Shown: piece after piece, positions 1-64,000 of the stretch | Position numbering within the stretch: the stretch's first letter is position 1 | Layout of the letters: each line of letters opens with the position of its first letter | NCBI GenBank assembly: GCA_013540605.1 | Contig: JABVCK010000009.1 | Coordinates: 100,341 to 164,340 of the forward strand | DNA from: Bacillota bacterium | GTDB lineage: Bacteria; Bacillota; Clostridia; Ch29 | DNA length: 64,000 bases | Reading direction: 5' to 3' | Position numbers and translations under genes: made by a program | Notes under the pieces: generated by a model | Seen by the model: the letters and a program-made list of their open reading frames with translations, nothing else | The model's database searches: none | What the model was told of the DNA's origin: nothing

Positions 1-54
1 TACCATAGGCAGTATAGAAAAATAGCATCATAGAATGTAAAGGGAGGTAGGACA

Positions 55-1848
55 ATGGAGATATATCGTTCCCATGTACTGATTTGTGCAGGTACAGGCT
101 GTACTTCCTCAGGGTCGCAGAGTGTAACGAACGCCTTTGAGCGACTGATAAAGGAAGAAGGGCTTGAGAGGGAAGTAAAGGTGGTAAGGACAGGATGCTT
201 CGGGCTTTGCGAGATGGGTCCTGTTGTAATAATATATCCTGAGGGTGCCTTTTACAGCAGGGTTGAAGAGAAGGATGTAGAGGAAATAGTAAAGGAGCAC
301 CTGATAAAAGGCAGGATTGTAAAGAGGCTTCTTTATGAAGAATCGCTGGACAAAGATACGATAAAATCTCTTAACCAGGTTGATTTTTACAAGAAACAGA
401 TGAGGATTGCCCTAAGGAACTGCGGCGTAATAGATCCTGAAAACATTGATGAATATATAGCTATGGACGGCTACAAAGCTATTGCGAAAGTGTTGACCGA
501 AATGACTCCCGAACAGGTTATAGACGAGGTAAAGAAATCAGGGTTAAGAGGAAGAGGTGGCGGAGGGTTCCCCACCGGAATGAAGTGGGAATTTGCGAGC
601 AAATCAAAGGATGATAAAAAATACGTATGCTGCAATGCCGATGAAGGCGACCCTGGCGCCTTTATGGACAGGAGCGTACTGGAGGGAGACCCCCACTCTG
701 TATTAGAGGCTATGGCTATTGCGGGTTATGCCATAGGATCCGATCAGGGGTATATTTATGTAAGGGCAGAATACCCCATAGCAGTTAAAAGGCTTCAGAT
801 AGCGATAAAACAGGCAAGGGAATACGGAGTACTGGGAAGCAACATACTGGGGACCGGATTTGCCTTTGATATAGATTTAAAGATAGGAGCAGGGGCTTTT
901 GTATGCGGAGAGGAAACAGCCCTGTTGAACTCCATCGAGGGTAAGAGGGGCGAACCGAGGCCGAGGCCGCCATTCCCGGCAGTGAAAGGTTTGTGGCAGA
1001 AACCAACCCTGCTCAACAACGTTGAGACCTATGCAAACATATGTCCCATAATACTAAACGGCGGCGAATGGTTTGCCGGCATAGGCACCGAAAGAAGTAA
1101 AGGAACCAAGGTATTTGCCCTTGGAGGGAAGATAAACAACACGGGCCTTGTGGAAATACCCATGGGAACGACCATCAGGGAAGTTATCTACGAAATCGGC
1201 GGAGGCTGTCCGAACGGTAAAGAGTTCAAGGCTGTACAGACCGGGGGGCCTTCCGGAGGGTGCATACCTGCAGAGCTTATCGATACTCCCATTGAATATG
1301 ACACCCTGGTGTCCATCGGCTCCATGATGGGTTCCGGCGGTATGATAGTAATGGACGAGGATAACTGCATGGTTGACATAGCCAGGTTCTTCCTTGACTT
1401 CACCTGTGATGAATCCTGCGGCAAATGCACATCGTGCAGGGAAGGCACGAGGAGGATGCTGGAGATACTTGAGAGAATAACAGAGGGCAAGGGACGAGAG
1501 ACCGATATAGAGAAGCTGGAGACGCTTGCAAAGAATATCAAGGCATCGGCCCTCTGCGGTCTGGGTCAAACAGCGCCCAACCCGGTGCTGTCCACCCTGA
1601 GATACTTCAGGCATGAATACGAAGCCCACATAAGGGACAAGAGATGTCCGGCGGGTGTATGTACGGCTCTTTTGCAGTATGTGATCGACGCAGATAAGTG
1701 CAAGGGCTGTGGTATCTGTGCCAAGAACTGTCCGGCTAATTGTATTTCGGGCAAACCGAAGACACCGTATGTTATTGATCAGGATAAGTGTATCAAATGC
1801 GGGACATGTCAGGATAAGTGCCCCTTTAATGCGATAGATAAGAAATAG
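55..1848 (+). CDS. NAD(P)H-dependent formate dehydrogenase/hydrogenase flavoprotein subunit, NuoF/HndC family. N-terminal thioredoxin-like [2Fe-2S] domain, FMN/NADH-binding core, C-terminal 2x[4Fe-4S] ferredoxin domain.
   Basis: 597-aa ORF. GGGGF-PTG FMN motif and a C-x-x-C-x-x-x-C cluster typical of NuoF (CDESCGKCTSCREG). C-terminal CKGCGICAKNCP and CIKCGTCQDKCP ferredoxin motifs. RBS AGGGAGG before the ATG at 55. Lies directly upstream of fdhA. Confidence 0.85.
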   Translation: MEIYRSHVLICAGTGCTSSGSQSVTNAFERLIKEEGLEREVKVVRTGCFGLCEMGPVVIIYPEGAFYSRVEEKDVEEIVKEHLIKGRIVKRLLYEESLDKDTIKSLNQVDFYKKQMRIALRNCGVIDPENIDEYIAMDGYKAIAKVLTEMTPEQVIDEVKKSGLRGRGGGGFPTGMKWEFASKSKDDKKYVCCNADEGDPGAFMDRSVLEGDPHSVLEAMAIAGYAIGSDQGYIYVRAEYPIAVKRLQIAIKQAREYGVLGSNILGTGFAFDIDLKIGAGAFVCGEETALLNSIEGKRGEPRPRPPFPAVKGLWQKPTLLNNVETYANICPIILNGGEWFAGIGTERSKGTKVFALGGKINNTGLVEIPMGTTIREVIYEIGGGCPNGKEFKAVQTGGPSGGCIPAELIDTPIEYDTLVSIGSMMGSGGMIVMDEDNCMVDIARFFLDFTCDESCGKCTSCREGTRRMLEILERITEGKGRETDIEKLETLAKNIKASALCGLGQTAPNPVLSTLRYFRHEYEAHIRDKRCPAGVCTALLQYVIDADKCKGCGICAKNCPANCISGKPKTPYVIDQDKCIKCGTCQDKCPFNAIDKK

Positions 1849-1899
1849 GGAAGCATCTATAGCAGAGTATTAAATTGGCCAAGGAGAGGAGTAAACGGT

Positions 1900-4587
1900 A
1901 TGAAGATGATAAGTCTGACTATTGACGGTATTAGTGTTCAGGTGCCTGATGGTACAACGATACTGGATGCTGCCGCCAGCCTGGGTATTGATGTGCCTAC
2001 CTTTTGCCATGATCCCCGGTTGAGACCGGACGGCGCCTGCAGGATATGTGTTGTGGAAGTTGAAAAGGCAAGGAGCCTGGTAACCTCCTGTTCAACTCCT
2101 GTGGGAGAAGGCATGGTAGTATATACTGACAGTCCCAGTGTGGTTGAGGCAAGAAAAGAGATACTCAGGCTGATGTGGGCAAATCACCCGTATAACTGCC
2201 TGACCTGCGAGAAGGCAGGAAACTGCAAACTGCAGGACTACAGCTACAGGTACGGTATAACCGATGAGGATATACAGCTTTTCGCCGGTGAAAAGAAGAA
2301 ACATGAGATAGACGACAGTAATAAGTTTTATATAAGCGATCAGAACAAGTGCATACTTTGCGGCAAATGCGTGAGGATTTGCGGCGAACTTCAGTGTACA
2401 AATGCCATAGGCCGTTCGGACAGGGGTTTCACTACCCATATAACGCCACCCTTTGAAATAAAGCTGGAAACCTCCGAATGCGTATCGTGCGGCAACTGTG
2501 TATCCTACTGTCCTACGGGAGCATTATCGGCGAAGAAGCCGGTAAAATACAGGGAATGGGAAGTAAAACGTGTGGACACCACCTGTACTTACTGCGGCGT
2601 AGGGTGCCAGCTGCAGCTGTTGGTAAAAGATAACAGAGTAGTAGGCGTAGAGCCGGTGAACGGTCCTGCCAATGAGGGCCTGCTGTGCGTCAAGGGTAAG
2701 TTCGGGTACAACTTCATAAACCATCCCGACAGGCTCAAAACACCGCTGATCAAGAAGGACGGCAAATTTGAAGAGGCAAGCTGGGCCGAAGCATTGGAGC
2801 TGGTAGCCGAAAAGCTATCGGAGACCCGTGACAAATACGGTCCCGACGCAGTGGCCGGGCTGTCGTCCGCAAGGTGTACCAACGAAGAGAACTACCTGTT
2901 CCAGAAGCTGATGAGGGGAGCGGTGGGCACCAACAACGTAGACCACTGCGCACGTCTCTGACACTCCTCAACCGTTGCCGGGCTGGCAACAACATTTGGG
3001 AGTGGAGCAATGACCAACAGCATAAAAGAAATAGACAAAGCCGATACAATATTCGTAATAGGCTCAAACACCACCGAGAACCACCCCGTAATAGGATCCA
3101 GGATAAAGAGAGCGGTAAAGAACGGGGCAAAGCTCATAGTAGCCGACCCAAGGGATATAGAGTTATCAAAGCATGCCACTCATTCCATGCGCTTAAAACC
3201 GGGCACCAACATAGCATTACTGAACGGCATGATGAACGTAATAATAGCCGAGGGGTTGCAGGCAGAAGAATACATAAAAGAGCGTACCGAAAACTACGAC
3301 GAGTTAAAGGAACTGGTAAAGGATTATACGCCCGAGAAGGTAGAAGAGATAACCGGCATACCCGCAGAAACAATAAAAGAAGCAGCGCGGCTGTACGCCA
3401 CCTCCGAAAGATCCATGCTGTTTTACGCCATGGGTATAACCCAGCACAGCACAGGCACCCAGCACGTATTCTCAATAGCCAACCTGGCGATGCTGTGCGG
3501 CATGGTAGGCAAAGAAGGCACCGGCGTAAACCCGTTAAGGGGCCAGAACAACGTACAGGGGGCCTGCGATGTGGGCTGTCTGCCCAACTTCATGCCCGGC
3601 TACCAGAAGGTGGGAGACCCTGTCGTAATGGAGAAGTTTGAAAAAGCATGGGGCACAAAACTATCCGACAAAGTGGGCCTCACAGTATCCGAGATAATCC
3701 ATGCCGCCGAAGAGGGGAAAGTAAAAACACTCTATATAATGGGAGAGAACCCCATGGTATCCGACCCCGACATAACCCATGTAAAGAAAGGGTTAGAAAA
3801 CTTAGACTTCTTAGTAGTCCAGGATATATTCCTGACCGAGACCGCAGAACTGGCCGACGTAGTGCTGCCCGCCGCATCCTTTGCGGAAAAGGACGGCACC
3901 TTCACCAACACCGAGCGAAGGGTGCAGAGAATAAGGAAGGCCATAGAGCCCATAGGCCAAAGCCGGGCCGACTGGGAGATAATCCAGGATATAATGAACC
4001 TCATGGGCTATACCCAGAACTTCAAAGACGCCGCCGGTATAATGGACGAAATAGCCGCTGTAACACCCCAGTACGCAGGTATCGACTATCAGCGTCTTGA
4101 AAACGGGAGCCTGCAGTGGCCGTGTCCTACCAAGGACCACCCAGGCACAGGGTATCTGCACAGCGGCAAATTCTCAAGGGGTAAAGGCCTATTTAAGCCA
4201 TCGCCCTATACACCGGCCGACGAGCAGCCCGATGATAAATACCCCTTAATCCTGACAACCGGCAGGGTGCTCTACCACTACCATACACGAACCATGACCA
4301 AGCGTGTCGAAGGGCTGGAGGCATTAGTACCCGAGAGCTATATAGAAATAAGCCCCTACACCGCGGGCAAACTGTCCGTAAAAGACGGTGACACCGTAAA
4401 AGTAAGCTCAAGGCGCGGAGAAGTAGCAGTAAAAGCAAAAGTAACCGACCGTCTGGATGACGACGTAGTATTCATGCCCTTCCACTTTGCCGAGGGCGCA
4501 GCCAACATGCTCACCAACACGGCGTTGGACAGCATAGCCAAGATACCCGAGCTAAAGGTATGCGCAGTCAAAGTAGAGAAGGTATAA
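1900..4587 (+). CDS. fdhA: Formate dehydrogenase catalytic subunit FdhA (molybdopterin/tungstopterin). Selenoprotein: UGA at 2959-2961 is read as selenocysteine.
   Basis: ORFs 1900..2961 and 3010..4587 are in the same frame (offset 1110 = 370 codons). A single TGA falls inside the conserved CAR-L-[U]-HSSTVAGL active-site motif. N-terminal 2Fe-2S and 4Fe-4S cysteine motifs are followed by an MopB and molybdopterin-binding domain. A SECIS-like hairpin lies 12 nt downstream of the UGA. Confidence 0.85.
2974..2990 (+). other. Bacterial SECIS-like hairpin (GTTGCC-GGGCT-GGCAAC) immediately 3' of the in-frame UGA
   Basis: A perfect 6-bp stem with a 5-nt loop starts 12 nt after the TGA at 2959-2961. 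Spacing and position match bacterial fdh SECIS elements. Confidence 0.6.
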
Positions 4588-4624
4588 AGTAAAATACCTT
4601 AAAAAAGGAGGAGTTATTTTATCT

Positions 4625-5494
4625 ATGGAAAAGCGAATTTTAGCACCGGCTCAGGTAGCAGACGCCATGGTAGGTGTAGGATGCAAAAAATGCAGCTTAA
4701 AGACGTCCCAGATGATGCTTTTAGGAATATTTGCAGGGATGTTCATAGCCTTCGGCGCTTTTGCATCAGGGATGATATCCCATTCTATCGAAAACGTAGG
4801 TCTAGCCAAATTTGCAGGGGCAGCAGTATTCCCCGTAGGACTAATGCTCGTAGTAATATGCGGCGCCGAACTGTTTACCGGCAACAACCTCATAACCCTG
4901 GCCCTGTTCAACAAAGAAGTAACCGTATCCCAGATGCTCAAGAACTGGGTAGTAGTATATATAGGCAACTTCATAGGTTCCATAGCAGTAGCTCTATTAA
5001 TTTACTGGTCCGGCCTTTTAAACACAAGCGGCGGTGGTCTGGGGGGTCTTGCAATACGGGTAGCCTCTGCCAAGGTAAGCCTGACAATGGGCGAAGCCGT
5101 GGTAAGGGGGATACTTTGCAACATGCTCGTAGTACTGGCGGTATGGGCGGCAATAGCAGCCCAGGACGTAATAAGCAAGATATGGGCGTGCTGGTTCCCC
5201 ATCATGCTCTTTGTACTGTCGGGTTTTGAGCACAGCATAGCCAACATGTACTTCATCCCCGTAGGCATGCTGGCCAAGGGCAGCGCCAAGCTGGCGGAGG
5301 CCAGCGGTCTTGCAGCCGACAAGCTGGCGGGTATAAACGTGGGCACATTCCTTATCAACAACATAATACCCGTAACCATAGGCAACATAATAGGCGGCGC
5401 GTTCATAGTAGGCTGGGTTTACTGGTATGTGTTCAAGGGCTGCACCAAAGCAGCCGAAGCCCCTGCCACCGCTTCCCAATCCGTTGCAAAATAG
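4625..5494 (+). CDS. focA: Formate/nitrite transporter family channel (FocA/FdhC-like)
   Basis: 289-aa polytopic membrane protein with FNT-family architecture. Sits directly after fdhA. RBS AAGGAGGAG. Confidence 0.8.
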   Translation: MEKRILAPAQVADAMVGVGCKKCSLKTSQMMLLGIFAGMFIAFGAFASGMISHSIENVGLAKFAGAAVFPVGLMLVVICGAELFTGNNLITLALFNKEVTVSQMLKNWVVVYIGNFIGSIAVALLIYWSGLLNTSGGGLGGLAIRVASAKVSLTMGEAVVRGILCNMLVVLAVWAAIAAQDVISKIWACWFPIMLFVLSGFEHSIANMYFIPVGMLAKGSAKLAEASGLAADKLAGINVGTFLINNIIPVTIGNIIGGAFIVGWVYWYVFKGCTKAAEAPATASQSVAK

Positions 5495-5520
5495 GTATAA
5501 TGAATTTAAATAGAATAATC

Positions 5521-5541
5521 AAAAGCGGCATTGCCGCTTTT
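5521..5541 (+). terminator. Rho-independent terminator hairpin (AAAAGCGGCA-t-TGCCGCTTTT)
   Basis: Perfect 10-bp stem ending in a T-run, 27 nt after the focA stop. Confidence 0.6.
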
Positions 5542-5575
5542 GATTATTTATCCGGATGATAAGGAGGCAGAAATA

Positions 5576-6115
5576 ATGTTGGAGGAAATCTTGAGCTACA
5601 ATAGAAGTTTTGTAGAAGAGCGCAGAAAAGAAGGTAAGGATAAGAAGATCAGCGGGCATGCCCAAAAGGAGGCAATGATATTCACCTGTATGGACACAAG
5701 GCTGGTGGGCCTTGTAGAAGATGCCATGGGATTTAAAAGGGGAGAAGTTAAGGTCTTAAAGAATGCGGGAAACACTATAAGAGACAATTGTGATGATGTC
5801 ATAAGAAGCATATCCCTTGGTATTCTTATGATGGGTATTAAGGAAGTCTTTGTAGTAGGACACAAAGACTGCGGCATGAAAAAGCTTACCGGAGACAAGA
5901 TAGCACAGGCAATGAGGGACCGTGGTATTGATGAAAACGCAATAGCCTCCGTGGACCTGGAAAAGTGGGCAGGAGTTATTAATAATGAGGCGGAAAATGT
6001 GGCAGAAGTGGTAGCAGCGATAAAAAACTCAAAATTCATACCAAAGGATGTAGCTATCCATGGCCTGATGATCGATCCGGACAGCGGAGAGCTTGAAGAA
6101 GTCCAATACATATAA
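5576..6115 (+). CDS. Beta-class carbonic anhydrase
   Basis: C-x-D-x-R (CMDTR) and H-x-x-C (HKDCG) zinc-ligand motifs. The ATG at 5576 is preceded by AGGAGG. The ORF track's upstream TTG start at 5531 lies inside the terminator hairpin, so it was not used. Confidence 0.8.
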   Translation: MLEEILSYNRSFVEERRKEGKDKKISGHAQKEAMIFTCMDTRLVGLVEDAMGFKRGEVKVLKNAGNTIRDNCDDVIRSISLGILMMGIKEVFVVGHKDCGMKKLTGDKIAQAMRDRGIDENAIASVDLEKWAGVINNEAENVAEVVAAIKNSKFIPKDVAIHGLMIDPDSGELEEVQYI

Positions 6116-6173
6116 TTTTGAAAAAAGTTTTAAAAAAGAGACTTGCGATTTTATGGAAGTATGTTATACTTAA

Positions 6174-6205
6174 TGTATACAATGCGAATACAATCAGCAT
6201 GCAAG
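6174..6205. promoter_or_regulatory. Candidate GntR operator: palindrome aTGTATACAat plus the shared tacaatcagcatGcaa box
   Basis: A T-N-GT-N-AC-N-A type palindrome sits just downstream of a TTGCGA-16-TATACT promoter-like pair in front of the gntR gene. The same 16-nt box recurs at 6943-6958. Confidence 0.5.
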
Positions 6206-6274
6206 ATGTTCATGAAAAGCAGTTGAAGGTTTTACGCAATTAATAATGTATTTCCTTAAGAAAGGGAAGAAGAT

Positions 6275-6919
6275 ATGGCCAAAAATACACGAAAAGAAAT
6301 TGCATATGACTACTTGTATGAAGGGATTATTAGCAGTAAGATCCCGCCGGGAGCTCCTATCATAGAACAGGAGATATCAAACACCTTAGGCATCAGCCGT
6401 ACGCCTGTCCGCGAAGCGCTAAAACAGTTGGAGGCCCAAGGACTGGTTAAGTATGTCCCACAGCGCGGAACTTTCGCTGAAGAGATAGGCATGCAGGATG
6501 TGGAAGAAATTTTCGCTTTAAGAGAAGCACTTGAGATACTCGCTCTTAAAGTATCGATAGAAGTAATACCGGATGAAGAAATTCTCAAGATGGAGAAAAT
6601 GTTGAAAGCGCTTGATCATAATAGTACTTTTGAGGATTTTTATGAAAGCGACCGTAGTATTCATAACCTTATAGTAAGATATGGCCAGAATAGGAGGTTA
6701 AACGTTTTCCTTAACAGCTTAAATTCGCAGATTGAAATGCTACGCCGGATTTCAGCTGTAACTCCAAAAAGACTTGAAAAATCGAAACAGGAGCATATGG
6801 AAATTCTCATGGCATTGAAAAAACGCGACCAGGTGAAGGCTTCCAAAGCTTTGAGTGAGCATATCAGAAACGTCAAAGAAAGCGTTATCAGGACGTATCA
6901 GAATCAAAGGTATGTATAA
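6275..6919 (+). CDS. GntR-family transcriptional regulator (FadR/FCD C-terminal domain)
   Basis: N-terminal winged-HTH (TLGISRTPVREALKQLEAQGLV) and an FCD-like C-terminal domain. Flanked by TTGTATACAA-type palindromes. Confidence 0.8.
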   Translation: MAKNTRKEIAYDYLYEGIISSKIPPGAPIIEQEISNTLGISRTPVREALKQLEAQGLVKYVPQRGTFAEEIGMQDVEEIFALREALEILALKVSIEVIPDEEILKMEKMLKALDHNSTFEDFYESDRSIHNLIVRYGQNRRLNVFLNSLNSQIEMLRRISAVTPKRLEKSKQEHMEILMALKKRDQVKASKALSEHIRNVKESVIRTYQNQRYV

Positions 6920-6930
6920 AAATTTTTTTG

Positions 6931-6958
6931 ATACAGATTGTATACAATCAGCATACAA
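6931..6958. promoter_or_regulatory. Candidate GntR operator: perfect palindrome TTGTATACAA plus tacaatcagcatAcaa
   Basis: A perfect 10-bp palindrome overlaps a possible -35 (TTGTAT-17-TATATA) upstream of the first RraA-like gene. Confidence 0.5.
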
Positions 6959-7116
6959 AATATATACACCCGGGAAACATTATTGGCGAGGGGGGTGACT
7001 GTTAGGAGGAAAGCATAATCGCATGTATTTGCGTTGAAGCTGCTATACAGAAAGAAAACGGTAAGCACAGTATGTACAAGCATAAAAAGAGTTGATAGGA
7101 AGAGGGGAAATGCGAT

Positions 7117-7743
7117 ATGTCTTTAACAGAAAATGAACTGCTTGAGTTATTGAAACTACCCACGGGGAATATTTGCGATGCCAACGACAAGTGCGGCAAT
7201 ATGGATCCTGCAATAAAGCCTGTTGACCCAAAAACAAAAATGGCTGGGCCGGCTTATACAGTCCGATGTCAACCTGGAGATAATATCACCATCCATAAGG
7301 CAATCTACGAAGCACCAAAGGGATCAGTATTGGTAGTGGATGCCCATTCCTATATTGGAGCTGGACCATTCGGCGAAATCATGGCTATTGCCAGCCAGAA
7401 ACGTGGCCTTGCAGGGCTTGTTATAGATGGCGCTTGCCGCGATGCATCTGAAATAGAGGAACTGGGGTTTCCAGTATTCAGCCGTGCCATTAATCCAGGC
7501 GGTACAGTTAAAGAAAGTGTAGGAGAAACCGATCTGGTTATTCAGTGTGGAGGGGTTGTGGTCAGACCGGGGGATATTGTGGTAGGCGACCGTGACGGAG
7601 TAGTTGTTATTCCCCGGGAAAAAGCCCGGACGGTATTGGAGAAAGCAAAGGCTATAGCTGATAGAGAAGCGCAGGTAACGGAAATGCTTCTCCAGGGCAA
7701 AACAATTTTGGAGATATATCAATTCGAGAAATTGAAGGGCTGA
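7117..7743 (+). CDS. RraA-family protein (HMG/CHA aldolase or oxaloacetate decarboxylase-like), paralog 1
   Basis: 208 aa. Conserved RraA/MenG-fold core (GD-N-x-x-H, VVDA..GAG.FGE, GLVIDGACRD). Confidence 0.75.
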   Translation: MSLTENELLELLKLPTGNICDANDKCGNMDPAIKPVDPKTKMAGPAYTVRCQPGDNITIHKAIYEAPKGSVLVVDAHSYIGAGPFGEIMAIASQKRGLAGLVIDGACRDASEIEELGFPVFSRAINPGGTVKESVGETDLVIQCGGVVVRPGDIVVGDRDGVVVIPREKARTVLEKAKAIADREAQVTEMLLQGKTILEIYQFEKLKG

Positions 7744-7774
7744 TAAACACAATTCTAGCAGGAGGGATTAATAA

Positions 7775-8446
7775 ATGGAGAAGTTGAACAAAATAGATGT
7801 GTCCATTATAGAAGGCTTTAAAGCCCTGGATACGACATGTGTATCCGACGCCCTTGACCGTCTAGGGATTCCAGGAGGGTTGGAAGGAATAAAACCCGTG
7901 GTTGGTGGAACAACCATTTGTGGAACTGCTTTTACTGTGCACTATGTACCTTGTGGAATCGAGAAAGGAACTGTAGGGGATTTCCTGGATGATGTTGAAC
8001 CGGGTCAGGTTGTAGTTATAGACAACGGGGGCAGGACTTACTGCACGGTTTGGGGAGACTTGATGGCTATAAGTGCATCTAGGCGCGGCATAGAGGGAAC
8101 GGTAATTGACGGTGTCTGCCGGGATGTCCCTACCATTAAAAGAGTAAAGTATCCGATATTCACCAAAGGATACTATATGGTAACGGGTAAAGACCGTGTT
8201 GAGGTAGATGGGGTTAATGTGCCGGTGGCTGTGTCAGGGATTCAGGTTAAGCCTGGAGATATCATACTGGGTGATGACACAGGAGTAGTAGTAATACCGC
8301 AGGAGAGGGCAGGAGAAGTGTTAGAACTGGCAAAGAGTATTGCAGAGAAAGAGGCCCTTATGGAAAAGGAAATACTGGCAGGGAAAACCCTACGCGAAGC
8401 CCGTGCCAATGTGAACTATCATCACCTGCAAACAAGAGAGAAGTAG
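7775..8446 (+). CDS. RraA-family protein, paralog 2
   Basis: 223 aa. SDALDRLGI, VIDGVCRDV and GD motifs shared with paralog 1. Confidence 0.75.
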   Translation: MEKLNKIDVSIIEGFKALDTTCVSDALDRLGIPGGLEGIKPVVGGTTICGTAFTVHYVPCGIEKGTVGDFLDDVEPGQVVVIDNGGRTYCTVWGDLMAISASRRGIEGTVIDGVCRDVPTIKRVKYPIFTKGYYMVTGKDRVEVDGVNVPVAVSGIQVKPGDIILGDDTGVVVIPQERAGEVLELAKSIAEKEALMEKEILAGKTLREARANVNYHHLQTREK

Positions 8447-8580
8447 ACAACGTATAGAAGAGCGCAGAATGTAAGTGTTTCCAATAATTGATACTTACGT
8501 GTCTACGAAACAGGTTTAATTTTGTCGAAATATGTGATATTTTGAACTATATAATATCGGAAAATACCACTTAGTTCAGT

Positions 8581-8596
8581 ATTCCTAGCTAGGAAT
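8581..8596. promoter_or_regulatory. Perfect 16-bp palindrome ATTCCTAGCTAGGAAT between the promoter region and the RBS of the transporter operon (operator candidate)
   Basis: Exact dyad symmetry, 25 nt upstream of the SBP start codon and downstream of a TATAAT-like -10. Confidence 0.4.
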
Positions 8597-8620
8597 CAAA
8601 ATAAAAAAGGGGGTAAAAAA

Positions 8621-9802
8621 ATGAAAAAGACACTTGCATTGATATTTGCGTTGGCAATGGTTTTACCACTTGCTGCATGCAGTCAGGGGTCAAGCGATCC
8701 GGCCTCTGGTGAGCTTGAACCGATTAAGATTGGCGCAGTTTTGTCCCAGACCGGTACTGTTGCCCATGCCGGTATTAACGCTCAGAGGGCTTGTGAGATT
8801 CTACTTGAAGAAGTTAATGCTGCCGGCGGAATAAAGGGACGTAAGGTCGAGCTCATTGTTGAAAACTCCAATACAGAGCCGGAAAGGGCGGTTACCGCTG
8901 CTTTGAAACTCACAAACGAGAATAAGGTTCTGGCAATAATTGGCCCGGACAACACATCTACCGCGATTGCTGTAAGGGATCAGGTCGCTGAAGTAGATGA
9001 AATAGTGTCAATTTCTGTAACGGGTAGTTCTCCAAAACTCACCGAAGGCAATCCGCGCTGGTTTTTCCGCGGTGCAACTCCCGCAAACTACCAGATGAGC
9101 GCTCTCACCAAATATATGGTGGATGAGCTCAAGTTTACCAAATTTGCGGTACTGGCCGATGCTACCCTCACCGATCAAGCAGATGCACTAGTTGCAGACC
9201 TGGAAAAATACAATCTCAAACCGCTCGCAATTGAGACTCATAAGTCCGGTGATACAAACTTCAACGGTCAGCTTATTAAGATTAAGCCGTATAATCCCGA
9301 GGCAATAATCTTTATTGGCTACGTCACCGAATGCGCGAGCGCCATTAAACAAGCTCGTGACATGGGCATTGACGCTCAGTTTGCCGGCAGCATCGGTATA
9401 GTGTACCAGGAGCTCTGTGATATTGGTGGAGATATTGTTGAAGGAACGCTCGGCACCATAGGTTTTACTGTAGCCAACCCGGATCCGAGAGTACAGGAAT
9501 TTGCAAAGAAATTTAAAGAAAAATATGGCGAAGAACCTGACCATGCTGCGGGCCAAGCTTATGACCAGCTTTCCCTCGTTCTCGATGCTATAAGAAATGA
9601 AGATCTGAGCTTCGACCCGAAGGATATTAAAAGCGACAGAACCCTCATCCGCGACTACCTTGAAAACAAAACCTATGGCTATAATGGCCTCACCGCGATG
9701 ATCAATTACACTAAGGAGGAACATACCGCTTACAAAATGGTTAACGTAATGCAAATAAAGGGCGGGACTTGGACAATTCTTGTTCCATCTAGCGAATTAT
9801 AG
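8621..9802 (+). CDS. ABC transporter substrate-binding lipoprotein, Liv/branched-chain-amino-acid type (Peripla_BP_6)
   Basis: Lipoprotein signal peptide (LAACSQG). Type I periplasmic-binding fold typical of LivJ/LivK-like proteins. Confidence 0.75.
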   Translation: MKKTLALIFALAMVLPLAACSQGSSDPASGELEPIKIGAVLSQTGTVAHAGINAQRACEILLEEVNAAGGIKGRKVELIVENSNTEPERAVTAALKLTNENKVLAIIGPDNTSTAIAVRDQVAEVDEIVSISVTGSSPKLTEGNPRWFFRGATPANYQMSALTKYMVDELKFTKFAVLADATLTDQADALVADLEKYNLKPLAIETHKSGDTNFNGQLIKIKPYNPEAIIFIGYVTECASAIKQARDMGIDAQFAGSIGIVYQELCDIGGDIVEGTLGTIGFTVANPDPRVQEFAKKFKEKYGEEPDHAAGQAYDQLSLVLDAIRNEDLSFDPKDIKSDRTLIRDYLENKTYGYNGLTAMINYTKEEHTAYKMVNVMQIKGGTWTILVPSSEL

Positions 9803-9838
9803 AAACATGATTACAAAATCTGAATGGAGGACATTAAA

Positions 9839-11146
9839 ATGACAGTTGATTTACGCACAAAACTTGGACCCTTAACACTGAAAAACCCACTAGTTTCAGG
9901 AGGAGGACCGGTAGCCGGAACCTTGCAGCACATAAAGAATGCCTGCGATGCGGGCTTCGGTGCAATTGTCACAAAGACTGCTTCATATTATGGCGAATTC
10001 CAGAGATATCCAAGGCCTGTATATAATATTTGCGACATAAGAGTGGCGGCAGACGATCCGATCGGTATCTCCGAATGCTCCTGGATGCATAACGACCACA
10101 ACTCTGTATACCCGCCTCATCAGTTTGTTAAATTCTTGCCGGAGGCATCAGAGTATTGCAAGAAGAATGACTGCGTTCTTATTGGTAGTTTTGCAGGTGC
10201 CGGGCTGGAACAGTGGGAAAGGATGGCAAGGGATTATGTAGATGCAGGATGCCAGGCACTCGAATTGAACTTCTGTTGTCCTTACCCACAGGTAATGCCT
10301 GAGACCGCGCAAGGGAACGAGCACCTTATCGGCCAGACATTTGGGGATAACCCCGCCCTTGGCGCTGAAGTCATCAAGAGGTTGAAGCAGATTGTCGATG
10401 TTCCCATATTCCCGAAAATGCCGCCTACTGCTAGAAAGGACATTGTTAACATAGCAAAGATGTATAAAGAAGCTGGTGCCGATGGGATCACCATCTATGC
10501 TAACTCCATGGTTCTTAAGATAGACATTGAAACTGGTGAACCGATGGGCTGGGGGGCTTCGATAGGCAGCTCGCACGGCCATATGCTTGATACATGCCAG
10601 GACACCGCTAAAATAGCCAAAGAGGTTCCGGATTTCGCAATAATGTCTGGCCGTGGAGCCAGGTACTGGTACGATTGTATTGAGCTTCTCATGGCAGGCG
10701 CTGCTTCGGTACAGTACTCCGCTGCTATACACGTGTATGGGCTGAAGCATGTTAAGAGTATGCTCAATGATATGGAAAACTGGCTTGAGCGTAAAGGTTA
10801 TAAGTCTATTGAACAGGTTAAGGGGCTAGCTTTACCGAAGATCTACCGCTCCGCAGATGTTAAGAACAGAGTAAAAGCGTTGGTTGCGAAGGTAGATGCT
10901 AGTAAGTGTATCGCCTGCGGTCGCTGCGCTGAGGTATGCTTCTATGACGCTGCCGAGTTGTTTGTTAAAAATGGAAAAGGTGCTGCAAAAATCAATCAGG
11001 ACAACTGCGCCGGCTGCACCATCTGTGGACAAGTGTGTCCCAAGAAGTGTATTAGCTTTACTGAAAGGGCAGAAGAAATCGAATACCTTAGAGCGCTGGG
11101 TTCTGCTCATCCGGATCTGCTGCCTGATATCTTCGGCGAAAAATAA
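9839..11146 (+). CDS. Dihydroorotate/dihydropyrimidine dehydrogenase-family FMN oxidoreductase (PreA-like) with a C-terminal 2x[4Fe-4S] ferredoxin domain
   Basis: TIM-barrel DHOD-like core. C-terminal CIACGRCAEVC and CAGCTICGQVCP motifs. GGAGGA RBS 6 nt before the ATG at 9839. Confidence 0.65.
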   Translation: MTVDLRTKLGPLTLKNPLVSGGGPVAGTLQHIKNACDAGFGAIVTKTASYYGEFQRYPRPVYNICDIRVAADDPIGISECSWMHNDHNSVYPPHQFVKFLPEASEYCKKNDCVLIGSFAGAGLEQWERMARDYVDAGCQALELNFCCPYPQVMPETAQGNEHLIGQTFGDNPALGAEVIKRLKQIVDVPIFPKMPPTARKDIVNIAKMYKEAGADGITIYANSMVLKIDIETGEPMGWGASIGSSHGHMLDTCQDTAKIAKEVPDFAIMSGRGARYWYDCIELLMAGAASVQYSAAIHVYGLKHVKSMLNDMENWLERKGYKSIEQVKGLALPKIYRSADVKNRVKALVAKVDASKCIACGRCAEVCFYDAAELFVKNGKGAAKINQDNCAGCTICGQVCPKKCISFTERAEEIEYLRALGSAHPDLLPDIFGEK

Positions 11147-11173
11147 TGTGATATCCCTCGCTTTTGTTTAATT

Positions 11174-11211
11174 GCATATAGCGGTCTTATAATACTACGG
11201 CCGCTATATGC
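11174..11211 (+). terminator. Strong hairpin (11-bp perfect stem GCATATAGCGG/CCGCTATATGC) after the DHOD-like gene. Candidate terminator or attenuator.
   Basis: Perfect stem, but the 3' tail is not clearly U-rich. A similar TATAGCGG...CCGCTATA hairpin at 21850-21881 precedes another copy of the GGGGACATT repeat. Confidence 0.35.
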
Positions 11212-11251
11212 AGAACACAAGGTTTATTGCATGATTGAATATGGCTTGAGT

Positions 11252-11417
11252 GGGGACATTCCGCGGCAAGGAATACCCGCGTAGCAGCGGTGTGTCCCCA
11301 TACCGATCGGGGACATTCCGCGGCAAGGAATACCCGCGTAGCAGCGGTGTGTCCCCATACCGATCGGGGACATTCCGCGGCAAGGAATACCCGCGTAGCA
11401 GCGGTGTGTCCCCATAC
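11252..11417. repeat. Tandem array of a 57-bp hairpin repeat: 2 full units plus 1 slightly shorter unit. Unit is GGGGACATTCCGCGGCAAGGAATACCCGCGTAGCAGCGGTGTGTCCCCATACC(GATC).
   Basis: Units at 11252-11308, 11309-11365 and 11366-11417 are identical. The outer stem is GGGGACA/TGTCCCC and the inner stem is CGCGG/CCGCG. The array ends 18 nt before the leuC-like ATG, directly abutting the RBS AAAGGAGGA. Confidence 0.9.
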
Positions 11418-11435
11418 CTTAAAGGAGGAATTTTT

Positions 11436-12671
11436 ATGGGGCATAGCATGATCTACAAAATACTTGCTAAAAAAATAGGCGATCAGGATTTCAAGGCTGG
11501 AGAAATATATATGACACCCGCTGATCTTGTCTTCACCCATGAGGTCGGTACAGCTGGAACGATGAGGGTGCTTGACAAGATTGGTGCGACTGAGTTGTAT
11601 CCGATAGAGATGGTAATAATATCCGACCATTTTGTGCCTGCGTCTATACTAACCCATGCAATAAATCAGAAAAAGGCCCGTGATTTTGCAAAGAAATATG
11701 GCATTAGAAATTATTTTGAAATAGGGCGCGCTGGCATAGGGCATCAGGTACTTATTGAAAAAGGATTTATTCGCCCGGGAGAGATAGCCATAGCTACCGA
11801 CGCACACGCTACCACCTACGGAGCGCTGGGCTGTCTCGGTATAGGCGTTGGCGTTACCGACATGGCTGTGCTGCTCGCCAGCGGACAATATTGGCTAAAA
11901 TATCCGAAGGTACTCGGTATACGGTTGGAAGGGAAGCTGCGTCCCGGAGTCAGCGCTAAGGATGTAGCGCTTAAGCTTTTAGGCGATCTTGGCACAGATA
12001 ATCTTATTTATTGGATGGTAGAGTTTTATGGATCGGGTGTTTCAACGCTCAGTATAGACAGCCGCGCATGTTTGTGCAACATGATGTCAGAAGGTGGAGT
12101 AAAGTCATGTCTTGTTGCGCCTGACAATCTTGCGATGGAATATGTAAGTGCCAGAACGGACAAAAAATTCACTCCCTTTGTTCCCGATGAAGACGCATAC
12201 TATGACAAGTATTTAACGTTGGATCTTGACAAAGTTGAACCGATGGTCGCGATTCCCGATACACCGACAAATTGTGTGCCCCGAAAGAGCGTAAGCGGTG
12301 TGGAAATAGATCAGGCATTTATCGGTTCGTGTACTAACGGCCGTATTGAAGATTTAAGGATTGCGGCTGCTATATTGAAGGGGAAAAAGGTGCATCCCAA
12401 TGTTAGGTTGATCGTGTCTCCAGCGTCACACGAGATCTGGCAGCAAGCGCTCAACGAAGGCTTACTGACTATTTTTAACCAGAGCGGGGCGGTAGTCACT
12501 AACCCGACATGTGGAGCATGCATTGGAGCGCATGGTTTGCTTGCCCCAGGTGAGGTGTGCATCGCCACTTCAAACAGAAACTTCAAAGGCAGAATGGGAA
12601 GTATTGACGCGAAGATATATCTAGCTTCTCCTGAAACAGTAGCTTACGCTGCGCTGACAGGCAGGATATAA
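11436..12671 (+). CDS. Aconitase-family dehydratase large subunit. LeuC/HacA-like, short archaeal-type 3-isopropylmalate / homoaconitate / methylmalate dehydratase.
   Basis: 412 aa with aconitase-family Fe-S ligand regions. The ORF track's 11250 start reads through the repeat array (GTFRGKEYPRSSGVSPYRS x3) and is an artefact. The ATG at 11436 has an RBS. Confidence 0.75.
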   Translation: MGHSMIYKILAKKIGDQDFKAGEIYMTPADLVFTHEVGTAGTMRVLDKIGATELYPIEMVIISDHFVPASILTHAINQKKARDFAKKYGIRNYFEIGRAGIGHQVLIEKGFIRPGEIAIATDAHATTYGALGCLGIGVGVTDMAVLLASGQYWLKYPKVLGIRLEGKLRPGVSAKDVALKLLGDLGTDNLIYWMVEFYGSGVSTLSIDSRACLCNMMSEGGVKSCLVAPDNLAMEYVSARTDKKFTPFVPDEDAYYDKYLTLDLDKVEPMVAIPDTPTNCVPRKSVSGVEIDQAFIGSCTNGRIEDLRIAAAILKGKKVHPNVRLIVSPASHEIWQQALNEGLLTIFNQSGAVVTNPTCGACIGAHGLLAPGEVCIATSNRNFKGRMGSIDAKIYLASPETVAYAALTGRI

Positions 12672-12695
12672 CCAACCATAGAGGGAGGGAAACCC

Positions 12696-13229
12696 ATGAG
12701 TCAGGTAATAAAAAAGAAGGTTGTCGCAATACTTGGAGACGATGTAGACACCGATGTGATATTCCCGGCTAGATACTTGGGCACATTTGATGAACAAGAG
12801 ACAGCTAATCATCTTTTTGAAGATGTGGATCCGTCTTTTAGAAATAAAGTAAAAAATGGAGGCGTGGTTATCGTAGGTAAGAACTTCGGATGCGGATCGG
12901 CCCGTGAACAAGCTGCAATGGCGCTTAAATATGCGGGAGTGACTATGGTAGTAGCGGTGTCTTACAATAGATCGTTTTATAGAAATGCAATAAACAACGG
13001 GCTGCTGCTAATGGAGTTTGAAAATCCGGAAGACTACCAGGCTTTTAAGGAAGATAACCAACTTATAGTGGATTATGCCTCCGGTATAATAAAAAACGAA
13101 ACAACAGGAAGAGAAATAAGATGCCTTGCTCCGAACAAATTTATACTTGATATAATCTCCGCGGGTGGAATATGTCAGCTTATAATAAAAAATCAAAGTA
13201 AAAACGGGGGAAAGCTATGCTTACTGTAA
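12696..13229 (+). CDS. Aconitase-family dehydratase small subunit (LeuD-like swivel domain)
   Basis: 177 aa. GDDVDTDVIFPARYL motif typical of LeuD. Confidence 0.75.
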   Translation: MSQVIKKKVVAILGDDVDTDVIFPARYLGTFDEQETANHLFEDVDPSFRNKVKNGGVVIVGKNFGCGSAREQAAMALKYAGVTMVVAVSYNRSFYRNAINNGLLLMEFENPEDYQAFKEDNQLIVDYASGIIKNETTGREIRCLAPNKFILDIISAGGICQLIIKNQSKNGGKLCLL

Positions 13230-14083
13230 TTATTATTGGCGTAACAGTAGGGCTCATATATGGATTAGTTGCGATAGGATATAGCCTTATCTGGCAATCT
13301 ATGAGTTTGGTGCATTTTGCGCAGGGCGATCTGCTGATGCTAGGGGGGTTTTTAGCCATAACATTAATTGGCATGAAGATTTCCAACCTTTTCGTAGTGC
13401 TTCTTCTGGTATTCGTCATGATGGCACTGGTTGGCCTCATAATCCAGCGCGGAGCGTATTGTTACATACCACAGCACAGGGGTACGACGAGAATCATTGC
13501 TACGCTCGGCGTTGGCATGATTTTAAGAAACATGGCCGTACTTATTTGGGGTACGAGGGCGAGAGGACTTCCCGATAATTTCTTTCCAGGCGGTTCACTG
13601 AAATTCAGTGGAGTGGCTATAAGGCCTGTATATTACTGGTCTTTCTTCATTGGTATAATGCTTGTCGTAGCGCTCGTAATCTTTCTGTACCGCACAAAGT
13701 TTGGCATGGCGATGCGTCTAACAGCATATAACTATTCTCTTGCTGAGCTTATGGGAATCAACCCGGGTATATATCAGACCCTTGCTTTTATGCTTGCTAC
13801 CGGCATCACCGGTGTGGCCGGCATACTCGTAAGCCCAATCAGCTTTGTAAGCTATCGAATGGGGCTCGCTTTTGGCGTTAAGGGTTTTGCCGCTGCGATA
13901 ATCGGAGGGCTTGACAGCTTGCCCGGTGCTTTAATAGGCGGCATAACAATAGGTCTTATAGAGGTGTTCTTCGGCAGATATATATCCGGATACGTGGATG
14001 TTCTTATCTTCGGTATAATGATAATCGTCCTTATCTTTAAACCGCGCGGGTTCTTTGGTAAGGTCCATGCTGAAAAGATATAA
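13217..14083 (+). CDS. Branched-chain amino acid-type ABC transporter permease (LivH-like)
   Basis: 288-aa polytopic membrane protein with LivH-family motifs. Confidence 0.75.
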   Translation: MLTVIIIGVTVGLIYGLVAIGYSLIWQSMSLVHFAQGDLLMLGGFLAITLIGMKISNLFVVLLLVFVMMALVGLIIQRGAYCYIPQHRGTTRIIATLGVGMILRNMAVLIWGTRARGLPDNFFPGGSLKFSGVAIRPVYYWSFFIGIMLVVALVIFLYRTKFGMAMRLTAYNYSLAELMGINPGIYQTLAFMLATGITGVAGILVSPISFVSYRMGLAFGVKGFAAAIIGGLDSLPGALIGGITIGLIEVFFGRYISGYVDVLIFGIMIIVLIFKPRGFFGKVHAEKI

Positions 14084-14097
14084 AGGAGGCATGAACG

Positions 14098-15066
14098 ATG
14101 TCAAATATTAAAAAGTATTATGGGATTATAATAATAATCGCCCTTCTTGCCATGCCTTTTGTAATAAACAGCTATTATTGGATACGCCTGCTTACTACGA
14201 TGGGGATCTATCTCATTATAGCAATGGGCCTTAATATGCTGCTTGGATATACTGGGCTAGTCAGTATAGGCCAGGCTGGTATCTTTGGCATTGCTGCATA
14301 TACGGCAGGACTTTTGATGAAAAACGCCGGGATAAGCTTCTGGGTATCTTTTATAATAGTTTTGATCCTTGGAGCTTTTATTGGCATGTTCATCGGTATT
14401 ATAACGCTAAAACTAAAGCAGGCATATCTAGCTATAGTGACTCTAGGGCTTGCGCTTATGACCCAAACCATACTGCTCAACTGGCGTGAGGTTACCGGCG
14501 GTTTTGAGGGACTGTTAAGGGTTCCCAAGCCTACTATTTTCGGGTTTGTGATTAAAGCCCCGAGCCATGTATTGTTTATGGTGACTGTGTTCTGTATAAT
14601 CACATTTTTTATCATACAGAATATATCCAAATCCAAATGGGGTAGAAGTATGCGCGCAGTGAGAGACGACGATATTGCAGCCAGCATGATGGGCATTAAC
14701 GTAGTAAAGACAAAATTATTGGCGTTTACGTTATCTGCGGTTCTTGCTTCAGTCAGCGGAGGCTTATATGCAGGACTTTATGGAGCCATGTTCCCTGATT
14801 ATTTCAGCATGGATCTTTCGGTGTTGTTCCTATGCATGGTTGTACTTGGCGGCATGGGCACAGTGATAGGCCCAATAATAGGTGCACTCCTTATAACATT
14901 CGGTCTCGAAGCACTCCGTGGCCTCGGTGAAGGGCAGATGCTTGTTTATGGCATATTCATAGTTGCTGTTTGTGTATTAAAACCGGGCGGATTTGTTGAG
15001 GTTGTCGGAGACATCAGGAATCTGTTTGCCTCAAAAAAGAGAAGGGAGGCGGAAGAGAATGCCTGA
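14098..15066 (+). CDS. Branched-chain amino acid-type ABC transporter permease (LivM-like)
   Basis: 322-aa polytopic membrane protein. Confidence 0.75.
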   Translation: MSNIKKYYGIIIIIALLAMPFVINSYYWIRLLTTMGIYLIIAMGLNMLLGYTGLVSIGQAGIFGIAAYTAGLLMKNAGISFWVSFIIVLILGAFIGMFIGIITLKLKQAYLAIVTLGLALMTQTILLNWREVTGGFEGLLRVPKPTIFGFVIKAPSHVLFMVTVFCIITFFIIQNISKSKWGRSMRAVRDDDIAASMMGINVVKTKLLAFTLSAVLASVSGGLYAGLYGAMFPDYFSMDLSVLFLCMVVLGGMGTVIGPIIGALLITFGLEALRGLGEGQMLVYGIFIVAVCVLKPGGFVEVVGDIRNLFASKKRREAEENA

Positions 15067-15862
15067 TACAATCATTAAGATTGAAAACATATCAAAGAAT
15101 TTTGGCGGCATTAAGGCGCTTATAAATGTCAGTACTGAAATAGAAAAAGGCAAAATACACGCGATCATAGGAGCCAACGGTTCTGGTAAAACAACACTAA
15201 TAAACATTATTACGGGATTCTACAAGCCGGATAGTGGCAGTATAATCTACAAGGGCCAAGATTTAAGGCAAAAGGCCCCGCATGAGATTGCGTGCCTGGG
15301 TATGGGCAGGACATTCCAGAATCTCCGCCTCTTCCACACCATGGACGTTGCAGAAAATATAAAGACCGCACTTCATTCGAGACTCAAAGAATCATTCGCG
15401 GCGTCTATTGCAGGTATTCCAGCAGTCAAGAAGCTTGAGAAAGAGGCAGATAAAGAGGTGGACAGGATACTTGAAATGCTGGATCTCACTGCCATAAAAA
15501 ACACCAAGGTTACCAGTTTGCCGTATGGTATGAGACGGTTGGTCGAAATAGCGAGAGCGTTGAGTCTGAGACCTGACGTACTTTTTCTGGATGAACCGGT
15601 TGCAGGTATGAACAATACCGAGAGTATTGAGCTTATGAAGAGAATAAAAAGCCTGGTTGATACGGGCATAACCGTTGTTCTTATAGAGCACGATATGAAA
15701 GTTGTTATGGGCTTCTCTGAAGAGATAACGGTTCTGGACCATGGGGAAGTAATTGCACGCGGCACTCCGAAAGAAGTCCAGAATAACCCAAAAGTTATTG
15801 AGGCATATCTCGGAAAAAGCCGTGAAGACAAAAAGGATGAGGAGGTCAGGAATAATGAGTGA
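15059..15862 (+). CDS. ABC transporter ATP-binding protein (LivG-like)
   Basis: Walker A (GANGSGKTT), signature and Walker B motifs. The ATG at 15059 overlaps the livM stop. Confidence 0.8.
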   Translation: MPDTIIKIENISKNFGGIKALINVSTEIEKGKIHAIIGANGSGKTTLINIITGFYKPDSGSIIYKGQDLRQKAPHEIACLGMGRTFQNLRLFHTMDVAENIKTALHSRLKESFAASIAGIPAVKKLEKEADKEVDRILEMLDLTAIKNTKVTSLPYGMRRLVEIARALSLRPDVLFLDEPVAGMNNTESIELMKRIKSLVDTGITVVLIEHDMKVVMGFSEEITVLDHGEVIARGTPKEVQNNPKVIEAYLGKSREDKKDEEVRNNE

Positions 15863-16574
15863 AAACGTACTGGTGATAAATGACCTCAACGTAATGTACG
15901 GTAAAATGATACATGCGATAAAGGACTTATCCATGGATGTGCGGCAAGGCGAGATAGTTGCAGTACTTGGTGCAAACGGTGCTGGAAAATCTACTCTTCT
16001 AAAAACAATTTCCGGTCTATTAAAGCCCAAAACCGGTTCAATAAAAATAAATAACCAGGAGTTGGTTGGGATCCCTGCACACAAAGTTCTTAGTTATGGA
16101 GTGGCACATGTTCCGGAAGGCAGAATGATAGTCCCGCATTTCTCGGTTAAGGAAAACCTTCTTGTCGGTGCTTATATCGCCGATAAGAAGAGCGTAAACG
16201 GAAATATTGAAAGGGTTATGGAAATATTCCCGAAACTGAAGGAACGTCTAAACCAGACTGCAGGCACATTGAGCGGAGGAGAACAGCAGATGCTCGCCAT
16301 TGGCCGTGCGCTCATGTCTGAACCAAAGATACTTCTACTTGACGAGCCTTCGCTTGGGCTTGCGCCCATTCTTGTAGATAAAGTAATGGAGATGGTCCAG
16401 CTTATCAACAAGACGCAGGGAGTTACTGTAATGCTGGTCGAACAGAATGTATATATAGCTCTTGACATTGCAGACCGTGCTTACGTCCTTGAGAACGGAT
16501 ACATTACGATGAGCGGTTCCTCGGCAGAGCTTAAAAAGGACGAAACGCTCAAAAAGCAGTATCTCGCCGGATAG
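15855..16574 (+). CDS. ABC transporter ATP-binding protein (LivF-like)
   Basis: Walker A (GANGAGKST) and LSGGEQQML signature. The start overlaps the livG stop (ATGAGTGA). Confidence 0.8.
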   Translation: MSENVLVINDLNVMYGKMIHAIKDLSMDVRQGEIVAVLGANGAGKSTLLKTISGLLKPKTGSIKINNQELVGIPAHKVLSYGVAHVPEGRMIVPHFSVKENLLVGAYIADKKSVNGNIERVMEIFPKLKERLNQTAGTLSGGEQQMLAIGRALMSEPKILLLDEPSLGLAPILVDKVMEMVQLINKTQGVTVMLVEQNVYIALDIADRAYVLENGYITMSGSSAELKKDETLKKQYLAG

Positions 16575-16623
16575 CTGCTCTGAGAGCAAAATATTATAAC
16601 ATTTTACAGGAGGAGATACTATT

Positions 16624-17313
16624 ATGCGTGAAGTTAAGAGGTTAGCAAAAAGACCGGGAAAGGAAATAATTGAGGGATTTATGAAGGTATCGACCTGCAA
16701 TGTATCCGACGCTTTGGATAAGCTTAATATGCCGTGCGGCATCTACGGGATAAGGCCGACATACGACTGCCCTAAGGTAGTCGGACCAGCGATAACTATG
16801 AGGGTTGTCCCATATGGACCCAATAACCCGGAAGGGCACATGGGAGTTGACCCGCTTTCGGCGGCGGAGCCCGGGGATGTCATAGTAATAGACAATTCCG
16901 GACGCATCGATCAGAACTGCTGGGGGGAGATAGTTACATATTCCGCTATCCAGGTCGGAGTGGCGGGTGTAATAATCGATGGAGCGACTCGCGATGTGGA
17001 TATCATCAAGGAAACAAATTTCCCGGTATATGCGCGTGGGATAGTACCTCTTACTGCGAGAGGCAGGAATGTGCAAGGTGACTACAACTGCCTTGTGCAG
17101 ATTGGCGGCGTGCAGGTAAGCCCTGGGGATTTAGTGATGGCCGACGTAAACGGAGTGGTGGTAATCCCTCAGGACAGGGCTGAAGAAGTGTTAGCAGTGA
17201 GTCTGGATCTTTATCAGCGCGAGCTTGATATAGTGGAAAAGATAAAATCCGGACAGTCATTCCTTGAAGTTGATAAGAAATCTGGGTATGATAAAATGCT
17301 GCAAAAAAAATAA
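16624..17313 (+). CDS. RraA-family protein, paralog 3
   Basis: 229 aa. SDALDKL, VIDNSGR and IIDGATRD motifs. Confidence 0.75.
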   Translation: MREVKRLAKRPGKEIIEGFMKVSTCNVSDALDKLNMPCGIYGIRPTYDCPKVVGPAITMRVVPYGPNNPEGHMGVDPLSAAEPGDVIVIDNSGRIDQNCWGEIVTYSAIQVGVAGVIIDGATRDVDIIKETNFPVYARGIVPLTARGRNVQGDYNCLVQIGGVQVSPGDLVMADVNGVVVIPQDRAEEVLAVSLDLYQRELDIVEKIKSGQSFLEVDKKSGYDKMLQKK

Positions 17314-17332
17314 ACTTAAGGAGATATCAAAA

Positions 17333-18577
17333 ATGCAGCTTACAAATTATGAAAATCGAATGCTTAACGGAGAAATGGGAGAACCAATTCGTAAAGCTAT
17401 GGAGATATTGGTGGCGCTGGGCGAGAGTTATGATGCAAAAAGAATGGTTGAGGTCAGAAATGTTCATCTGGCAGGCGCTTCTATAGTCGTAACGGGCGAA
17501 GCCGGTGTAAAATTCGCTGAAAGTATGCAGTGCCAGGGAGGATGCTTCTGTACCCGTACCACTTCCAATCCGACAGCACTGGACTGTGCTAAGTGGCGTG
17601 AGCTAGGAATTGCTGAAAAAGATGCCGAACTGCAGGGCAGATTGACTAACGCATTAGCAAAATTGGGCGCCCAGATAATCTCTACTTGCACGCCATATTT
17701 CGTGGGTAACGCACCCCGATTGGGCGAGCATGTGGCATGGGGAGAGTCCTCTGCGGTCATCTATGCCAACTCGGTGCTCGGGGCGAGGACAAATCGCGAA
17801 GGCGGGCCAAGCGGCTTGGCTGCAGCCCTCTGCGGCAGAGTACCGGAATGCGGTTTCCATCTTAAAGAAAATCGTTACGGCAAGCTGCTGATCAATGTAA
17901 CGATACCTTTAAGCGGCGTTACCGATTACGGCTGTTTGGGATATTTTGCAGGCATGCTCTCATCGCAGGATACACCTGTCTTCACAGGTATACCAGATAC
18001 AGCGACTCCCGACGAATTAAAAGGGCTGTCGGCTGCCCTGGGGTCTTCCGGAGCGGTAACAATGTTCCATGCCGTAGGAGTAACCCCTGAGGCCCCGGAC
18101 TTAGAAACAGCTTTTGGAGGCAAGAAGCCGGAAACCGTTGTGGAGTTCGGTGAGAAGGAAAAGAAGATGATGCTTGATAAACTGGACAGGGAAGAATCCA
18201 GCGATGTGGACTGGGTAATGCTTGGCTGCCCACATGCTTCTATGTTTGAAATAGCCGACATTTCACGTGCTTTAGAAGGGAAGAAAATAAATCCTGATGT
18301 AACGCTCTGGGTAGGTACTTCTATCCAGGTCAAGACGATAGCCGACCGTATGGGATATACCGACATAATTGAAAAGGCTGGCGGCAAAGTGGTGTGTGAC
18401 ACCTGCCCTGTTCTCGCGCCGACAAGGGATCTGGCCCAGAAGATGGGCTATAAAGTGCTTACTACTAATTCTGCGAAGATGGCGCACTACTCTCCGGGAC
18501 AGTTCGGGCTTATGACGCATTACGGAAACATTGATAAGATAATAGATGCGGCCGTTACCGGGAAATGGAAGAGGTGA
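17333..18577 (+). CDS. AcnX-type hydro-lyase large subunit (DUF521, aconitase X catalytic domain)
   Basis: 414 aa. N-terminal MQLTNYENRMLNGEMGEP, characteristic of DUF521/AcnX. AAGGAGAT RBS before the ATG at 17333. Confidence 0.65.
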   Translation: MQLTNYENRMLNGEMGEPIRKAMEILVALGESYDAKRMVEVRNVHLAGASIVVTGEAGVKFAESMQCQGGCFCTRTTSNPTALDCAKWRELGIAEKDAELQGRLTNALAKLGAQIISTCTPYFVGNAPRLGEHVAWGESSAVIYANSVLGARTNREGGPSGLAAALCGRVPECGFHLKENRYGKLLINVTIPLSGVTDYGCLGYFAGMLSSQDTPVFTGIPDTATPDELKGLSAALGSSGAVTMFHAVGVTPEAPDLETAFGGKKPETVVEFGEKEKKMMLDKLDREESSDVDWVMLGCPHASMFEIADISRALEGKKINPDVTLWVGTSIQVKTIADRMGYTDIIEKAGGKVVCDTCPVLAPTRDLAQKMGYKVLTTNSAKMAHYSPGQFGLMTHYGNIDKIIDAAVTGKWKR

Positions 18578-18582
18578 GTCAG

Positions 18583-19002
18583 ATGACAAAAGAGATAATC
18601 CTAAAAGGTAGAAAGGTTGTGAAGGGCAAAGCAGCTGGCTATGCGGTTGTGTCGACAGAGCCGATCAGTTTTAACGGGGGCGTTGATCCGGCTACTGGTA
18701 TAATGACGGAAGAGGAACATCCTATCAAGGATGTGAACATTGCCGGGAAAGTGCTGGTTTTTCCGACAGGTAAGGGTTCTACCGGCGGTTCTAACCGTAT
18801 TTACGATATGGCTGACCGCAAGACTGCCCCAGTCGCTTTCATACAAGCAAATGCCGAACCAATTACTACGATTGGCGCGATAATGGCGGATATCCCCGTT
18901 GTAGATAAACTCGACCAGGATCCTTTCGCAGTGATTGAAACCGGCGATTACGTAGAGGTTGATGCGGATAATGGAATAGTCAAAGTGATCAAAAAGGAGT
19001 AA
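18583..19002 (+). CDS. AcnX-type hydro-lyase small subunit (DUF126 swivel domain)
   Basis: 139 aa with the KGKAAGYAVVSTEPISFNGGVDP...FPTGKGSTGGS pattern of DUF126. Translationally coupled to the large subunit. Confidence 0.65.
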   Translation: MTKEIILKGRKVVKGKAAGYAVVSTEPISFNGGVDPATGIMTEEEHPIKDVNIAGKVLVFPTGKGSTGGSNRIYDMADRKTAPVAFIQANAEPITTIGAIMADIPVVDKLDQDPFAVIETGDYVEVDADNGIVKVIKKE

Positions 19003-19021
19003 GAATAAGGAGAGATGCTGG

Positions 19022-19681
19022 ATGAAAGCTACAAAAGAATTTGTAGATGCCTTTATGAAACTGTCAACCCCCACGGTATCTGACGCTATGGACAAGTTGG
19101 GAATTAGGGGCGGCTGTGAAGGGCTCATGCCGATAGTGGTTGGCAAAAAATTTGTTGGTCCGGCATTTACGGTGAAATTTATTCCGGTCGGCACCGTAAA
19201 AACAAAAGCAGGCGACTTTATTGACGAAGCCAAGGAAGGTGATGTCATTGTAATTGATAATGCCGGACGTACCTGGTGTACCGTATGGGGAGATATTCTT
19301 ACCTATGTTGCTGTTAAAAAAAGGATAGCCGGTACTGTCATTGATGGTGTCTGCCGCGACGTAGATGGCATTCGGGAACTGGATTATCCAATGTATACTA
19401 AAGGACATTTTATGGTAACCGGCAAGGATAGGGTTATGATGGAGTCGATGAATGAGCCGGTGTCCATCTGCGATGTGCAAGTTAAGCCAGGGGACCTCGT
19501 AATGGCTGATCAGTCTGGTGTTCTTATCATTCCTATTGATAAGGCGGAGGAAATTCTTCAAACAGCGGTTATGATAAATGAAACTGAGGAGAAGATTATT
19601 GAAGAGATTAAGAACGGTTCCACTCTGGTTGCAGCGAGGAAGAAGCTAAAATATGATACTTTACAGAGGCCCGGAGAATAA
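19022..19681 (+). CDS. RraA-family protein, paralog 4
   Basis: 219 aa. SDAMDKLGI, VIDNAGR and VIDGVCRDV motifs. Confidence 0.75.
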   Translation: MKATKEFVDAFMKLSTPTVSDAMDKLGIRGGCEGLMPIVVGKKFVGPAFTVKFIPVGTVKTKAGDFIDEAKEGDVIVIDNAGRTWCTVWGDILTYVAVKKRIAGTVIDGVCRDVDGIRELDYPMYTKGHFMVTGKDRVMMESMNEPVSICDVQVKPGDLVMADQSGVLIIPIDKAEEILQTAVMINETEEKIIEEIKNGSTLVAARKKLKYDTLQRPGE

Positions 19682-19683
19682 CT

Positions 19684-20718
19684 ATGAAAAACTATTCTAT
19701 TGCACTACTTCCCGGAGATGGAGTAGGTCCGGAAGTTATCGATGGCGCTAAGCAGGTCCTTGAAGCGGTAGAGAAAAAGTACCAGGTAAAGTTCAATTTC
19801 GAAGAATACCTAATAGGGAAAAAGGCCCTTGACGAAAAAGGTGACCAACTGCCGCTTGATACCCTTAACGGTATCAAGAATGCTGACGCGGCACTTATGG
19901 CAACACCGGCAGTCGCCGAACTACCCCCTCCAAGTGTAGTTGGAAGATTGCGCCGTGAGTTAAATCTATACGCCGATGTGCGCATGGTAAAGTCCTTTGA
20001 TGGTACATGGTCATTAAAACCGGGTATAGATATAGTATTCATACGGGAATGTACAGAGGGCTTTCTTGCTGATAGAAACCTTTACCGTGGGTTTGGTGAA
20101 TTTATGCCGACCGAAGATTGTGTTATGTCACTACGGGTACTGACAGGCGAAGCCTGTCGTAGGATAGCAAAATTTGCGTTTGACTATGCTGCCGCAACCG
20201 GCAGGAAAACCTTAACCGTAGCACACAAAGCGAATGTGTTGAGATGGGGCTGTGGTTTCTTCCTTGAAAAGGTCCGCGAGGTTTCAAAAAAATATCCGGC
20301 AGTTACACTTAAAGAGGAATCCGTAGATAGCCTTGCAAACCATCTAATCACGGATCCGCTTCAATACGACATTATACTTACCACTAATATGTTTGGCGAT
20401 ATATTATCCGACGAGGGAGCGGCACTTGTTTCGAATTTGGTATCGACTGCAAATATCGGCGAATTTGCCTCCGTATACGCACCAGTAGACCACAACCCCA
20501 GATGGCACGAGGCAGGCAAAGATATAACAAATCCTCTGCCTCTCATTCTATGTACCGGTATGATGCTCATGCATCTGGGTATGCATAAGGCATGTGCAGA
20601 TATAGAACGCGCAGTAAGTGCAGTTCTAAAGTGCAATATCAAGACGATGGATATGAACGGTAATAGTAGCACTTCGGAAGTTATTAAAAGCGTTTGTGAG
20701 AGATTCAAACACATATAA
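19684..20718 (+). CDS. Isocitrate/isopropylmalate/tartrate dehydrogenase-family NAD(P)-dependent beta-hydroxyacid oxidative decarboxylase
   Basis: 344 aa. N-terminal LLPGDGVGPEV typical of the LeuB/ICDH family. Internal NMFGDILSD motif. Confidence 0.75.
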   Translation: MKNYSIALLPGDGVGPEVIDGAKQVLEAVEKKYQVKFNFEEYLIGKKALDEKGDQLPLDTLNGIKNADAALMATPAVAELPPPSVVGRLRRELNLYADVRMVKSFDGTWSLKPGIDIVFIRECTEGFLADRNLYRGFGEFMPTEDCVMSLRVLTGEACRRIAKFAFDYAAATGRKTLTVAHKANVLRWGCGFFLEKVREVSKKYPAVTLKEESVDSLANHLITDPLQYDIILTTNMFGDILSDEGAALVSNLVSTANIGEFASVYAPVDHNPRWHEAGKDITNPLPLILCTGMMLMHLGMHKACADIERAVSAVLKCNIKTMDMNGNSSTSEVIKSVCERFKHI

Positions 20719-20814
20719 GCGAGATCAATGCCCGGCGGGACATGATGTTTTGCCGGGCAAAATGCATGATTTGCGGTGAGAATAGGAGTATAATATAAAA
20801 TAAACAATGAAACA

Positions 20815-21684
20815 ATGAAAGGAAGGGTTCAGACGGTGAAAAAGAAGAATGTCCTTGATTTTAGAAGGATGAAAAAGGAAGGGGAACAGGTGGCATGGGT
20901 GACGGCTTATGATTTCCCTATGGCATCTTTTGCCGAACAGGCGGGCATGGATATGATACTGGTCGGGGATTCTCTGGGCATGGTGGTTCTGGGCTATGAC
21001 AGCACCATCCCTGTAACAATGGAAGATTGTATTTCCCATTGCCAGGCAGTCAGGAGGGGTGCTCCCAATACCTGGGTTATAGGTGATATGCCATTCATGT
21101 CATACCAAAAGACGGATGAGCAGGCAGTTGAGAATGCAGGCCGTTTCCTCAAAGAGGCTGGCATGGACTGCGTAAAACTGGAAGGCGGCAGAAGGGTTGC
21201 CAGCCGCATAAAGGCGATAACCGATGCCGGTATTCTTGTTATGGGGCACATCGGGCTGACACCTCAAAGTTCAGGGCAACTGGGAGGATTTAAGGCGCAG
21301 GGCAGGGACGTGTCAAGTGCAAGGGAACTTATTAAAGATGCCTTAGCGGTTCAGGAGGCAGGGGCCTTCGCTATACTTCTGGAGGCAGTACCGCCCGAGT
21401 TGACGGCATTTATTGCGAAAAGGCTGGAGATTCCCGTTTACTCAATAGGCGCCGGTCCCTGTGATGGTCAGCTGCTTATTTGCGGGGATATGTTAGGGTT
21501 GTTCCAGGCCTTCACTCCAAAGTTTGTGAAGAAGTATGCCAATGTGGCGGAAATTGAGATAGACGCCTTCAGGCAGTACATAAAAGAAGTTAAAAGCGGA
21601 GAATTCCCGTCGGATGACCATGTTTACCACATTATAGACAGCATAGAACAGTTTAATGATTTGTTCAAGGAGTTTGAAAAATAA
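20815..21684 (+). CDS. panB: 3-methyl-2-oxobutanoate hydroxymethyltransferase (ketopantoate hydroxymethyltransferase)
   Basis: 289 aa. VTAYD, ILVGDSLGMVVLGY and GHIGLTPQS motifs. Confidence 0.85.
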   Translation: MKGRVQTVKKKNVLDFRRMKKEGEQVAWVTAYDFPMASFAEQAGMDMILVGDSLGMVVLGYDSTIPVTMEDCISHCQAVRRGAPNTWVIGDMPFMSYQKTDEQAVENAGRFLKEAGMDCVKLEGGRRVASRIKAITDAGILVMGHIGLTPQSSGQLGGFKAQGRDVSSARELIKDALAVQEAGAFAILLEAVPPELTAFIAKRLEIPVYSIGAGPCDGQLLICGDMLGLFQAFTPKFVKKYANVAEIEIDAFRQYIKEVKSGEFPSDDHVYHIIDSIEQFNDLFKEFEK

Positions 21685-21737
21685 AGTTAGTAATAGAATA
21701 TAGACAGACCGGTACATATCTAGTATAATTATTTATG

Positions 21738-21832
21738 AAAGAGCTCCGAGCCTTGGCTTCTAAGGGCAACTATGAAGCCGGGCCGATAGGGCATAAGGGG
21801 AAACCGTTGTGCCTCCCATGTTGGAAAGGAGT
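21738..21832 (+). promoter_or_regulatory. Candidate Moco/Wco riboswitch aptamer in the leader of the tungstate-transporter/moe/moa gene set
   Basis: A structured ~95-nt leader downstream of a TATAAT box (21724). It contains CUCCGAGCC, AUAGGGCAUAAGGGGAAAC, GCCUCCC and GGAAAGGAG segments, followed by an intrinsic terminator. The genomic context (tupABC, moeA, moaA, moaC) is classic for Moco RNA motifs. The motif identification is from memory and was not searched. Confidence 0.4.
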
Positions 21833-21849
21833 TATAAACAGCTGATTTT

Positions 21850-21890
21850 ATAGCGGTTTCCATCATGGATGGAACCGCTATATTTATTTC
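21850..21890 (+). terminator. Intrinsic terminator/attenuator hairpin (ATAGCGGTTTCCATC-atg-GATGGAACCGCTAT) with a U-rich tail, immediately after the riboswitch-like leader
   Basis: 14-15-bp stem with one bulge, followed by ATTTATTTC. Confidence 0.6.
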
Positions 21891-21920
21891 TGTACCTCCT
21901 TTCCCCAGTAAAATCTTATT

Positions 21921-21967
21921 GGGGACATTCCGCGGCAAGGAATACCCGCCCTCAGCGGTGTGTCCCC
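21921..21967. repeat. Single copy of the GGGGACATTCCGCGGCAAGGAATACCCGC...GCGGTGTGTCCCC hairpin repeat in the tupA 5' UTR
   Basis: Same ends and outer stem as the 57-bp tandem unit at 11252. It ends 23 nt before the tupA ATG. Confidence 0.85.
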
Positions 21968-21990
21968 AAACATTAATTGGGGGTATTGAA

Positions 21991-22845
21991 ATGAAAAAAG
22001 TTCTATCCGTAGTGCTGCTGGTGGCTCTGGTTTTAACGCTGGTCTCGTGTGCAAAGCAGAATTTAGCGCCTGAACAGCCGGCTCAGGAAGAGCCGTTGGA
22101 GCCTATAACCCTGGCAACCACGACGAGTACCGAGAACTCCGGGCTGCTGGCGTACATACTTCCCGATTTTGAGGCTAAGTACAACACCCAAGTAAAGGTT
22201 GTAGCTGTGGGTACCGGTCAGGCCATGGAGATGGGCAAGAACGGCGATGCGGATGTGCTGCTCGTGCACGCCAAGGAATCCGAACTCCAATTTGTAGCTG
22301 AGGGCTATGGCGTTGACAGGCACGAGGTCATGTACAACGATTTTATTATAGTCGGGCCTCCCGAAGATCCCGCAGGGCTGAAGGCTGGAGCGGGGTCCGA
22401 CGCGGTGGAGGCCTTGAAATTGATCGCCGGTAAGCAGGTTCCCTTTACTTCAAGGGGAGATAACTCCGGGACCCACCAGAAGGAAACAGCTCTGTGGAAA
22501 GAAGCGGGTATTGAGCCGGCAGGCGACTGGTACAAATCGGTTGGTAAGGGTATGGGTCCGTCTTTGACCTTTGCCAGCGAAGAAAAGGCATATATACTCA
22601 CCGACAGGGCTACGTATCTTTCGATGAAGGACAGCCTTGATCTGGCCGTTCTGGTGGAGGGAGACGAACTGCTCTTCAACCAGTACGGAGTTATTAAGGT
22701 TAATCCTGAAAAGCACCCGGGAATAAACAAAAGGGGTGCGGATAAGTTTGTAGAATGGATACTATCGGAGGAAGTACAGGCGAAGATAGCTGAATTCGGC
22801 AAGGACAAGTTCGGCCAGAGCCTGTTCATACCGAATGGTAAATAG
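21991..22845 (+). CDS. tupA: Tungstate ABC transporter substrate-binding protein
   Basis: Signal peptide with lipobox (LVSCAK). TTTSTENSGLL and SRGDNSGTHQKE motifs are characteristic of TupA. Confidence 0.75.
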   Translation: MKKVLSVVLLVALVLTLVSCAKQNLAPEQPAQEEPLEPITLATTTSTENSGLLAYILPDFEAKYNTQVKVVAVGTGQAMEMGKNGDADVLLVHAKESELQFVAEGYGVDRHEVMYNDFIIVGPPEDPAGLKAGAGSDAVEALKLIAGKQVPFTSRGDNSGTHQKETALWKEAGIEPAGDWYKSVGKGMGPSLTFASEEKAYILTDRATYLSMKDSLDLAVLVEGDELLFNQYGVIKVNPEKHPGINKRGADKFVEWILSEEVQAKIAEFGKDKFGQSLFIPNGK

Positions 22846-22856
22846 GAAGGATTCCA

Positions 22857-23543
22857 ATGGATAATATTACAAACGGATTTTTCGGAGCTCTGGAATTAAT
22901 CTTATCCGGCAACAGAGAGGTCTATGGAATAATAGGCCTCTCCCTTGTTGTATCTTTTGTGTCTGTCATAATATCCATGTTTTTCTCCGTACCTCTGGGG
23001 ATAGTTATAGGGATGAACAGGTTTCCCTTTAGAAAAGCTGTAATAATGATAATTAATACACTGATGGGTCTTCCTCCGGTTATAGCCGGCCTTGTGGTCT
23101 ACCTGTTACTTTCCAGGAGCGGTCCCCTTGGATATCTTAGGATGCTCCATACGCCGCAGGCCATGGTTATAGCCCAGGTCCTGTTGGTTTCGCCTATAAT
23201 CATCGGAGTCACGCTGGCCGGAGTTAAGGATAGGGGGAATCTAATTCAAAAAACCGCCTTTACATTGGGGGCAAACAGGTGTCAGGCCCTCTGGACCATA
23301 ATAAAGGAATGCAGGACGTCAATAGGGGCTTCGCTCGTGGCGGGCTACGGACGGGCAATATCAGAGGTTGGCGCTGTTATGCTGGTTGGAGGAAACATAA
23401 AGGGACATACCCGGGTTATGACAACCGCCATCGTTCTTGAGACAAACATGGGGAACTTTGACCAGGCTATAGCGATCGGCATAGTACTGCTCGTCTTGTT
23501 CTTTATATTAAATATACTTTTGCAGAAGTATCAGGGGGCATAG
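22857..23543 (+). CDS. tupB: Tungstate/molybdate-type ABC transporter permease
   Basis: 228-aa membrane protein with an ABC permease EAA-like loop. Confidence 0.7.
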   Translation: MDNITNGFFGALELILSGNREVYGIIGLSLVVSFVSVIISMFFSVPLGIVIGMNRFPFRKAVIMIINTLMGLPPVIAGLVVYLLLSRSGPLGYLRMLHTPQAMVIAQVLLVSPIIIGVTLAGVKDRGNLIQKTAFTLGANRCQALWTIIKECRTSIGASLVAGYGRAISEVGAVMLVGGNIKGHTRVMTTAIVLETNMGNFDQAIAIGIVLLVLFFILNILLQKYQGA

Positions 23544-23545
23544 AA

Positions 23546-24259
23546 TTGAAAGTACAGATATCCGGCCTATGCAAGAAATATGACGGAAAACCGGTGTTGA
23601 ATATTGATAACCTTACCTTTGAACAGGGAAGAATCCATGTAATAATAGGGCCGAACGGGTCAGGCAAATCTACACTGGTAAATATAATTTCGGGTCTGGA
23701 GAAAGCCGACCACGGCACAGTGGCATACGGCAGCAATCAAAAAAGGTTTGAAGAGGTTAGGGGAAGTATAACGCTGGTCATGCAGCATCCATACCTGTTC
23801 AACACCACGGTGTTTTCAAATATCGCCTATGGCCTCCGGTGCAGGGGAGCCGATAAAAAACAGACGGAGCTGCTGGTCAAAGAAGCGGCAGAAAAGGTTA
23901 ACCTGTCTGCTTTCCTTACGAGAAAGGCTGCGACCCTGTCGGGCGGTGAAATGCAGAGGGTAGCCCTGGCAAGGGCGCTGGTGCTGAAGCCTGAGCTTCT
24001 GCTTTTGGATGAGGCCACCGCGAACCTTGATCCGGAAAGCATCGGCATTATTGAAAGGGTGATTCGCGATTTCCAGACCGCTACGGGAGCAACTGTGGTG
24101 TTTATCACCCATAATATATTCCAGGCGAGGAGGATTGCCGAGCGGGTATACCTGATGATGGGCGGTAGAATAATAGAGGAAGGGAGCAAGGAAAAGACCT
24201 TCGGGAACCCTGAATCAAGGATAACCAGGGAGTTTCTGAGGGGAGAGCTGATATTTTGA
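23546..24259 (+). CDS. tupC: Tungstate/molybdate-type ABC transporter ATP-binding protein
   Basis: Walker A (GPNGSGKST), LSGGEMQRV signature and Walker B. Probable TTG start at 23546 with an AGGGGG RBS. Confidence 0.7.
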   Translation: MKVQISGLCKKYDGKPVLNIDNLTFEQGRIHVIIGPNGSGKSTLVNIISGLEKADHGTVAYGSNQKRFEEVRGSITLVMQHPYLFNTTVFSNIAYGLRCRGADKKQTELLVKEAAEKVNLSAFLTRKAATLSGGEMQRVALARALVLKPELLLLDEATANLDPESIGIIERVIRDFQTATGATVVFITHNIFQARRIAERVYLMMGGRIIEEGSKEKTFGNPESRITREFLRGELIF

Positions 24260-24277
24260 CAGCCGGGAGGTTTAGGT

Positions 24278-25504
24278 ATGCTGCTGAAGGTAAAGGATGT
24301 GGAGGAAGTTCTTGCTTTGATAAATAAAGAATTTGCTTTTCGCGGCAAGGATATGGAGGAAGTAGCCCTTGTGGATGCTGTTGGCAGGGTACTTGCCGAG
24401 GATATTGTGTCGGAGTATGATATACCGGATTTCAATAAATCCGTTGTGGATGGCTATGCTGTTAAAGCGCATGAAACCTTTGGATCCAGTGAATCTCTGC
24501 CTGCTTTTCTGCTGCTGGCGGGGGAGGTTAAGATTGGGTCAAGGGCGGAAATACCGTTAAAGCCCGGAGAGTGCGTCTATGTTCCAACCGGAGGCATGAT
24601 CCCCGAGGGAAGCGATGCGGTAGTCATGGTAGAGAATACCGAGGACCTGGGCGGTGACAGTATAGCCATATACAAACCGGTGAGTCCATGGGAAAACACG
24701 ATTAAGGCAGGGGAAGATGTCCATAGAGGGCGGCAGGTGTGCAGAAAAGGCACCGAAATCGGACCGCATCATGTGGGCGTATTGAGCAGTATAGGGATGA
24801 CCCGGGTGAAAGTCGTTCCAAAGCCGAGGGTGTCAATAATCTCAACCGGGGATGAAATCGTAGAACCGGGCAGAGCCCTTGAATTTGGACAGATTTGGGA
24901 CATCAACAGCTATTCGCTCTCTGCGGCGGTTAGTAAAGACGGCGGGTGTCCGGTGCTGCAGGGAATCGTCGGTGATGACAGGGACGAGATCAAAAAAAGG
25001 CTGCTTGATGCACTGGCTACAAGCGATATGGTCCTTGTTTCAGGGGGGAGTTCGGCGGGATTCAGGGATTACACCGCAGGTATTATTAACGAAATAGGCG
25101 ATCCGGGGGTACTCGTTCATGGGATATCGATAAAACCCGGTAAACCGACCATAATAGGAAAGGTAATGGGAAAACCCGTTGTGGGAATGCCAGGACAACC
25201 CGTTTCATCATTGATCGTATACCGCGTTATAGTTTCACCCCTGGTCAAGCGTTTGGGAGGCCTCCCGGAGACCCGGGGGAGTATTATTAAAGCCCGGTTC
25301 CGGGAGAATTATGCTTCCTCACCGGGAAGGGAGGAGTACCTGATGGTAAGCGCAGAGGAAAGCGGTGACGGATGGGTTGCGTATCCTGTCTACGGGAAAT
25401 CTGGAATGATAACAACTATTTCTGCAGCCACGGGGATGATTAAGATACCCAAGAACAAGGAAGGGCTGTACAGAGACGAGATGGTTGAGATTATCCTTCT
25501 TTAG
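24278..25504 (+). CDS. moeA: Molybdopterin molybdenum/tungsten transferase
   Basis: 408 aa with MoeA N, MoCF-biosynthesis and C domains (GGVSMG-like SGGSSAG motif). Confidence 0.8.
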   Translation: MLLKVKDVEEVLALINKEFAFRGKDMEEVALVDAVGRVLAEDIVSEYDIPDFNKSVVDGYAVKAHETFGSSESLPAFLLLAGEVKIGSRAEIPLKPGECVYVPTGGMIPEGSDAVVMVENTEDLGGDSIAIYKPVSPWENTIKAGEDVHRGRQVCRKGTEIGPHHVGVLSSIGMTRVKVVPKPRVSIISTGDEIVEPGRALEFGQIWDINSYSLSAAVSKDGGCPVLQGIVGDDRDEIKKRLLDALATSDMVLVSGGSSAGFRDYTAGIINEIGDPGVLVHGISIKPGKPTIIGKVMGKPVVGMPGQPVSSLIVYRVIVSPLVKRLGGLPETRGSIIKARFRENYASSPGREEYLMVSAEESGDGWVAYPVYGKSGMITTISAATGMIKIPKNKEGLYRDEMVEIILL

Positions 25505-25517
25505 GGAGGCACACGGA

Positions 25518-27437
25518 ATGAAACAGAGAAATGTATATCTTTCCAGCAAGGAACTGGAGTACGCTTTACAGGAATATCTAGGCTGCCTTAAGGACTATTT
25601 TGATGAAGATGCTACAGAGGAGATAGAAACCCAGGAAGCTCTCGGACGTATTACCGGTGAGCCGGTTTTCGCCAGAGTTTCATCACCGAACTTCAATGCT
25701 TCTGCGATGGATGGTATTGCCCTAACGGCGGAAAAGACCTTTGGCGCAAGCGAGAGGAACAGGATAAGGCTCAGGGAGGGTTTGGACTATATAGTTGTAG
25801 ACACCGGAGATCCAATACCTCCAGCCTATAATGCGGTGATAATGGTCGAAGACCTGATAGAGACAGGTGAAGGAGAGGTCGAGATTGCTTCAGGGGCTAC
25901 TCCCTGGCAGAATATAAGGCCGATCGGCGAAGATATAGTCCAGGGAGAATTGATAGTCCCTGCGTACCATAGAGTACGGCCGGTTGATATCGGAGCTATG
26001 CTTGCGGGAGGAGTAAATACAATAAAGGTCGTAGCAAAGCCGAGGATAGCCATAATACCTACAGGTACAGAACTGGTAGTTCCCGGACAGCCCCTTGAGG
26101 AAGGCAGTATTATCGAATTTAATTCCCATATATTCGGGGGCCTCATCACGGAATGGGGCGGAATAGCTGAAAGAATGATGCCGATTCCCGACGATTATGA
26201 GAGGATTAGAGCGTCGATTAAAGAGTGCTGTGAAAGGTATGATATGGTCCTGATTAATGCAGGTTCCTCTGCAGGCAGAGAGGACTTTACAAGGGGCATA
26301 ATCCAGGACCTCGGAGAGGTCATAACCCATGGCCTTGCAATCAAGCCGGGGAAGCCGGCAGTACTGGGAAAAGTGTACGGCAAGCCGGTGGTTGGAATAC
26401 CCGGTTATCCGGTTTCAGCTTTCATAGTTATGGAGAATATCGTTAAGCCCATTGTGCAGCGGAAGCTGCGCACTGCTGAACAGCCGCAGACGGAAGTGGA
26501 GGCAATATGCTCACGGAGGATTGTGTCCTCGCTGAAAAACAAAGAGTTTGTCAGAATGAAACTGGGCAAGGTGGACGACAAACTGATTGCGACACCGCTG
26601 ACCCGCGGAGCAGGCGTGGTGATGTCGCTGGTCCGGGCGGATGGTATACTTGAGCTTCCTCAGAACAGCGAAGGTATTGAGGCCGGTGAGAAGGTCCGGA
26701 TCAGGCTTGCAAGGGATTTGACGGCCATCGAGAATACCATAGTATGTATAGGCAGCCACGACCCCCTGCTTGATATTCTGGGGAACGAACTCCACGTCTT
26801 TAAACCGGGGCTTTACTTTGCTTCCGCCCACGTAGGCAGCATGGGAGGCCTTATGGCATTGAAAAAAGGTGAAGCCCATGTGGCGGGAACTCACCTGCTG
26901 GATGAAGAGACCGGGGAGTACAACACTTCCTACATCAAAAGGATTTTCAGCAGGGATGAGGTTGCCCTGATAAAGGTGGTAGGACGGATACAGGGCTTGA
27001 TAGTAAAAAAAGGCAATCCAAAAAACATAACAGGCTTCCGGGATTTGGAGAGGAAGGATGTAAGCTTTGTAAACAGGCAGAGAGGTTCAGGCACACGGAT
27101 GCTTTTGGATTATAAGCTGAAAGAGGAAGGGATAAAGCCGGAAACGATAAACGGATACGGCAGGGAGGAATATACGCATATGGCCGTAGCTGCGGCTGTT
27201 GCCTTTTCCGGTATAGATGCGGGGCTGGGAATATATTCATCGGCGATTTCCCTTGACCTGGATTTTATTCCTCTGTATCATGAAGAGTACGATTTGGCGG
27301 TCCCGGTCAGGTTTCTGGAAAAGGATTATATAAAAACGTTCATAGATATTTTGAGAGATAAAAAATTCAGACAAAAGATAGAGAGCATGGGAGGATACGA
27401 AACCGGAAGGATGGGTGAAATAGTCTTTATAGGTTAA
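25518..27437 (+). CDS. MoeA-family molybdopterin transferase fused to a C-terminal periplasmic-binding-protein-like (PBP_like, molybdate/tungstate-binding type) domain
   Basis: 639 aa. The MoeA core (INAGSSAGREDF) is followed by a ~230-aa PBP-like domain. The ATG at 25518 has a GGGAGG RBS. Confidence 0.7.
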   Translation: MKQRNVYLSSKELEYALQEYLGCLKDYFDEDATEEIETQEALGRITGEPVFARVSSPNFNASAMDGIALTAEKTFGASERNRIRLREGLDYIVVDTGDPIPPAYNAVIMVEDLIETGEGEVEIASGATPWQNIRPIGEDIVQGELIVPAYHRVRPVDIGAMLAGGVNTIKVVAKPRIAIIPTGTELVVPGQPLEEGSIIEFNSHIFGGLITEWGGIAERMMPIPDDYERIRASIKECCERYDMVLINAGSSAGREDFTRGIIQDLGEVITHGLAIKPGKPAVLGKVYGKPVVGIPGYPVSAFIVMENIVKPIVQRKLRTAEQPQTEVEAICSRRIVSSLKNKEFVRMKLGKVDDKLIATPLTRGAGVVMSLVRADGILELPQNSEGIEAGEKVRIRLARDLTAIENTIVCIGSHDPLLDILGNELHVFKPGLYFASAHVGSMGGLMALKKGEAHVAGTHLLDEETGEYNTSYIKRIFSRDEVALIKVVGRIQGLIVKKGNPKNITGFRDLERKDVSFVNRQRGSGTRMLLDYKLKEEGIKPETINGYGREEYTHMAVAAAVAFSGIDAGLGIYSSAISLDLDFIPLYHEEYDLAVPVRFLEKDYIKTFIDILRDKKFRQKIESMGGYETGRMGEIVFIG

Positions 27438-27451
27438 CAGGGGGTGATCTG

Positions 27452-28417
27452 ATGCGTGATAAATTCAACCGAGGCATTGATTATATGAGGGTTTCGGTTA
27501 CCGACCTTTGCAACCTTAGGTGCTTTTACTGCATGCCCGAAGACGGGGTGTGCAAAAGAGGTCATGGGGATGTTTTGAGGTATGAAGAAATTGTCCAAAT
27601 AGTAGAAGAGGGTGCAAAAATAGGAATAAACAAGATAAGGATAACCGGCGGAGAACCTCTGGTAAGGCCCGGTATAGAGGAACTTGTCGCCAGGATAAGT
27701 GAAATTGAAGGAATAAAGGAAGTATCCATGACAACTAACGGCATCCTGCTGGACGGCAAGGTGAAGGAACTTAAAAGGGCAGGGCTGAACAGAATCAATA
27801 TAAGCATGGACTCCCTCAACCCGGGCAAGTATAGGAGGATTACCAGGGGTGGCAGCCTGGAAAGGGTCTTCAGGGCAGTAAACACCTGCCTGGAAGAGGG
27901 TATTAAGCCCGTCAAAACAAACACCGTTATCCTTAAGGGCATAAACGACGATGAGATAGAGGACTTTGCCCGTTTAACCACTGTACTGCCGATACATGTC
28001 AGGTTCATTGAACTGATGCCCGTTGGTGAGGCAGCAGAGGTTTATGATAAATACTACATGTCCGTTGACGAGGTTATGGCGAAACTGCCCGGACTTGTAC
28101 CCGCTGTTCAGGGCATGGGCAACGGCCCGGCTGAGTGTTACGCATATAAAGGAGCCCTGGGAACAGTTGGTTTTATTGCGGCACTGAGCCATAATTTCTG
28201 CCGAAACTGCAACAGGATAAGGCTTACCGCCGACGGCAAGATTAAACCCTGTCTGAACAGCAATGTGGAAGTGGACCTAAAACCTGCCATTCGGGAAGGA
28301 AAGGGCAGTGTTGCGGAATTGTTCGGAGCAGCGATCGGGCAAAAACCCGAGAAGCATCACATGGAAGAGATGCAGGACGCCGGCGGGAACAGGCGAATGT
28401 ACCAAATCGGAGGGTGA
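27452..28417 (+). CDS. moaA: GTP 3',8-cyclase (radical SAM)
   Basis: CNLRCFYC radical-SAM motif and C-terminal FCRNCNRIRLTADGKIKPCL motif. Confidence 0.85.
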   Translation: MRDKFNRGIDYMRVSVTDLCNLRCFYCMPEDGVCKRGHGDVLRYEEIVQIVEEGAKIGINKIRITGGEPLVRPGIEELVARISEIEGIKEVSMTTNGILLDGKVKELKRAGLNRINISMDSLNPGKYRRITRGGSLERVFRAVNTCLEEGIKPVKTNTVILKGINDDEIEDFARLTTVLPIHVRFIELMPVGEAAEVYDKYYMSVDEVMAKLPGLVPAVQGMGNGPAECYAYKGALGTVGFIAALSHNFCRNCNRIRLTADGKIKPCLNSNVEVDLKPAIREGKGSVAELFGAAIGQKPEKHHMEEMQDAGGNRRMYQIGG

Positions 28418-28430
28418 TTTTATGAGCAGT

Positions 28431-28982
28431 TTTACCCATTTTAATACCGACGGCAGGGCCAAAATGGTAAACGTAAGCGGTAAGGATGTTACAACCAGGG
28501 AAGCGGTTGCCCGAGGAAGGGTATACATGAAAAGCGAGACAATCGACCTCATTGAAAAGGGCCGGATGAAGAAGGGCGATGTGCTTGCCGTTGCCCAGGT
28601 GGGTGGAATAATGGGAGCCAAGCAGACATGGAGCCTGATACCTATGTGCCACCCCCTGAATATAAGCGGAGTTGACATGGCCTTCGAACTGAACAGGGAT
28701 ATAAGCGCCGTTGAAATAGAAGCAAGGGTTTCGGTCGAAGGGAAAACGGGGGTTGAGATGGAAGCCCTTACCGCGGTGTCGATCGGAGCCCTTACGGTAT
28801 ATGACATGTGTAAGGCGGTAGATAAGGAAATGGTAATAGGAGATATCATGCTGGTGAAGAAGACCGGCGGCAAGTCGGGAGATTTTGTTAGTAGCGTGGT
28901 AATATGTCAAGAAAAAGTTTTTGGAACCTTGTTCGATAGAGCCAAGGAAGAACTTCGAGAACATACTGAGGAAAAAGGATAG
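28431..28982 (+). CDS. moaC: Cyclic pyranopterin monophosphate synthase
   Basis: 183 aa. MoaC fold motifs (VDMAFELNRD, EMEALTAVSIGALTVYDMCKA). The ATG at 28431 has a GGAGGG RBS. Confidence 0.8.
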   Translation, partial: FTHFNTDGRAKMVNVSGKDVTTREAVARGRVYMKSETIDLIEKGRMKKGDVLAVAQVGGIMGAKQTWSLIPMCHPLNISGVDMAFELNRDISAVEIEARVSVEGKTGVEMEALTAVSIGALTVYDMCKAVDKEMVIGDIMLVKKTGGKSGDFVSSVVICQEKVFGTLFDRAKEELREHTEEKG

Positions 28983-29439
28983 CCTGGACAACCATACGAA
29001 TATACGTTGCCGGTGTCGGCTGCCGAGGATGTCATCTCGCAGACTGGCTCTGATGAGCCGTCGGAAACCGATATGGTTGCGGAAGTTAAGGGAATGCACT
29101 TTTATATGATAGCGACCTCAGCAGGAATTTCCCCGAAGTGACCATTGAATATGGCATCATATACAAGGGTTTACACGTATTTGGTGGCTGGTTACCATTC
29201 CTGTTGATTGGTCAAGATATTATACAGGAGTGTGATATTGGTAAAACGTAACTGTATACAATAAGCGATACCTGCGGATATTGCCATATGGTGAAACAAT
29301 ACCCATGATAAGAATACCCCACACTGAAAAAACGTTTCCAGGGATGCAGATGCCCGTGTAAGGAACTGGATTACAGGGTTACATGGGGAGTCCCGGTTAT
29401 CCTTGTTGGAACGAAACGGTGGTGGGCTTTCGGACAAAA

Positions 29440-29640
29440 CCAAACTTGACCAGCTGCTATAGCCAGTGGCTAGTGGTTAATGATCAGTGGTCATGACAGA
29501 TCACAGATCACAGACGTCAGGGAAGTGCTTATGGGAAAACCCAAGATTTTGCCCAAGAACCTGTGACCTGTGAACTACGAACCAGCAACTCCACCTGCCA
29601 TCTGCCATCTATGACCCAGGATCCAGTATCCAGAACTTAA
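29440..29640. repeat. Low-complexity intergenic repeat family B: CAGTGG/CAGATCA-rich, containing ACCTGTGAACTACGAAC
   Basis: Shares the exact 17-mer CCTGTGAACTACGAAC and CAGTGGTCA-type iterations with the element at 40340-40420. Confidence 0.6.
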
Positions 29641-29649
29641 AATAGAAAC

Positions 29650-29676
29650 CGCGTTATATAAAGCGGTTCTCTTATT
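29650..29676. terminator. Hairpin AACCGCG-ttatataa-AGCGGTT with U/A-rich flanks on both strands (bidirectional terminator candidate)
   Basis: 6-7-bp stem with T-rich runs on both sides. It lies between the intact moa operon and the inverted pseudo-moa segment. Confidence 0.35.
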
Positions 29677-29769
29677 CTTCCAATTTGATTTCTGCCCCCA
29701 GGTTTATTTTGCCTCAAATGACTTTTGCAAATATCCCTCGGTCGGCATGATAACACCGCCCACCTGCTT

Positions 29770-30655
29770 AAAGATGGCGCATTTCATGGCATTCTTCCTT
29801 CACCTGGCTTATTTCCAGAAGCACTTCTCCGTCCTGATCCGGTACCGGATATCCAGCTGCAGTGCCTTATGCCTTCCGTAGTAATGTTTTCCGCAAACTT
29901 CTTCCGGTAACACAGCCCTTTATGCCCAGTAAGTAATCTTATCATATGCTCTCTGCCAGCAGGCTCACCTGCTCGTTATTTTCCGCATGCCATGTCGCCT
30001 TCCGCCCGAAATCCTTTATGAAGTTACCCCTCAGCTATACCTCTTGGGGACCTCTTTTCGCTAATGTTGCCAAATCTCACTTTCCTCTATCATTTCCATA
30101 CCTCCTAACAAAATTCCTCCGACTTGCCGCCGCCGGTCTTCACCAGCATGATATCTCCTATTACCATTTCCTTATCTACCGCCTACACATGTCATATACC
30201 GTAAAGGGTTCGATCGACAATCGCGGTAAAGGGCTTCCATCTCAACCCCCGTTTTTCCTTCGACCGAAACCCTGTTTCTATTTCAACGGCGCTTATACCC
30301 TCTGTTCAGTTCTCGAAGGCCATGTCAACTCCGCTTATATTCAGGGTGGCACATAGGTATCAGGTTCATGTTCGCTTGGCTCCCATTATTCACCACCTGG
30401 GCAACGGCAAAGTTAACATCGCCCTTCTTCATCCGGCCCTTTTCAATGAGGTCGATTGTCTCTGCTTTTCATATACCCCTTCGGCAACCGCTTCCCTGGT
30501 TGTAACATCCTACCGCCACGTTTTGGCCCTGCCGTCGGTATTAAAATGGGTAAACTGCTCAAAATCACCTCCTCGATTTTGGTACACATTTCGCCTGTTC
30601 CCGCCGGCGTCCTGCATTCTTCCACGTGGGAGGGCAAGAGATACCTGGATGGTTC
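29770..30655 (-). pseudogene. Decayed inverted duplicate of a moa segment: moaA 3' end, moaC-like region with indels and frameshifts, and a frameshifted MOSC-domain remnant
   Basis: The reverse complement of 30040-30650 aligns at nucleotide level with 28330-28900 (moaA end plus moaC). For example, cctaacaaaattcctccgacttgccgcc at ~30095 matches the reverse complement of 28861-28890, and tcctcgattttggtacacatttcgcctgttcccgccggcgtcctgca matches the reverse complement of the moaA stop region. Minus-strand frames at 29770-29935 read ...KKFAENITTEGI... and GEVLLEISQVKEECHEM, which are MOSC-domain motifs split by frameshifts. Only short ORFs remain. Confidence 0.65.
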
Positions 30656-30665
30656 CGGGGGGCCT

Positions 30666-31883
30666 ATGTGCGTCAGCCTGGGGCACTGTATTCCCGAAAT
30701 AGCTGATGAAATGTACGAACAGGCTAAGAAACTTTGCTTTGCGTACAGAATACAGTTCGATAACGATCCCTTGGAGAAGCTGTCAGAAAAACTTGCTCAG
30801 TGGGCTCCGGGAAACCTCAACAGATCCTATCTGGTGAACAGCGGTTCAGAAGCGAATGAAATGGCCTTGAAACTTGCCAGGAGTTACTGGATGGAAAAGG
30901 GCATGCCTTCAAAGACAATGATAATCTCCAGATGGTCAAGCTATCATGGAAGCACCATAGGCGCACTCTCAATGTCGGGCCATGTATCAAGGAGAATGGA
31001 GTACTTCCCCTATCTGGAGATGTATCCGCAGGTAGCGCCGCCTTACTGCTACCAGTGCCCCTTCGAGAAAAAACATCCCGAATGCGGCTGCATGTGCGCA
31101 AAGCAATTGGAGGATGCCATACACAGGATTGGTTCCAAGAACATATCCGCCTTCATAATGGAGCCGATAATAGCAGCTGCTGCAGCGGGAGTCTATGGAC
31201 CTCCGGAATACTATAAAATGATACGGGAGATCTGTGATAGACACGATATTCTGCTGATAGCCGACGAAGTGGTGACAGGATGCGGGAGAACCGGCGAGAC
31301 CTTCGCAATGAAGCACTGGGGAGTTGTACCGGATATTATCACTTTTGGCAAGGGAATAAGTTCCGGGTTTACTCCTCTCGCAGGGTTCATAGCCGGGGAC
31401 CATATATATGATGCAATACTGAACGGCTCAGGTCTGTTTCTGACAGGACATACCTTTGCAGGGAATCCGCTTTCAGCCGCTGTCGGATACAGCGTTCTAT
31501 CCTACATCGAAAAACACAACCTGGTCGAAGGAGCCCGCGAAAAAGGCGAATACATGGAAGCCAAACTAAAGGGATTGATGGAAAAGCACGAGATCGTAGG
31601 GGATGTGAGAGGAAAGGGTTTGCTCTGGGGAATAGAGTTTGTAGAAGACCGAGAAACCCATAAACCCTTTGATGCAAGCAAGAACGTCACCGGCAGGATG
31701 GTAGGGTATTCGATGGGCAATGGCCTCGTAGTATTTGCCAGCCAGGGAACCATAAACGGAGTAGCGGGGGATGCAATAATTGTTACCCCTCCGCTGACAA
31801 TCACCCATGAGCAGATTGATGAACTGGTTGAACTGCTGGAAAAATCAATTATTCAACTTACCGAGAAATTGCGGAGCTTATGA
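30666..31883 (+). pseudogene. Class III (omega-type) PLP-dependent aminotransferase, 5'-truncated at the junction with the inverted moa duplicate
   Basis: Homology starts abruptly at EGKRYLDGSGGPMCVSLGH, a motif normally found ~50-60 residues into class III aminotransferases. The PLP-lysine motif TFGKGI is present. Everything upstream is antisense pseudo-moaC sequence. The first in-frame ATG after the junction is 30666. The ORF track's 30456 start would give a chimeric N-terminus. Confidence 0.55.
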
Positions 31884-31900
31884 ATATAAATATAAAATAA

Positions 31901-31936
31901 AAGAGGTTTCGGTTGACGAAACCTCTTTTATTTTTA
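31901..31936 (+). terminator. Rho-independent terminator (AAGAGGTTTCG-gttga-CGAAACCTCTT plus TTTATTTTT)
   Basis: Perfect 11-bp stem followed by a T-run, 18 nt after the aminotransferase stop. Confidence 0.7.
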
Positions 31937-32158
31937 AGTACCTGTTGGAACATATTCACGGGTTTATTTAATAGAAAAATTATAGTATAATTAAGTGTGT
32001 TGCGTTGAATAATAATAAATTTATACATTTTCCGGAGATGGTGCGCAGGGTTAAAGGAATGTCCGCAATATATACGTTAAATGCGTAACAATAAAGGATT
32101 CTGAAAACCATTGTCGAATACCATTACGGTTTCATTAAAACAAAAGGGGTGAAAAGAA

Positions 32159-33493
32159 ATGCAACTGAAGTCACTGACCTTCAAAGGAGGTGTACATCCT
32201 CCTCACCATAAACATTATACAGAACACCTGCCTCTGAAAAAAGCTGAGGTGCCGAAGTTGGTAATAATACCGCTGCAGCAGCATATCGGCGCTCCATGCG
32301 ACCCGTTAGTGCAGGTGGGCGATGAAGTTAAACTGGGGCAGAAGATTGGTGAACCAAAGGGTTTTGTGAGTGCGCCTATTCATTCAAGCGTTTCAGGCAG
32401 GGTGGCTGCAATAGAAAAGCGGCCCCATCCCGGAGGCGGACTTGTCCTATCGGTTGTGATAGAATCCGACGGATTGGATTCGTTGGATGAAAGCATTAAA
32501 CCAAGGGGAAATCTTGAAAATTTAACGGCCGAAGACATCAAAAACATTATGAGGGAAGCCGGCCTTGTGGGTATGGGAGGAGCTACGTTTCCAACCCAGG
32601 TCAAGTTTTCACCGCCGGCGGACAAGCCGATCGATACGGTTATACTGAACGGTGCTGAGTGTGAGCCCTATCTGACAGCTGACCACAGGCTTATGCTGGA
32701 GAACGCCGGAGATGTTGTTCTCGGGCTGAAGGCTATGATGAAAGCGGTCAATGTTAAGAAGGGCTATATTGCGATAGAGAACAATAAACCCGATGCAATA
32801 AAAGCAATAGCCGAAGCCGTGCAGGGAGAAGGGGATATTGAGGTTGTTTCATTGAAAACCAAGTATCCACAGGGCGCTGAAAAACAGCTGATTAAAGCCT
32901 GTACCGGCAGGGAGGTGCCTTCCGGCGGACTGCCTATGGACTGCGGTGTTATAGTAAACAACGTGGGAACATCGGCTGCCCTTGGCAATGCAATAAAAAC
33001 GGGGATGCCGCTCGTTGAGCGTATAGTAACCATCACCGGAAGTGGAGTTAAGGAACCGCAGAATCTTGTTGTAAGAATAGGGACGCCCTTTGCAGACGTA
33101 ATTGAGCAGTGCGGCGGCCTTGCGGATAATGTCGGGAAGGTAATACAGGGTGGTCCCATGATGGGTATTGCCCAGTATACAACCGAGGTTCCTGTAATAA
33201 AAGGTACTTCGGGAATTCTGGTACTAAAAGAGGAAGACCTGGGACTAAAACCTGAGATTGCGTGCATCAAGTGTGCAAGATGCGTTGACGCATGTCCCAT
33301 AGGACTGCTTCCAACCAAGCTGGAAGGCTTTGCGCAGAAAGGAATGCTGCAAGAGGCTGATGAATACCATGTGATCGATTGTATAGAATGCGGGAGCTGT
33401 TCCTTTATCTGTCCTGCCAAGAGACCTCTTGTCGAGAGGATCAGGCTGGCGAAAGCCCAGGTAATGGCGGAAAAACGCAAAGCAAAACAATAG
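32159..33493 (+). CDS. rnfC: Rnf electron-transport complex subunit C (NADH-binding, 2x[4Fe-4S])
   Basis: 444 aa. RnfC N-terminal barrel-sandwich and NuoF-like core. C-terminal CIKCARCVDACP and CIECGSCSFICP motifs. Confidence 0.85.
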   Translation: MQLKSLTFKGGVHPPHHKHYTEHLPLKKAEVPKLVIIPLQQHIGAPCDPLVQVGDEVKLGQKIGEPKGFVSAPIHSSVSGRVAAIEKRPHPGGGLVLSVVIESDGLDSLDESIKPRGNLENLTAEDIKNIMREAGLVGMGGATFPTQVKFSPPADKPIDTVILNGAECEPYLTADHRLMLENAGDVVLGLKAMMKAVNVKKGYIAIENNKPDAIKAIAEAVQGEGDIEVVSLKTKYPQGAEKQLIKACTGREVPSGGLPMDCGVIVNNVGTSAALGNAIKTGMPLVERIVTITGSGVKEPQNLVVRIGTPFADVIEQCGGLADNVGKVIQGGPMMGIAQYTTEVPVIKGTSGILVLKEEDLGLKPEIACIKCARCVDACPIGLLPTKLEGFAQKGMLQEADEYHVIDCIECGSCSFICPAKRPLVERIRLAKAQVMAEKRKAKQ

Positions 33494-33516
33494 CGTGAGG
33501 TTAGGAGGGAAAAGCA

Positions 33517-34440
33517 ATGGACTATGGTAACCTGGTAGTGAGTTCGTCTCCTCACATTAGGTCTGAAGATACTGTGCAGAGAATAATGATGGACGTCATT
33601 ATTGCACTGCTTCCTGCTACTGCTGCCTCGATATACTTTTTCGGATTCAGGGCTATGGCAATTGTGGTTGTGAGCATTCTTGCCGCAGTAGCAACAGAGG
33701 CAGTGATTCAAAAAATAAGGAAAAAACCTGTGACTATTAGCGACGGCAGCGCGGTAATAACCGGTCTGCTGCTGGCTTTGACCATATCACCGGCGATGCC
33801 GCTGTGGATGACAGCGGTTGGAGCTGTTGTTGCAATAGGAATAGGCAAACAGGTTTACGGCGGACTGGGAAGCAACCCGTTCAATCCTGCCCTTGTCGGA
33901 AGGGCATTCCTGGTAGTAACTTTCCCTGTCCATATGACGACCTGGATAAACCCGATGGACGGAGTTTCTTCGGCAACACCGCTAAACCTATTGAAGATGC
34001 AGGGAATTAAAACAGGCTATATGCCTCTGCTTTTGGGCAACGTGGGTGGAAGCCTCGGGGAAACCTCGGCGCTGCTACTTCTTATAGGAGGTATCTACCT
34101 GCTGTACAGGGGTATTATAGACTGGAGAATTCCGGTATCCTATTTGGGCACGGTAGCCGTATTGACCCTGGTTCTCGGCAGCGACCCGGTATTCCATCTT
34201 CTTGCCGGAGGACTTATGCTGGGGGCTTTCTTCATGGCCACAGATATGGTAACAACCCCGGTGACCAAGTCAGGCAGGCTGGTATTCGGCATTGGAGCAG
34301 GGCTGCTGGTGGTAATTATCAGGCTTTACGGTGGGTATCCCGAAGGAGTGCTGTTCTCGATACTTCTTATGAATACGTTCACTCCGATAATCGACAGGTA
34401 TACACGTCCCAGAATCTATGGGGAGGTGAAGACAAAATGA
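33517..34440 (+). CDS. rnfD: Rnf complex subunit D
   Basis: 307-aa membrane protein of the NqrB/RnfD family with the FMN-attachment TGAT(I)SS motif. Confidence 0.85.
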   Translation: MDYGNLVVSSSPHIRSEDTVQRIMMDVIIALLPATAASIYFFGFRAMAIVVVSILAAVATEAVIQKIRKKPVTISDGSAVITGLLLALTISPAMPLWMTAVGAVVAIGIGKQVYGGLGSNPFNPALVGRAFLVVTFPVHMTTWINPMDGVSSATPLNLLKMQGIKTGYMPLLLGNVGGSLGETSALLLLIGGIYLLYRGIIDWRIPVSYLGTVAVLTLVLGSDPVFHLLAGGLMLGAFFMATDMVTTPVTKSGRLVFGIGAGLLVVIIRLYGGYPEGVLFSILLMNTFTPIIDRYTRPRIYGEVKTK

Positions 34441-34985
34441 AAAACTCAACAGCAAGGCTGATAATCGTACTGGCAATAATATCCATCGGTTCAGGGCTGT
34501 TACTTGCCCTGACCTATAACTTCACCATTCCTTCGATTGAAGCTAATGCAGCCAGGGAGCAGGAGATAGCGATACTCGAAACCCTTCCCGGAGCAACCAA
34601 ATACGAAGAAATTGCTGGTACCGAGTATTCCATGTATAAGGGGTTTGATGATACCGGAAAACTGATTGGTATATCCTACGTTGCGGAAGGCGGAGGTTTT
34701 CAGGGAATAATAAAAATGATGATTGGAATAAACCCGGAAAAAGAAGAAATTACAGGGATTAAGATATTAAGCCATTCGGAGACGCCCGGCCTTGGAGCAA
34801 GAATAGGCGAAGCAGGATTCCAGGGTCAGTTTGCCGGAAAATCGATTAATGATTCATTTGTGGCAAAAGAGGATGTGGAGGCTATAACAGGGGCTACAAT
34901 CTCTTCAAAGGCTGTAGCAGGAATTATTAAAGATAGTCTTCCCAAAGCCATGGAACAGTATAAGGCATCGGGAGGTGGAAAATAA
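34437..34985 (+). CDS. rnfG: Rnf complex subunit G (FMN-binding)
   Basis: 182 aa with N-terminal TM and an FMN_bind domain (GITGATISS). Confidence 0.8.
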   Translation: MKNSTARLIIVLAIISIGSGLLLALTYNFTIPSIEANAAREQEIAILETLPGATKYEEIAGTEYSMYKGFDDTGKLIGISYVAEGGGFQGIIKMMIGINPEKEEITGIKILSHSETPGLGARIGEAGFQGQFAGKSINDSFVAKEDVEAITGATISSKAVAGIIKDSLPKAMEQYKASGGGK

Positions 34986-35590
34986 TGAAATCCACTAGCT
35001 ATGAGTTTTTTAAAGGTCTATGGAAGGAAAACCCGACTTTCAGGTTGTTGCTGGGTATGTGCCCGACCCTGGCGGTGACAAATGCTGCAATAAACGGATT
35101 TGCCATGGGTCTGGCGACAACCTTTGTGCTGTTGGGATCCAACATCATGATTGCTGCGTTGAAGAAGCTAATCCCGGATAAGGTAAGAATACCTTCATAT
35201 ATCATAATCATCGCCACATTCGTTACGATAGCCGACCTTGGCCTGGCGGCGTATTTCCCTGACATATACAAGGTCCTTGGCCTGTTTATTCCGCTAATAG
35301 TGGTCAACTGTATTATACTGGGAAGAGCGGAAGCCTTTGCGTCCAGGAACTCAGTCGGCGCTTCACTGCTTGATGCGCTGGGTATGGGGGCAGGTTTTAC
35401 ATGGGCACTGACACTGCTCGGAATAATCAGGGAGATATTGGGTATGGGCTCGGTATTCGGCATCAAGCTGTTTGGCGAGAGCTTTATTTCATGGATAATA
35501 TTTATACTTCCTCCCGGGGCGTTCCTAACCTTGGGACTGCTGTTAGGCCTGTTTAACGCACTTTCCAAGAAAAAGGCAGAAGCTAACTAG
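34985..35590 (+). CDS. rnfE: Rnf complex subunit E
   Basis: 201-aa membrane protein of the NqrD/RnfE family. Confidence 0.8.
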   Translation: MKSTSYEFFKGLWKENPTFRLLLGMCPTLAVTNAAINGFAMGLATTFVLLGSNIMIAALKKLIPDKVRIPSYIIIIATFVTIADLGLAAYFPDIYKVLGLFIPLIVVNCIILGRAEAFASRNSVGASLLDALGMGAGFTWALTLLGIIREILGMGSVFGIKLFGESFISWIIFILPPGAFLTLGLLLGLFNALSKKKAEAN

Positions 35591-35633
35591 GCAGGGTCAT
35601 AATGAAAAGGAAAAAGGAGGTAGAAATGAGAAA

Positions 35634-36215
35634 ATGGAACTATTGTTACTGTTTATAAGCACAGTATTGATAAACAATTTCGTTCTGTCAAGGTTCCTTG
35701 GAATATGTCCCTTCCTGGGAGTGTCCAAGAAGCTTGAAGTAGCGTTCAGCATGGGATTGGCTGCCACCTTTGTTATGACCCTTTCGGCCATAGCAACCTG
35801 GCTAATCCAGCACTATATACTGATGCCTTTCGGTATGGAGAGATTTCTCCAGTATGTTGCTTTTATTCTTGTTATAGCATCCCTGGTCCAGTTTGTGGAG
35901 ATGTTTCTCAAGAAAAACAGCCCGGCGCTGTACCAGAGCCTTGGCATATTTCTGCCGCTGATTACAACCAACTGTGCAATTCTTGGCCTTGCGCTGCTGT
36001 CAGCGCTGAACGGATATGGTCTGGTAACCAGTACGGTATTTGGTTTTGGCGCCGGTGTCGGATTTACGCTGGCGATCTCAGCAATGGCGGGTCTGAGGGA
36101 AGCAATGGAATTTGGAGATGTTCCGGTGCCCTTCAAGGGAGTGCCGATAACTCTGATAACTGCGGCGATTATGTCGATGGCGTTTCTGGGGTTTTCCGGC
36201 CTTATTGCCATGTAA
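35634..36215 (+). CDS. rnfA: Rnf complex subunit A
   Basis: 193-aa membrane protein of the NqrE/RnfA family. Confidence 0.8.
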   Translation: MELLLLFISTVLINNFVLSRFLGICPFLGVSKKLEVAFSMGLAATFVMTLSAIATWLIQHYILMPFGMERFLQYVAFILVIASLVQFVEMFLKKNSPALYQSLGIFLPLITTNCAILGLALLSALNGYGLVTSTVFGFGAGVGFTLAISAMAGLREAMEFGDVPVPFKGVPITLITAAIMSMAFLGFSGLIAM

Positions 36216-36224
36216 ATGATTGAT

Positions 36225-36248
36225 CGGGGACATTCCGTGGTGAGTCCC
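36225..36248. repeat. Minimal copy of the GGGGACATTCC...GTCCCC hairpin (GGGGACATTCCGTGGTGAGTCCCC) in the rnfA-rnfB junction / rnfB 5' region
   Basis: Same 5' end (GATCGGGGACATTCCG) as the 57-bp unit. It lies 25 nt before the rnfB ATG. Confidence 0.6.
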
Positions 36249-36272
36249 CTGACCTTATTGGAGGTGAAAAAA

Positions 36273-37307
36273 ATGGATAATACAGTCCTAATTGCAGTAG
36301 TAAGTATGGGCGCTATAGGAGTGTTTTTCGCCGCTTTCCTTGCCTTTGCATCTACAAAATTCGCTGTTGAGGAGGACCCGAGGGTCGAAGCGGTGCAGAG
36401 CATACTCCCGGGGGCGAACTGCGGTGCCTGTGGGCAGGCAGGGTGCTCCAACTTTGCTGCGGCTGTTGTAGCCGGAGAAGTACCGGTATACGGCTGTCCG
36501 GTGGGCGGCAGTGAAACAGGTGACAAGATTGCCGAAATCCTGGGTATGGAAGGCAGCGGTGGCAGCGGAGGCAAAAAAGCTGTTGCAAAGGTTATGTGTA
36601 ATGGTGATGACGAAAAATGCAAGAACAAATATAGATATATCGGCGTTCAGGACTGCGTGGCGGCAAGCAGGATGGCCGGTGGCGGTCCAAAGGCGTGTGA
36701 ATACGGCTGTCTGGGCCTGGGGACATGCGTGGGGGTATGTCCGGTGGATGCCATTACGATAAGCGAGGATGGTCTTGCGGTAATAGATGAGGAAAAGTGC
36801 ATAGGATGCGAAAAATGCGTTGCCGCATGTCCTAAGAATGTAATCAGGATGGTACCGTACGGACAGCAGGTGCACGTGATGTGCAACAACCCTGAACCCG
36901 GGAAAATCGTCAGGAAAAAGTGTGAGGTGGGCTGCATCGCTTGCAAAAAATGCGAGAAGGCATGTAAATTCGATGCCATTCACGTGGAAGGCAATCTCGC
37001 TAAGATAGACTATGAAAAATGTACTGAATGTATGGAGTGCGTGAAGGCCTGTCCTACCTATACAATCGTGGGGGATCTGGAAAACAGGAAAATAGCCAGG
37101 ATCCTTGAAGACAAATGCATCAAATGTACGATATGCAAAAAGAACTGTCCCTTTGAGGCGATAGAGGGTGAAGTCAAACAGCCCCACAGAGTCCTTGAAG
37201 ACATTTGTGTCGGGTGCGGGGTTTGTTACGAGAAATGTCCTAAAGACGCTATCGAGATGATAGGTAGCAAAGTCGAAAAAAACAAAAATTCAAAGGAAGT
37301 TGTTTAA
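36273..37307 (+). CDS. rnfB: Rnf complex subunit B (polyferredoxin type)
   Basis: N-terminal TM, a 4Fe-4S Fe-S-binding region (CGACGQAGC...GCPVGG) and multiple C-x2-C-x2-C-x3-CP motifs. The ATG at 36273 has a GGAGGTG RBS. Confidence 0.85.
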   Translation: MDNTVLIAVVSMGAIGVFFAAFLAFASTKFAVEEDPRVEAVQSILPGANCGACGQAGCSNFAAAVVAGEVPVYGCPVGGSETGDKIAEILGMEGSGGSGGKKAVAKVMCNGDDEKCKNKYRYIGVQDCVAASRMAGGGPKACEYGCLGLGTCVGVCPVDAITISEDGLAVIDEEKCIGCEKCVAACPKNVIRMVPYGQQVHVMCNNPEPGKIVRKKCEVGCIACKKCEKACKFDAIHVEGNLAKIDYEKCTECMECVKACPTYTIVGDLENRKIARILEDKCIKCTICKKNCPFEAIEGEVKQPHRVLEDICVGCGVCYEKCPKDAIEMIGSKVEKNKNSKEVV

Positions 37308-37334
37308 ACCGGTGAGGTTCACCGGTTTTTTTCT
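37308..37334 (+). terminator. Rho-independent terminator (AACCGGTGA-ggt-TCACCGGTT plus TTTTTTT) after rnfB
   Basis: Perfect 9-bp stem with a T7 run immediately after the stop codon. Confidence 0.8.
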
Positions 37335-37457
37335 TGCTGGATTTTTTATCACTGGTATATGGATGCATGAAGAAGGTTTATATTGGCAATTATTGCGAAC
37401 AAATAGAGGAAAAATTGAAATTTTATAGAAAACTATTATTTAGCCTAATCAAATGAG

Positions 37458-38960
37458 GTGAATTTATTGAAACCTTTTGTTTTTATCCATGAAAATGCCT
37501 ATGGTTTTTCCAATGCCTTAAAAGTGCAGAGTGAGGAGTATTCTGTGCAAAAGGGTGTTGAAAACGTGGAAAGGATAATGGATAGCTATGACTTGGGATT
37601 ACTGCTTACGGTAAAGGAGGATTTACTGAAGCGCCGGGAAGAGTACAGAAGGCTTAAGAAAAGATTCGCCTTTTTGAATATAGCATTGGCTCAGGATGAA
37701 CCTGCCGATGTGCTTTATAGCGATATCATTGACGATGTATTTTCCGGTGGGGATGACTGGGATGGGAGGATTAGAAATATTTTTCTTGTCAGCCGCTCCA
37801 ACAAAACGTGTCTCCAGATTAATGCCAGGGACTTAGTTGCCATGGGAGAATTTGACCTTTTCAATGACAACATGCTGATACAGCCCGGAAATATTGACAT
37901 AAGCCATTTCAAATCCATCATACGGTATGTTGATACCTGTATCAGACCGGGACATATTAATAAAATATGTCTATGTGTAACCGGCCGAAAAAACCTGCGG
38001 TGCGAATGCTCCAACTGTAGTTTGCCATTCAAACCGCATCATATTCCGATAAAGCTGAGCTTCAACGGACAGGACTACCTCATAGGCTGGACAAGGGCGC
38101 TTCCGGTTGCGGGTGGCCAGGATGATGCTGATATAGCAGCTCATTTTGCCAAAATGCTGGCATCAATAGCCGGCGCCTGGGCGTCTGATGTTTATTCAGT
38201 TGTTTTTAAACTCTTCAGCAGCAGTATTGACCTAATATTTAAGGATATCACCCGCCGACAGGAAGAGGAAGAAAGAAAGGAGCAGCGGGAAAAGCTGCTG
38301 CTGGCAGGGGAATTGGCAGCGTCTATTTCCCATGAAATCAAAAATCCGCTGTCGGTGATATCGGGACTATTACAGCTTTTCAAGGATAAGGAGAATATAC
38401 AAGAAGGCGCGATTAAAAAATATGCTGATATGGGGCTTAAGGAACTGAGTAGGATACAAGGCCTGCTGGAGGAATACCTGTCGACGGTAAAAACGGGCAG
38501 CATAAAACCCGAAATCATAGATGTCATAGATGTTATTGATGAGTTTATTGTTCTGCTGCGCCTATCCATGGGTGCGTCCACGGTGAGTATACGTTTCAAC
38601 GCCTCCGGAAATGTTCCCGCTATAAAGGTCGATGTGTCCCAACTCAAGCAGGTGATACTGAATCTCGTGCAAAATGCGGTTCATGCCGTAGAGGGCAGCG
38701 GATGGATAGAAATAAGGACTTTATACGATGAGCAGGCCGACAGAGTCCTGATCGAAATTGAAGATAACGGCGTAGGTATACCCAACGATTGTATTGACAA
38801 AATCTTTAAGCCCTTTTATACTACAAAGAAAAACGGTACCGGTCTGGGTTTGTTTTTATGCAGGCGGCTGGTTATTGAAAACGGTGGAGGCATAGAGGTT
38901 GACAGCAAACCGGGACAGGGAAGCAAATTTACAGTTTGGTTTCCGGCGCACCGTGACTAA
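37458..38960 (+). CDS. Orphan sensor histidine kinase (HisKA plus HATPase_c) with an N-terminal ~270-aa domain of unknown function
   Basis: H-box SHEIKNPLS and N/G1/G2 boxes (NLVQNAVHAV, DNGVGI, GTGLGL). GTG at 37458 or TTG at 37467 are possible starts, downstream of GAGGTG. Confidence 0.7.
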   Translation: MNLLKPFVFIHENAYGFSNALKVQSEEYSVQKGVENVERIMDSYDLGLLLTVKEDLLKRREEYRRLKKRFAFLNIALAQDEPADVLYSDIIDDVFSGGDDWDGRIRNIFLVSRSNKTCLQINARDLVAMGEFDLFNDNMLIQPGNIDISHFKSIIRYVDTCIRPGHINKICLCVTGRKNLRCECSNCSLPFKPHHIPIKLSFNGQDYLIGWTRALPVAGGQDDADIAAHFAKMLASIAGAWASDVYSVVFKLFSSSIDLIFKDITRRQEEEERKEQREKLLLAGELAASISHEIKNPLSVISGLLQLFKDKENIQEGAIKKYADMGLKELSRIQGLLEEYLSTVKTGSIKPEIIDVIDVIDEFIVLLRLSMGASTVSIRFNASGNVPAIKVDVSQLKQVILNLVQNAVHAVEGSGWIEIRTLYDEQADRVLIEIEDNGVGIPNDCIDKIFKPFYTTKKNGTGLGLFLCRRLVIENGGGIEVDSKPGQGSKFTVWFPAHRD

Positions 38961-38964
38961 TTTC

Positions 38965-39085
38965 GGGGACATTCCGCCGCAAGGAACTTTAATGGGGACA
39001 TTTCTTGGCCATAAAGGAATACTAAAAATGAAGGTGTGTCCCCTGGCCTTATAGGCGCAGCGGTGTGTCCCCATACCTTAAAAGG
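38965..39085. repeat. Composite, nested copy of the GGGGACATT...TGTCCCC hairpin element. The 5' half of one unit is followed by an inserted variant unit and then the 3' half.
   Basis: GGGGACATTCCGCCGCAAGGAAC // GGGGACATTTCTTGGCC...GTGTGTCCCC // TGGCCTTATAGGCGCAGCGGTGTGTCCCCATACC. It ends 8 nt before the RBS of the DUF1015 gene with the same CCATACC-TTAAAAGGAGGA junction as at 11417. Confidence 0.8.
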
Positions 39086-39093
39086 AGGACAAT

Positions 39094-40338
39094 ATGGCTG
39101 TAATAAAACCCTTTAAGGGTATCAGGCCGGTGGAAGAGCTGGCCGAAAAGGTAGCAGCCCTTCCCTATGATGTGATGACAAGGGAAGAGGCAGAAAATCT
39201 GGTCGAGGGCAATCCACTGTCATTTTTGCGGGTTGACCGGGCAGAGATTGAGCTTCCGCGGGAGGTTCCATTCAATCATTCCAGTGTGTATGAGCGGGCG
39301 GCTTACAATTTGGAAAAACTTATGAAGAGTGGAGTACTGAAGCAGGACAGCAGGGAAGTATTTTATATTTATCAACTGGAGGTTGGAGGCAGGCGCCAGT
39401 CGGGACTGGTTGCATGCTTTTCAATCGACGATTATCTGAGCGGTGTTATCAAGAAGCATGAGCATACAACGGAGGATAAAGAAAAGGACCGGATCCGCCA
39501 TGTGAAGGCCTGCAACGCCCATACAGGTCCAATACTGCTTTTCAACAGGGAGGATGTCCGGGTGAACCAGGTTATGGAATCCTGGATGAAAGGGCATAAG
39601 CCGGTTTATGACTTTTCTGCTCAAGACAATGTTGAACACAGGGTATGGGTCATCGATGAAACCAATGTAATCTATGAGCTGAAAAATTTGTTCAGTGGAA
39701 TTGACAAACTGTACATAGCCGACGGCCACCATCGGTGCGCTGCCGCGGTAAAAGTTGGGCTGGACAAGAGAAAAGGCGTGCTTCATGGGGATGAGGAATA
39801 CAATTATTTTCTCGGTGTAGTTTTTCCCCATAACCAGCTTCGGATCCTTGACTATAACAGGGTGGTCCGGGACCTGAACGGCCTGTCGGTCAGCCGTTTT
39901 CTCGACAGGGTTAGTCTGTATTTTGATATAAATCCCATTCAAAACGGGGAAGCATACAAACCCGGCCATATCCATAGTTTTGGCATGTTTGTGGATGGCG
40001 GGTGGTATGAATTGATAGCAAAACCAGGGACTTGGAACGATGAGGACCCGGTTGAGAGGCTCGATGTCCGTATACTCCAGAACAATCTGCTGGGGCCCAT
40101 TCTTGGGATAGAGGATCCCAGAAAGGATAAAAGGATCGAATTTGTAGGAGGAAGCAGAAGGCTGATTGAACTGGAAAACATGGTCAGACAGCAGGGGGAA
40201 GGCGCCGCATTTGCCCTATATCCCACTTCCATTGTCCAGTTGATGGATGTGGCTGACATGGGAAAAATTATGCCGCCCAAATCCACCTGGTTTGAACCCA
40301 AGCTGAGGAGCGGCCTGTTCATTCATGATATAGGCTAA
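39094..40338 (+). CDS. DUF1015 family protein (function unknown)
   Basis: 414 aa. N-terminal MAVIKPFKGIRP is the conserved DUF1015 start. Confidence 0.6.
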   Translation: MAVIKPFKGIRPVEELAEKVAALPYDVMTREEAENLVEGNPLSFLRVDRAEIELPREVPFNHSSVYERAAYNLEKLMKSGVLKQDSREVFYIYQLEVGGRRQSGLVACFSIDDYLSGVIKKHEHTTEDKEKDRIRHVKACNAHTGPILLFNREDVRVNQVMESWMKGHKPVYDFSAQDNVEHRVWVIDETNVIYELKNLFSGIDKLYIADGHHRCAAAVKVGLDKRKGVLHGDEEYNYFLGVVFPHNQLRILDYNRVVRDLNGLSVSRFLDRVSLYFDINPIQNGEAYKPGHIHSFGMFVDGGWYELIAKPGTWNDEDPVERLDVRILQNNLLGPILGIEDPRKDKRIEFVGGSRRLIELENMVRQQGEGAAFALYPTSIVQLMDVADMGKIMPPKSTWFEPKLRSGLFIHDIG

Positions 40339-40339
40339 T

Positions 40340-40420
40340 CAGTTGCCAGAGTATAGTTACCAGTGGTCAGTGGTCAGTGACCAGTGACTAGCACCTAGTA
40401 CCTAGTACCTGTGAACTACG
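40340..40420. repeat. Low-complexity repeat family B copy (CAGTGGTCAGTGGTCAGTGACCAGTGAC ... TAGTACCTAGTACCTGTGAACTACGAAC) between convergent genes
   Basis: Iterated CAGTGG/CAGTGAC and TAGTACC units. Shares the 17-mer with 29563-29590. Confidence 0.6.
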
Positions 40421-40422
40421 AA

Positions 40423-41223
40423 CTAAATCTTTACAAATTCCGGGTTTCCATCAGAGAAACGGGAAATATACCTGAAACCGGCGCTGCGGGCAATGTCCAG
40501 CGCCTGGGGAAAACGCTCCGCAACCTGGCTCGGCGTATGGGCGTCCGAGCCTATGGTTAATATTTCTCCTCCCAGCTCTCTGTACCTTTTTATCAAGTCA
40601 AAATCCGGCATAGTGCTGGAAAGATTATAGCGAAACCCGGAAGTATTTATCTCCAGGCCCCTTCCGGTGCTGATCAGCAGCCTGAAAATTTCATCAAGTA
40701 TATCGCTGTAGTCCGGATATCTCAGCGACCTGTCCCGATAGTCCCCGTATCTTCTTATAAGGTCAATGTGGCCCAGCACATTGAACCTGGAAAACCCGTC
40801 AACGCACCGGTAGACCTCCTGAAGGTATTCGAAGTAGGTCTCTTTTTTTGTGCGGTTGGCACAGAATTCGCCGTTGTGCAGGTCCATTTTTTTTACCGCA
40901 TGAACAGAGGCTATTATAAACTGGAAATCCTTATCTTCCAGGTAGTCCACACATTCTTTTATGACATGGGGCTGAACACCGATTTCTATTCCCTTAATTA
41001 TGCTAATTTTGTTTCCAAAGCTCTCCCTTGCCCTGTCTATCGCATCGGAATATAAGGTGTAATCCAGGTCAAATTCGATGCTGCTATCCGGATAATCGAT
41101 ATCCAGGTGGTCGGTTACGGCTATCTCAACGACGTCTTTAGCGATTGCCGCTGCGCACGCCTGGCGAAGCTCCATTCTGCCGTCACTTGAGAAACCCGTA
41201 TGGATATGGTAGTCATAATACAT
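40423..41223 (-). CDS. hisJ: Histidinol-phosphatase, PHP family (HisJ/HisK type)
   Basis: N-terminal YDYHIHTGFSSDG PHP motif. The ATG at 41223 is preceded by GGGGAGGG. The ORF track's longer start is less likely. Confidence 0.75.
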   Translation of the reverse strand: MYYDYHIHTGFSSDGRMELRQACAAAIAKDVVEIAVTDHLDIDYPDSSIEFDLDYTLYSDAIDRARESFGNKISIIKGIEIGVQPHVIKECVDYLEDKDFQFIIASVHAVKKMDLHNGEFCANRTKKETYFEYLQEVYRCVDGFSRFNVLGHIDLIRRYGDYRDRSLRYPDYSDILDEIFRLLISTGRGLEINTSGFRYNLSSTMPDFDLIKRYRELGGEILTIGSDAHTPSQVAERFPQALDIARSAGFRYISRFSDGNPEFVKI

Positions 41224-41607
41224 AGATAACCCTCCCCTATTGTACAATAGAGATTTTACTAGCGACACAGCCCGATGTCAAGGGCAGGCGCATCAACCCT
41301 CCATTTAGGGGGAGGGGGAATGATAATAATATCTCAGCGCTTGCCGATTTTCACACAGTTGACGTTCCCTTAATATATATTAATTACCAAGAGAAGAAGG
41401 GATTTGGATATATATACAGAATAATACTATTATAGCAAATATGGTTAACGAGGTGAGATGCTTGTATCCCATACCGTGGTATGTTGCACTGCTGGAAACT
41501 GTACCTGAAACATTTCTTGTTATTAAGTTGGGTTTTAGGCTTTTCGAAATGGATGTAGATACAAGAAAGGCCTTGATAATATCTCTGATGAACGGGGATT
41601 GATAGCC

Positions 41608-42537
41608 ATGATAAAAGATAGAAGCCTAATTATAATGAATACCATATTGGTACAGATACTTCTGATTGTTATAGTTAACCAGCAGATAATGACAATGGAG
41701 GACATGAACATTTATAAACAGTGTTTACCCTTTTTGAATCTACTGGTAATAATACTGGGAATTTTCTCAATGTTTTCTATAACGGAGATTAAGAAAAGCA
41801 CCTCCATGTCAGTTGAAGTAAGCCTTATAAAAAACCACCTTGAGCAGATAGAGAGGCTGGCAGAGGTGCTGCATAAAAGCAAGCATGAGCATGCAAGGCA
41901 TATACAGACCATACAGTCAATGCTTAACCTGGGAAAGTACGATAAGGCGATAGAGTATATAGAGGGTATTGCCGAAAGTTACTGGCCTTGTGACGAGATG
42001 GTGTATGTAGACCATCCTGCATTAACGGCACTCTTGAACAGCAAAAAAAAGAGCGCCGAGCTAAAGGGTGTGGAATTTGCCTTCTGTGCAAAGTGCGATT
42101 TAAAAAACATACCGGTTAAACCCTGGGACCTATGCAGCATGGTGGGAAACCTCCTGGACAATGCCTTTGAAGCCGTTGTCTGCACGCAGGGGCCAAAGAG
42201 GGTGGGGCTTGAGATAAAGCATGAGCAGGGCCATTACATAATATATGTGCATAACAGCGGCCCCCGCATACCCGACAGGTTAAAAGAAGAGATATTCAAT
42301 CCCGGCGTTACCACAAAGGGGTCCCCTGCAAGGGGCTACGGCCTGTACCTAGTAAAAAAACTGGTGGAGGAGTATGGCGGGCATATAGAAGTTATATCCG
42401 GGGACAAAACCACATTTATCATATATTTGCCGGATCTACCTATTCCAGATGCCTGGTTACCGGGCTTGCCCCAACAGCATGTGGATACTTTACGAGCCGG
42501 ATATACCCCGGAGCCTGAAAAAATAAGGATTGGTTAA
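41608..42537 (+). CDS. GHKL-type sensor histidine kinase of the LytTR-partner class (AgrC/SpoOB-like, HATPase_c_5)
   Basis: N-terminal TM segments. C-terminal GHKL ATPase motifs (NLLDNAFEAV, HNSGPRIP, GYGLYLVKK). Adjacent to a LytTR regulator. The start could be TTG 41599 or ATG 41608. Confidence 0.65.
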   Translation: MIKDRSLIIMNTILVQILLIVIVNQQIMTMEDMNIYKQCLPFLNLLVIILGIFSMFSITEIKKSTSMSVEVSLIKNHLEQIERLAEVLHKSKHEHARHIQTIQSMLNLGKYDKAIEYIEGIAESYWPCDEMVYVDHPALTALLNSKKKSAELKGVEFAFCAKCDLKNIPVKPWDLCSMVGNLLDNAFEAVVCTQGPKRVGLEIKHEQGHYIIYVHNSGPRIPDRLKEEIFNPGVTTKGSPARGYGLYLVKKLVEEYGGHIEVISGDKTTFIIYLPDLPIPDAWLPGLPQQHVDTLRAGYTPEPEKIRIG

Positions 42538-42538
42538 C

Positions 42539-43267
42539 ATGGTAAGCATACTTATTCTTGAAGATGAATACTATACCAGGGAATACCTAAAAGGGCTGGT
42601 GGCTAAAAACCCTCTCGCAAGCAGGGTTATAGACGTGTCATCCGGCAGCGAGGCAGTAAGGACTGCGAAGGAGCACCTCCCGGATATTGCACTGCTTGAT
42701 ATAGAGCTGGATACGGGGGAAGGTATAAACGGTATAGATGTGGCAAAGATGATTCAGGATATAAACCCTCGGATGCACTTAGCGTTTATAACCGGCTACG
42801 CAAAGTACGCCCTGGATTCCTTCCGGGTACACCCCTACGACTATATACTGAAGCCTTTCAAAACCGAGAGGGTGATGGAGGTAATATCAACCCTTGCGGC
42901 AAAAGTACTGCAGGATAGGGATACGGATAATGCCACTGACAAAATAACGATAAGAACAGGCGATGAAATACTTTTTCTAAGGGCGGAAGAAATTCTGTTT
43001 ATAGAAAGGCAGGGTAAATAAACCCTTGTCCACACGCTTAACAGTATTCATGAAATAGCTATGTTCCTTAACGAGCTGGAAGGGATATTACCCCAAAACT
43101 TCCTGAGGGTCCACAAATCCTTTATCGTAAATACCGATAAAATAAAGAAGATCAGAGAAGTAAGCAGGAGGTCATACGAAATAGAGTTCTATAATTATAA
43201 TAAGACAGCCCATATGAGCAGGTATAAATACAAAGAGCATAAGGAATTGTTTTCCCCCTCCAGATGA
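42539..43267 (+). pseudogene. LytTR-family response regulator (REC plus LytTR) interrupted by a single in-frame TAA at 43019-43021
   Basis: ORFs 42530..43021 and 43061..43267 are in the same frame (offset 531). The stop falls inside the LytTR domain, where homologs have an aromatic residue (...FIERQGK*TLVHT...). Downstream, LRVHKSFIVN and the rest of the LytTR domain are intact. Confidence 0.6.
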
Positions 43268-43317
43268 GGGGTGTTTTTTTGCTGCTCAGGGCACAGCCTC
43301 TGGGTCATTGAGTCGCC

Positions 43318-43372
43318 GTATTGGGCTATTCAGTTCCCATATTGGGCTATTCAACCCTCAAAATGGGCTATT
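43318..43372. promoter_or_regulatory. Three direct repeats (TATTGGGCTATTCA x2 and AAATGGGCTATTCA) with 21-bp periodicity. Candidate LytTR-regulator binding sites.
   Basis: Repeats at 43318-43331, 43339-43352 and 43359-43372. LytTR regulators (AgrA, PlnC, ComE) bind 9-bp direct repeats separated by 12-bp spacers. Located 50 nt downstream of the regulator gene. Confidence 0.55.
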
Positions 43373-43723
43373 CAGGAAAACGGGAAGGAAAGGTTAAAAG
43401 GGGTGTAGAATACAATAATAGGAAAAAATAACATCCCTGCCGGAGGACAAGCTCTGGCCGAGACTGACACCGGCAGGGACCACCCTTTACCTGTCAGAGA
43501 CAGGCTGGGAGTTAAGTCTATTATACCTCCCTCCTCTGTCTCTGTAAAGGTAAAGGAGACTCTAAGAGGGAGGAGTGGTGTGTATTAAAATATAAAAATA
43601 ATTAGAGTAATTTTGTCGGCAGATTATTCTGAACACGAAGGAACGTTGTAGTTTGGTGGGAATATTATTCGTAGTTCTATCTTACGAATAATATTTACTA
43701 AAAATACGAGGGAGTGTATTATT

Positions 43724-44347
43724 ATGAAAAAAGCCTTCAGTATGATAATAAGTGTTTTTTTGTTACTCAATCTGTTATCGGTTAATGTGGCTTCAGCAGG
43801 CAAAGTAGATTCGCAATCAGAGGTTATTTTGCAATTAAAGGCAAATGAGGAACAATTGAAAATACTTAATAGTCTAGATAGAACAGATATGACATTGTAT
43901 GAGGTTATAAGAGAAGTATTCCCTAAGGAGTTTTCAAAACTAGATAGAGAAACTAAAATAAAACTATCCATGATGAGATATGGGGAGCAAAATAATGGTG
44001 ACGGCGTAGGTATTTTTGCTGATCTAACATATGGTTCGGAGATTACAGGATATGGCAATTCACTAAAATTCTGGTCATATAATGATTTGAGCTGGGTTAG
44101 TCCAGAAATGTGGGTGGAATCAAAGCTAATTGACGACGATACTGGCGATATAGTCGAATATGCTTTAGAGGCAGCTACGTATACTTCTTATTTAGAAGCG
44201 GGTGATATTGAAGACCCACCAACAGGAAACTACAGAGTCCATGGCGATCATTGGTGGCTATATTATGATTCACTGTATAATGATTGGCTATGGCTGCATT
44301 TAGTTTCACATACTAGGACGTTTAGTTATGTAAACCCATATGAATAG
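43724..44347 (+). CDS. Secreted hypothetical protein (signal peptide, W/Y-rich C-terminus)
   Basis: N-terminal signal peptide MKKAFSMIISVFLLLNLLSVNVASA. No recognisable domain. GAGGGAG RBS. Confidence 0.5.
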   Translation: MKKAFSMIISVFLLLNLLSVNVASAGKVDSQSEVILQLKANEEQLKILNSLDRTDMTLYEVIREVFPKEFSKLDRETKIKLSMMRYGEQNNGDGVGIFADLTYGSEITGYGNSLKFWSYNDLSWVSPEMWVESKLIDDDTGDIVEYALEAATYTSYLEAGDIEDPPTGNYRVHGDHWWLYYDSLYNDWLWLHLVSHTRTFSYVNPYE

Positions 44348-44589
44348 AAGCTGTTAAATCGTCTTGCAAAAATATAGAGGATGATTATAATCATCCTCTA
44401 TATTTTTGCTCCATTATATGCTCATTTTATGCAGGAATGATTCGAGGTTACAATAATAGCCTAAATATAGTATACTGTGATTGATATTACCAAATTAGGC
44501 AAGAGTAAAGTTTGACTCTTAAGTTGATATTTTTTGACTTATACCCGATTGGTGTTTTGCTTTAAAAACTAATAAATGGAGGTAAATCT

Positions 44590-45453
44590 ATGAGAAGGAT
44601 TAGTTTAGCTGTGTTAATATTAAGCATTCTCATTACCGGATGCCAGAACAACTATATACAGGAAACTGATAATCAATTTGTAGAAGATAATGTTGATGAA
44701 ACCGACAGGGAATACTTCGAAGACGAAATGGCGGAGGGTTTCTTCCGGGAGGACGTTGGCATTACCAGTCTGGAAAAACATGAGGTGTATAGAACCGGTA
44801 ATAAACTGAATGTGGATTTTTATTTTACAAAAGAGGCCAAAAGAAATGAAATCAGTAGCAGCAAAGACTTTGTTATGAAGTTATTCGTTTTAGGGGACAT
44901 GTATCATCTCTCGAAAGGCCCATATTCCCGGCTGCTGGCTGAGGGAGTATTCTGGGACCAGGTAAGCTATAGAGCCTATATGGATAATACGTTGGTATTA
45001 AGAGAGAACTTTGATTTGCATGAAGGCGGGCAGTTTTCCAGTGATTACTATGAAAACACCGATATGGAACTTGCATCACGGATGATTGATGAGGATGTAA
45101 CCGGGGAGTTTGTAGAAGATATTAAGAAAAGCTACTGGGCAATCCGGGACGTGTATATGGAAAGAAGCTATAAGGGAAATGTGCTTATAATTAAACTTAA
45201 GGGATGGAAAAAGTACAACGATAAGGACATTAGCAATATAAAGAATATGATAGAAACCAATTTAGCGCCGGTACTCGAAAAAGAATCAAAGGAAAAGTAC
45301 ATGCAAAACATTGACTACCTTGGATTGGTGCTGCAGCTTTATTCCTGGGATAACAAGTATTACGAAGAAGTTTATTTTAACGGCGAGGAAAAGGAATGGC
45401 TGGACGAGGACTGGATGAACTACGATTTCTTTGGCAGGTATATAAATAACTGA
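44590..45453 (+). CDS. Hypothetical lipoprotein
   Basis: Lipobox LITGCQ after a hydrophobic h-region. Acidic, low-complexity N-terminal region. No recognisable domain. Confidence 0.5.
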   Translation: MRRISLAVLILSILITGCQNNYIQETDNQFVEDNVDETDREYFEDEMAEGFFREDVGITSLEKHEVYRTGNKLNVDFYFTKEAKRNEISSSKDFVMKLFVLGDMYHLSKGPYSRLLAEGVFWDQVSYRAYMDNTLVLRENFDLHEGGQFSSDYYENTDMELASRMIDEDVTGEFVEDIKKSYWAIRDVYMERSYKGNVLIIKLKGWKKYNDKDISNIKNMIETNLAPVLEKESKEKYMQNIDYLGLVLQLYSWDNKYYEEVYFNGEEKEWLDEDWMNYDFFGRYINN

Positions 45454-45594
45454 TAAAGAGATTCGCCGCGGATGTCAAACCGGGAATATATTCAGGAAAA
45501 AATAGAGGAATTATTAACTTTCCTGAACTATTATAGCCATAATGGACAAAATAAGATATAATGGTAATGGAATAAAAATCGGGAGGTTAGCTTA

Positions 45595-46074
45595 ATGGAA
45601 GTGTATTCGGTTGCAGAGGCTAAAAATAATTTTCCGAAGTTGCGCCGGCTGGCTGCTCAAGGAATGGAGTTTGTGGTTGTTGACCATAAACGGGCTGAAA
45701 CGGCTCCTGTTTCGGTTATTGCCACTGAGCTGCTGGATAGAATTACAAAGGAGGACCTGGCCGGACTCACCTATGAGTGGCTGGACAGACCGGGGGACGT
45801 AATCACGGAAGAAGAAGTAAACCGGACCTGGAACCTTTGGAATGATCAACTGAAGATTCTTGGGATCGGGGAAACAAAAGAAGAGGCTGTCCGGAGCCTG
45901 GCCGAAGATGCGGTTGAGTACGCCGATGAGTATTTTGACAACCTTGATTTCTTTTTAAATCCCAGATCCGAAAGGGCCGGGCATTACTGGATTTTACGGG
46001 GTATAAGACATTGTAACGGGGATCTTGCCAAGGTGATAGAGATCATGGGCCTGGACAGACTCCTGGAGGCGTAA
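45595..46074 (+). CDS. Phd/YefM-like antitoxin-domain protein with a C-terminal extension. No cognate toxin is adjacent.
   Basis: N-terminal YSVAEAKNNFPKL...VVVD...PVSVI matches the Phd/YefM pattern. 159 aa is longer than typical. Confidence 0.35.
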   Translation: MEVYSVAEAKNNFPKLRRLAAQGMEFVVVDHKRAETAPVSVIATELLDRITKEDLAGLTYEWLDRPGDVITEEEVNRTWNLWNDQLKILGIGETKEEAVRSLAEDAVEYADEYFDNLDFFLNPRSERAGHYWILRGIRHCNGDLAKVIEIMGLDRLLEA

Positions 46075-46284
46075 GGATGGGTTATACGTTTAGCTGGATG
46101 GTTTTTCCTGTTTAATAAAAAATCCGGACTTACCGGCACCACTTCAGATAAACTGAAGGCGTGCCGGTCTACTTTTTCCGGGGCAAAGCAATAGCCGGGC
46201 AAGAGTACCCCTTGCCTGTTCACTGTGTTCCTGGTCCCTCCATTGGAATGTCCGGGTGTTAAGCTCAATATCATGTTGGATGTG

Positions 46285-46367
46285 GGTGACAAGGAACATT
46301 TTTGGTGTATAAGGTGACATGAGGACGTTTCGTTTGCCACGGGCTACGGTACGTTGCAGGTGGGCAA
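46285..46367. repeat. Left arm of imperfect inverted repeats flanking the TPR gene (core GACGTTTCGTTTGCCA)
   Basis: The 16-nt exact core at 46324-46339 is the reverse complement of 48661-48676. Extended similarity (gtgacaagga-acatttttg ... gggctac ... gtgggc) runs across ~70 bp. Confidence 0.6.
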
Positions 46368-46461
46368 TACTTCCCTATGAAAAATGAAATGTCTAGGAAT
46401 AGGTAGTATTCTATAGTATAATGTAGGAAGAATTGGTAGAGAGGTATTTGGGGGGTGCGCC

Positions 46462-48597
46462 ATGAAAAAGAATAGTCTTCTTAAGAGTATAATATTGTAT
46501 ATATGCATAATAATTGTCATGTTGAGTATGTTTCTTATAGTCGATGATCTATTGATGTACAGGGCGAGGAAACTTGTAGAAAATGGAGATGTTTGGGATG
46601 GTGTGGAGCAGTACGGCAAACTGGTAAGCCTTATTCCTGACAGTTCCATAGCTGATGACGCGCTGTATGAAGCGGGTGCAGCCCTCTGGGAGTTCCCGCT
46701 ATCCGACCGTATACAGCTATGCAAAGTATCGACCGAAGGAACGGTCACATCAACTGTCTTGGAAGAGGAACTGGATATGGAGGTTGCTTTAAACTGCTGG
46801 CTCTCCCTTGCCAAAAAATATCCGGACAGCAGTCTGGCAAAGGCTGCGAGGGTGAGGATAGCAGAGGTATACTATCACATGGGATTATGGGAAAATGTTA
46901 TAGATGAACTGGAGGGGTCGCCAGAGGAATACAAAGAGGACTGGGATAGGGCTGCCTTTTTGAAAGCAGGGGCATACATCAGAAAAGGCAGGCCGGATGA
47001 CGCTATAACATTGATTGAAGGTATTAAACAGGATTTGACTCCGTGGCTAAGGATACTCAAGGGCGATGCCCTCGCAGAAATTGGGGAGTTAGACCTTGCC
47101 GGCGATGCTTACTCAAGTATAGATGCATACAGCCTTGATACCAACAGCGCAATCGTACGGCAAAGGCTGCTGAGGCTTGAGTGCCTGGGGTATGATAAGG
47201 ATGAGGGCGGCATTTTGCTTCAGGGTAAAATTGATTCAGGCGAAAGCAGCCTGGCCGGCATAGAGGTCAGAGCGGTTAATAAATACAACGAACAGCAGAT
47301 ATACATAACGTACACGGATAAAAAGGGAGTGTACCGGTTTGAAACCCTCCCGGAGGGAGTCTACTTAATTGAGGCCTTTGTACCCGCGGAAATTCTTCAG
47401 AATAAATACCTTGTAGTTGACGGGCCATCGTATATAGCGGTTGACGTAGGCAGTATGAATAACATTGATTTTCATCTGAGGAATAGGTTTACGGCCAAGT
47501 TGTACAGGGACGGGCATGTTGTAAACCTTGAGTGGCAGGACTATCCCGGAGCTTCGGGATATAGGATGAATATCGGAGAGGTTGTGAGAAAGGGCGGGAC
47601 CGGAAAAGCAGCCAACCCGACGTTTCTTAACGTGATGGGCAGTACCGTTGTAAAGCAGCAGGTGAGTAAAGATGAGAACTGGACCGCGTACTATGCTCCG
47701 GTAGGAGATGTGCCAGGTACTAAATATGAATTTGACGCTGCAAGGGAGAATGGCAGGCATTTTGCAGACATGATAGGTAAAGCGCCGGCAAGTCCTGGAT
47801 TTGTGTTGGGAATGCCGTATTACGGAGGAGAATTTGCGTTTAAGGTTCAGGCTTTGGATGGTAAAGGCGAGGTAATATCGGAGAGTAATGAATGTCTCAC
47901 AGCTTTCCTGTATGAAGACACGGGGAAAATTAATGAATTGATAATAAATTACAGGTTTGAGGGCGCAAAGGATATGCTGGAGGATGCCGACAGTCCTGGT
48001 GACCTCGAAATTTTGGCGAGGCTGTACCAGGCAACGTTTAAATTCGATAAAAGCGCGGAGGTATATTATTCATTGTTCGGAAAGACCGGGAAGGAAGACT
48101 GCCTGGTTAAAGCTTTGGAGATGTGGGAAAAAGCTGAGGATTACGAAAAGGTGGTAGATATCCTGGAAATCGTTCCAAGATCCTTGAGAGAGAAAATGCA
48201 ATACCAAATGGCAAAATCATACCTGTGGAGCGGTGAAATGGAGAAGGCAGGACAACTGTTGGACTCGGCTGATGAAAAGGCGCAGGACACGAAGATGCAT
48301 GTGTTATATCACATGCTTGCGGAAGAATATGATAAGGCTGCAAAGATAGAGCACCCTTACAAGCTGCAGTATTTTGGATACGTGGTCGGCAGAGGTATCC
48401 GGCAGATGGAGATGTGTACTTCAGAGGCTGCCATGGAGAGTTTTAAAGGATGCATCAAAAAGCTCGACAGCCCCCGTGAAGACAGCATGCAGAAATTCAT
48501 TGTAGAGTATAGGGGTTTCAGAGATGCGTATAAAGCCCAGTATCCTGAGATGGAGGCACTTCTTTTAGAACTGGGAAGGATATACTGGGAAATTTAG
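46462..48597 (+). CDS. Membrane-anchored TPR-repeat protein with an internal carboxypeptidase-regulatory-like (CarboxypepD_reg) beta-sandwich domain
   Basis: N-terminal TM (SIILYICIIIVMLSMFLIV). Multiple TPR-like helical repeats. The central segment GIEVRAVNKYNEQQIYITYTDKKGVYRFETLPEGVYLIEAF fits the CarboxypepD_reg pattern. Confidence 0.55.
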   Translation: MKKNSLLKSIILYICIIIVMLSMFLIVDDLLMYRARKLVENGDVWDGVEQYGKLVSLIPDSSIADDALYEAGAALWEFPLSDRIQLCKVSTEGTVTSTVLEEELDMEVALNCWLSLAKKYPDSSLAKAARVRIAEVYYHMGLWENVIDELEGSPEEYKEDWDRAAFLKAGAYIRKGRPDDAITLIEGIKQDLTPWLRILKGDALAEIGELDLAGDAYSSIDAYSLDTNSAIVRQRLLRLECLGYDKDEGGILLQGKIDSGESSLAGIEVRAVNKYNEQQIYITYTDKKGVYRFETLPEGVYLIEAFVPAEILQNKYLVVDGPSYIAVDVGSMNNIDFHLRNRFTAKLYRDGHVVNLEWQDYPGASGYRMNIGEVVRKGGTGKAANPTFLNVMGSTVVKQQVSKDENWTAYYAPVGDVPGTKYEFDAARENGRHFADMIGKAPASPGFVLGMPYYGGEFAFKVQALDGKGEVISESNECLTAFLYEDTGKINELIINYRFEGAKDMLEDADSPGDLEILARLYQATFKFDKSAEVYYSLFGKTGKEDCLVKALEMWEKAEDYEKVVDILEIVPRSLREKMQYQMAKSYLWSGEMEKAGQLLDSADEKAQDTKMHVLYHMLAEEYDKAAKIEHPYKLQYFGYVVGRGIRQMEMCTSEAAMESFKGCIKKLDSPREDSMQKFIVEYRGFRDAYKAQYPEMEALLLELGRIYWEI

Positions 48598-48617
48598 AGG
48601 ACTTTTTCATGTCTTTA

Positions 48618-48728
48618 GCCCACTTCAGTAGCCCACCCTTAAGGGTGGGCTACTCATGTATGGCAAACGAAACGTCCCCTTGCCACCCACGATAATCACA
48701 CAGAAAGGCAAAAATGTCTTGACACCGG
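48618..48728. repeat. Right arm of imperfect inverted repeats flanking the TPR gene (core TGGCAAACGAAACGTC). Contains the perfect 11-bp hairpin GTAGCCCACCC-ttaa-GGGTGGGCTAC.
   Basis: See the left arm. The hairpin at 48629-48654 may also terminate the TPR gene. Confidence 0.6.
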
Positions 48729-48812
48729 GCATCATTTAATATAGAATAATCACATTAGCTCACTATCGAATTAGCGATTTAGCGCAATAAAGCATAAAAG
48801 GAGGAGCGGCGG

Positions 48813-50111
48813 ATGTCCGATTATAGATTTCAAGTTCCCGATGGCGTCAGCGACATAACCACGGATGAATGCGCAATAAAAAGGTGCACGGAGAATAGGA
48901 TGAGGGCAGCCTTCAGGGGTTATGGTTTTAGCGAGGTGAGTACACCGGCCTTTGAGTATCTGGATGTATTCAGCAACAGAAATATCGCCATAGAGCAGGA
49001 GCACATGTTCAAGCTCATTGACCCGAACGGCAGGGTGCTGGTTCTACGGCCGGATGTCACGGTTCCCATAGCAAGGATGGTGTCAACCGGCATGAAAACA
49101 GTACAAAAACCATTAAAGCTGTTTTATATATCGGATGTATACAGGATCAACCCTATGCAATCATCAAATGAGCGGGAATTCACCCAGGCGGGGATTGAAA
49201 TAGTCGGCGCAGACAGTACCGAAGCGGATGGGGAAGCTATAGCAGTGGCGGTTGAAGCGCTGGCTGCTTCGGGCCTGGATGATTTCAGGATAGATATAGG
49301 GCAGGTGAAATTTTTCCAAAGCATTATTGACGAAATAGATATTCCCACAGCGGATAAGGAGAAGGTTAGAAGCTACATTCACAACAAAAACCTGGTAGCT
49401 GTTGAAGAGTTTCTTGACAGCAGGGGTATTAACGGAAAATACAAAGAACTGCTCTTATTGATACCTGTGCTTTACGGTGAACCTGAAGAAGTTATGAGCA
49501 GGGCAAGGGAGTTCCGGCTTAATGAGGGTGCAAAAAAGGCACTGAAGGATATTGAGGAGGCCTATGAGATAATAAAGGAATACGGATATGAGAAGTATGT
49601 TTCAGTTGACCTGGGAATGGTCAGCGAGTTGGCATACTATACGGGAATAATATTTAAAGGCTTTACAAGGGACCTGGGATATATCATATGCAGCGGAGGG
49701 CGGTATGACGACCTGTATGGCGAGTTTGGCGAAAAGAGGGCTGCAACGGGTTTTGCCATAAACGTGAACAGGGTGGTGCAAGCCCTAAGGAAGCAGAAAA
49801 AAGAAGAAAAGCAGGAAGAAAGAAGTTACCTGTTAAGCTATGAAAAGATGGATAGAAGAAAAGCGATAGAGACTGCAAAACGGTTGAGGAATGCGGGATA
49901 CTGTATAGAACTTGATATACTGGCCAGGAGCCCGCAAGAGCTTTTGGATTATGCAAAGGGTAAGGGAATCATGGGTATTATCGGTATTGAAGAAGGAAGC
50001 AGGTTGAAGGTTACCGATACAAAAACAGGGATAAGCAAGATCACCAGCATTCCGGGCATGGTTGCAAGCGTCTGGGGTGACAGGCTGGACAACATCTCCG
50101 GATGGCACTAG
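48813..50111 (+). CDS. hisZ: ATP phosphoribosyltransferase regulatory subunit (HisS paralog)
   Basis: 432 aa with a class II aaRS-like core and no anticodon-binding specificity. Directly precedes a short-form hisG. Confidence 0.8.
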   Translation: MSDYRFQVPDGVSDITTDECAIKRCTENRMRAAFRGYGFSEVSTPAFEYLDVFSNRNIAIEQEHMFKLIDPNGRVLVLRPDVTVPIARMVSTGMKTVQKPLKLFYISDVYRINPMQSSNEREFTQAGIEIVGADSTEADGEAIAVAVEALAASGLDDFRIDIGQVKFFQSIIDEIDIPTADKEKVRSYIHNKNLVAVEEFLDSRGINGKYKELLLLIPVLYGEPEEVMSRAREFRLNEGAKKALKDIEEAYEIIKEYGYEKYVSVDLGMVSELAYYTGIIFKGFTRDLGYIICSGGRYDDLYGEFGEKRAATGFAINVNRVVQALRKQKKEEKQEERSYLLSYEKMDRRKAIETAKRLRNAGYCIELDILARSPQELLDYAKGKGIMGIIGIEEGSRLKVTDTKTGISKITSIPGMVASVWGDRLDNISGWH

Positions 50112-50121
50112 GAGGACCTCT

Positions 50122-50763
50122 ATGGATAGGTTTATAAGAATAGCCCTTGCAAAGGGGAGAATTGCATCACAGTCTAAGCATCTGTTTGAAAAAATAGGAA
50201 TGGACTGCAGCCAGCTTGGGACCGGCAGCAGGAAGCTGATAGTTGCGGATATGAATAACAGGGTTGAGTTCATTCTGGTTAAAGCTAACGATGTGACAAA
50301 ATATGTTGAGCAAGGGGCTGTCGATATGGGAGTCGTGGGCAAGGACACGCTTCTTGAGCAGCAGCCTGACCTTTTTGAGGTGCTGGACCTTGGAATTGGA
50401 AGATGCAGGATGGTTGTGGCAGGTAAAAGTGGTTATATGGACGGTGGGAACGATGCAGTAAAGGTTGTCGCCACAAAGTATCCTGTTACGGCCCAGCGAT
50501 ACTTCAGAGAAAAGGGAGAAAACATAAGAGTGGTAAAACTCGACGGGTCGGTAGAACTGGCCCCCCTTGTCGGCCTGTCCCATGTGATCGTCGACCTTGT
50601 GGAAACCGGGAGGACGTTAAGGGATAATGGGTTAGTCATACTTGAAGAAATATGTCCGATCAGCGCCCGGCTGGTGGTTAACAAGGTGAGTTTGAAGATG
50701 GAGAATGAAAGGATCACAGGGGTGCTGAAAGCGCTAAGGGAAGTATTGAGGAAGGCGGGTTAG
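50122..50763 (+). CDS. hisG: ATP phosphoribosyltransferase, short form
   Basis: 213 aa. The ATG at 50122 follows AGGAGGA. Short HisG(S) that requires HisZ. Confidence 0.85.
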   Translation: MDRFIRIALAKGRIASQSKHLFEKIGMDCSQLGTGSRKLIVADMNNRVEFILVKANDVTKYVEQGAVDMGVVGKDTLLEQQPDLFEVLDLGIGRCRMVVAGKSGYMDGGNDAVKVVATKYPVTAQRYFREKGENIRVVKLDGSVELAPLVGLSHVIVDLVETGRTLRDNGLVILEEICPISARLVVNKVSLKMENERITGVLKALREVLRKAG

Positions 50764-50765
50764 GT

Positions 50766-52058
50766 ATGAGGGTTATTGATTTGCGCAAGGGTGGCTATAC
50801 TGCTCTCAGCGAGGTTCTTGACGGGAGGAAAGGGCTGGTTTCAGGAGATTACTGGGAGATTGTGAAGAGGATAGTGGAAGAAGTAAGGGAGAATGGCGAC
50901 AGCGCACTTCTGAAATTCACACTGGAGTTCGATGGTATCGTCCAGCCGGAAGAAGGGCTGAGGGTGGGCAAGGAAGAGATTGAAGAGGCCTATGCAAAAG
51001 TTGACGGCGATTTTATAGGAGCCCTTGAAAAGGCGATCAAGAATATTTTTGAATTCCATGACAGTCAAAGGGAAAAATCCTGGTTCTCCAATAAGCAAGG
51101 CATAATCCTCGGTCAGATTGTAAACCCGATAGAGAGCGTTGGGGTGTATGTACCGGGAGGAACCGCAGCATATCCTTCGTCGGTGCTCATGAACGTGATA
51201 CCGGCGAAGGTTGCGGGCGTAAAAAGGGTTGTTATGATAACACCGCCCGGCCGGAGAGGTATCAAACCGGAGGTTCTGGTAGCCGCAGACAGAGCCGGTG
51301 CCGATGAGATATACAGGGTGGGAGGAGCCCAGGGAATTGCCGCCCTTGCCTATGGAACCGAAACCATTAAGCCGGTGGATAAGATAGTAGGACCCGGAAA
51401 TATATACGTTGCCCTTGCAAAAAAAATGGTCTATGGCGATGTTGGGATAGATATGATAGCCGGCCCAAGCGAGATACTAATCATAGCGGATTGCAGCGCA
51501 AGGCCCGAGTTTGTTGCAGCGGATATGATTTCCCAGGCAGAACACGATATCATGGCATCCTCGGTATTGATAACCGATAGTAAGCAGCTGGCGGAAAGGG
51601 TGTGCGTGGAAATAAACAGGCAGCTTGACCTGCTGCCGAGGAGGGAAATTGCGAGTAAATCCCTTGAAGATTACGGCGTTATAGCGCTTGCAGGCAGCCT
51701 TAAAGAGGCCTGCGATATAGCAAACAGTATAGCGCCGGAGCATCTGGAGCTTATGGTTGAAAATCCCATGGAACTGCTTGGGAGGATAAGAAACGCGGGG
51801 GCAATATTCATGGGGGAGTTTTCACCGGAGCCCCTGGGGGATTATTTTGCCGGCCCAAACCATGTACTTCCCACCGGAGGAACGGCGCGGTTCTCTTCTC
51901 CGCTGTCGGTTGACCAGTTCGTAAAGAAATCAAGCCTCGTTTATTATTCAAGGGAAGCCCTTGAAGAGGCGGCGGGAGAAGTATTGAAGCTTGCCAGGGT
52001 TGAAGGGTTGGACGGCCATGGCAGGGCGGTGGAAGTGAGGTTTGAGGATAATGATTGA
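50766..52058 (+). CDS. hisD: Histidinol dehydrogenase
   Basis: 430 aa with conserved HisD motifs (GPGNIYV, SQAEHD). Confidence 0.9.
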   Translation: MRVIDLRKGGYTALSEVLDGRKGLVSGDYWEIVKRIVEEVRENGDSALLKFTLEFDGIVQPEEGLRVGKEEIEEAYAKVDGDFIGALEKAIKNIFEFHDSQREKSWFSNKQGIILGQIVNPIESVGVYVPGGTAAYPSSVLMNVIPAKVAGVKRVVMITPPGRRGIKPEVLVAADRAGADEIYRVGGAQGIAALAYGTETIKPVDKIVGPGNIYVALAKKMVYGDVGIDMIAGPSEILIIADCSARPEFVAADMISQAEHDIMASSVLITDSKQLAERVCVEINRQLDLLPRREIASKSLEDYGVIALAGSLKEACDIANSIAPEHLELMVENPMELLGRIRNAGAIFMGEFSPEPLGDYFAGPNHVLPTGGTARFSSPLSVDQFVKKSSLVYYSREALEEAAGEVLKLARVEGLDGHGRAVEVRFEDND

Positions 52059-53112
52059 AAATCTGATTCGGGAAGAGATCAGAGGGCTTAGGGCATATAA
52101 GGAAGGCGGCATCAACAGCAGGTTCAAGCTGGACGCAAACGAGAACGGCTGGGGCCTGCCGGACAGTACAAAGGCTTCAATCGTGGAGAGCCTCAAAGAT
52201 TTTCCGTACCATAGGTACCCCGATTCCGACAGTACCGATCTGCGTGAAAGGCTGAGCGGGTATACGGGGGTAAAACCCGAGCATCTTATGATAGGCAACG
52301 GTTCTGATGAACTGATACAATATATTGTCCAGACGTTCATTGGCAGGGGCGACAGGGTGGTAACCCAGTATCCCACCTTCTCTATGTACGGGTTCTTTAC
52401 CAAGCTTATGGGAGGAATACCAATAGAAGTATATGGAGATGGAGCGTTCCGTGTAGATACAGAGTTAATCATAGATACTGCAAAGGCCGAGGAGGCAAAG
52501 GTGGTTTTCCTGTGCAATCCGAACAACCCCACCGGAAGAGCTATGGCATCAGAAGAGATAAGGAAGGTGCTGACGGGAGTGCCGGGAGTTCTTGTGGTGG
52601 ATGAGGCCTATTTTGAGTTTCACGGCGAGAGCGTTATAAAATGGATATACAGGTATGATAATCTTGTGGTCCTGAGAACGTTTTCAAAGGCCATGGCTAT
52701 TGGCGGATTAAGGGTGGGATACCTGGCAGCCAACGACAGCATAATGAAATATCTTACACGGGTTAAAGTCCCCTACAATGTAGGGTCCTTTTCACAGCAT
52801 GCTGCCGCGAAGGTGTTGGAACACCTGGAAAGCGTGCGGGAATGGCTGGCAGCATTCGGCGAAGTAAGGGATGCTTTTATTGAAAGCCTGTCTGCCGTTG
52901 ACAGGATTAAAGTTATTCCCAGCAGGGCGAATTTTGTTCTCATAGAGGTAGATGATGCTGAATGGCTGTGGAACAGGCTGGTAGAAAAAGGAATTCTGGT
53001 GCGGAAGTTCGGAGATGAAAGGCTTAGGAAACACCTCAGGGTTACCATAGGCACGCCCCATGAAAACGAGGCCTTTCTCCTCGAAATCAAAAGGATACTT
53101 GGAGGTATGTGA
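52042..53112 (+). CDS. hisC: Histidinol-phosphate aminotransferase
   Basis: 356-aa class II aminotransferase with PLP lysine in the FSKAMAIGGLRVGY region. Confidence 0.85.
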   Translation: MRIMIENLIREEIRGLRAYKEGGINSRFKLDANENGWGLPDSTKASIVESLKDFPYHRYPDSDSTDLRERLSGYTGVKPEHLMIGNGSDELIQYIVQTFIGRGDRVVTQYPTFSMYGFFTKLMGGIPIEVYGDGAFRVDTELIIDTAKAEEAKVVFLCNPNNPTGRAMASEEIRKVLTGVPGVLVVDEAYFEFHGESVIKWIYRYDNLVVLRTFSKAMAIGGLRVGYLAANDSIMKYLTRVKVPYNVGSFSQHAAAKVLEHLESVREWLAAFGEVRDAFIESLSAVDRIKVIPSRANFVLIEVDDAEWLWNRLVEKGILVRKFGDERLRKHLRVTIGTPHENEAFLLEIKRILGGM

Positions 53113-53113
53113 C

Positions 53114-53698
53114 TTGAGAAGAGCTGAGCAAAGCAGGGAAACCAAAGAAACAACCGTAAAAACAATTCTGGTTATAGACGGCTCAGGCAGCTCGCAGGTT
53201 GACACGGGCGTAGGCTTTTTCGACCACATGCTGGAGCTTTTTGCGCGGCATGGTTTTTTTGACCTGATGGTAAAAGCAGAGGGAGATACCCGGGTTGACT
53301 ATCATCACACAGTGGAGGACACGGGCATCGTATTGGGTAAGGCGATAGCCCTGGCCCTTGGCGACAGGTCGGGTATCCGCAGGTATTCAACCGAATTTAC
53401 GCCTATGGATGAGAGCCTTTCGATGATTTCACTGGATGTAAGCGGCAGGCCGTACCTGTACTTTGACGTTCAATACACAGGCGAAAGGGTAGGCGGATTT
53501 GATGTGGAACTGGTTGAGGAGTTTTTCAGGGCGTTATGCAATAACGGGGGATTAACCCTCCATGTGAAGCTTATACACGGCAGAAACAACCATCACATCA
53601 TTGAGAGCATATTTAAAGGGTTCGGAAGGGCACTGGACCGGGCAACCTCAGTGGACGACAGGGTGGCCGGCGTACTTTCCACCAAGGGAATTCTATAG
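53114..53698 (+). CDS. hisB: Imidazoleglycerol-phosphate dehydratase
   Basis: RAEQSRETKETTV N-terminus and the HH..ED / H.IE..FK motifs of IGPD. Probable TTG start at 53114 with a GGAGGT RBS. Confidence 0.85.
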   Translation: MRRAEQSRETKETTVKTILVIDGSGSSQVDTGVGFFDHMLELFARHGFFDLMVKAEGDTRVDYHHTVEDTGIVLGKAIALALGDRSGIRRYSTEFTPMDESLSMISLDVSGRPYLYFDVQYTGERVGGFDVELVEEFFRALCNNGGLTLHVKLIHGRNNHHIIESIFKGFGRALDRATSVDDRVAGVLSTKGIL

Positions 53699-53711
53699 CA
53701 GGGGTGAGGAC

Positions 53712-54317
53712 ATGATTGCAATTATTGATTATGGAATGGGAAACCTGAGAAGCGTGGAAAAAGCCGTACAGTCCCAGGGGTTTGAGGTGAAGGTCTCAAG
53801 CGATCCCGGTTTTGTTGCGGAGGCTGACAAGCTTATACTTCCGGGAGTGGGTGCGTTTCCGGATGCGATGGATAACCTGGAAAAAACGGGGCTGGCCGAT
53901 ATTATTATAGAATCGGTTAGCCGGGGGAAACCGCTCCTCGGCGTATGTCTCGGAATGCAGCTTCTGTATGAACTGGGGCTGGAAATCGAGGAGAAAAAGG
54001 GCCTTGGGTTTTTAAAGGGGAGAATAGAAAAACTGCCGCCGGGGCTTAAGATACCCCATATGGGCTGGAATTCCATAAATATCACGGAAAACTGTAAGCT
54101 GCTTAGAGGTATTGAAAACGGAAGCTATATGTATTTTGTTCACTCATACTACGCTGCGGGAGTCTCCCGGGACGAAGTACGCGCTGTTTCCGATTACGGA
54201 GTTGAAATTCCCGCTGTGGTTTGCAGCGGGAAGGTGTACGGCACCCAGTTCCACCCGGAAAAAAGCGGCGATAGGGGTATTCTGATATACAAGAACTTTG
54301 GGGAGCTGGTAGAATGA
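53712..54317 (+). CDS. hisH: Imidazole glycerol phosphate synthase glutaminase subunit
   Basis: IAIIDYGMGNLRSV N-terminus, catalytic Cys in GVCLGMQ, and HPEKS. Confidence 0.9.
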   Translation: MIAIIDYGMGNLRSVEKAVQSQGFEVKVSSDPGFVAEADKLILPGVGAFPDAMDNLEKTGLADIIIESVSRGKPLLGVCLGMQLLYELGLEIEEKKGLGFLKGRIEKLPPGLKIPHMGWNSINITENCKLLRGIENGSYMYFVHSYYAAGVSRDEVRAVSDYGVEIPAVVCSGKVYGTQFHPEKSGDRGILIYKNFGELVE

Positions 54318-55030
54318 TTGTTTATCCGGCAATCGATATAAAAAACGGCGAGTGTGTCAGGCTGATACAGGGTGACATGGAAAGGGCTACTACCTACTAC
54401 AAGAACCCGGCGGCAGCGGCTCTGAGATGGCAGAATTTAGGGGCAGAGCACTTGCATGTTGTTGACCTGGATGGAGCCGTTTCCGGGAAACCCCATAATA
54501 CTGCGGCGATTAAAGAGATACTGGATGCTGTATCGATACCTATACAGTTGGGCGGCGGGATTAGAGACCTGGAAACGGTGGAAATGGCACTCAATATGGG
54601 CGTTGAACGGGTTATTATCGGCACCGCAGCGCTGAAGGACGAGGCGTTTATACGCAGTGCTGTTTGCCGGTACGGGTCAAGGATTGTCATTGGGATAGAT
54701 GCGAGGGACGGCTGTGTGGCGGTGGAGGGTTGGAAAAGGACGAGCAGGGTAAGGCCAATGGAATTGGCTAAAAGGATGGAAGCCTATGGCGCTGAACGGG
54801 TTGTTTATACCGACATATCCAGGGATGGCATGCTGGAAGGTCCGAGCTTTGGAATGATAGAAGAGATGGTGAAGCAGACATCCATGAGCATTATAGCTTC
54901 GGGCGGCATAAGCAGTGTTGATGACCTGTTAAGGCTGAGGGAAATCGGAGCCGGTGGCGCGGTAGTTGGAAAAGCGCTGTATGCCGGCAGTATTGACCTG
55001 AAAGAAGCGCTCGATATACTGAGGAGGTAA
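54314..55030 (+). CDS. hisA: 1-(5-phosphoribosyl)-5-[(5-phosphoribosylamino)methylideneamino]imidazole-4-carboxamide isomerase
   Basis: [18 protein letters not shown]-terminus typical of HisA. Confidence 0.9.
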
Positions 55031-55035
55031 GACGG

Positions 55036-55794
55036 ATGCTCACACGCAGAATAATACCCTGCCTGGATGTACACGCAGGGAGGGTGGTTAAGGGTGTAAA
55101 CTTTATCAACTTAAGGGATGCCGGCGACCCGGTTGAAATAGCGGCCGTTTATGATAAAGGTGGCGCTGATGAAATCGTATTTCTGGATATTACAGCCTCT
55201 TCGGACGGCCGGGATATAATGGAGGAGGTTGTAAGAAGGACCGCGGAGCAGGTATTCATACCCCTTACGGTGGGAGGAGGAATAAGGTCCATAGACGATA
55301 TCAGAAATATACTGAAATGCGGTGCGGATAAGGTATCATTGAACTCTGCCGCAGTAAGGAATCCTTCGCTGATAAAAGAGGCAGCAAGGCGTTTCGGGAG
55401 CCAGTGTATAGTGGTTGCGGTCGATGCAAAATCCGTAAAAGGCGGAGGGTGGAATGTCCTTATAAACGGAGGCAGGGTTGACACCGGAAAAGACGCAATC
55501 GAATGGATAAAAGAGGTGGAAGAGCTCGGAGCCGGAGAAATTCTGCTGACCAGCATGGATAGAGACGGAACCAGAGACGGATACGACCTTGAACTCACCC
55601 GCAGGGTTTCGGAGGCGGTAAACATACCGGTTATAGCTTCAGGAGGTGCAGGCAAAAAAGAAGATTTTTTTCTGGCTCTGACCGAAGGTAAGGCTGATGC
55701 GGTTCTCGCAGCTTCATTGTTTCATTACCGGGAGCTATCCGTAAAAGAGTTAAAGGAATACCTTGCCGGGAAAGGGGTGCCTGTAAGAATATGA
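55036..55794 (+). CDS. hisF: Imidazole glycerol phosphate synthase cyclase subunit
   Basis: RIIPCLDV...VVKGV N-terminus and [11 protein letters not shown] motif. Confidence 0.9.
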
Positions 55795-56450
55795 AAAAAG
55801 CAGAGATAGACAGCCTGGTTTTTGACGGCAGAGGATTGATACCTGCAGTAATCCAGGACTATAGAACGGGCCAGGTACTCATGCTTGCTTATATGAACAG
55901 GGAATCGCTGTTAAAGACCATCGAAACAGAGACGACATGGTTTTACAGCCGGAGCAGGCAGAGTTTATGGAATAAGGGTGAAACATCGGGCAATATTCAA
56001 CGCGTTAAGGGCATTTTTGCCGATTGCGACAAGGATTCTCTGGTCGTAACGGTTGAGCAGCAGGGAACCGCCTGTCACACCGGCGAGAAATCCTGTTTCT
56101 TTCATTCCATTGCGGGGAGCAGGTATGAATATAGTGTGAATGCCTGGAGCATCCTTGAGGAGATATATGCAACCGTAGAAGACCGCCGGGACAATCCAAA
56201 GGAGGGTTCTTACACAAATTATCTGTTGAATAAGGGAATAGACAAAACCCTAAAGAAAATCGGAGAGGAATCTGCAGAAGTAATAATAGCGGCCAAAAAT
56301 CCGAAGGCCCAGGAAACCATCTGCGAGATTGCGGATTTGTTCTACCATATTACGGTGCTAATGTTTCAAAGGGGGATACGGTATGAAGATATATACGGAG
56401 AGTTGAGAAAAAGACACAAAGCAGTTGAGACAAAAAAGGAGAATGAATAG
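55791..56450 (+). CDS. hisIE: Bifunctional phosphoribosyl-AMP cyclohydrolase / phosphoribosyl-ATP pyrophosphatase
   Basis: 219 aa with a HisI N-terminal domain ([14 protein letters not shown]) and a HisE C-terminal domain. Confidence 0.85.
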
Positions 56451-56729
56451 TTTATAAAGATAAATTCAGGGTATAATAATTAATGCTTAGTAATACAATA
56501 AATAGAGTGGATAAAAATGCGGCGGACGGCTGCGCGGCACGACTCCCGGTTGCAATTTTATTTTCGGTTGCAGGATAGTTGTTACCGCAACCGGGGTCGG
56601 CTGTTTATATAAAGGCCTCTCAGAGTTTCTGGGAGGTCTTTTAGTAGTGAGGAAAGGAGATTATTCAAACGCTTACACCCAAAGGAATACTGCTGCATAG
56701 TATAATTATAGGTATTTGGGGGTGGCGGA

Positions 56730-57686
56730 ATGGGGAAAAAAGACTTGATACTTACTGCAAATATGGGGGACGACAGTATCTGCATTTATAATGGGAAGTC
56801 TTTCGAAATGTTGGAAAGGCTGGTTGTTAAGCCGTCGGGTTTTAAGCTGTTCAACACAAGTCATTTTACTAAAGGGCCGGCGGCAGGTCCGGGACATCTT
56901 TACCATTATAAATCAAAGAACATCGTTTTGGCGCTGAATGTATACGACGACAGCTTACTGTTTATTGATCTTGATACGTTTAAGCCGATGGACACGATAT
57001 TTGCCGGGAACCACCCGTATCAAATAGAAGTATTTGAAGAAGCAGATAGGGCCTTTGTCAGCAACTATGATTCCGACAGCATATCGGTTATTGATCTATC
57101 AATACCGCAGATAGTAGGACAGATACCCTGCGGGATGATGCCTCAGTCATTGGTTATCAATAGAAACACCAGCTGCCTTTATGTTACAAATACAGGCAGC
57201 GATTATATATCAATAATAGATGTGCTTACCCTTGATAAACTATTCTGTTTAAAAGTGGATGGAAACCCGGTTGATATTTGCAATGATGCGGAGGGAGAGA
57301 GGATTTTTGTAATCGTGCGGCACCCTGAAAGGCAGGTAAAGGACCAGCTGGTCGAATATGATATGGTGACAGGCAAGAGGCTTAGGTCGATGGAATTAGG
57401 ACTAATGCCCGTTGATATCCTCTATAACAATATGAATGAAAGTGTTTATGCTCTGGACGCAATAGAAAACAATCTCAGGATAATTAATGTTGAAAGTTTC
57501 GACTTTGAAACTACCATACACTTGGGCAGGATGCCTATAAACCAGTGCCTGAACAGCGAAAGGAGCCTTCTGTTTGTAGTTTGTATGATCGAAAACAAAT
57601 TGTATGTAGTTGATACACACAGGCATCAAATAATTAGAGAAATACCCACAGGCATAGAGCCTTCATCGGTGCTGTTCGTCAGCTAG
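56730..57686 (+). CDS. YVTN-family beta-propeller repeat protein (YncE-like)
   Basis: Repeated ...LYVTNTGSDYISIID... / ...FVSNYDSDSISVID... 40-residue beta-propeller units. Confidence 0.55.
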   Translation: MGKKDLILTANMGDDSICIYNGKSFEMLERLVVKPSGFKLFNTSHFTKGPAAGPGHLYHYKSKNIVLALNVYDDSLLFIDLDTFKPMDTIFAGNHPYQIEVFEEADRAFVSNYDSDSISVIDLSIPQIVGQIPCGMMPQSLVINRNTSCLYVTNTGSDYISIIDVLTLDKLFCLKVDGNPVDICNDAEGERIFVIVRHPERQVKDQLVEYDMVTGKRLRSMELGLMPVDILYNNMNESVYALDAIENNLRIINVESFDFETTIHLGRMPINQCLNSERSLLFVVCMIENKLYVVDTHRHQIIREIPTGIEPSSVLFVS

Positions 57687-58222
57687 TCGGACTTTGGATT
57701 TATCAAGGCATTAACTATGCTGCCAAACAGCAGCGGAGCGCTGTTTTCCCAGTTTTCGCATATACTCCTGGCCAATTTATGGGACGTTACTCTCAACTCG
57801 AGGTTAAAGGTCGTTTTATTGTGCTCTATTATTCTAAGGGTCACAAGATATTCATTCTCCGATTCTATGGTATACCTCCCGATGATTTGTTTTTCTCGTT
57901 TTATTTGTTCTCCATTATCAGAAAGATACTCAGAAACCTGCTGCCTGATTTTTTGAGGTATTCTATTTTTGAACAGGGTGAGAGTGCTTTCACCCTTCTG
58001 TTCTAACCTGTAGAAGTGCTTGGATTTGTCCTGATAACACGTTACAAAGCCGCTATTAACAAGGTCTCCCAGCATTTGCTGCATAGCAAAGTAGTTCATA
58101 AGGTTATTCCCCATTACAATTTGCGTCAAATCGTTTTTTGTAAGGGGTATTTTGCTCTCGGACATTATATACAAAAGGAGAAGTTTGTTTTCAGCCAGCT
58201 CTTCAGTATCCCTGTAAAGCAT
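57683..58222 (-). CDS. PadR-like transcriptional regulator (DUF4364-type)
   Basis: 179 aa. N-terminal winged-helix-like segment (KLLLLYIMSE...LTKNDLTQIVM...YFAMQQMLGDLVNSGFV). RBS GGAGGCG before the ATG at 58222. Confidence 0.4.
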   Translation of the reverse strand: MLYRDTEELAENKLLLLYIMSESKIPLTKNDLTQIVMGNNLMNYFAMQQMLGDLVNSGFVTCYQDKSKHFYRLEQKGESTLTLFKNRIPQKIRQQVSEYLSDNGEQIKREKQIIGRYTIESENEYLVTLRIIEHNKTTFNLELRVTSHKLARSICENWENSAPLLFGSIVNALINPKSD

Positions 58223-58448
58223 ACCATCGCCTCCGAAGATATTATACTATAGGAAGGATAATAAAAAAAGCGCCTCCCGCACTCCGCTATGGAACCCTAG
58301 GTTCCTTCGGCGTCCGGCACTTACTCATATATGCTTCCTTACTCTTATATACTTTGTAGTAAGTGCCGGACTGAGCACCCTCCTTAAACCGGCGGGGAAC
58401 CTTTCCCCTGCACCCCTTCCTTTTTTTATAACACTCTCGAAAACTCGT

Positions 58449-58943
58449 ATGGCTTTCGAGGCCTCTATTTCAGGGGCAAGCAAATTTCACTTCCCCCTAA
58501 AATCCACCATTTGTGCTATTTGCGGATTTCATTATGGAGATGCCCCTTCTGCCAGTTCTTACTATGACTTCATCAAACGTCTCTGGAAAACTCCTCATAA
58601 AATCCATGTGGCCAGGACAAAGAAACTCAGGCCTTTCAAGGCTAAACCACGTAAAAAACTCAAGGCCGGACAGAAAGATGTACAAAAACTCTCTGTTGCC
58701 GGTGACGGTACCCCGTTTTATTCCGGTGCCTCCCATTACGGTACAAAGGTCTGTGATTGCAAAGAACATGGTATCTACGACTGCCAGTGTCCCAGACGTT
58801 ATTCCGACCCGGATGCCAGATGGGGTTGGGATAGCTACAGGGAACAGTGGTTCTATCGCAATAACCTTTTTAACATCACTGCTTCCGACAGTCCTTTTAT
58901 GAACTCATGTATCATTGGGATATCATACCCTTCATCCCCTTAG
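58449..58943 (+). pseudogene. N-terminal fragment of an IS5/IS1182-family (DDE_Tnp_1) transposase, truncated or frameshifted
   Basis: CxxC zinc-finger-like N-terminus (ICAICGF) and a DPDARWG motif characteristic of IS5/IS1182 transposases. The ORF then decays into non-homologous sequence and stops. Confidence 0.5.
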
Positions 58944-59216
58944 ATTCCAAGACCAAACAATCTCTGGACAAGCTTCCTCCTGGAATCATCTGCTTAGATA
59001 ATGAAGGCAGACCCATCTGCCCAGGCAGCGATATACTGGCTTAGCTTTGCTATGTCCATTTTCAGCAAGTTATACAGCATATTTGGTTAACTAAGAGGCA
59101 CTCTGTCTGAAGGGTGAAAAAGATGTGCTTTATGATGAGATTAAAAACAAATTAAATTTTTTCTTGTAACGGGTATTACATGGCTGTATAATATATGTAA
59201 CGAACGTTACAAAGGA

Positions 59217-59762
59217 GTGAGAAGAGTGGAAAAAAGAAAATGGTTGGTGATAAACTATAACCTGCCCACAGAGCCATCAAGATTGAGAGTGGCAGCATGG
59301 CGAAACCTTAAAAAGCAAGGTGCCGTTAATATAAAGCAATCCATGTGGGTTTTGCCGCATAACGATGATAATTACTCTGCACTGCAAACAATTTCTCAGG
59401 AGATTGAGTCTAATAATGGTGAAGTACTTTTGATGGAATGTGTTTTCTTTGATCAAAATCATGAACAAAAGGTTATTTCCTATTTTAATAACGTAAGGGA
59501 TGAGGAATACAAAGAATTTATAGATAAGTGTGAGGATTATTTCAAGGAACTTGAAAAGGAAATCGCTATAGAAAAGTTCACTTTTGCAGAGCTTGAAGAG
59601 GAAGAGGAAGAGCTTGAGAAGCTTTTGGCGTGGTATGCGAAGATTGAGGCAAGGGACATATTTCATTCTTCCCAAAGGGCTTGTGCAGAGGAGAAACTGG
59701 ACCAGGTTAAAAAAGCATTCGAAAACTATAGTGATATGGTTTACAAGTATAATAATGAATAA
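59217..59762 (+). CDS. ChrB N-terminal domain protein (chromate-resistance regulator-like), short form
   Basis: WLVINYNLPTEPSRLRVAAWRNLKKQGAVNIKQSMWVLP matches the conserved ChrB_N signature (WLLL..SLP..PS..RV..WR.L...GA......GVWVLP). Confidence 0.5.
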   Translation: MRRVEKRKWLVINYNLPTEPSRLRVAAWRNLKKQGAVNIKQSMWVLPHNDDNYSALQTISQEIESNNGEVLLMECVFFDQNHEQKVISYFNNVRDEEYKEFIDKCEDYFKELEKEIAIEKFTFAELEEEEEELEKLLAWYAKIEARDIFHSSQRACAEEKLDQVKKAFENYSDMVYKYNNE

Positions 59763-59792
59763 TAGAAAAGGCCGCTTATAGGGGGGATAGGT

Positions 59793-60992
59793 GTGAGTGT
59801 TGACAACGGGAAGCAGAAAAAGGTCTTAGGGCTTGAATGGAATATATTTTTTACAGGCTTAACCAGCTTTTTAACTGATACAACAACAAAAATGATATAT
59901 GCTGTCATGCCGCTTTTTTTAATGTCTATAGGAGCATCGAAGACAGAGCTGTCCCTTATTGAAGGAGTTGCGGAGAGTACAGCATCGGTTCTCAAGGCTT
60001 TGTCGGGCTGGTGGAGTGATAAGATCGGCAAAAACAAACCTTTCATGCTGGTAGGCTATGCAATTACAGCTGTTTTATCTCCATTATTTTCAATAGTAAC
60101 TTCACCCTTGCAGGTCCTAATAATCCGCTTTGCCGAAAGGGTTGGAAAGGGAATAAGAACTGCGCCGAGAGACAGCCTTATAGCCGGATCATCAAGTGAG
60201 GGTAAAAAAGGGAGAAGTTTTGGCTTTCATAAAGCTATGGATAACAGTGGTGCAATAGTAGGACCACTATTGGCGTTTGCCGTTTTGGCAGCATTTCCAG
60301 GTGACTATCGTAAGGTATTCCTGCTTTCAGCAGTACCGGGTATGCTGGGAGTCATTGCCATAGCTTTCTTTGTCAGGGAGGCTAAGAAAAACAAAGCCGA
60401 GCTTCCTGGGAAAATTGTATTCAAGGACTTTCCAATGAGATATTATATGTTCCTGGGGATCGCTTTTATATTTACCCTTGGCAACTCAACCGACGCCTTA
60501 TTGCTGGTAAAGGCTAGTGATGTCGGTATAAAAGCCTTGTTCATACCTTTTGTATACCTGATATTCAACTCAGTCTCTGTGATTTTTGCCGTTCCTGCCG
60601 GTATGCTTTCCGATAGAATTGGCCGGGAAAGGCTCATTATTTTCGGATATTTGCTTTATTCCATCATATATTTCGGTTTTGGAAGGACAAACGATAAAGC
60701 GGCAGTTGTTCTGCTTTTTGCCTTATACGGGCTTTACAGCGCGGCAACAGATGGCGTGCAGAAGGCGCTGGTTTCCGATCTTATAGATAAAAACAAGAGG
60801 GGGACGGGACTCGGCATATACAATTCGCTTATTGGTATCACGCTGCTTCCAGCAAGTGTTATAGCCGGTATACTATATGACAAGGTAGATAATAGAGCTC
60901 CTTTTTATTTCGGTTCGGCAATGGCGTTAACTGCTGCGATTTTAATGCTTGGGTTTTATAGGAAAAATGTGGCAAAGGGACGTTTCGTTTGA
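59793..60992 (+). CDS. MFS transporter
   Basis: 399 aa with 12 predicted TM segments. MFS motif A-like region (GWWSDKIGKNKP). GTG start after a GGGGGG RBS. Confidence 0.7.
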   Translation: MSVDNGKQKKVLGLEWNIFFTGLTSFLTDTTTKMIYAVMPLFLMSIGASKTELSLIEGVAESTASVLKALSGWWSDKIGKNKPFMLVGYAITAVLSPLFSIVTSPLQVLIIRFAERVGKGIRTAPRDSLIAGSSSEGKKGRSFGFHKAMDNSGAIVGPLLAFAVLAAFPGDYRKVFLLSAVPGMLGVIAIAFFVREAKKNKAELPGKIVFKDFPMRYYMFLGIAFIFTLGNSTDALLLVKASDVGIKALFIPFVYLIFNSVSVIFAVPAGMLSDRIGRERLIIFGYLLYSIIYFGFGRTNDKAAVVLLFALYGLYSAATDGVQKALVSDLIDKNKRGTGLGIYNSLIGITLLPASVIAGILYDKVDNRAPFYFGSAMALTAAILMLGFYRKNVAKGRFV

Positions 60993-61173
60993 TACAACAG
61001 ATATTGTGTTGTACTTTTAAAATCCGTGCTGTGACTGGCAGTCAAGTATATTGCCTTTATTGATATATTTGATGCGTTTAATGCTAATACTCATGCTATC
61101 CTTTTTTCCGGTATGCATGATATTTGTTGAAAATTAAGCTGTGGACAATGTCACTGTCCGCGGCTTTTTGTAT

Positions 61174-62131
61174 TTATTCACACATCTGGAGAATCATCTC
61201 CCTTTGCACTGAAGCCGCATAAGACTCAGATGCGGCCCTATATATCTTCTTGAGGTCTTCCATGAATTCCTTCTGATCCTTATATGCCACATACTTCATG
61301 GAGTTACGAATCTGGTGAATGATGCAGGTTTGGATCTCCACTTGAGGGAACACCGTCTTTATCGCATCCGGAAAGCCTTTCAGTCCGTCGATACAGGCAA
61401 TGAGGATATCCTGTACGCCCCGGTTTTTAAGGTCGTTACAGACACCCAGCCAGAACTTCGCCCCTTCGCTTTCCCCAATCCAAATACCAAGGATATCCTT
61501 GTATCCTTCCCTGTTGATACCTAGGCAGATGTACGCCGCTTTGGAAACTATTTTCCCATCATCTCGTACCTTGTAATGTATGGCATCGAGGTATATGATG
61601 GGATACATCTTGTCTAGCACCCGGTTCTGCCAATCGGCAGCTGCACCCATAACTTTGTCGGTGATGGTAGATATCATAGCGGGCGACACATTGATTCCGT
61701 AGATTTCTTCCAGTTGGGCTTTGATATCCCGCGTGGTCATGCCTTTTGCGTACATGGCTATAACCTTTTTGTCCAAGTCATTGCAGACCGTCTCGTATTT
61801 CTGTACAACGACCGGTTCAAATTCACTCTTGCGATCTCTAGGGATATCCAATTCCATCTCACCCATGCTGTTTTTGATTGTCTTCTGACTATGGCCGTTT
61901 CTGTGATTGTCGGATGGTTCGTCAGCACGCTCATATTTGTCTCGCCCTAAATGGTGGGCCATTTCGCCTTCGAGCATATTCTGGATGACATCTGATTGCT
62001 TTGTGCCGCGTGCGGGTTTGAGTTCGGAAAAGTTCCTTTAAGTTTTTAAGGTACAGTGCCTGAATGGGCTCGAAAATGCCGGTCGATTGGCTGCTTCCTG
62101 CTAAAACTGAGCTGGAATGCCTAATTACCAA
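61174..62131 (-). pseudogene. IS256-family (Mutator-type) transposase remnant, truncated at both ends and possibly frameshifted
   Basis: The 267-aa ORF covers the central DDE region (EAEMTEHLG-like LEGEMAHHLGRDKYE, ...DGLKGFPDAI...). It lacks ~100 N-terminal and ~90 C-terminal residues of ~400-aa IS256 transposases. An upstream short ORF carries an N-terminal fragment in another frame. Confidence 0.65.
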
Positions 62132-62174
62132 TTACTTTTCGAGATCATTCTTATTATCTATTATCAGGTCGTAG

Positions 62175-62396
62175 CTACTGACCGGAAATTTGCCGTTCTG
62201 CAATTGCAATCATTCTTTTAACCATCTCTCCGCCAACTCTGCCGCAGTCCCTAGACGAGAGGTTGCCCCAATAATCTTCCGAACCCTGGTAAACCGGCAG
62301 ATTAAACTCGCTGGCAATTTCATATTTCATATCATCAAGAGCGGGATGGGCCTTCTGCACCAATTTTTTGCCCGGTGTCTGCTGTCCAGCTGCCAT
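62175..62396 (-). CDS. Small acid-soluble spore protein, alpha/beta type
   Basis: 73 aa. KLVQKAHPALDDMKYEIASEFNLP...GGEMVKRMIAIAERQ matches both conserved alpha/beta-SASP blocks (germination-protease site region plus the C-terminal KRLV..AE block). Confidence 0.85.
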   Translation of the reverse strand: MAAGQQTPGKKLVQKAHPALDDMKYEIASEFNLPVYQGSEDYWGNLSSRDCGRVGGEMVKRMIAIAERQISGQ

Positions 62397-62588
62397 TCTT
62401 TTTCCCTCCTTAAAAGTAAATATATTTTATGATATTAATTTAACCGTATTGAAAAAAAAATATGTTAGCATTTTCTGTTTTCATGCATAAATTGTATATG
62501 AATTACATATAATTATATTTGATTTCACTGCACGAACTAAATTTTTATGATTTGATTGTACCTTGACAACTTCATGTAATAACCATTA

Positions 62589-63998
62589 TTAGGAAAATAC
62601 CAAGGATAATTTACAATTATGAGCCGGTTTTTGCTTCAAATTTACTCTATTTATGCCTGTTTCCTTGGTTCTTTCATCCCTTTCAGCTAAAAATGGGCGC
62701 ACTATCCCTGGTAGTGGAATATTGGTAGTTTTTGGTTTATATCCACCTTGCAAGTATTTGATGAACCGTTTGATGTTCTGTACAGTTACCTTCAATCCAC
62801 ATACTACAGTGCTTTTAGCTTTTCCACGGACATCAAGCTTATCCAGTCCTGACCTTTTCAACGCAGAATTGCTGCCTTCGATTCCTGCACGTTTACTCGT
62901 GTTCTCTTTTCTGCTTGCTTTCATTGTTTCACGTTCTCGACCAGTTTTTACTGCCTTGAGGGGTATACGGATAACACAGTCTTTGACTTGCTTCTTACTA
63001 TAGCATTGTTTGCGATACTCACAGTTAGCACAGGCCTCATGGGGAAAATGTGCTGATGTCTGTCCTCCGCTTACTCCGGCATGAGTTGGAATGTATCCTC
63101 CGGGGCATTTATTAATTATGTTTGTGGTTTCATCTATGTCAAATTCGGTTACAGGCAGTTTCTTTGTCGGCTCTGTCCCGCTCATGTTAGTCAGGTGGAT
63201 TTCTATTCCGTTTTCCTTTGCGGTTTGATGGACATGCTCGGAGTGGAAGCCTCCATCTACATACATGTCGGTACAGCCGGTGTTTTCATGGATTCCCTTT
63301 AATCGATCCTGCAGGATTTCTACATCGCTGGTGTTATTGGATTCAACCGCATAATCGGTGATGAGTTGAAAGGTGTTTCCCTTGTCGCAGGTTTCGGATA
63401 TTTCAAGGACATAACCGCTCTGGCTCACATTCCCTTTCCTGCGAAAGGTAGCGTCTTCATCATGCGCTGCCTGGAGGGACCCGGATGGAATTTCCTTCTT
63501 TGGCTTGGGGATGAGTTTTCCGCTTTCCGCTTCGGTTGTGGATTGTTCGCTTAAGAATCGCCTAACTATCCGTACTTCTTCAGAATCCAGCATGTCGGGC
63601 TGTGCTTCCAGTATCAAAAGCGCTTCCTGGCAGAGATTTAAAAGCAGTGTCAGCTTGCTGTCTCCTTCTTGTGCTTTTGCACGATAGAGCACATCGGTTT
63701 TGAAGTCCGGCTCCAACACGTTGGAAAGAGAGCCTGTGAGTTTCTCCTTTGGTATTGCTTTGACTGCCTTAACCAGTACGTCATAAGCCAGAGATACCCG
63801 CCCTGCTTTCTTGATGTTGCTCATAAAGAGTGTGGTGTCTGTCCTTTGTTCTTCCAGAGATATTCCGGCTTCTTTCGCAAAATCACGAAGCAGCTTGATA
63901 AACTGGCCGAACAAGAGGTCATCCTTGCCGGGGTTCTCCAGGCAGTACTGATAGACTCTTTCCCTGAAATAGTAGAGGGTTCTTTCGGCAAGGTTCAT
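62589..63998 (-). mobile_element. IS1182/IS5-superfamily transposase gene (DDE_Tnp_1). The ORF start is at or beyond the window edge.
   Basis: 469-aa ORF with a D-E-D-A-T-F-R-x-K motif and the C-terminal RAGIEGSNSALKRSGLDKLDVRGKAKSTVVCGLKVTVQNIKRFIKYL block typical of IS1182-family transposases. The ATG at 63996-63998 is 2 nt from the window end. Confidence 0.6.
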
Positions 63999-64000
63999 TT

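Follow-up and report, generated by a model that had tools for sequence, protein, structure and literature searches.

Among bacterial selenoproteins, the formate dehydrogenase alpha subunit (FdhA) was the first to become known and has the widest distribution (PMC13188914). In Escherichia coli FdhH (the product of fdhF, structure 1AA6), the UGA codon stands at Sec140 and is followed by a His codon, and the SECIS follows the UGA immediately on its 3' side, still within the coding region; its apical loop is rich in G and lies about 20 nt past the UGA (PMC4605307). In the NAD+-dependent FdsABG of Rhodobacter capsulatus (6TG9), the FdsA subunit carries a Mo-ligand cysteine, Cys386, at the equivalent position. 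Genes of the selenocysteine (Sec) type are found in Bacillota, Thermodesulfobacteriota, Nitrospirota and other phyla, those of Moorella mulderi (L031), Geosporobacter ferrireducens (L007) and Clostridiales bacterium PH28_bin88 (L062) among them.

In this work, we analyzed a fdhA gene located in a 64-kb stretch of DNA (hereafter, the window) whose host is an uncultured bacterium of the Bacillota from a methanogenic community that degrades terephthalate. A sequence-only reading of this DNA had proposed that two adjacent open reading frames are one selenoprotein gene split at a UGA codon. Our results support this proposal, and we estimate a probability of about 93% that the in-frame TGA encodes the active-site Sec of a single formate dehydrogenase gene.

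The ORF listing shows two frames on the + strand, as are all features given here with their coordinates, at 1900..2961 (353 aa) and 3010..4587 (525 aa). Both 2959-1900 = 1059 and 3010-1900 = 1110 are divisible by 3, and translation of 1900-4587 yields 896 codons with a single internal stop at codon 354 (TGA 2959-2961) and a terminal TAA, which bears out the earlier claims that the frames are co-linear and in phase and that this TGA is their sole interruption; the peptide letters given around the TGA were likewise correct. The fdhA gene was thus delimited to 1900..4587 by its single frame, its domains and its match to NCBIfam TIGR01591. The proposal of one Sec-containing product of 895 aa stands as regards the single gene, whereas its length depends on the start codon, being 895 aa from ATG 1900 and 893 aa from ATG 1906. 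An AGGAG motif at 1887-1891 lies 8 nt ahead of the former and 14 nt ahead of the latter, and the second methionine (M3) is nearly invariant in our alignment A1. Translation may start at ATG 1906 rather than ATG 1900, since homologues begin at this second Met and the product annotated in the near-identical genome GCA_030017455.1 is 893 aa long.

The joined protein scored 937.7 bits against TIGR01591 (Fdh-alpha; equivalog cut-off 666.25) over the whole profile (positions 1-672 of 672), and contained the Pfam domains Fer2_4, NADH-G_4Fe-4S_3, Fer4, Molybdop_Fe4S4, Molybdopterin (E 2.4e-92) and Molydop_binding. Its best PDB matches were formate dehydrogenases of the FdsA type (E about 1e-241). Judged by these profile and structural matches, the joined product is a full-length formate dehydrogenase alpha subunit. 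The claim that the TGA falls exactly at the Sec/Cys active-site position was confirmed by aligning the joined translation to homologues of both types: codon 354 (2959..2961), the predicted Sec at the Mo/W ligand position, aligned with X140 (Sec140) of E. coli FdhH (1aa6_A), with the X residue of an F420-dependent formate dehydrogenase (9t1s_L) and with the Mo-ligand Cys386 of R. capsulatus FdsA (6tg9_A), and the pair U354-H355 matched X140-H141 of 1aa6 and C386-H387 of 6tg9. This column was Cys in all 120 of the best full-length database homologues, and in 79 homologous genes from other genomes, belonging to several phyla, the equivalent codon was TGA in 59 and TGC or TGT in 20. Further, the active-site Arg (R547) and the Cys residues of the proximal 4Fe-4S cluster (C229, C232, C236 and C263) occupied invariant columns in A1.

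Downstream of the TGA, a hairpin was located at 2974..2990, with stem arms GTTGCC (2974-2979) and GGCAAC (2985-2990) enclosing the loop GGGCU (2980-2984; GGGCT in the DNA). Its geometry, a 6-bp stem and a 5-nt loop starting after 12 nt (2962-2973), is as the sequence-only reading described it, and both the resulting 18-nt spacing from UGA to loop and the G residues at loop positions 1 and 2 agree with published constraints on bacterial SECIS elements (PMC13188914; PMC4605307). The same reading had looked to RNA folding, and the hairpin indeed appears in the minimum free energy (MFE) fold, but its stability is unremarkable (z = -1.51 for 2950-3020): it was not significantly stabler than shuffled sequence over this interval, with 17 of 200 shuffles folding as well or better. 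As the fold of the single sequence was not significant, the evidence for a SECIS was taken from comparative tests, for which the Cys-type genes served as controls, given that they encode the same peptide in the hairpin region as the TGA-type genes. All six pairs of the apical stem were formed in 51 of the 55 distinct sequences of Sec type but in just 1 of the 20 of Cys type (Mann-Whitney p about 1e-13), and compensatory changes at wobble positions were present in TGA-type genes only. Across the stem, 98.8% of the alignment cells were paired, three pairs changed on both sides, and none of 500 shuffles reached the observed covariation score; pair 21-33, for instance, was GC in 26 Sec-type genes, CG in 14, UA in 11, GU in 2 and AU in 2. 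The loop was GGUCU in 52 of the 55 Sec-type genes and variable in the Cys-type genes. The GGGCU loop of the window occurred in 2 of the 55 Sec-type sequences, being shared only with a Nitrospirota locus (L080), and with such a rare loop SelB may not recognize the element efficiently.

A covariance model (R1) built from 54 Sec-type relatives, with the window left out, recovered the element with 76.2 bits (E 4e-15) as its sole match in the window, and scored Cys-type homologues at 35.7-62.5 bits. The stretch matched by R1, 2956..3014, is also matched by the Rfam model RF01989 (SECIS_3), with 50.7 bits and E 4.8e-11 in a 301-nt search, a score below the gathering score of 63; in a calibration, six bona fide Sec-type relatives, including that of M. 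mulderi, also fell under it. Being absent from the scan at gathering threshold, the element was not assigned to SECIS_3 and was classed as a bacterial SECIS of the same kind only. An optional lower stem surrounds the apical hairpin at 2962..3004 (2962-2968 with 2998-3004, and 2970-2971 with 2996-2997) and is present in the MFE fold (-17.7 kcal/mol) as well as in the SECIS_3 consensus. It was rejected as a conserved feature, with a mean of 5.7 of 9 pairs formed in Sec-type vs 5.6 of 9 in Cys-type genes and 62.8% of cells paired; all 9 pairs are formed only in the window sequence. By the covariation restricted to Sec-type genes and the R1 score, which strengthen the initial suggestion of a bacterial SECIS, we regard 2974-2990 as a genuine SECIS core, selected in TGA-type genes only. 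The contrast between Sec-type and Cys-type genes constitutes a reusable control, as it indicates that a hairpin within a coding region is selected as RNA and not imposed by the peptide.

The alternative that survives best, itself very improbable, is that of a pseudogene in which a Cys codon (TGC or TGT) mutated to TGA, leaving an inactive enzyme whose translation stops at residue 353. TGA is indeed one substitution away from either codon, UGA is the normal stop of 13 of the 55 window genes, and no Sec machinery was detected in the window or the flanking DNA examined: ARAGORN found no tRNA-Sec in the 64-kb window and 60 loci, Pfam found no SelA, SelB or SelD among about 55 window ORFs, signature motifs of these three proteins gave spurious matches only in all loci, and about 30 kb of extra flanking DNA contained no selA, selB, selD or tRNA-Sec. 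Nevertheless, the 541 codons past the TGA are free of stops and retain all residues that are invariant in the family, the same TGA recurs in most of the homologous genes, and both paralogous copies of the gene in GCA_030017455.1 retain it. The synonymous-site covariation that preserves the hairpin, specific to TGA-type genes and shared by the window, likewise argues against decay.

It is still less probable that the enzyme is genuinely split, that is, that both ORFs are translated separately, the second from ATG 3010, into two polypeptides that assemble. This ATG does open the second ORF and is preceded by purine runs resembling GGGAG or GGAG; however, it encodes Met371, a conserved residue of the GAMTN motif found in all homologues, and these nucleotides are also present in Cys-type homologues, whose genes are not split. 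A start at 3010 would also lose codons 2962-3009, and with them the catalytic His355 and the metal ligand. Of these 16 codons, which link the TGA to the second ATG, 9 are invariant in A1 (H355, T358, V359, G361, L362, A363, T365, G367 and S368), which implies that they must be translated.

Similarly slight is the possibility that a sense codon was turned into TGA by faulty sequencing or assembly. In its favor, the window looks as though two fdhA-focA paralogues had been collapsed or recombined during assembly; this ambiguity, however, concerns the 5' end and the downstream context, and the region of the TGA is identical in both paralogues. A sense codon on resequencing had been named as an outcome that would overturn the selenoprotein proposal, and instead the TGA recurs in four independent assembled copies: the same TGA with identical flanks is present in an NCBI metagenome-assembled genome (MAG; two copies), in a contig of JGI metagenome 3300001095 and in a Logan contig of SRR9855028, and an identical TGA and SECIS were recorded in loci L001 (two copies), L003 and L004. 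Finally, a genome-wide reassignment of UGA to a standard amino acid (code 4 or 25), for which nothing specific speaks, is the least probable alternative, since the window genes that end in TGA indicate a standard code, and a scan of the window for long same-frame ORF pairs joined by TGA returned no interrupted gene other than fdhA, the sole coherent case.

The comparison between GCA_030017455.1 and the window displayed a mosaic pattern of identity, with two paralogous copies. One tentative reading, which we consider rather unlikely, is that the organism possesses two Sec-type fdhA-focA modules, whose catalytic 3' part of about 3.1 kb would be kept identical by gene conversion, whose N-terminal Fe-S domains and flavoproteins would differ, and whose loop would reflect relaxed or shifted recognition by SelB. 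In this arrangement, the identical part covers the UGA, the SECIS and focA, and as partner flavoprotein one copy has a HydB-like NuoF and its paralogue a 1011-aa fusion of NuoF and GltD. If true, a single selenoenzyme core would serve two different electron-transfer modules, and the rare GGGCU loop common to both copies would point to a SelB whose loop recognition is relaxed or shifted. On the present data, neither the mosaic pattern nor the GGGCU loop can be told apart from an assembly artefact or neutral variation.

The single-gene annotation is already in GenBank for the near-identical MAG GCA_030017455.1, where the product is annotated as one protein across the TGA. How the joined protein is recorded is thereby shown indirectly, by this 893-aa product and, in the MAG of the window itself, by a single accession number (MBA1335150) between those of NuoF and FocA. 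The split is confined to the gene calls of IMG and Logan. Such Sec-blind gene callers produce fragments of 353 aa and 525 aa, which can distort metabolic reconstructions; in the source habitat, a terephthalate (TA) reactor, the methanogenic community probably uses formate as a key carrier of electrons between species. As no other bacterial selenoprotein is as widespread as formate dehydrogenase, the biology described here is already known: this is a textbook selenoprotein, annotated whole in a public genome.

Directly upstream of fdhA and in the same orientation, ORF 55..1848 encodes a 597-aa NuoF/HydB-like flavoprotein subunit with FMN/NAD-binding features, containing the Pfam domains Complex1_51K, NADH_4Fe-4S, 2Fe-2S_thioredx and Fer4 and scoring 510.9 bits against TIGR01959 (nuoF_fam), under the cut-off of 558.65. 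In related contigs, a NuoE-like gene of 163 aa and a gene of 122 aa lie upstream of the NuoF-like gene, the NuoE-like gene being found in loci L001, L088 and L089. The hallmarks of the FdsABG type are thus present, namely the NuoG-like N-terminal Fe-S module on FdhA and the adjacent NuoF-like and, in related contigs, NuoE-like genes, and the NuoF-like flavoprotein is the presumed electron-transfer partner of FdhA. Downstream, at a distance of 37 nt, a FocA-type formate transporter is encoded at 4625..5494 (Form_Nir_trans, E 1.6e-82; 237.1 bits against TIGR00790 fnt, cut-off 232.3), followed at 5531..6115 by a beta-class carbonic anhydrase (Pro_CA, E 2.3e-17), whose adjacency is kept in loci L002 and L003 and which is possibly co-functional through supply or removal of CO2 or bicarbonate. 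A TupA-like transporter gene located behind a Moco/W riboswitch lies 17 kb from fdhA.

With the integration of these findings, we propose that 1900(1906)..4587 encodes the catalytic alpha subunit of a Mo- or W-bis-pyranopterin formate dehydrogenase, whose N-terminal Fe-S domains resemble those of NuoG, as is typical of enzymes linked to NAD(H) or ferredoxin. From what is known of Sec decoding, the UGA at 2959-2961 would be read as Sec delivered by SelB, presumably bound to the hairpin and encoded with the other sel genes elsewhere in the genome, with no termination; Sec354 would then ligate the metal beside the conserved His355 and Arg547. FdhA would most likely interconvert CO2 and formate in concert with the NuoF-like flavoprotein encoded upstream and with NuoE-like subunits, the latter probably encoded just before the window, and the adjacent FocA channel would move formate.

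Regarding known systems, the Sec-type fdhA genes of other bacteria share 53-65% protein identity with the window gene, carry TGA at the same codon, and have, equally far from the TGA, the same 6-bp SECIS hairpin, likewise VAGLA-encoded; the window differs from them in its GGGCU loop in place of the prevailing GGUCU, and in its perfect 9-bp lower stem. In comparison to SECIS_3, the window matches all 59 model positions from the UGA and has the same two-tier stem, except for two consensus pairs that are non-canonical because the register of the apical stem is shifted by one position. E. coli FdhH has the same Mo/W-bisPGD fold (window residues 223-894 aligned with chain residues 2-687, E 3e-187), the same UGA-His order and a SECIS in the same place; however, the window protein has an extra N-terminal NuoG-like module of 220 residues with 2Fe-2S and 4Fe-4S domains, its gene stands beside that of a NuoF-like subunit and not hydrogenase-3 genes, and its SECIS loop is GGGCU. 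FdsA of R. capsulatus, among the best full-length structural relatives (window residues 4-892 aligned with 25-931, E 1.5e-241), shares the N-terminal Fe-S architecture and the NuoF/NuoE-type partner subunits. The window differs from FdsABG in having UGA/Sec where FdsA has Cys386, and in a NuoF-like subunit that adds a thioredoxin-like 2Fe-2S domain and two ferredoxin domains, thereby resembling HydB of bifurcating hydrogenases.

Translated straight through, 1900-4587 comprises 896 codons; besides the terminal stop there is a lone internal stop, TGA at 2959-2961 (codon 354), whose flanking residues are [28 protein letters not shown]. This bears out the sequence-only reading of two co-linear, in-frame ORFs separated by a TGA, listed on the plus strand as 1900..2961 (353 aa) and 3010..4587 (525 aa), the latter in the frame of 1900 and having as its first ATG the Met of GAMTN. 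The start of the joined gene, fdhA, is ambiguous (1887-1908): AGGAG is followed after 8 nt by ATG 1900, yet homologues and the NCBI call start at the equivalent of ATG 1906, so that the product has 895 or 893 aa. For protein searches, Cys was placed at residue 354, and the joined FdhA displayed the Pfam domains Fer2_4, NADH-G_4Fe-4S_3, 4Fe-4S ferredoxin, Molybdop_Fe4S4, Molybdopterin (E 2.4e-92) and Molydop_binding, and scored 937.7 bits on NCBIfam equivalog TIGR01591 (formate dehydrogenase subunit alpha), above its cut-off of 666. The observation is thus confirmed, and our results support a single selenocysteine (Sec)-containing FdhA with a probability of about 0.93.

Residue 354 aligns opposite Cys386 of the solved chain 6tg9_A (in TCARVCH, numbering counted from chain residue 329), which is the Mo ligand and has His387 next to it. 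In searches with a 60-residue query, it was found opposite X140, the non-standard residue of E. coli FdhH (1aa6_A, in CARVXHGPSVAGL) and its classical Sec140, as well as opposite an X in 9t1s_L. Cys occupies this column in 120/120 of the best full-length database homologues (<=68% identity), within DHCARLCH(A/S)STV; since this sample is biased to unsplit proteins, the codon was read directly in 80 fetched genomic loci, being TGA in 59, TGC in 10 and TGT in 10. TGA-type genes occur in Bacillota, Thermodesulfobacteriota, Nitrospirota, Actinomycetota, Chloroflexota and others. These alignments and the 59 genomic homologues place the TGA at the active-site Sec/Cys position of formate dehydrogenases (FDH), as had been proposed. 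Formate dehydrogenase is the archetypal bacterial selenoprotein, with the widest spread (PMC13188914).

The hairpin described 12 nt past the TGA is present as GTTGCC/GGGCT/GGCAAC at 2974-2990. Its geometry, a 6-bp stem with a 5-nt loop starting with GG and a UGA-to-loop distance of 18 nt, agrees with the published model of the bacterial SECIS (bSECIS), and a conserved loop G is expected ~20 nt past the UGA (PMC4605307). Folding of 2950-3020 recovered this stem and loop, although the stability (-22.2 kcal/mol, z = -1.51) was reached by 17/200 shuffles and is unremarkable alone, so that the single sequence leaves room for chance. Further, the hairpin lies within the codons for V-A-G-L-A-T, which are near-palindromic in DNA, and the stem might therefore be a mere by-product of the peptide. 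Homologues with TGC or TGT at codon 354 (Cys-type), whose peptide is identical to that of TGA-bearing (Sec-type) ones, constitute a natural control, and 59-nt codon-registered segments were compared (55 distinct Sec-type versus 20 Cys-type). The apical 6-bp stem (2974-2979 with 2985-2990) was fully paired in 51/55 Sec-type but only 1/20 Cys-type segments, with means of 5.93 and 3.95 pairs of 6, respectively (Mann-Whitney p ~1e-13). The Sec-type loop was GGUCU in 52/55, against six different loops in the Cys-type; the window carries GGGCU (2980-2984), the U being replaced only in its lineage and in a Nitrospirota locus, L080, and this loop still fits the published bSECIS pattern G[G|U] (PMC13188914). 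Among Sec-type segments, pairs at third codon positions co-vary: pair 21-33 is GC in 26, CG in 14, UA in 11, GU in 2 and AU in 2, and pair 24-30 is CG in 46, AU in 8 and GC in 1. Across 54 relatives, window excluded, 98.8% of apical helix cells are paired and three pairs have changed on both sides, with a covariation score reached by 0/500 shuffles and far lower values in all slid registers. A lower stem, present in the MFE fold and in Rfam, was rejected as a conserved feature: it averages 5.7 pairs of 9 in Sec-type and 5.6 in Cys-type segments, has 62.8% of cells paired, and is perfect in the window only.

A covariance model trained on the same 54 Sec-type relatives matched the 64-kb window just once, at 2956-3014, with 76.2 bits, within the range of training members (74.7-77.8) and above that of Cys-type homologues (35.7-62.5). 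The Rfam model SECIS_3 matched the same segment end-to-end (50.7 bits, E 4.8e-11 in a 301-nt search); it was missing from the whole-window scan because this score lies below the gathering score of 63, as do those of six bona fide Sec-type loci, Moorella mulderi among them, and the threshold is too narrow to be informative. Taken together, the pairing contrast, covariation and model match identify the hairpin as a bacterial SECIS.

Other explanations of the interrupted frame fare less well. A pseudogene is unlikely, as the 541 codons past the TGA are intact, every invariant family residue is kept and the hairpin is under selection. Separate translation of two polypeptides would leave out the catalytic His355 and the metal ligand. 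A sequencing error, with a sense codon on resequencing, is opposed by the recurrence of TGA and SECIS in both fdhA copies of the related assembly GCA_030017455.1, in a Logan assembly and in IMG metagenome 3300001095, from a terephthalate-degrading TA community (PMC6052044). Reassignment of UGA as a sense codon is excluded because ordinary TGA stops end 13/55 window genes and no further gene in the window has an in-frame TGA interruption. The Sec reading assumes decoding machinery in this organism; tRNA-Sec, selA, selB and selD were not found in the window or the fetched flanks.

The window proteins are identical to GenBank MBA1335145-MBA1335202. The proposed annotation as one 895-aa gene stands as to the single gene, but it is already in GenBank, since GCA_030017455.1 carries an 893-aa product called across the TGA; IMG and Logan calls give fragments of 353 and 525 aa. 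In the MAG of the window itself, only one accession number separates NuoF (MBA1335149) from FocA (MBA1335151) and neither fragment is recorded from NCBI, which suggests a single CDS as well. The locus represents an annotation fix, not a discovery.

We also compared window 1-5558 with two loci of GCA_030017455.1 (JASEIP010000016.1), L001 (5377-10935) and L002 (7282-10870), which hold fdhA-focA copies ~12 kb apart. Both copies are identical from window-equivalent nt 2276 through the focA end, and differ in the 5' Fe-S domain and partner gene (597-aa NuoF versus 1011-aa NuoF-GltD fusion). The window joins the upstream context of copy 1 to the downstream context of copy 2 (carbonic anhydrase, GntR), without the intervening mobA, fdhD and sigma-54 regulator genes; its fdhA departs from both copies only at 2278-2475, which holds 73/74 differences from copy 1, the remaining one being at 4089. 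This mosaic reflects either gene conversion plus deletion or assembly collapse over a 3.1-kb perfect repeat.

Upstream of fdhA lies a 597-aa NuoF/HydB-like flavoprotein gene (Pfam), preceded in related contigs by a NuoE-like and a 122-aa gene; downstream are a FocA-type formate channel (Pfam, NCBIfam) and a beta-carbonic anhydrase (Pfam). Region 21732-28982 contains a Moco/tungsten riboswitch (RF01055, 68.7 bits), then genes for a TupA-like ABC transporter binding protein (231 bits on NF041772, whose cut-off is 400), TupB-like protein and ABC ATPase, followed by two moeA genes (MoeA and a MoeA-PBP fusion, PRK14498, 780 bits), MoaA and MoaC. An inverted partial duplicate of moaC pairs 28536-28886 with 30111-30462 (three arm pairs, 91-100% complementary); the minus-strand copy lacks an intact ORF, probably represents a pseudogene remnant, and reaches into the 5' extension of an aminotransferase call (30456..31883) whose true start is probably further downstream. 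Elsewhere, 6275-20718 resembles a so far uncharacterised cluster for organic-acid catabolism, with a GntR/FCD regulator, three RraA-like aldolase paralogues, a branched-chain-type ABC transporter, a DHO_dh-ferredoxin fusion, large and small aconitase-family subunits, AcnX and an isocitrate/isopropylmalate dehydrogenase-like gene. A Clostridiales-2 sRNA match (RF02937, 58300-58425, minus strand, 65.2 bits versus gathering 58.6) lies upstream of a DUF4364 gene (57683..58222). At the window end (61174-63998, minus strand) are two transposase genes (Mutator family and DDE_Tnp_1), and other assemblies diverge downstream of the MFS gene, pointing to a junction that is mobile or variable.

The riboswitch, found immediately upstream of fdhA in several relatives, and the TupA-like/Moco gene cluster hint at possible tungsten use by the FDH. 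At 32159-37307 (plus strand), a complete Rnf cluster (RnfC, D, G, E, A, B) is consistent with ferredoxin/NAD-linked energy conservation beside the FDH and the HydABC whose genes lie just upstream in L001 and another related locus, L088. From this context, FdhA would be an NADH-, possibly ferredoxin-linked CO2 reductase/formate dehydrogenase, perhaps tungsten-dependent, serving electron transfer by way of formate in a Bacillota member that is syntrophic or acetogenic. Its top solved-structure matches, 9wxb_B and the R. capsulatus chain 6tg9_A (both E ~1e-241, residues 4-892), are NAD-linked FdsA-type enzymes and represent its closest solved relatives, with F420-dependent, HDCR and E. coli FdhH enzymes ranking next.

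Follow-up and report, generated by a model that had tools for sequence, protein, structure and literature searches.

Results

Gene content and layout of the locus

The window, by which we mean the whole 64,000-nucleotide stretch of Bacillota DNA analysed here, carries at 6275-20718 a set of 17 genes, all on the forward strand (Table 1). The first-pass annotation had described these as a co-directional, tightly spaced set, and the families that it named were borne out by the Pfam and NCBIfam calls. Intergenic spacing inside the blocks runs from -13 to +49 nt, and larger gaps are confined to 6920-7116, 8447-8620, 11147-11435 and 20719-20814. Mechanical ORF starts lie too early for LeuC (11250), LivG, LivF and the AcnX large subunit (17264), for which public gene calls on identical DNA give 411, 267, 239 and 414 aa, respectively.

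Table 1. Genes and operator-like sites in and around the cluster (window coordinates)
Feature	Position	Strand	Basis
Operator-like site 5' of gntR	6173..6205		palindrome ATGTATACAA + shared 17-mer ATACAATCAGCATGCAA
GntR/FCD-family transcriptional regulator	6275..6919	+	Pfam GntR and FCD
Second operator-like site, gntR/first RraA gene interval	6938..6959		TTGTATACAA + ATACAATCAGCATACAA
RraA type 1 (LigK / HMG-CHA-aldolase-like)	7117..7743	+	PF03737, NF006731, 3NOJ match
RraA type 2	7775..8446	+	PF03737
Liv-type Peripla_BP_6 lipoprotein substrate-binding protein (SBP)	8621..9802	+	Pfam
PreA/DHOD-like FMN TIM-barrel + C-terminal 2x[4Fe-4S] ferredoxin domain	9824..11146	+	DHO_dh, two CxxCxxCxxxC motifs
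LeuC-like Fe-S hydro-lyase large subunit (archaeal IPMI/HACN type)	11436..12671	+	Pfam aconitase, NCBIfam
LeuD-like small subunit, specificity loop YLGT	12696..13229	+	Pfam, NCBIfam
LivH-type permease	13217..14083	+	Pfam
LivM-type permease	14098..15066	+	Pfam
LivG-type ATPase	15059..15862	+	Pfam; public gene call
LivF-type ATPase	15855..16574	+	Pfam; public gene call
RraA type 3	16624..17313	+	PF03737
AcnX large subunit (bacterial Type-II subclass, uncharacterised)	17333..18577	+	PF04412 E 1e-143
AcnX small (swivel) subunit	18565..19002	+	PF01989
RraA type 2 second copy (RraA4)	19022..19681	+	PF03737
Divergent isocitrate/isopropylmalate-dehydrogenase-family enzyme (Iso_dh; IDH-like)	19684..20718	+	PF00180
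panB, ketopantoate hydroxymethyltransferase; pathway membership uncertain	20815..21684	+	TIGR00222 equivalog passed

The palindrome TTGTATACAA flanks gntR here and in two distant lineages: it again borders gntR in locus L018, and in L088 it lies inside the gntR-tctC divergent region. GntR homologues adjoin the module in L017, L018, L019, L024, L088 and L095. At the other end, panB is syntenic in L001-L004 and L086 and missing from the other loci; a Moco riboswitch at 21732-21847 marks the next operon. Two further non-coding features accompany the PreA-like gene, namely a stem-loop directly 3' of it (11174..11211, forward strand), which has no U-tract and is conserved in L086, and a perfect 57-nt tandem repeat (11252..11418, forward strand; 2.9 copies, with a long hairpin per unit), which is absent from L086 and is a lineage-specific insertion.

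Conservation of the gene set across genomes

Among loci anchored on this AcnX, 22 of 27 bacterial ones have RraA-like genes within 10 kb, whereas all 52 from archaea lack them; by Fisher's test (p = 4e-15) the arrangement exceeds chance. At 13 of the 27 bacterial loci at least three such genes fall within this distance. When metagenome contigs were anchored on the PreA-like protein instead, RraA, AcnX, LeuCD-like, IDH-like and UbiD/UbiX genes recurred, with RraA present in all of the loci L092-L096 and AcnX, LeuCD, UbiD or IDH in most of them. The entire gene order is identical in an 86%-identical relative (L086), and LeuC-like orthologues (46-56% identity) occur in L018, L019 and L093-L096. 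The first-pass annotation had read the genes as one pathway cluster, a reading against which separate known pathways for the components and a lack of co-conservation would have spoken; the AcnX- and PreA-anchored neighbourhoods, together with the synteny of L086, support a single coherent, co-conserved unit.

UbiD adjoins AcnX in 23 of the 52 archaeal loci and in several bacterial ones, and most anaerobic relatives carry UbiD/UbiX, whereas the window has neither. A minimal aerobic module (Cupriavidus, Variovorax, Achromobacter) consists of a regulator, a TctC transporter, AcnX and RraA genes, to which Halalkalibacter adds a PrpD-family gene. The importers adjoining the module in relatives are of carboxylate types (TctABC (TTT), TRAP, TAXI, DASS), with which a di- or tricarboxylate substrate would agree, and two related loci (L024, L026) carry Na:alanine symporters. 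Some relatives add a lactonase, of the beta-propeller kind in L005 and L102, or an Amidohydro_2 protein; L010 has a xylose-isomerase-like barrel and, in place of the missing RraA type 1, an HpcH/HpaI (GarL-like) pyruvate aldolase, and L017 has an aldehyde:ferredoxin oxidoreductase. Among the hosts are the chain-elongating or fermenting anaerobes Caproicibacter and Pseudoflavonifractor.

These comparisons show a conserved core of a two-subunit AcnX, one member of each of three RraA orthogroups and a neighbouring carboxylate importer, and this core recurs beside carboxylate transporters from Clostridia to Cupriavidus. By the same comparison, its recurrent and dedicated accessories comprise the PreA-like, LeuCD-like and IDH-like genes and, in most anaerobic relatives, UbiD/UbiX too.

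The AcnX pair

The large subunit matches 7CNR (E 1e-80), and the small subunit, which keeps the GKGST motif, matches 7CNR_B (E 3e-33); the identity of the pair to archaeal sequences is 42-47%. Equivalents of Cys110/283/342, Glu129, Ser130/131, Lys361 and Tyr365 are invariant, and the cysteine pattern is that of a [4Fe-4S] triad, replacing the [2Fe-2S] type. However, of the 21 RraA-linked bacterial sequences, 20 have Val at phosphate-pocket position 53 and all have His in place of Gln45. By sequence, the pair is closest to the archaeal phosphomevalonate dehydratase, not to aconitase proper, and has kept the [4Fe-4S] cluster and catalytic residues of that enzyme while losing its phosphate pocket. 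The adjacency of UbiD suggests that the product of AcnX is a stable enoate.

Among enzymes that have been solved and characterised, the one nearest to the pair, 7CNR, belongs to the archaeal modified mevalonate pathway (AcnX Type-IIb plus a UbiD-type anhydromevalonate-phosphate decarboxylase); the two agree in their cluster ligands and catalytic residues, and the combination of AcnX with UbiD/UbiX is shared by anaerobic bacterial relatives. Unlike that pathway, and besides the changes at positions 53 and 45, the cluster has no mevalonate or isopentenyl-phosphate kinase genes, no UbiD in the window, and a context of transporters, regulators and RraA genes. Hydroxyproline-type AcnX has the Pfam families and the two-domain hydro-lyase architecture in common with ours, but the NF051439 score is 306 against a cut-off of 700, Ala or Pro replaces the landmark Asp203 in the clade of the cluster's AcnX, the cysteine pattern is of the [4Fe-4S] type, and there is no hydroxyproline gene context. 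Bacterial AcnX subclasses Type-IIc to IIf have been stated to be uncharacterised; the characterised Type-I/IIa enzymes remove a beta-hydroxyl beside an alpha-heteroatom to give an imino or oxo acid (PMC8184944).

The RraA proteins

All four RraA-like proteins match PF03737 (E 1e-38 to 1e-48), are 208-229 aa long with the aldolase C-terminal helix, fail the RraA equivalog, and keep, in every type, the equivalents of Arg123, Asp124 and Glu199' of the 3NOJ aldolase. Four paralogs in one operon had been called unusual; four copies are indeed present, but the tree resolves them into three ancient orthogroups, each represented once per locus and found together with AcnX in many phyla, plus one duplicate, and three are normal for this module. 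Type 1 passes NF006731 (CHA-aldolase; score 183, cut-off 179), matches the P. putida enzyme 3NOJ (E 3e-38, 38% identity) and groups with it in the tree. Type 2 (7775..8446) belongs with the type-2 genes of L017-L036 (57-73% identity); RraA4 is 48% identical to it and 66-70% to genes of L088 and L010, whose AcnX-adjacent genes are also 65-67% identical to type 3.

Accessory enzymes and the binding protein

None of the IDH-like, PreA-like, SBP and AcnX proteins reaches an equivalog cut-off. The best PDB relatives of the SBP are, with low score, branched-chain amino acid binders; the positions of Glu226 and Tyr18 of LivJ, the former of which we take to be the amino-group ligand, are Ile and Ala. 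In the PreA-like enzyme the equivalents of Lys574, Asn668 and Cys671 of DPD are kept, and no PreT-type partner was found in the cluster. The LeuCD-like pair passes TIGR01343, TIGR02086 and TIGR02087, LeuC passing only models at the subfamily level, which take in genuine archaeal-type IPMI as well; the LeuD loops (YLGT/YLSI/YLV[YLHT]) are IPMI-like, which presumably points to an alkyl and not a carboxylate side chain on the substrate. Among PDB entries the IDH-like protein best matches homoisocitrate dehydrogenase, but has Gly in place of Arg85.

The LeuCD/LeuB elongation modules (leucine, citramalate-isoleucine, homocitrate/coenzyme B) and DmdAB of nicotinate fermentation likewise pair a two-subunit archaeal-type aconitase-family hydro-lyase with a beta-decarboxylating dehydrogenase. 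In contrast to them, the cluster has no LeuA, CimA or AksA synthase, its dehydrogenase lies below every NCBIfam cut-off with Gly at the specificity position, and the genes sit inside a transporter/RraA/AcnX cluster, so that the earlier exclusion of leucine biosynthesis holds.

Discussion

We tentatively propose, with a probability of about 0.4, that a single GntR/FCD-controlled cluster spans 6275-20718, perhaps extending to 21684, and serves to take up a hydroxylated or branched polycarboxylic acid in free form and to degrade it with no activation by CoA or ATP. The acid would enter through the ABC system, and either it or an intermediate would free GntR from the TTGTATACAA operators. AcnX, as a [4Fe-4S] hydro-lyase, would interconvert a citrate-type or 4-carboxy-4-hydroxy-2-oxoadipate (CHA)-type tertiary beta-hydroxy acid with its 2-enoate; RraA type 1 (LigK-like) would split the 4-hydroxy-2-oxo-acid form into pyruvate and a 2-oxo acid, and types 2, 3 and 4 might either assemble with type 1 into a hetero-oligomer or act as decarboxylases on the oxaloacetate-type product. 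The LeuCD-like and IDH-like enzymes would isomerise a 2-alkylmalate-type intermediate and decarboxylate it oxidatively to a 2-oxo acid, and the PreA-like flavo-FeS enzyme would draw on low-potential electrons (ferredoxin/Rnf) to reduce an enoate intermediate. Our best guess at the substrate is a citrate/CHA-like tertiary hydroxy-polycarboxylate, the first-pass annotation having put forward citramalate, aconitate, itaconate-like acids and aromatic ring-fission products as candidates, and we infer the catabolic direction solely from the regulators and importers. Against this degradation model stand the amino-acid-binding solved relatives of the SBP, the Na:alanine symporters of two related loci, the presence of three RraA types, for which the model gives no reason, the lack in the window of the UbiD/UbiX of most anaerobic relatives and of a PreT partner, and, for a CHA/citrate skeleton, the poor fit of an IPMI-like LeuD loop, which suits an alkyl side chain.

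Such a CoA-independent route, the most likely of the readings weighed here, would be an undescribed one. The first-pass annotation had not recognised the gene combination as a known pathway; none matching it, and no paper on the AcnX-RraA link, was found in the literature searched. Among the nearest likenesses is the lower pathway of protocatechuate-4,5-cleavage and gallate degradation (LigI, LigJ, LigK; GalB, GalC), in which a hydratase acts on an unsaturated tricarboxylate and an RraA-fold class II aldolase/oxaloacetate decarboxylase, a family that RraA type 1 resembles, then releases pyruvate. Here, however, the hydratase is an Fe-S AcnX instead of GalB or the amidohydrolase-fold LigJ, the module includes two additional RraA orthogroups as obligatory members, type 1 falls short of TIGR02798 (ligK_PcmE), nothing in that pathway corresponds to the LeuCD-like, IDH-like and PreA-like genes, and the hosts include strict anaerobes without ring-cleaving dioxygenases.

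A sugar-acid logic, in the manner of the Entner-Doudoroff, Dahms and glucarate routes, is possible though doubtful. AcnX would then dehydrate a 2,3-dihydroxy di- or tricarboxylate (aldarate, tartrate or hydroxycitrate-like, perhaps supplied as a lactone), yielding either a 2-keto-3-deoxy acid or an oxaloacetate substituted at position 3, and the RraA proteins would serve as 2-keto-3-deoxy-acid aldolase, dehydratase/decarboxylase or beta-decarboxylase. The chemistry of AcnX Type-I/IIa on alpha-substituted beta-hydroxy acids yields a 2-oxo acid directly (PMC8184944), minimal aerobic clusters would need no redox step, and the lactonases, the HpcH/HpaI and xylose-isomerase-like proteins and the aldehyde:ferredoxin oxidoreductase of related loci fit as well. 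FlDet of Flavobacterium UMI-01, an RraA-family 2-keto-3-deoxy-glucarate dehydratase/decarboxylase, shows that what RraA-fold enzymes do with 2-oxo dicarboxylic sugar acids is not limited to aldol cleavage (PMC8563752), but its gene context differs and its identity to each of the three RraA types is no more than 25-35%, without favouring any one of them. Moreover, AcnX is nearest to phosphomevalonate dehydratase, whose product is a stable enoate, and has UbiD enoate decarboxylases alongside it in anaerobes, and it is difficult to assign roles to the LeuCD-like and PreA-like enzymes.

It is unlikely that the module works in the synthetic, reductive direction, as a CoA-independent remodelling or elongation of 2-oxo acids serving as an electron sink or a source of a branched 2-oxo acid, for which we know of no precedent. 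RraA would condense pyruvate with a 2-oxo acid, AcnX would dehydrate the aldol, UbiD (in relatives) would decarboxylate, PreA would reduce the enone, and LeuCD with IDH would add one further carbon. All enzymes of the set use or yield 2-oxo acids, panB, a user of 2-oxoisovalerate, is syntenic in the lineage, and the steps of aldol formation, dehydration, decarboxylation and reduction should each be downhill; the IPMI-like LeuD loop and the chain-elongating or fermenting hosts also suit it. Yet binding-protein-dependent importers and GntR/FCD or LysR regulators, usual for catabolic operons, flank the module everywhere, the aerobic versions lack reductase and decarboxylase, and there is no LeuA-type synthase.

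Catabolism of an unusual amino acid (hydroxyproline-like or a 4-substituted glutamate), with Liv-type import and AcnX acting on an alpha-amino beta-hydroxy acid, is quite improbable: the solved relatives of the SBP and the Na:alanine symporters of L024 and L026 speak for it, but the SBP lacks the LivJ residues, AcnX lacks both Asp203 and the [2Fe-2S] cysteine pattern, no locus has an aminotransferase, deaminase or imine reductase, and most relatives have TTT, TRAP or DASS carboxylate transporters. Finally, although each family has a well-known housekeeping member (LeuCD/LeuB of leucine biosynthesis, a branched-chain amino acid importer, the pyrimidine reductase PreA, the RNase regulator RraA), the LeuC models also admit true IPMI and the neighbouring panB is bona fide by score, a chance juxtaposition of such genes is very unlikely, being contradicted by co-conservation across phyla from two independent anchors, by the sub-equivalog scores, by the aldolase features of the RraA proteins and by the lack of leuA, ilv and preT, and the gene set is confirmed as a real operon-like unit.

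Gene content and limits of the cluster

The genes named in the first-pass annotation were all recovered by ORF listing and profile searches, and all lie on the + strand (table below), four mechanical ORF starts having been amended from public gene calls on identical DNA (MAG GCA_030017455.1, JASEIP010000013.1). Within blocks, neighbouring genes overlap or are separated by at most 49 nt, larger gaps being confined to 6920-7116, 8447-8620, 11147-11435 and 20719-20814, and a terminator search found no consensus intrinsic terminators in the + strand intergenic gaps.

Genes of the organic-acid cluster and of its 3' border
Feature	Position (nt)	Strand	Basis or remark
GntR/FCD regulator	6275-6919	+	ORF listing, profile search
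RraA-like (RraA1)	7117-7743	+	ORF listing, profile search
RraA-like (RraA2)	7775-8446	+	ORF listing, profile search
Peripla_BP_6 lipoprotein, substrate-binding protein (SBP)	8621-9802	+	ORF listing, profile search
PreA-like, DHO_dh barrel with two CxxCxxCxxxC motifs	9824-11146	+	ORF listing, profile search
LeuC-like	11436-12671	+	ORF listing, profile search
LeuD-like	12696-13229	+	ORF listing, profile search
LivH, LivM, LivG, LivF	13217-16574	+	ORF listing, profile search
RraA-like (RraA3)	16624-17313	+	ORF listing, profile search
Aconitase X (AcnX) large subunit	17333-18577	+	ORF listing, profile search
AcnX small subunit	18565-19002	+	ORF listing, profile search
RraA-like (RraA4)	19022-19681	+	ORF listing, profile search
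Iso_dh-family dehydrogenase	19684-20718	+	ORF listing, profile search
panB	20815-21684		downstream of Iso_dh-family gene

Since a Moco riboswitch (21732-21847, 68.7 bits) opens the next operon, which serves tungstate/molybdate uptake and Moco synthesis, the 3' limit of the cluster is either 20718 or 21684. panB is no more than a possible pathway gene: its product scores as a true PanB (TIGR00222 equivalog passed, 324 bits vs. a cut-off of 208), and its synteny is confined to the close lineage. A promoter-like site (21701-21729, 11 of 12 positions matched) lies near the riboswitch, and the genes 3' of it (21865-29000) encode a tungstate/molybdate ABC transporter, two copies of MoeA, MoaA, MoaC and a MOSC protein.

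The spacer between the PreA-like and LeuC-like genes carries, right after the PreA-like stop codon, a stem-loop without a U-tract, GCATATAGCGG...CCGCTATATGC (11174-11211), which is kept in the relative with an 86%-identical AcnX (L086, 3970-4006) and might serve inside the operon in transcript processing, as a stabiliser or as a partial terminator. The same spacer holds a perfect 57-nt tandem repeat (2.9 copies, 11252-11418), each unit of which forms a long hairpin (folding z = -5.8 over the complete spacer); the repeat has a single location in the window, and L086 lacks it.

Conservation of the module across genomes

With AcnX, one of the anchors suggested in the first-pass annotation, an alignment was scanned against one genome per species, and the window proteins were compared with the six-frame ORFs of the 80 loci obtained; the bacterial total of 27 loci takes in two added from separate comparisons. 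Of the 27 bacterial loci, 22 have one or more RraA-like genes no further than 10 kb from AcnX, 16 have at least two and 13 at least three, the corresponding figures being 0/52 for archaeal and 0/4 for Chloroflexi loci (Fisher p = 4e-15). In the reverse test, a PreA-like protein alignment was run against metagenome contigs: all matches with usable flanks (L092-L096) have RraA genes, and most of them also LeuCD-like, AcnX, UbiD or IDH-like genes. Furthermore, the 86% relative keeps the same 16-gene order, panB included. Because both sets of anchored loci and this relative show co-conservation, the refutation foreseen in the first-pass annotation, that the components would lack it, fails. We rate the cluster as a putative organic-acid catabolic one and consider, with a probability of roughly 85%, that its genes work together as a single conserved module on a free carboxylic acid.

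Homologues of the large AcnX subunit (AcnX-L), about 60% identical, occur in Cupriavidus, Achromobacter, Variovorax, Bordetella, Paraburkholderia, Paenibacillus, Priestia and Halalkalibacter. The Firmicute-type loci (L017-L020, L024, L029) show RraA3-RraA1-RraA2 adjoining the AcnX genes, often with an added GntR regulator or a PreA-like, LeuCD-like or IDH-like gene. Aerobic versions of the module are minimal: Cupriavidus has LysR followed by AcnX-L, AcnX-S (the small subunit), TctC, a lactonase and three RraA genes, Variovorax the same order without the lactonase, and Achromobacter AcnX with TctC and two RraA genes. The Halalkalibacter order is GntR, then TctCBA, RraA, RraA, AcnX-L, AcnX-S, RraA and PrpD. 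Repeated neighbours in the anaerobe loci are UbiD, UbiX, a TfrA-like flavoprotein, PrpD-family proteins and TRAP/TAXI/DASS/TTT transporters, together with one aldehyde:ferredoxin oxidoreductase and one HpcH/HpaI aldolase; in NCBIfam the UbiD, FRD-like, PrpD-like, lactonase and HpcH neighbours match generic families only. The hosts are gut, digester, groundwater and soil bacteria and also include the aerobes Cupriavidus, Variovorax, Achromobacter and Priestia, and the plasmid collection has a single member of the AcnX clade, which is unannotated.

A UbiD-like gene is found within 10 kb in 23 of the 52 archaeal AcnX loci (among L027 and L030-L085), as expected from the known phosphomevalonate dehydratase/decarboxylase pair, and UbiD lies within the same distance of AcnX in several bacterial loci as well. 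One Thermodesulfobacteriota locus (L028, 876-13675) contains two AcnX-L genes with TctABC, an IDH-like protein, an isochorismatase-like hydrolase, an Amidohydro_2 protein (the LigI/LigJ family) and a PreA-like protein, and no RraA gene.

Three RraA types and one duplicate

The usual annotation of an RraA-fold protein is RNase regulator or methyltransferase. An RNase E regulator RraA was rejected here on length (208-229 aa vs. ~161) and score (56-96 bits vs. a cut-off of 136, NF006875/TIGR02998). The marks of HMG/CHA aldolase (CHA, 4-carboxy-4-hydroxy-2-oxoadipate) are the catalytic Arg123, the metal ligand Asp124, an acidic position 102 and Glu199' on the C-terminal helix, the roles of Arg123, Asp124 and Glu199' having reportedly been set out by Wang et al. 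in 2010. In alignment to the Pseudomonas putida enzyme (3NOJ), all four window proteins carry R, D, D/E and E at Arg123, Asp124, position 102 and Glu199', of which Arg123, Asp124 and Glu199' are also kept in almost all RraA homologues; many type-3 proteins have Gly at position 102, where RraA3 of the window has Glu. RraA1 narrowly exceeds the cut-off of the CHA-aldolase/oxaloacetate-decarboxylase model NF006731 (183 vs. 179) and misses TIGR02798 (157 vs. 304.5), and RraA2, RraA3 and RraA4 fall below both and pass no NCBIfam model.

In a neighbour-joining tree the RraA proteins separate into three ancient orthogroups: type 1, which clusters with 3NOJ (38% identical to RraA1), type 2, which includes both RraA2 and RraA4 (48% identical to each other), and type 3, with RraA3; loci with three RraA genes have one per type. 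The four genes that had been called unusual are thus indeed present, but they amount to the normal trio plus a duplicate, since two of them are type 2. The window cluster looks like two half-modules joined, the RraA1-RraA2-SBP-PreA-LeuCD half resembling the metagenome loci L093 and L096, and the RraA3-AcnX-RraA4 half resembling Halalkalibacter and L010 (65-70% identity). The short L010 contig encodes an HpcH/HpaI pyruvate aldolase, and type 1 RraA was not seen on it. Because gene order is conserved and spacing is tight or overlapping, the paralogs may form a hetero-oligomer.

AcnX departs from both known enzymes

The AcnX genes, side by side with a 13-nt overlap, match PF04412 (E 1e-143) and PF01989 (E 9e-29), and their best solved relative is the Thermococcus phosphomevalonate dehydratase 7CNR (E 1e-80), followed by the Agrobacterium hydroxyproline dehydratase. 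With residue roles taken from PMC8184944, the three [4Fe-4S] cysteines, Glu129, Ser130/131, Lys361 and Tyr365 are invariant across the window protein, 21 RraA-linked bacterial and 52 archaeal sequences. At the phosphate site, in contrast, 20 of the 21 RraA-linked bacterial sequences have Val as residue 53, where archaea have Asn/Thr/Ser, and Gln45 is replaced by His in all 21. The cluster context holds RraA genes and transporters instead of the kinase genes of the mevalonate pathway, none of which was found there; on this and the Val at residue 53, an isoprenoid role (the Type-IIb phosphomevalonate dehydratase) was rejected. Hydroxyproline degradation was likewise rejected: the amine ligand Asp203 aligns with Ala47, and NF051439 gives 306 bits vs. 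a cut-off of 700. Since cluster and catalytic residues are kept and the phosphate site and Asp203 are changed, the window AcnX is expected to act on a beta-hydroxy acid, which it would dehydrate at its [4Fe-4S] cluster, and is neither known AcnX enzyme. Both sets of landmarks are absent from the four bacterial subclasses Type-IIc to IIf, whose function is uncharacterised (PMC8184944).

Accessory enzymes and importer

Judged by score, no cluster enzyme is a housekeeping orthologue, with the exception of PanB. In the PreA-like protein, both ferredoxin motifs are present, and the pig DPD residues Lys574, Asn668 and Cys671 have their equivalents; NF006183 reaches 172 vs. a cut-off of 335 and no PreT gene was found, and pyrimidine reduction (PreA/dihydropyrimidine dehydrogenase) was set aside as improbable. 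The first-pass annotation was borne out in setting aside leucine biosynthesis: the LeuC/LeuD pair misses the equivalog scores of 3-isopropylmalate dehydratase (LEU2 428 vs. 611, leud 159 vs. 246) and passes subfamily models alone, and there is no leuA. The LeuD loop (YLGT in the window, YLV[YLHT] in relatives) resembles that of IPMI and not homoaconitase (YLRT).

In the oxidative-decarboxylase family, specificity depends on Arg85 in TtHICDH, Leu91 in IPMDH and Ser113/Asn115 in ICDH. The IDH-like protein, whose nearest relative is homoisocitrate dehydrogenase, has Gly at the Arg85 position and lies below all NCBIfam cut-offs (best 272 vs. 410), on which grounds a known LeuB, ICDH, HICDH or tartrate dehydrogenase identity was rejected. 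The SBP has amino acid binders as its nearest structures; in alignment to LivJ, it shows Ile and Ala at the positions of Glu226, the alpha-ammonium ligand, and Tyr18. These residues and NF011933, at 118 vs. 477, speak against a LIV-I branched-chain amino acid importer.

A candidate GntR operator

The palindrome TTGTATACAA, with a shared 17-mer, occurs upstream of gntR (6173-6205) and again between gntR and RraA1 (6938-6959). The same palindrome stands on both sides of a 57%-identical gntR in L018 (9187, 9954) and, in three copies, between the divergent gntR and tctC genes of Halalkalibacter (L088; 5287, 5402, 5462). Found beside a GntR/FCD gene in three distant module-bearing lineages, it is a likely operator, and we read its conservation as a phylogenetic footprint for predicted GntR control, not as proof of co-transcription.

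A third TGTATACAAT site at 29253, in a non-coding stretch and without the extended motif, was judged to be chance. The surrounding ~1.3 kb (29100-30450) lacks a convincing ORF, has negative GC skew unlike the remaining window, and may represent a degenerate gene or what is left of a mobile element.

Proposed function, alternatives and meaning

The mechanism to which we commit, at somewhat less than even odds, would begin with import of the acid and derepression of GntR. AcnX would then interconvert a tertiary beta-hydroxy polycarboxylate (citrate- or CHA-like) and its enoate, and RraA type 1 would release pyruvate from the 4-hydroxy-2-oxo form, with types 2 and 3 as partner subunits or beta-keto-acid decarboxylases. 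Isomerisation and oxidative decarboxylation by the LeuCD-like and IDH-like enzymes, and ferredoxin-linked enoate reduction by the PreA-like enzyme, would complete the route. The substrates considered were hydroxycitrate, tartrate, aldarates, CHA/4-oxalomesaconate, HMG, 3-hydroxy-3-methylglutarate, aconitate/itaconate, and furan or pyrone dicarboxylates. A wider proposal, slightly more doubtful still, is that an unrecognised, widespread pathway for the CoA- and ATP-independent breakdown of a natural polycarboxylate is built around the bacterial AcnX subclass and a hetero-oligomer of three ancient RraA paralogs, joined in anaerobes by mevalonate-pathway-like dehydration, prFMN (UbiD) free-acid decarboxylation and ferredoxin-linked DHOD-type enoate reduction.

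The main rival, which we regard as unlikely, follows sugar-acid logic, i.e., dehydration of a 2,3-dihydroxy acid to a 2-keto-3-deoxy acid and subsequent cleavage by an RraA lyase. AcnX Type-I chemistry, the lactonase, HpcH and AOR neighbours and the Flavobacterium RraA-family enzyme FlDet (PMC8563752) speak for it; comparison with the FlDet sequence was uninformative because it is equidistant from all RraA types. A synthetic 2-oxo-acid elongation route, an amino-acid route and chance juxtaposition of the genes were the further rivals.

All the families are known. The literature searched describes neither the gene combination, as the first-pass annotation had supposed, nor this AcnX subclass or a set of three RraA paralogs; full-text searches found no paper on an AcnX/RraA module. 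One AcnX Type-II subclass without a known function gains from this cluster a defined, conserved gene context and a short, testable list of substrates. If true, the wider proposal would assign AcnX Type-IIc to IIf their first function and add to the RraA fold a fourth activity or its first heteromer; members of this fold are predicted here as a three-paralog lyase set, which would amend thousands of annotations. Should UbiD and a ferredoxin-linked DHOD-type reductase act on free acids in the anaerobic version, organic-acid fermentation would gain a new CoA-free route. The cluster is of interest because bacterial AcnX function becomes directly testable in tractable hosts, genetics and biochemistry being feasible in the aerobes that also carry the module.

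Other features of the window

Upstream, the formate dehydrogenase catalytic subunit (1900-4587) is a single selenoprotein gene, divided into two mechanical ORFs by an in-frame TGA (2959-2961, in HCARL-U-HSSTVAG), and its neighbours are a Nuo51-like subunit (55-1848), FocA (4625-5494) and a beta-carbonic anhydrase (5531-6115). Downstream lie an Rnf complex operon (32159-37307; RnfC, RnfD and downstream genes) and a histidine-biosynthesis operon (48813-56450; HisZ-like, HisD, HisC and others), which fit an anaerobic, ferredoxin-based metabolism. A Clostridiales-2 sRNA (Rfam RF02937, 65 bits; 58300-58425, - strand) supports a Clostridia-type host.

Follow-up and report, generated by a model that had tools for sequence, protein, structure and literature searches.

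Short palindromic repeats beside ribosome-binding sites in a Bacillota genome probably belong to a REP/BIME-like DNA family

RAYT-like genes of the TIRYT type carry flanking inverted repeats with the motif GGGGWSAS, and these are dispersed as repeat families (Di Nocera 2013, PMC3733652; Quentin 2018, PMC6006769). Such Y1 transposase genes with GGGGWSAS ends have been named TIRtrons (PMC3733652) and correspond to subclass 2.1 TnpA-REP (PMC6006769). The papers covered give no experimental demonstration of TIRYT-mediated mobility for any family. Here we analyse a set of hairpin repeats in a 64-kb stretch of DNA from a Bacillota bacterium, referred to below as the window. The repeats occupy four sites in the window, each just upstream of a gene, and we consider them probable members of a REP/BIME-like family of palindromic, non-autonomous DNA repeats.

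The original prediction of a 57-bp unit repeated three times, with further copies elsewhere, was borne out by Tandem Repeats Finder (57-nt unit, 2.9 copies, 100% matches, score 334), by a search with the 20-mer GGGGACATTCCGCGGCAAGG, which matched at 5 places when up to 3 mismatches were allowed (expected number 0.01), and by direct reading of the copies at 21921-21967, 36226-36249 and 38965-39072. The minimal rnfB copy had been placed one nucleotide out, and the gene names TupA-like, RnfB and DUF1015 hold. The interval originally marked, 11174-11417, does contain the array, and its first part is an unrelated hairpin (Table 1). The stem of that hairpin, ATAGCGG/CCGCTAT, is common to another hairpin at 21850-21881.

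Table 1. Positions of the repeat copies and adjoining features in the window
Feature	Position	Strand	Remarks
Unrelated hairpin GCATATAGCGG..CCGCTATATGC	11174-11211	+	not a family member
Tandem array, 3 identical units	11252-11418	+	57-bp unit, read directly
Array hairpins, 48 nt each	11252-11299, 11309-11356, 11366-11413	+	each followed by tail ATACC
Array junction TTAAA, SD GGAGG and ATG	11419-11438 (GGAGG 11424-11428, ATG 11436)	+	
Single 47-nt copy (21921-21967) and tail AAACA	21921-21972	+	tupA leader
Minimal 24-nt copy (36226-36249) and tail TGACC	36226-36254	+	stem GGGGAC/GTCCCC alone
Nested copy (38965-39072) and tail ATACC	38965-39077	+	DUF1015 leader
Nested copy, outer head	38965-38986	+	
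Nested copy, complete inner element with own tail	38994-39049 (hairpin 38994-39043)	+	
Nested copy, outer 3′ arm	39057-39072	+	followed by tail ATACC

Successive units of the array are contiguous and linked by GATC, with a constant 9-nt junction between hairpins. The array is flanked on the 5′ side by a PreA/dihydroorotate-dehydrogenase-like Fe-S gene ending at 11146, and on the 3′ side by an aconitase-family gene, encoding an aconitase/IPM-dehydratase large subunit, to which the junction reads ATACCTTAAA-GGAGG. This GGAGG presumably belongs to the gene itself as its native ribosome-binding site, adjoined by the array and lying outside the repeat, on the analogy of the empty rnfB sites and the DUF1015 leaders of relatives described below. 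Another public assembly from this organism, 99.6-99.9% identical, is interrupted within the array, and the copy number of three is therefore that of the window's assembly alone. Translation of the array gives a spurious N-terminal extension to the open reading frame at 11250-12671. Neither promoter-like nor terminator-like sites were found in 11100-11460, and an intrinsic terminator was rejected on this ground and for want of T-run tails. A CRISPR array was also rejected, as the units are contiguous with a constant junction and not separated by unique spacers, and so were type III toxin-antitoxin (ToxI-like) repeats, the downstream gene being a dehydratase and no toxin. Integron attC sites, ribozymes and a likeness of the tail to the 16S 3′ end were considered and dropped.

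The copy in the tupA leader lies downstream of a Moco/tungsten riboswitch (21732-21847) and a terminator-like hairpin (21850-21881), and ends 12 nt 5′ of GGGGG at the junction AAACATTAATTG-GGGGG, with ATG at 21991. The minimal copy lies behind the rnfA stop codon (36213-36215) and ahead of the rnfB Shine-Dalgarno (SD) sequence GGAGGTG (36260-36266), with the junction TGACCTTATT-GGAGGTG and ATG at 36273. The nested copy begins past the stop codon of a histidine-kinase gene (38958-38960), its outer hairpin ends 11 nt before the DUF1015 SD (39084-39088), and the junction reads ATACCTTAAAA-GGAGG, with ATG at 39094; position 39003 shows a T/C polymorphism relative to GCA_030017455.1. All four sites (4/4) thus have the repeat in the sense orientation, followed by a 10-12-nt tail and then the SD, as had been proposed, and the nested and minimal copies start 4 and 10 nt, respectively, after an upstream stop codon. 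Two junctions formerly described as sharing an identical CCATACC-containing sequence differ by one A. RNA folding gave -25.5 kcal/mol (z = -3.9) for a single array unit, -26.0 kcal/mol (z = -4.3) for the tupA-leader copy and -45.8 kcal/mol (z = -4.0) for the nested copy; the minimal copy is weak as a fold (-9.3 kcal/mol, z = -0.9).

Comparison of copies across genomes shows that the unit consists of GGGGACATTCC, an inner stem with a variable loop, and GGTGTGTCCCC, followed by a tail of consensus TTwCC and then TT(a/t). The family is a hairpin of 24-54 nt, with size classes of 29-31 nt and 48-54 nt, and has invariant ends, an obligatory T.T mismatch, a covarying inner stem and a conserved 3′ tail. 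Logos of flanks and ends gave ..ATT before GGGGACATTCC and TTwCC after GGTGTGTCCCC, and contained no GTAG or CGTC tetranucleotide. The consensus tail, TTTCCTT, is only partly T-rich. Among the matches listed, C occupied position 10 in 96% and position 11 in 98% of copies and, within the tail, +4 in 92% and +5 in 74%, none of which was imposed by the search pattern. Position 9 was T.T in 98% of these copies and positions 10-13 were paired in 96-99%, the pairs being TA 111, CG 14, GC 5 and AT 2 at position 12, and CG 85, TA 26 and GC 12 at position 13. The minimum-energy fold and the family both favour an inner stem of CCGC (10-13) with GCGG, beside the T.T mismatch, in place of the CGCGG/CCGCG first drawn. 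Covariation between copies had been suggested as a check, and the inner-stem pairs do covary: 48 double-change cells were counted against 16.2 +/- 3.7 in shuffles, a number that none of 500 shuffles reached. Compensatory changes preserve the pairing, and one T.T mismatch and an asymmetric tail are kept.

The search pattern for the family, GGGGACATT..GGTGWGTCCCC, matched at least 118 loci, in about 80 assemblies among the matches listed, mostly from anaerobic Bacillota of many families. The family is widespread in anaerobic Bacillota, and hence not genome-specific. Only 6 loci in IMG/VR carried it, and no match was obtained by blastn in plasmid and phage collections. Among the matches listed there were 144 sites, 99 intergenic, 12 in predicted ORFs and 33 at locus edges, giving an intergenic share of about 89% (99/111 assessable sites). 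In the same matches the flanking genes, upstream then downstream with + for the strand of the element, were ++ at 31 sites (sense copies), -- at 34 (antisense copies), -+ at 16 and +- (convergent genes) at 18, so that no orientation bias exists between co-directional genes. Random orientation and position had been named beforehand as favouring a simple dispersed repeat; the orientation agrees with this, the position only weakly, the family being overwhelmingly intergenic.

The idea that the element inserts near ribosome-binding sites holds for a fraction of the sites. For about 23% of those adjoining a gene start (matches listed), the distance to the start codon is at most 31 nt, equally in both orientations, and at sites with a GGAG/GAGG motif within 30 nt downstream the spacing peaks at 10-13 nt. 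Many copies, in either orientation, are tightly packed, with 1-8 nt separating them from the preceding stop codon and about 20 nt from the next start codon, and sense copies with the junction CCTTAAA(A)GGAGG recur elsewhere, for example at loci L073, L084 and L068. In-frame copies within coding sequence were seen in one gene family, a rifampin-phosphotransferase-like gene, at three loci in three genera; compared with PDB 5FBS, one such copy adds 13 aa to the homologue. When 758 ORFs from element loci were clustered all against all, the only recurrent neighbours were generic ABC ATPases, histidine kinases and MCPs. Rfam returned no family at gathering score and E <=10 (best E 0.088, 17.9 bits against a gathering score of 37), and low-scoring overlaps with Polynucleobacter-1 and freshwater-2 were taken as chance. 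Literature searches by sequence, with GGGGACATT(CC) and GGTGTGTCCCC, retrieved primers and unrelated papers only, and those on REPs in Clostridia, Desulfotomaculum and Syntrophomonas nothing specific.

In relatives whose RnfA is 84-93% identical, the rnfA stop codon is followed by 2-14 nt, GGAGGTGAAA and ATG, and the hairpin is absent. The rnfA-rnfB spacer of the window has about 31-42 extra nt, including the hairpin, upstream of the same SD as in the relatives. The element is therefore an insertion. The DUF1015 leaders of relatives likewise lack the element and keep the same SD, and the family is present or absent between related genomes. For 88 solo copies no target-site duplication was detected: when the longest words shared by the two flanks were compared with those of shuffled pairings, the only excess was a weak one of 5-mers (13 cases against 6.6 expected; nothing longer). 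Arrays are either tandems of whole units or nested series in which repeated 5′ halves are followed by repeated 3′ halves. No full-length element was found between a lone head and tail, and no recurrent ORF was bracketed. The small mobile REP/MITE-like element offered as the second option of the original prediction thus agrees with the empty sites that keep a native SD, the conserved ends with variable interior, and the arrays and nesting.

The first option had been a genome-specific cis-acting RNA element at the junction of 5′ UTR and ribosome-binding site, serving as an mRNA stabiliser, translational operator or thermometer. The window itself would suggest this, with all its copies in the sense orientation and close to an SD, stable hairpins (z = -3.9 to -4.3) and a covarying inner stem, and the CCTTAAA(A)GGAGG junction recurs on sense copies in other genomes. 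A dedicated RNA element is nevertheless very unlikely given a family spread over about 80 assemblies, with antisense copies as common as sense ones, sites between convergent genes, in-frame copies within coding sequence and no Rfam match. The downstream genes are unrelated in function, relatives have the same leaders with the same SD and no element, and the reverse strand folds nearly as well as the forward strand (-20.4 against -23 kcal/mol). A related reading combines a selfish origin with later exaptation, the intercistronic RNA hairpins shielding mRNA from exonucleases or damping translation of the upstream gene where they lie near its stop codon. REPs of E. coli stabilise upstream mRNA, and a REP within 15 nt of a stop codon reduces expression. 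The tight packing of copies between stop codon and next start in either orientation, the two window copies close behind stop codons and the lack of a terminator-like T run after copies would suit such a role, but relatives do without the element at the same junctions, and the packing is also expected from short intergenic spacers combined with loss of disruptive insertions. Exaptation appears unlikely.

Two further explanations place the function of the repeat at the level of double-stranded DNA. The inverted-repeat ends GGGGACA/TGTCCCC and the presence/absence polymorphism could be those of a classical MITE, mobilised in double-stranded form by a DDE transposase that acts on terminal inverted repeats; Tn3-type ends start with GGGG. 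However, target-site duplications are absent, units are as short as 24-31 nt, the arms are kept paired by compensatory changes, the fixed T.T mismatch tells the two strands apart and no DDE gene recurs nearby, all of which make a DDE-driven MITE highly improbable. The repeats might instead be maintained by selection as DNA sites bound by a conserved host protein such as gyrase or a nucleoid-associated protein; E. coli BIMEs bind gyrase and IHF. Conservation of the end sequences across classes and independence of orientation are compatible with this, but identical tandem units, nesting, empty sites and assembly breaks point to recent copying, and a double-stranded site needs no covarying arms, so that selection for protein binding is a most improbable origin.

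The preferred reading, a REP/BIME-like repeat, calls for a mobilising enzyme. A Y1 transposase is the likely one, because the ends are GGGGWSAS-like and because in a sister family the inverted repeat of the transposase gene is the hairpin arm. GGGGWSAS is matched exactly by GGGGACAC, the reverse-complemented 3′ arm, and at 7 of 8 positions by the 5′ arm, GGGGACAT; the similarity between family and TIRtron ends comprises about 7-8 nt and the architecture only. TIRtrons were sampled as 80 metagenome loci with Pfam Y1_Tnp and Bac_DnaA_C; the TIRYT-locus query was approximate, 66-80% identical to real genes. GGGAC[GA] occurred 51-64 nt before ATG (mode 57) in 67 of the 67 TIRYT loci with enough upstream sequence, and real TIRtrons had GGGGACG[TC], GGGGACAC or GGGGACAT about 58 nt before ATG. 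At least two direct head copies were present at 15 of these 67 loci and multiplied tails at three loci, an end architecture identical in kind to that of the family. In Bacillota, the inverted repeat (G)GGACGGTTC was found at TIRYT genes of Acetoanaerobium, Clostridiales GWB2_37_7 and loci L219 and L220. At locus L221 this transposase inverted repeat forms the two arms of four dispersed perfect hairpins and one partial copy within 20 kb. This relation of gene and repeat was seen only for the sister family GGGGACGGTTC (loci L221, L220, L213 and L212), a Clostridial hairpin family that co-occurs with the present one and encloses its copies in several loci.

Three Y1 queries, together with 18 real TIRYT proteins, were compared by tblastn with about 0.9 Mb of element-bearing sequence (118 loci and the window), and no Y1 transposase gene flanked by GGGGACATTCC was detected. 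Nor was a GGGGACATTCC-flanked TIRYT present among Bacillota homologues, the four fetched loci all being of the GGGACGGTTC type. The 80 metagenome TIRtrons, which have short flanks, had no GGGGACG-type hairpins beside them, and TIRYT relatives were essentially absent from viral contigs. A weak Y1 match at locus L002, 2.4 kb away from the element, corresponds to a TnpA-like remnant of 43 aa, and Y1 matches at loci L039 and L065 are actually a DDE transposase and RseP. Single-strand transposition of the IS200/IS605 type usually leaves an orientation bias relative to the predominant gene strand; unlike this usual outcome, the family has no such bias among the matches listed.

We favour a scheme in which each part is provisional. 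A HUH Y1 transposase of the RAYT/TIRYT type would act in trans, recognising the element as a folded single strand and moving it in that form; the gene for this enzyme would be flanked by inverted repeats starting GGGGAC(G/A). Arrays would grow by insertion beside or inside resident copies, followed by slippage between direct repeats. The four window sites would all be transcribed, as parts of leaders or of spacers between cistrons, with the repeat in the sense orientation immediately 5′ of the native ribosome-binding site. The mRNAs would therefore have hairpins of -9 to -46 kcal/mol placed 10-12 nt ahead of the SD and, at two sites, 4-10 nt behind an upstream stop codon. Altered translation or mRNA stability, if any, would be a by-product with no dedicated regulatory design, and effects on neighbouring genes are probably secondary. 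That every window copy is sense and adjoins an SD, against about 23% near start codons family-wide, may reflect local selection or target preference. A more specific version is rather doubtful. It would make the element the remnant of a target-specific single-strand transposon, inserted at a fixed 10-13 nt 5′ of GAGGTG by a putative Bacillota TIRYT enzyme, with ribosome-binding sites acting as decoys. GAGGTG is the inner part of the element's own 3′ arm, which would explain the nesting of hairpin into hairpin, and it is also the canonical Bacillota Shine-Dalgarno, which would explain the copies adjoining ribosome-binding sites. Strong hairpins would then be placed systematically between stop codons and the next SD throughout the phylum.

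If the REP/BIME-like reading is correct, a REP-like family missed by annotation pipelines and by Rfam occurs in many anaerobic Bacillota, among them syntrophs, sulfate reducers and fermenters, groups represented mainly by metagenome bins. Its arrays break short-read assemblies, and its copies give rise to false N-terminal extensions, put strong hairpins into operon junctions and riboswitch leaders and can add peptide loops to enzymes. It would be wrong to treat the window repeats as a common regulatory signal joining tupA, rnfB, DUF1015 and the aconitase-like gene. The putative link between RAYT/TIRYT Y1 transposases and GGGGAC-ended repeats would be extended to Gram-positive lineages, with Desulfocucumis palustris, Pelotomaculum propionicicum, Desulfoscipio geothermicus and Desulfotruncus alcoholivorax as culturable hosts.

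Several known repeat systems resemble the family in part. The Correia/NEMIS, BOX and RUP MITEs of Neisseria and Streptococcus are small, non-autonomous and co-transcribed elements of 100-200 bp, linked to DDE transposases, with target duplications (TA for Correia); their RNA hairpins can alter mRNA processing, and BOX is modular. The present family has neither target duplication nor DDE link. Rickettsia palindromic elements (100-150 bp) can sit in frame in protein-coding genes and add a peptide loop, as the in-frame palindrome does in the rifampin-phosphotransferase homologue, but they belong to a different lineage, and in our family coding insertions are exceptional. The REP, BIME and REPIN repeats accompanied by RAYT in E. 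coli, Pseudomonas and Stenotrophomonas are closer, being short imperfect extragenic palindromes that form clusters and mosaics with other modules, often lie within operons, vary in presence between strains and are presumably mobilised as single-strand hairpins by a domesticated Y1 transposase. They differ from the family in their GTAG or CGTC tag, in being species-specific where its ends are identical across many Bacillota families, and in forming head-to-head or tail-to-tail dimers where it forms nested half-element arrays. Compared with TIRtrons, described from Proteobacteria and Acidobacteria and not from Bacillota, its arms differ consistently from each other (ATT against reverse-complement ACA) and its units fall well short of the 25-35 nt of TIRtron inverted repeats. 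The likeness to TIRtron/TIRYT systems lies in ends that begin GGGGAC(A/G) and match GGGGWSAS, in dispersal as singles, dimers and groups, some self-complementary, in end motifs multiplied at both ends, and in the Bacillota sister family that uses the gene's inverted repeat as hairpin arms.

The 20-mer GGGGACATTCCGCGGCAAGG has five matches in the window at three or fewer mismatches, against 0.01 expected from shuffled sequences. The three-unit 57-bp array and the further copies in the leaders of the tupA, rnfB (minimal) and DUF1015 (nested) genes were all found as originally predicted, with one coordinate corrected by one nucleotide. Every copy is followed by a tail of 10–12 nt and then by the Shine-Dalgarno sequence (SD), so the claimed adjacency to the SD holds at all four sites; two junctions described as identical are nearly so, differing by one A. 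The predicted interval also included an unrelated hairpin (11174-11211). Nearly all long ORFs in the window lie on the forward strand, so the shared strand of the copies says little about orientation from the window alone. The gene 3′ of the array encodes an aconitase/isopropylmalate-dehydratase large subunit. An ORF called mechanically from GTG 11250 (11250-12671) runs through the array, adding a 62-aa repeat peptide to this aconitase-family gene; the peptide is spurious, as had been recognised, and ATG 11436 is the start in the public annotation. Assembly GCA_030017455.1 is 99.6–99.9% identical to the window, with a T/C difference at 39003 (hairpin position 10), and its contig stops within the array. 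Public short-read assemblies of the window's organism end within the array or the nested copy (loci L119 1-67 and L121 1-34), indicating that the repeat breaks assemblies.

Coordinates of element copies and other features in the window and in retrieved loci (L)
Feature	Position	Strand	Remarks
Tandem array	11252-11418	+	Tandem Repeats Finder: 57-nt period, 2.9 copies, 100% identity, score 334
Single copy	21921-21967	+	Upstream of TupA-like tungstate-binding protein gene
Minimal 24-nt copy	36226-36249	+	Upstream of RnfB gene
Nested copy	38965-39072	+	Complete second copy inside at 38994-39043; DUF1015 gene downstream
Moco/tungsten riboswitch aptamer	21732-21847	+	Rfam RF01055, 68.7 bits; upstream of TupA-like gene
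Hairpins with common stem ATAGCGG..CCGCTAT	11178-11207, 21850-21881		2 matches, none expected (100 shuffles); each with a GGGGACA element 40-70 nt downstream; possibly another module of a mosaic repeat, or terminator stems alike by coincidence
Clostridiales-2 sRNA match	58300-58425	-	RF02937, 65.2 bits, above gathering score
~500-bp inverted duplication	28370-28886, 30111-30617		Segments 88-100% complementary, around ~1.2 kb; apparently a gene segment present twice in inverted orientation
44-bp perfect palindrome	44366-44409		
21-bp tandem repeat	43319-43375		2.7 copies
7-nt-repeat patches	29496-29610, 40355-40410		CCTGTGAACTACGAAC common to both
In-frame copy, Syntrophomonas	L072 4917-4948		
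In-frame copy, Syntrophomonadaceae bin	L009 365-415	-	
In-frame copy, Desulfosporosinus	L044 5960-6011		
Palindromic hairpins	L221 179, 9346, 10791, 14332; partial 1447		One directly past stop codon of Y1_Tnp gene
86-87-nt periodic arrays of tail-only units (..GGTGTGTCCCCTTTCCTT..)	L030 2523-2729, 5165-5441		Behind two paralogous MCP genes; a variant organisation
Tandem GGGACAAG and hairpin GGGACGGTTCTTTGTCCC	L122 3762-3830		rnfB-DUF1015 spacer of a relative; another GGGAC-type motif

The consensus of 141 distinct hairpins is caT..ATT / GGGGACATTCCTC ... GAGGTGTGTCCCC / TTwCCTT(a/t), where the slashes mark the element ends, and there are two size classes, of 29–31 and 48–54 nt. Watson-Crick pairs occupy positions 1–7 and T.G position 8, and in 98% of copies a T.T mismatch follows at position 9. 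Positions 10–13 are paired in 96–99%, those at 12 and 13 showing compensatory changes. Covariation across copies, which the original prediction proposed as a check, was clear in 53 distinct end-pairs examined with a counting tool: 94.8% of cells were paired, and both sides had changed in 48, compared with 16.2 ± 3.7 after shuffling (0 of 500 shuffles as high), and all slid registers scored far below the true one. The inner helix supported by this pairing is CCGC/GCGG rather than the one first described. The window unit folds into the outer stem, U.U and CCGC/GCGG (-25.5 kcal/mol, z = -3.9), and its reverse strand folds almost equally well. The arms are inexact inverted copies (ATT in the 5′ arm, ACA in the reverse complement of the 3′ arm) and the tail is present on one side only, which fixes the polarity of the element.

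One genome per GTDB species was scanned with the pattern GGGGACATTN{4,34}GGTGWGTCCCC. At least 118 loci in about 80 assemblies (our count of accession prefixes) were found, so the element is not genome-specific, contrary to one reading that had been proposed. The matches listed include Peptococcaceae, Desulfotomaculaceae, Desulfocucumis, Pelotomaculum, Desulfosporosinus, Syntrophomonadaceae, Thermacetogeniaceae, Dethiobacter, Sedimentibacter, Tissierellia, Peptoniphilaceae, Anaerovorax, Ruminiclostridium, Hungateiclostridiaceae, Oscillospiraceae and Gracilibacter, together with a few bins labelled Deltaproteobacteria, Desulfovibrio, Actinomycetota or Synergistaceae. By our arithmetic, about 19.5 specified bases in 596 Gb would give roughly 70 matches by chance, so the matches needed checking. 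With few exceptions they are a real family: at positions left free by the pattern, C occupies 10 in 96% of copies and 11 in 98%, and in the tail +4 in 92% and +5 in 74%; the inner positions, likewise unconstrained, are complementary; several copies are present in many loci; and the matches are concentrated in one phylum. A few appear to be chance matches, such as L038, which has no CC and lies within a long ORF. The element corresponds to no Rfam family, and nothing was found in the searchable literature or in plasmid and phage collections.

Mobility is indicated by empty sites. In genomes with 84–93% identical RnfA, the rnfA-rnfB junction consists of the stop codon, 2–14 nt, GGAGGTGAAA and ATG, and in the window of the stop codon, ATGATTGATC, the hairpin, TGACCTTATT, GGAGGTGAAAAAAA and ATG. 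It follows that the window's SD is native and that insertion of the element took place directly upstream of it. The DUF1015 leaders of these relatives also lack the element. Across the 118 listed loci and the window, a simple longest-ORF gene model placed 99 of 144 sites between genes, 12 in predicted ORFs, mostly doubtful, and 33 at locus edges. The strand bias relative to genes that the original prediction proposed to assess was not seen: between co-directional genes 31 copies were sense and 34 antisense, and 16 and 18 sites lay between divergent and convergent pairs respectively. No target-site duplication was detectable at the element sites. Three genera have an in-frame copy, in three different forms (short, nested and long), behind PQDIEWC in a PEP-utilising, rifampin-phosphotransferase-like gene. 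Compared with PDB 5FBS, the Syntrophomonas protein gains a 13-aa loop from the insertion; the Desulfosporosinus copy may lie in a pseudogene.

Arrays are of two types. In one, whole units are joined head to tail, the junction comprising the first 3–5 nt of the tail and a 4–8-nt 5′ extension (ATACC+GATC in the window, TTTC+ATACGTT in L064). In the other, nested type, repeated 5′ halves precede one complete hairpin and repeated 3′ halves follow it, in similar but not always equal numbers (5′/3′: L004 3/3, L023 4/4, L117 4/5, L021 2/3, L112 4-5/2). On its 3′ side the outer copy is broken directly before (G)GAGGTG, and in 13 of 16 cases this point is 11–13 nt past the inner CCCC; on the 5′ side the position of the break varies. 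Arrays would arise when a copy is inserted into or beside a resident one and the direct repeats so formed then undergo slippage; the three window units, being perfectly identical, fit slippage in the recent past. Some Peptococcaceae carry the hairpin as one of the modules of larger mosaics.

The location at ribosome-binding sites, true of all four copies in the window, is above the family average: about 23% of gene-start-adjacent sites lie within 31 nt of the start, whichever element end faces the gene. Tight packing is common in both orientations, with the stop codon, 1–8 nt, the element, about 20 nt including the SD, and the start codon in succession. Selection may have allowed survival only of insertions in the few nucleotides that separate the SD from the stop codon. 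Alternatively, the element may target a GAGGTG-like motif, of which SDs would be natural mimics. The sequence GGAGGTG serves locally as the SD and also opens the inner part of the 3′ arm. Among 15 solo copies with GGAG or GAGG within 30 nt, nine have it 10–13 nt from CCCC, which is also the spacing in nested arrays.

Neither a promoter-like nor a terminator-like site was found between the array and its upstream gene, the rnfB copy is within the rnf operon, and the nested copy starts 4 nt past a stop codon. The tupA copy lies between the terminator-like hairpin of the riboswitch (21850-21881) and the SD, and was thus inserted into a riboswitch-controlled leader. Transcription of all four sites, with the element in sense orientation, is therefore very likely. 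Hairpins of this kind can stop exonucleases, and an Escherichia coli REP located up to about 15 nt from a stop codon can lower expression of the upstream gene; similar side effects of the window copies on their neighbours are possible. We regard these as by-products, since relatives lack the element at the same junctions and still function, and the family is indifferent to orientation.

TIRYTs are RAYT-like Y1 transposases whose genes lie, in TIRtrons, between inverted repeats carrying GGGGWSAS, and certain of these repeats occur scattered, singly, as dimers or in groups (PMC6006769, PMC3733652). The reverse complement of the 3′ arm, GGGGACAC, fits GGGGWSAS exactly, and the 5′ arm, GGGGACAT, at seven of eight positions. 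JGI metagenomes were scanned with an alignment of three query sequences. Proteins of the best 80 loci were 66–80% identical to the query over 200 residues and contained Pfam Y1_Tnp and a DnaA_C-like helix-turn-helix. In these 80, all 67 loci with enough upstream sequence had GGGAC[GA] 51–64 nt before the ATG (mode 57), and the inverse motif was found directly past the stop codon. The heads are mostly GGGGACG[TC], with GGGGACAC or GGGGACAT in three (L155, L194 and L203). Two or more direct head copies were present in 15 of the 67, and multiplied tails in three loci, the same architecture as in the nested arrays. This clade is largely deltaproteobacterial; a Bacillota clade has shorter proteins (~260 aa) annotated 'REP element-mobilizing transposase RayT', with the inverted repeat (G)GGACGGTTCTTTTTG in Acetoanaerobium, Clostridiales GWB2_37_7, L219 and L220. 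In L221 the inverted repeat of the Y1_Tnp gene, GGACGGTTCTTTTTGCTTC, is the arm of four perfect palindromic hairpins and a partial one spread over 20 kb. These L221 hairpins belong to a sister family with ends GGGGACGGTTC..GAACCGTCCCC, also found in L001, L062, L071, L082, L085 and L101, and GGGGACGGTTC-ended hairpins are present in many loci of the GGGGACAT family; in L062, L071, L082 and L085 a GGGGACAT hairpin lies at their centre. The GGGGACAT family would probably be moved by a TIRYT; no gene for one was found in ~0.9 Mb of element loci.

Of note are the conservation of the element ends across many Bacillota families, the unusual nested architecture and the in-frame copies in a rifampin-phosphotransferase homologue of three genera. 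The element behaves as a REP/BIME or TIRtron-derived repeat. It differs from classical REPs in having no GTAG/CGTC tag and from MITEs in having no target duplication, and shares with TIRtron repeats the GGGGWSAS motif.
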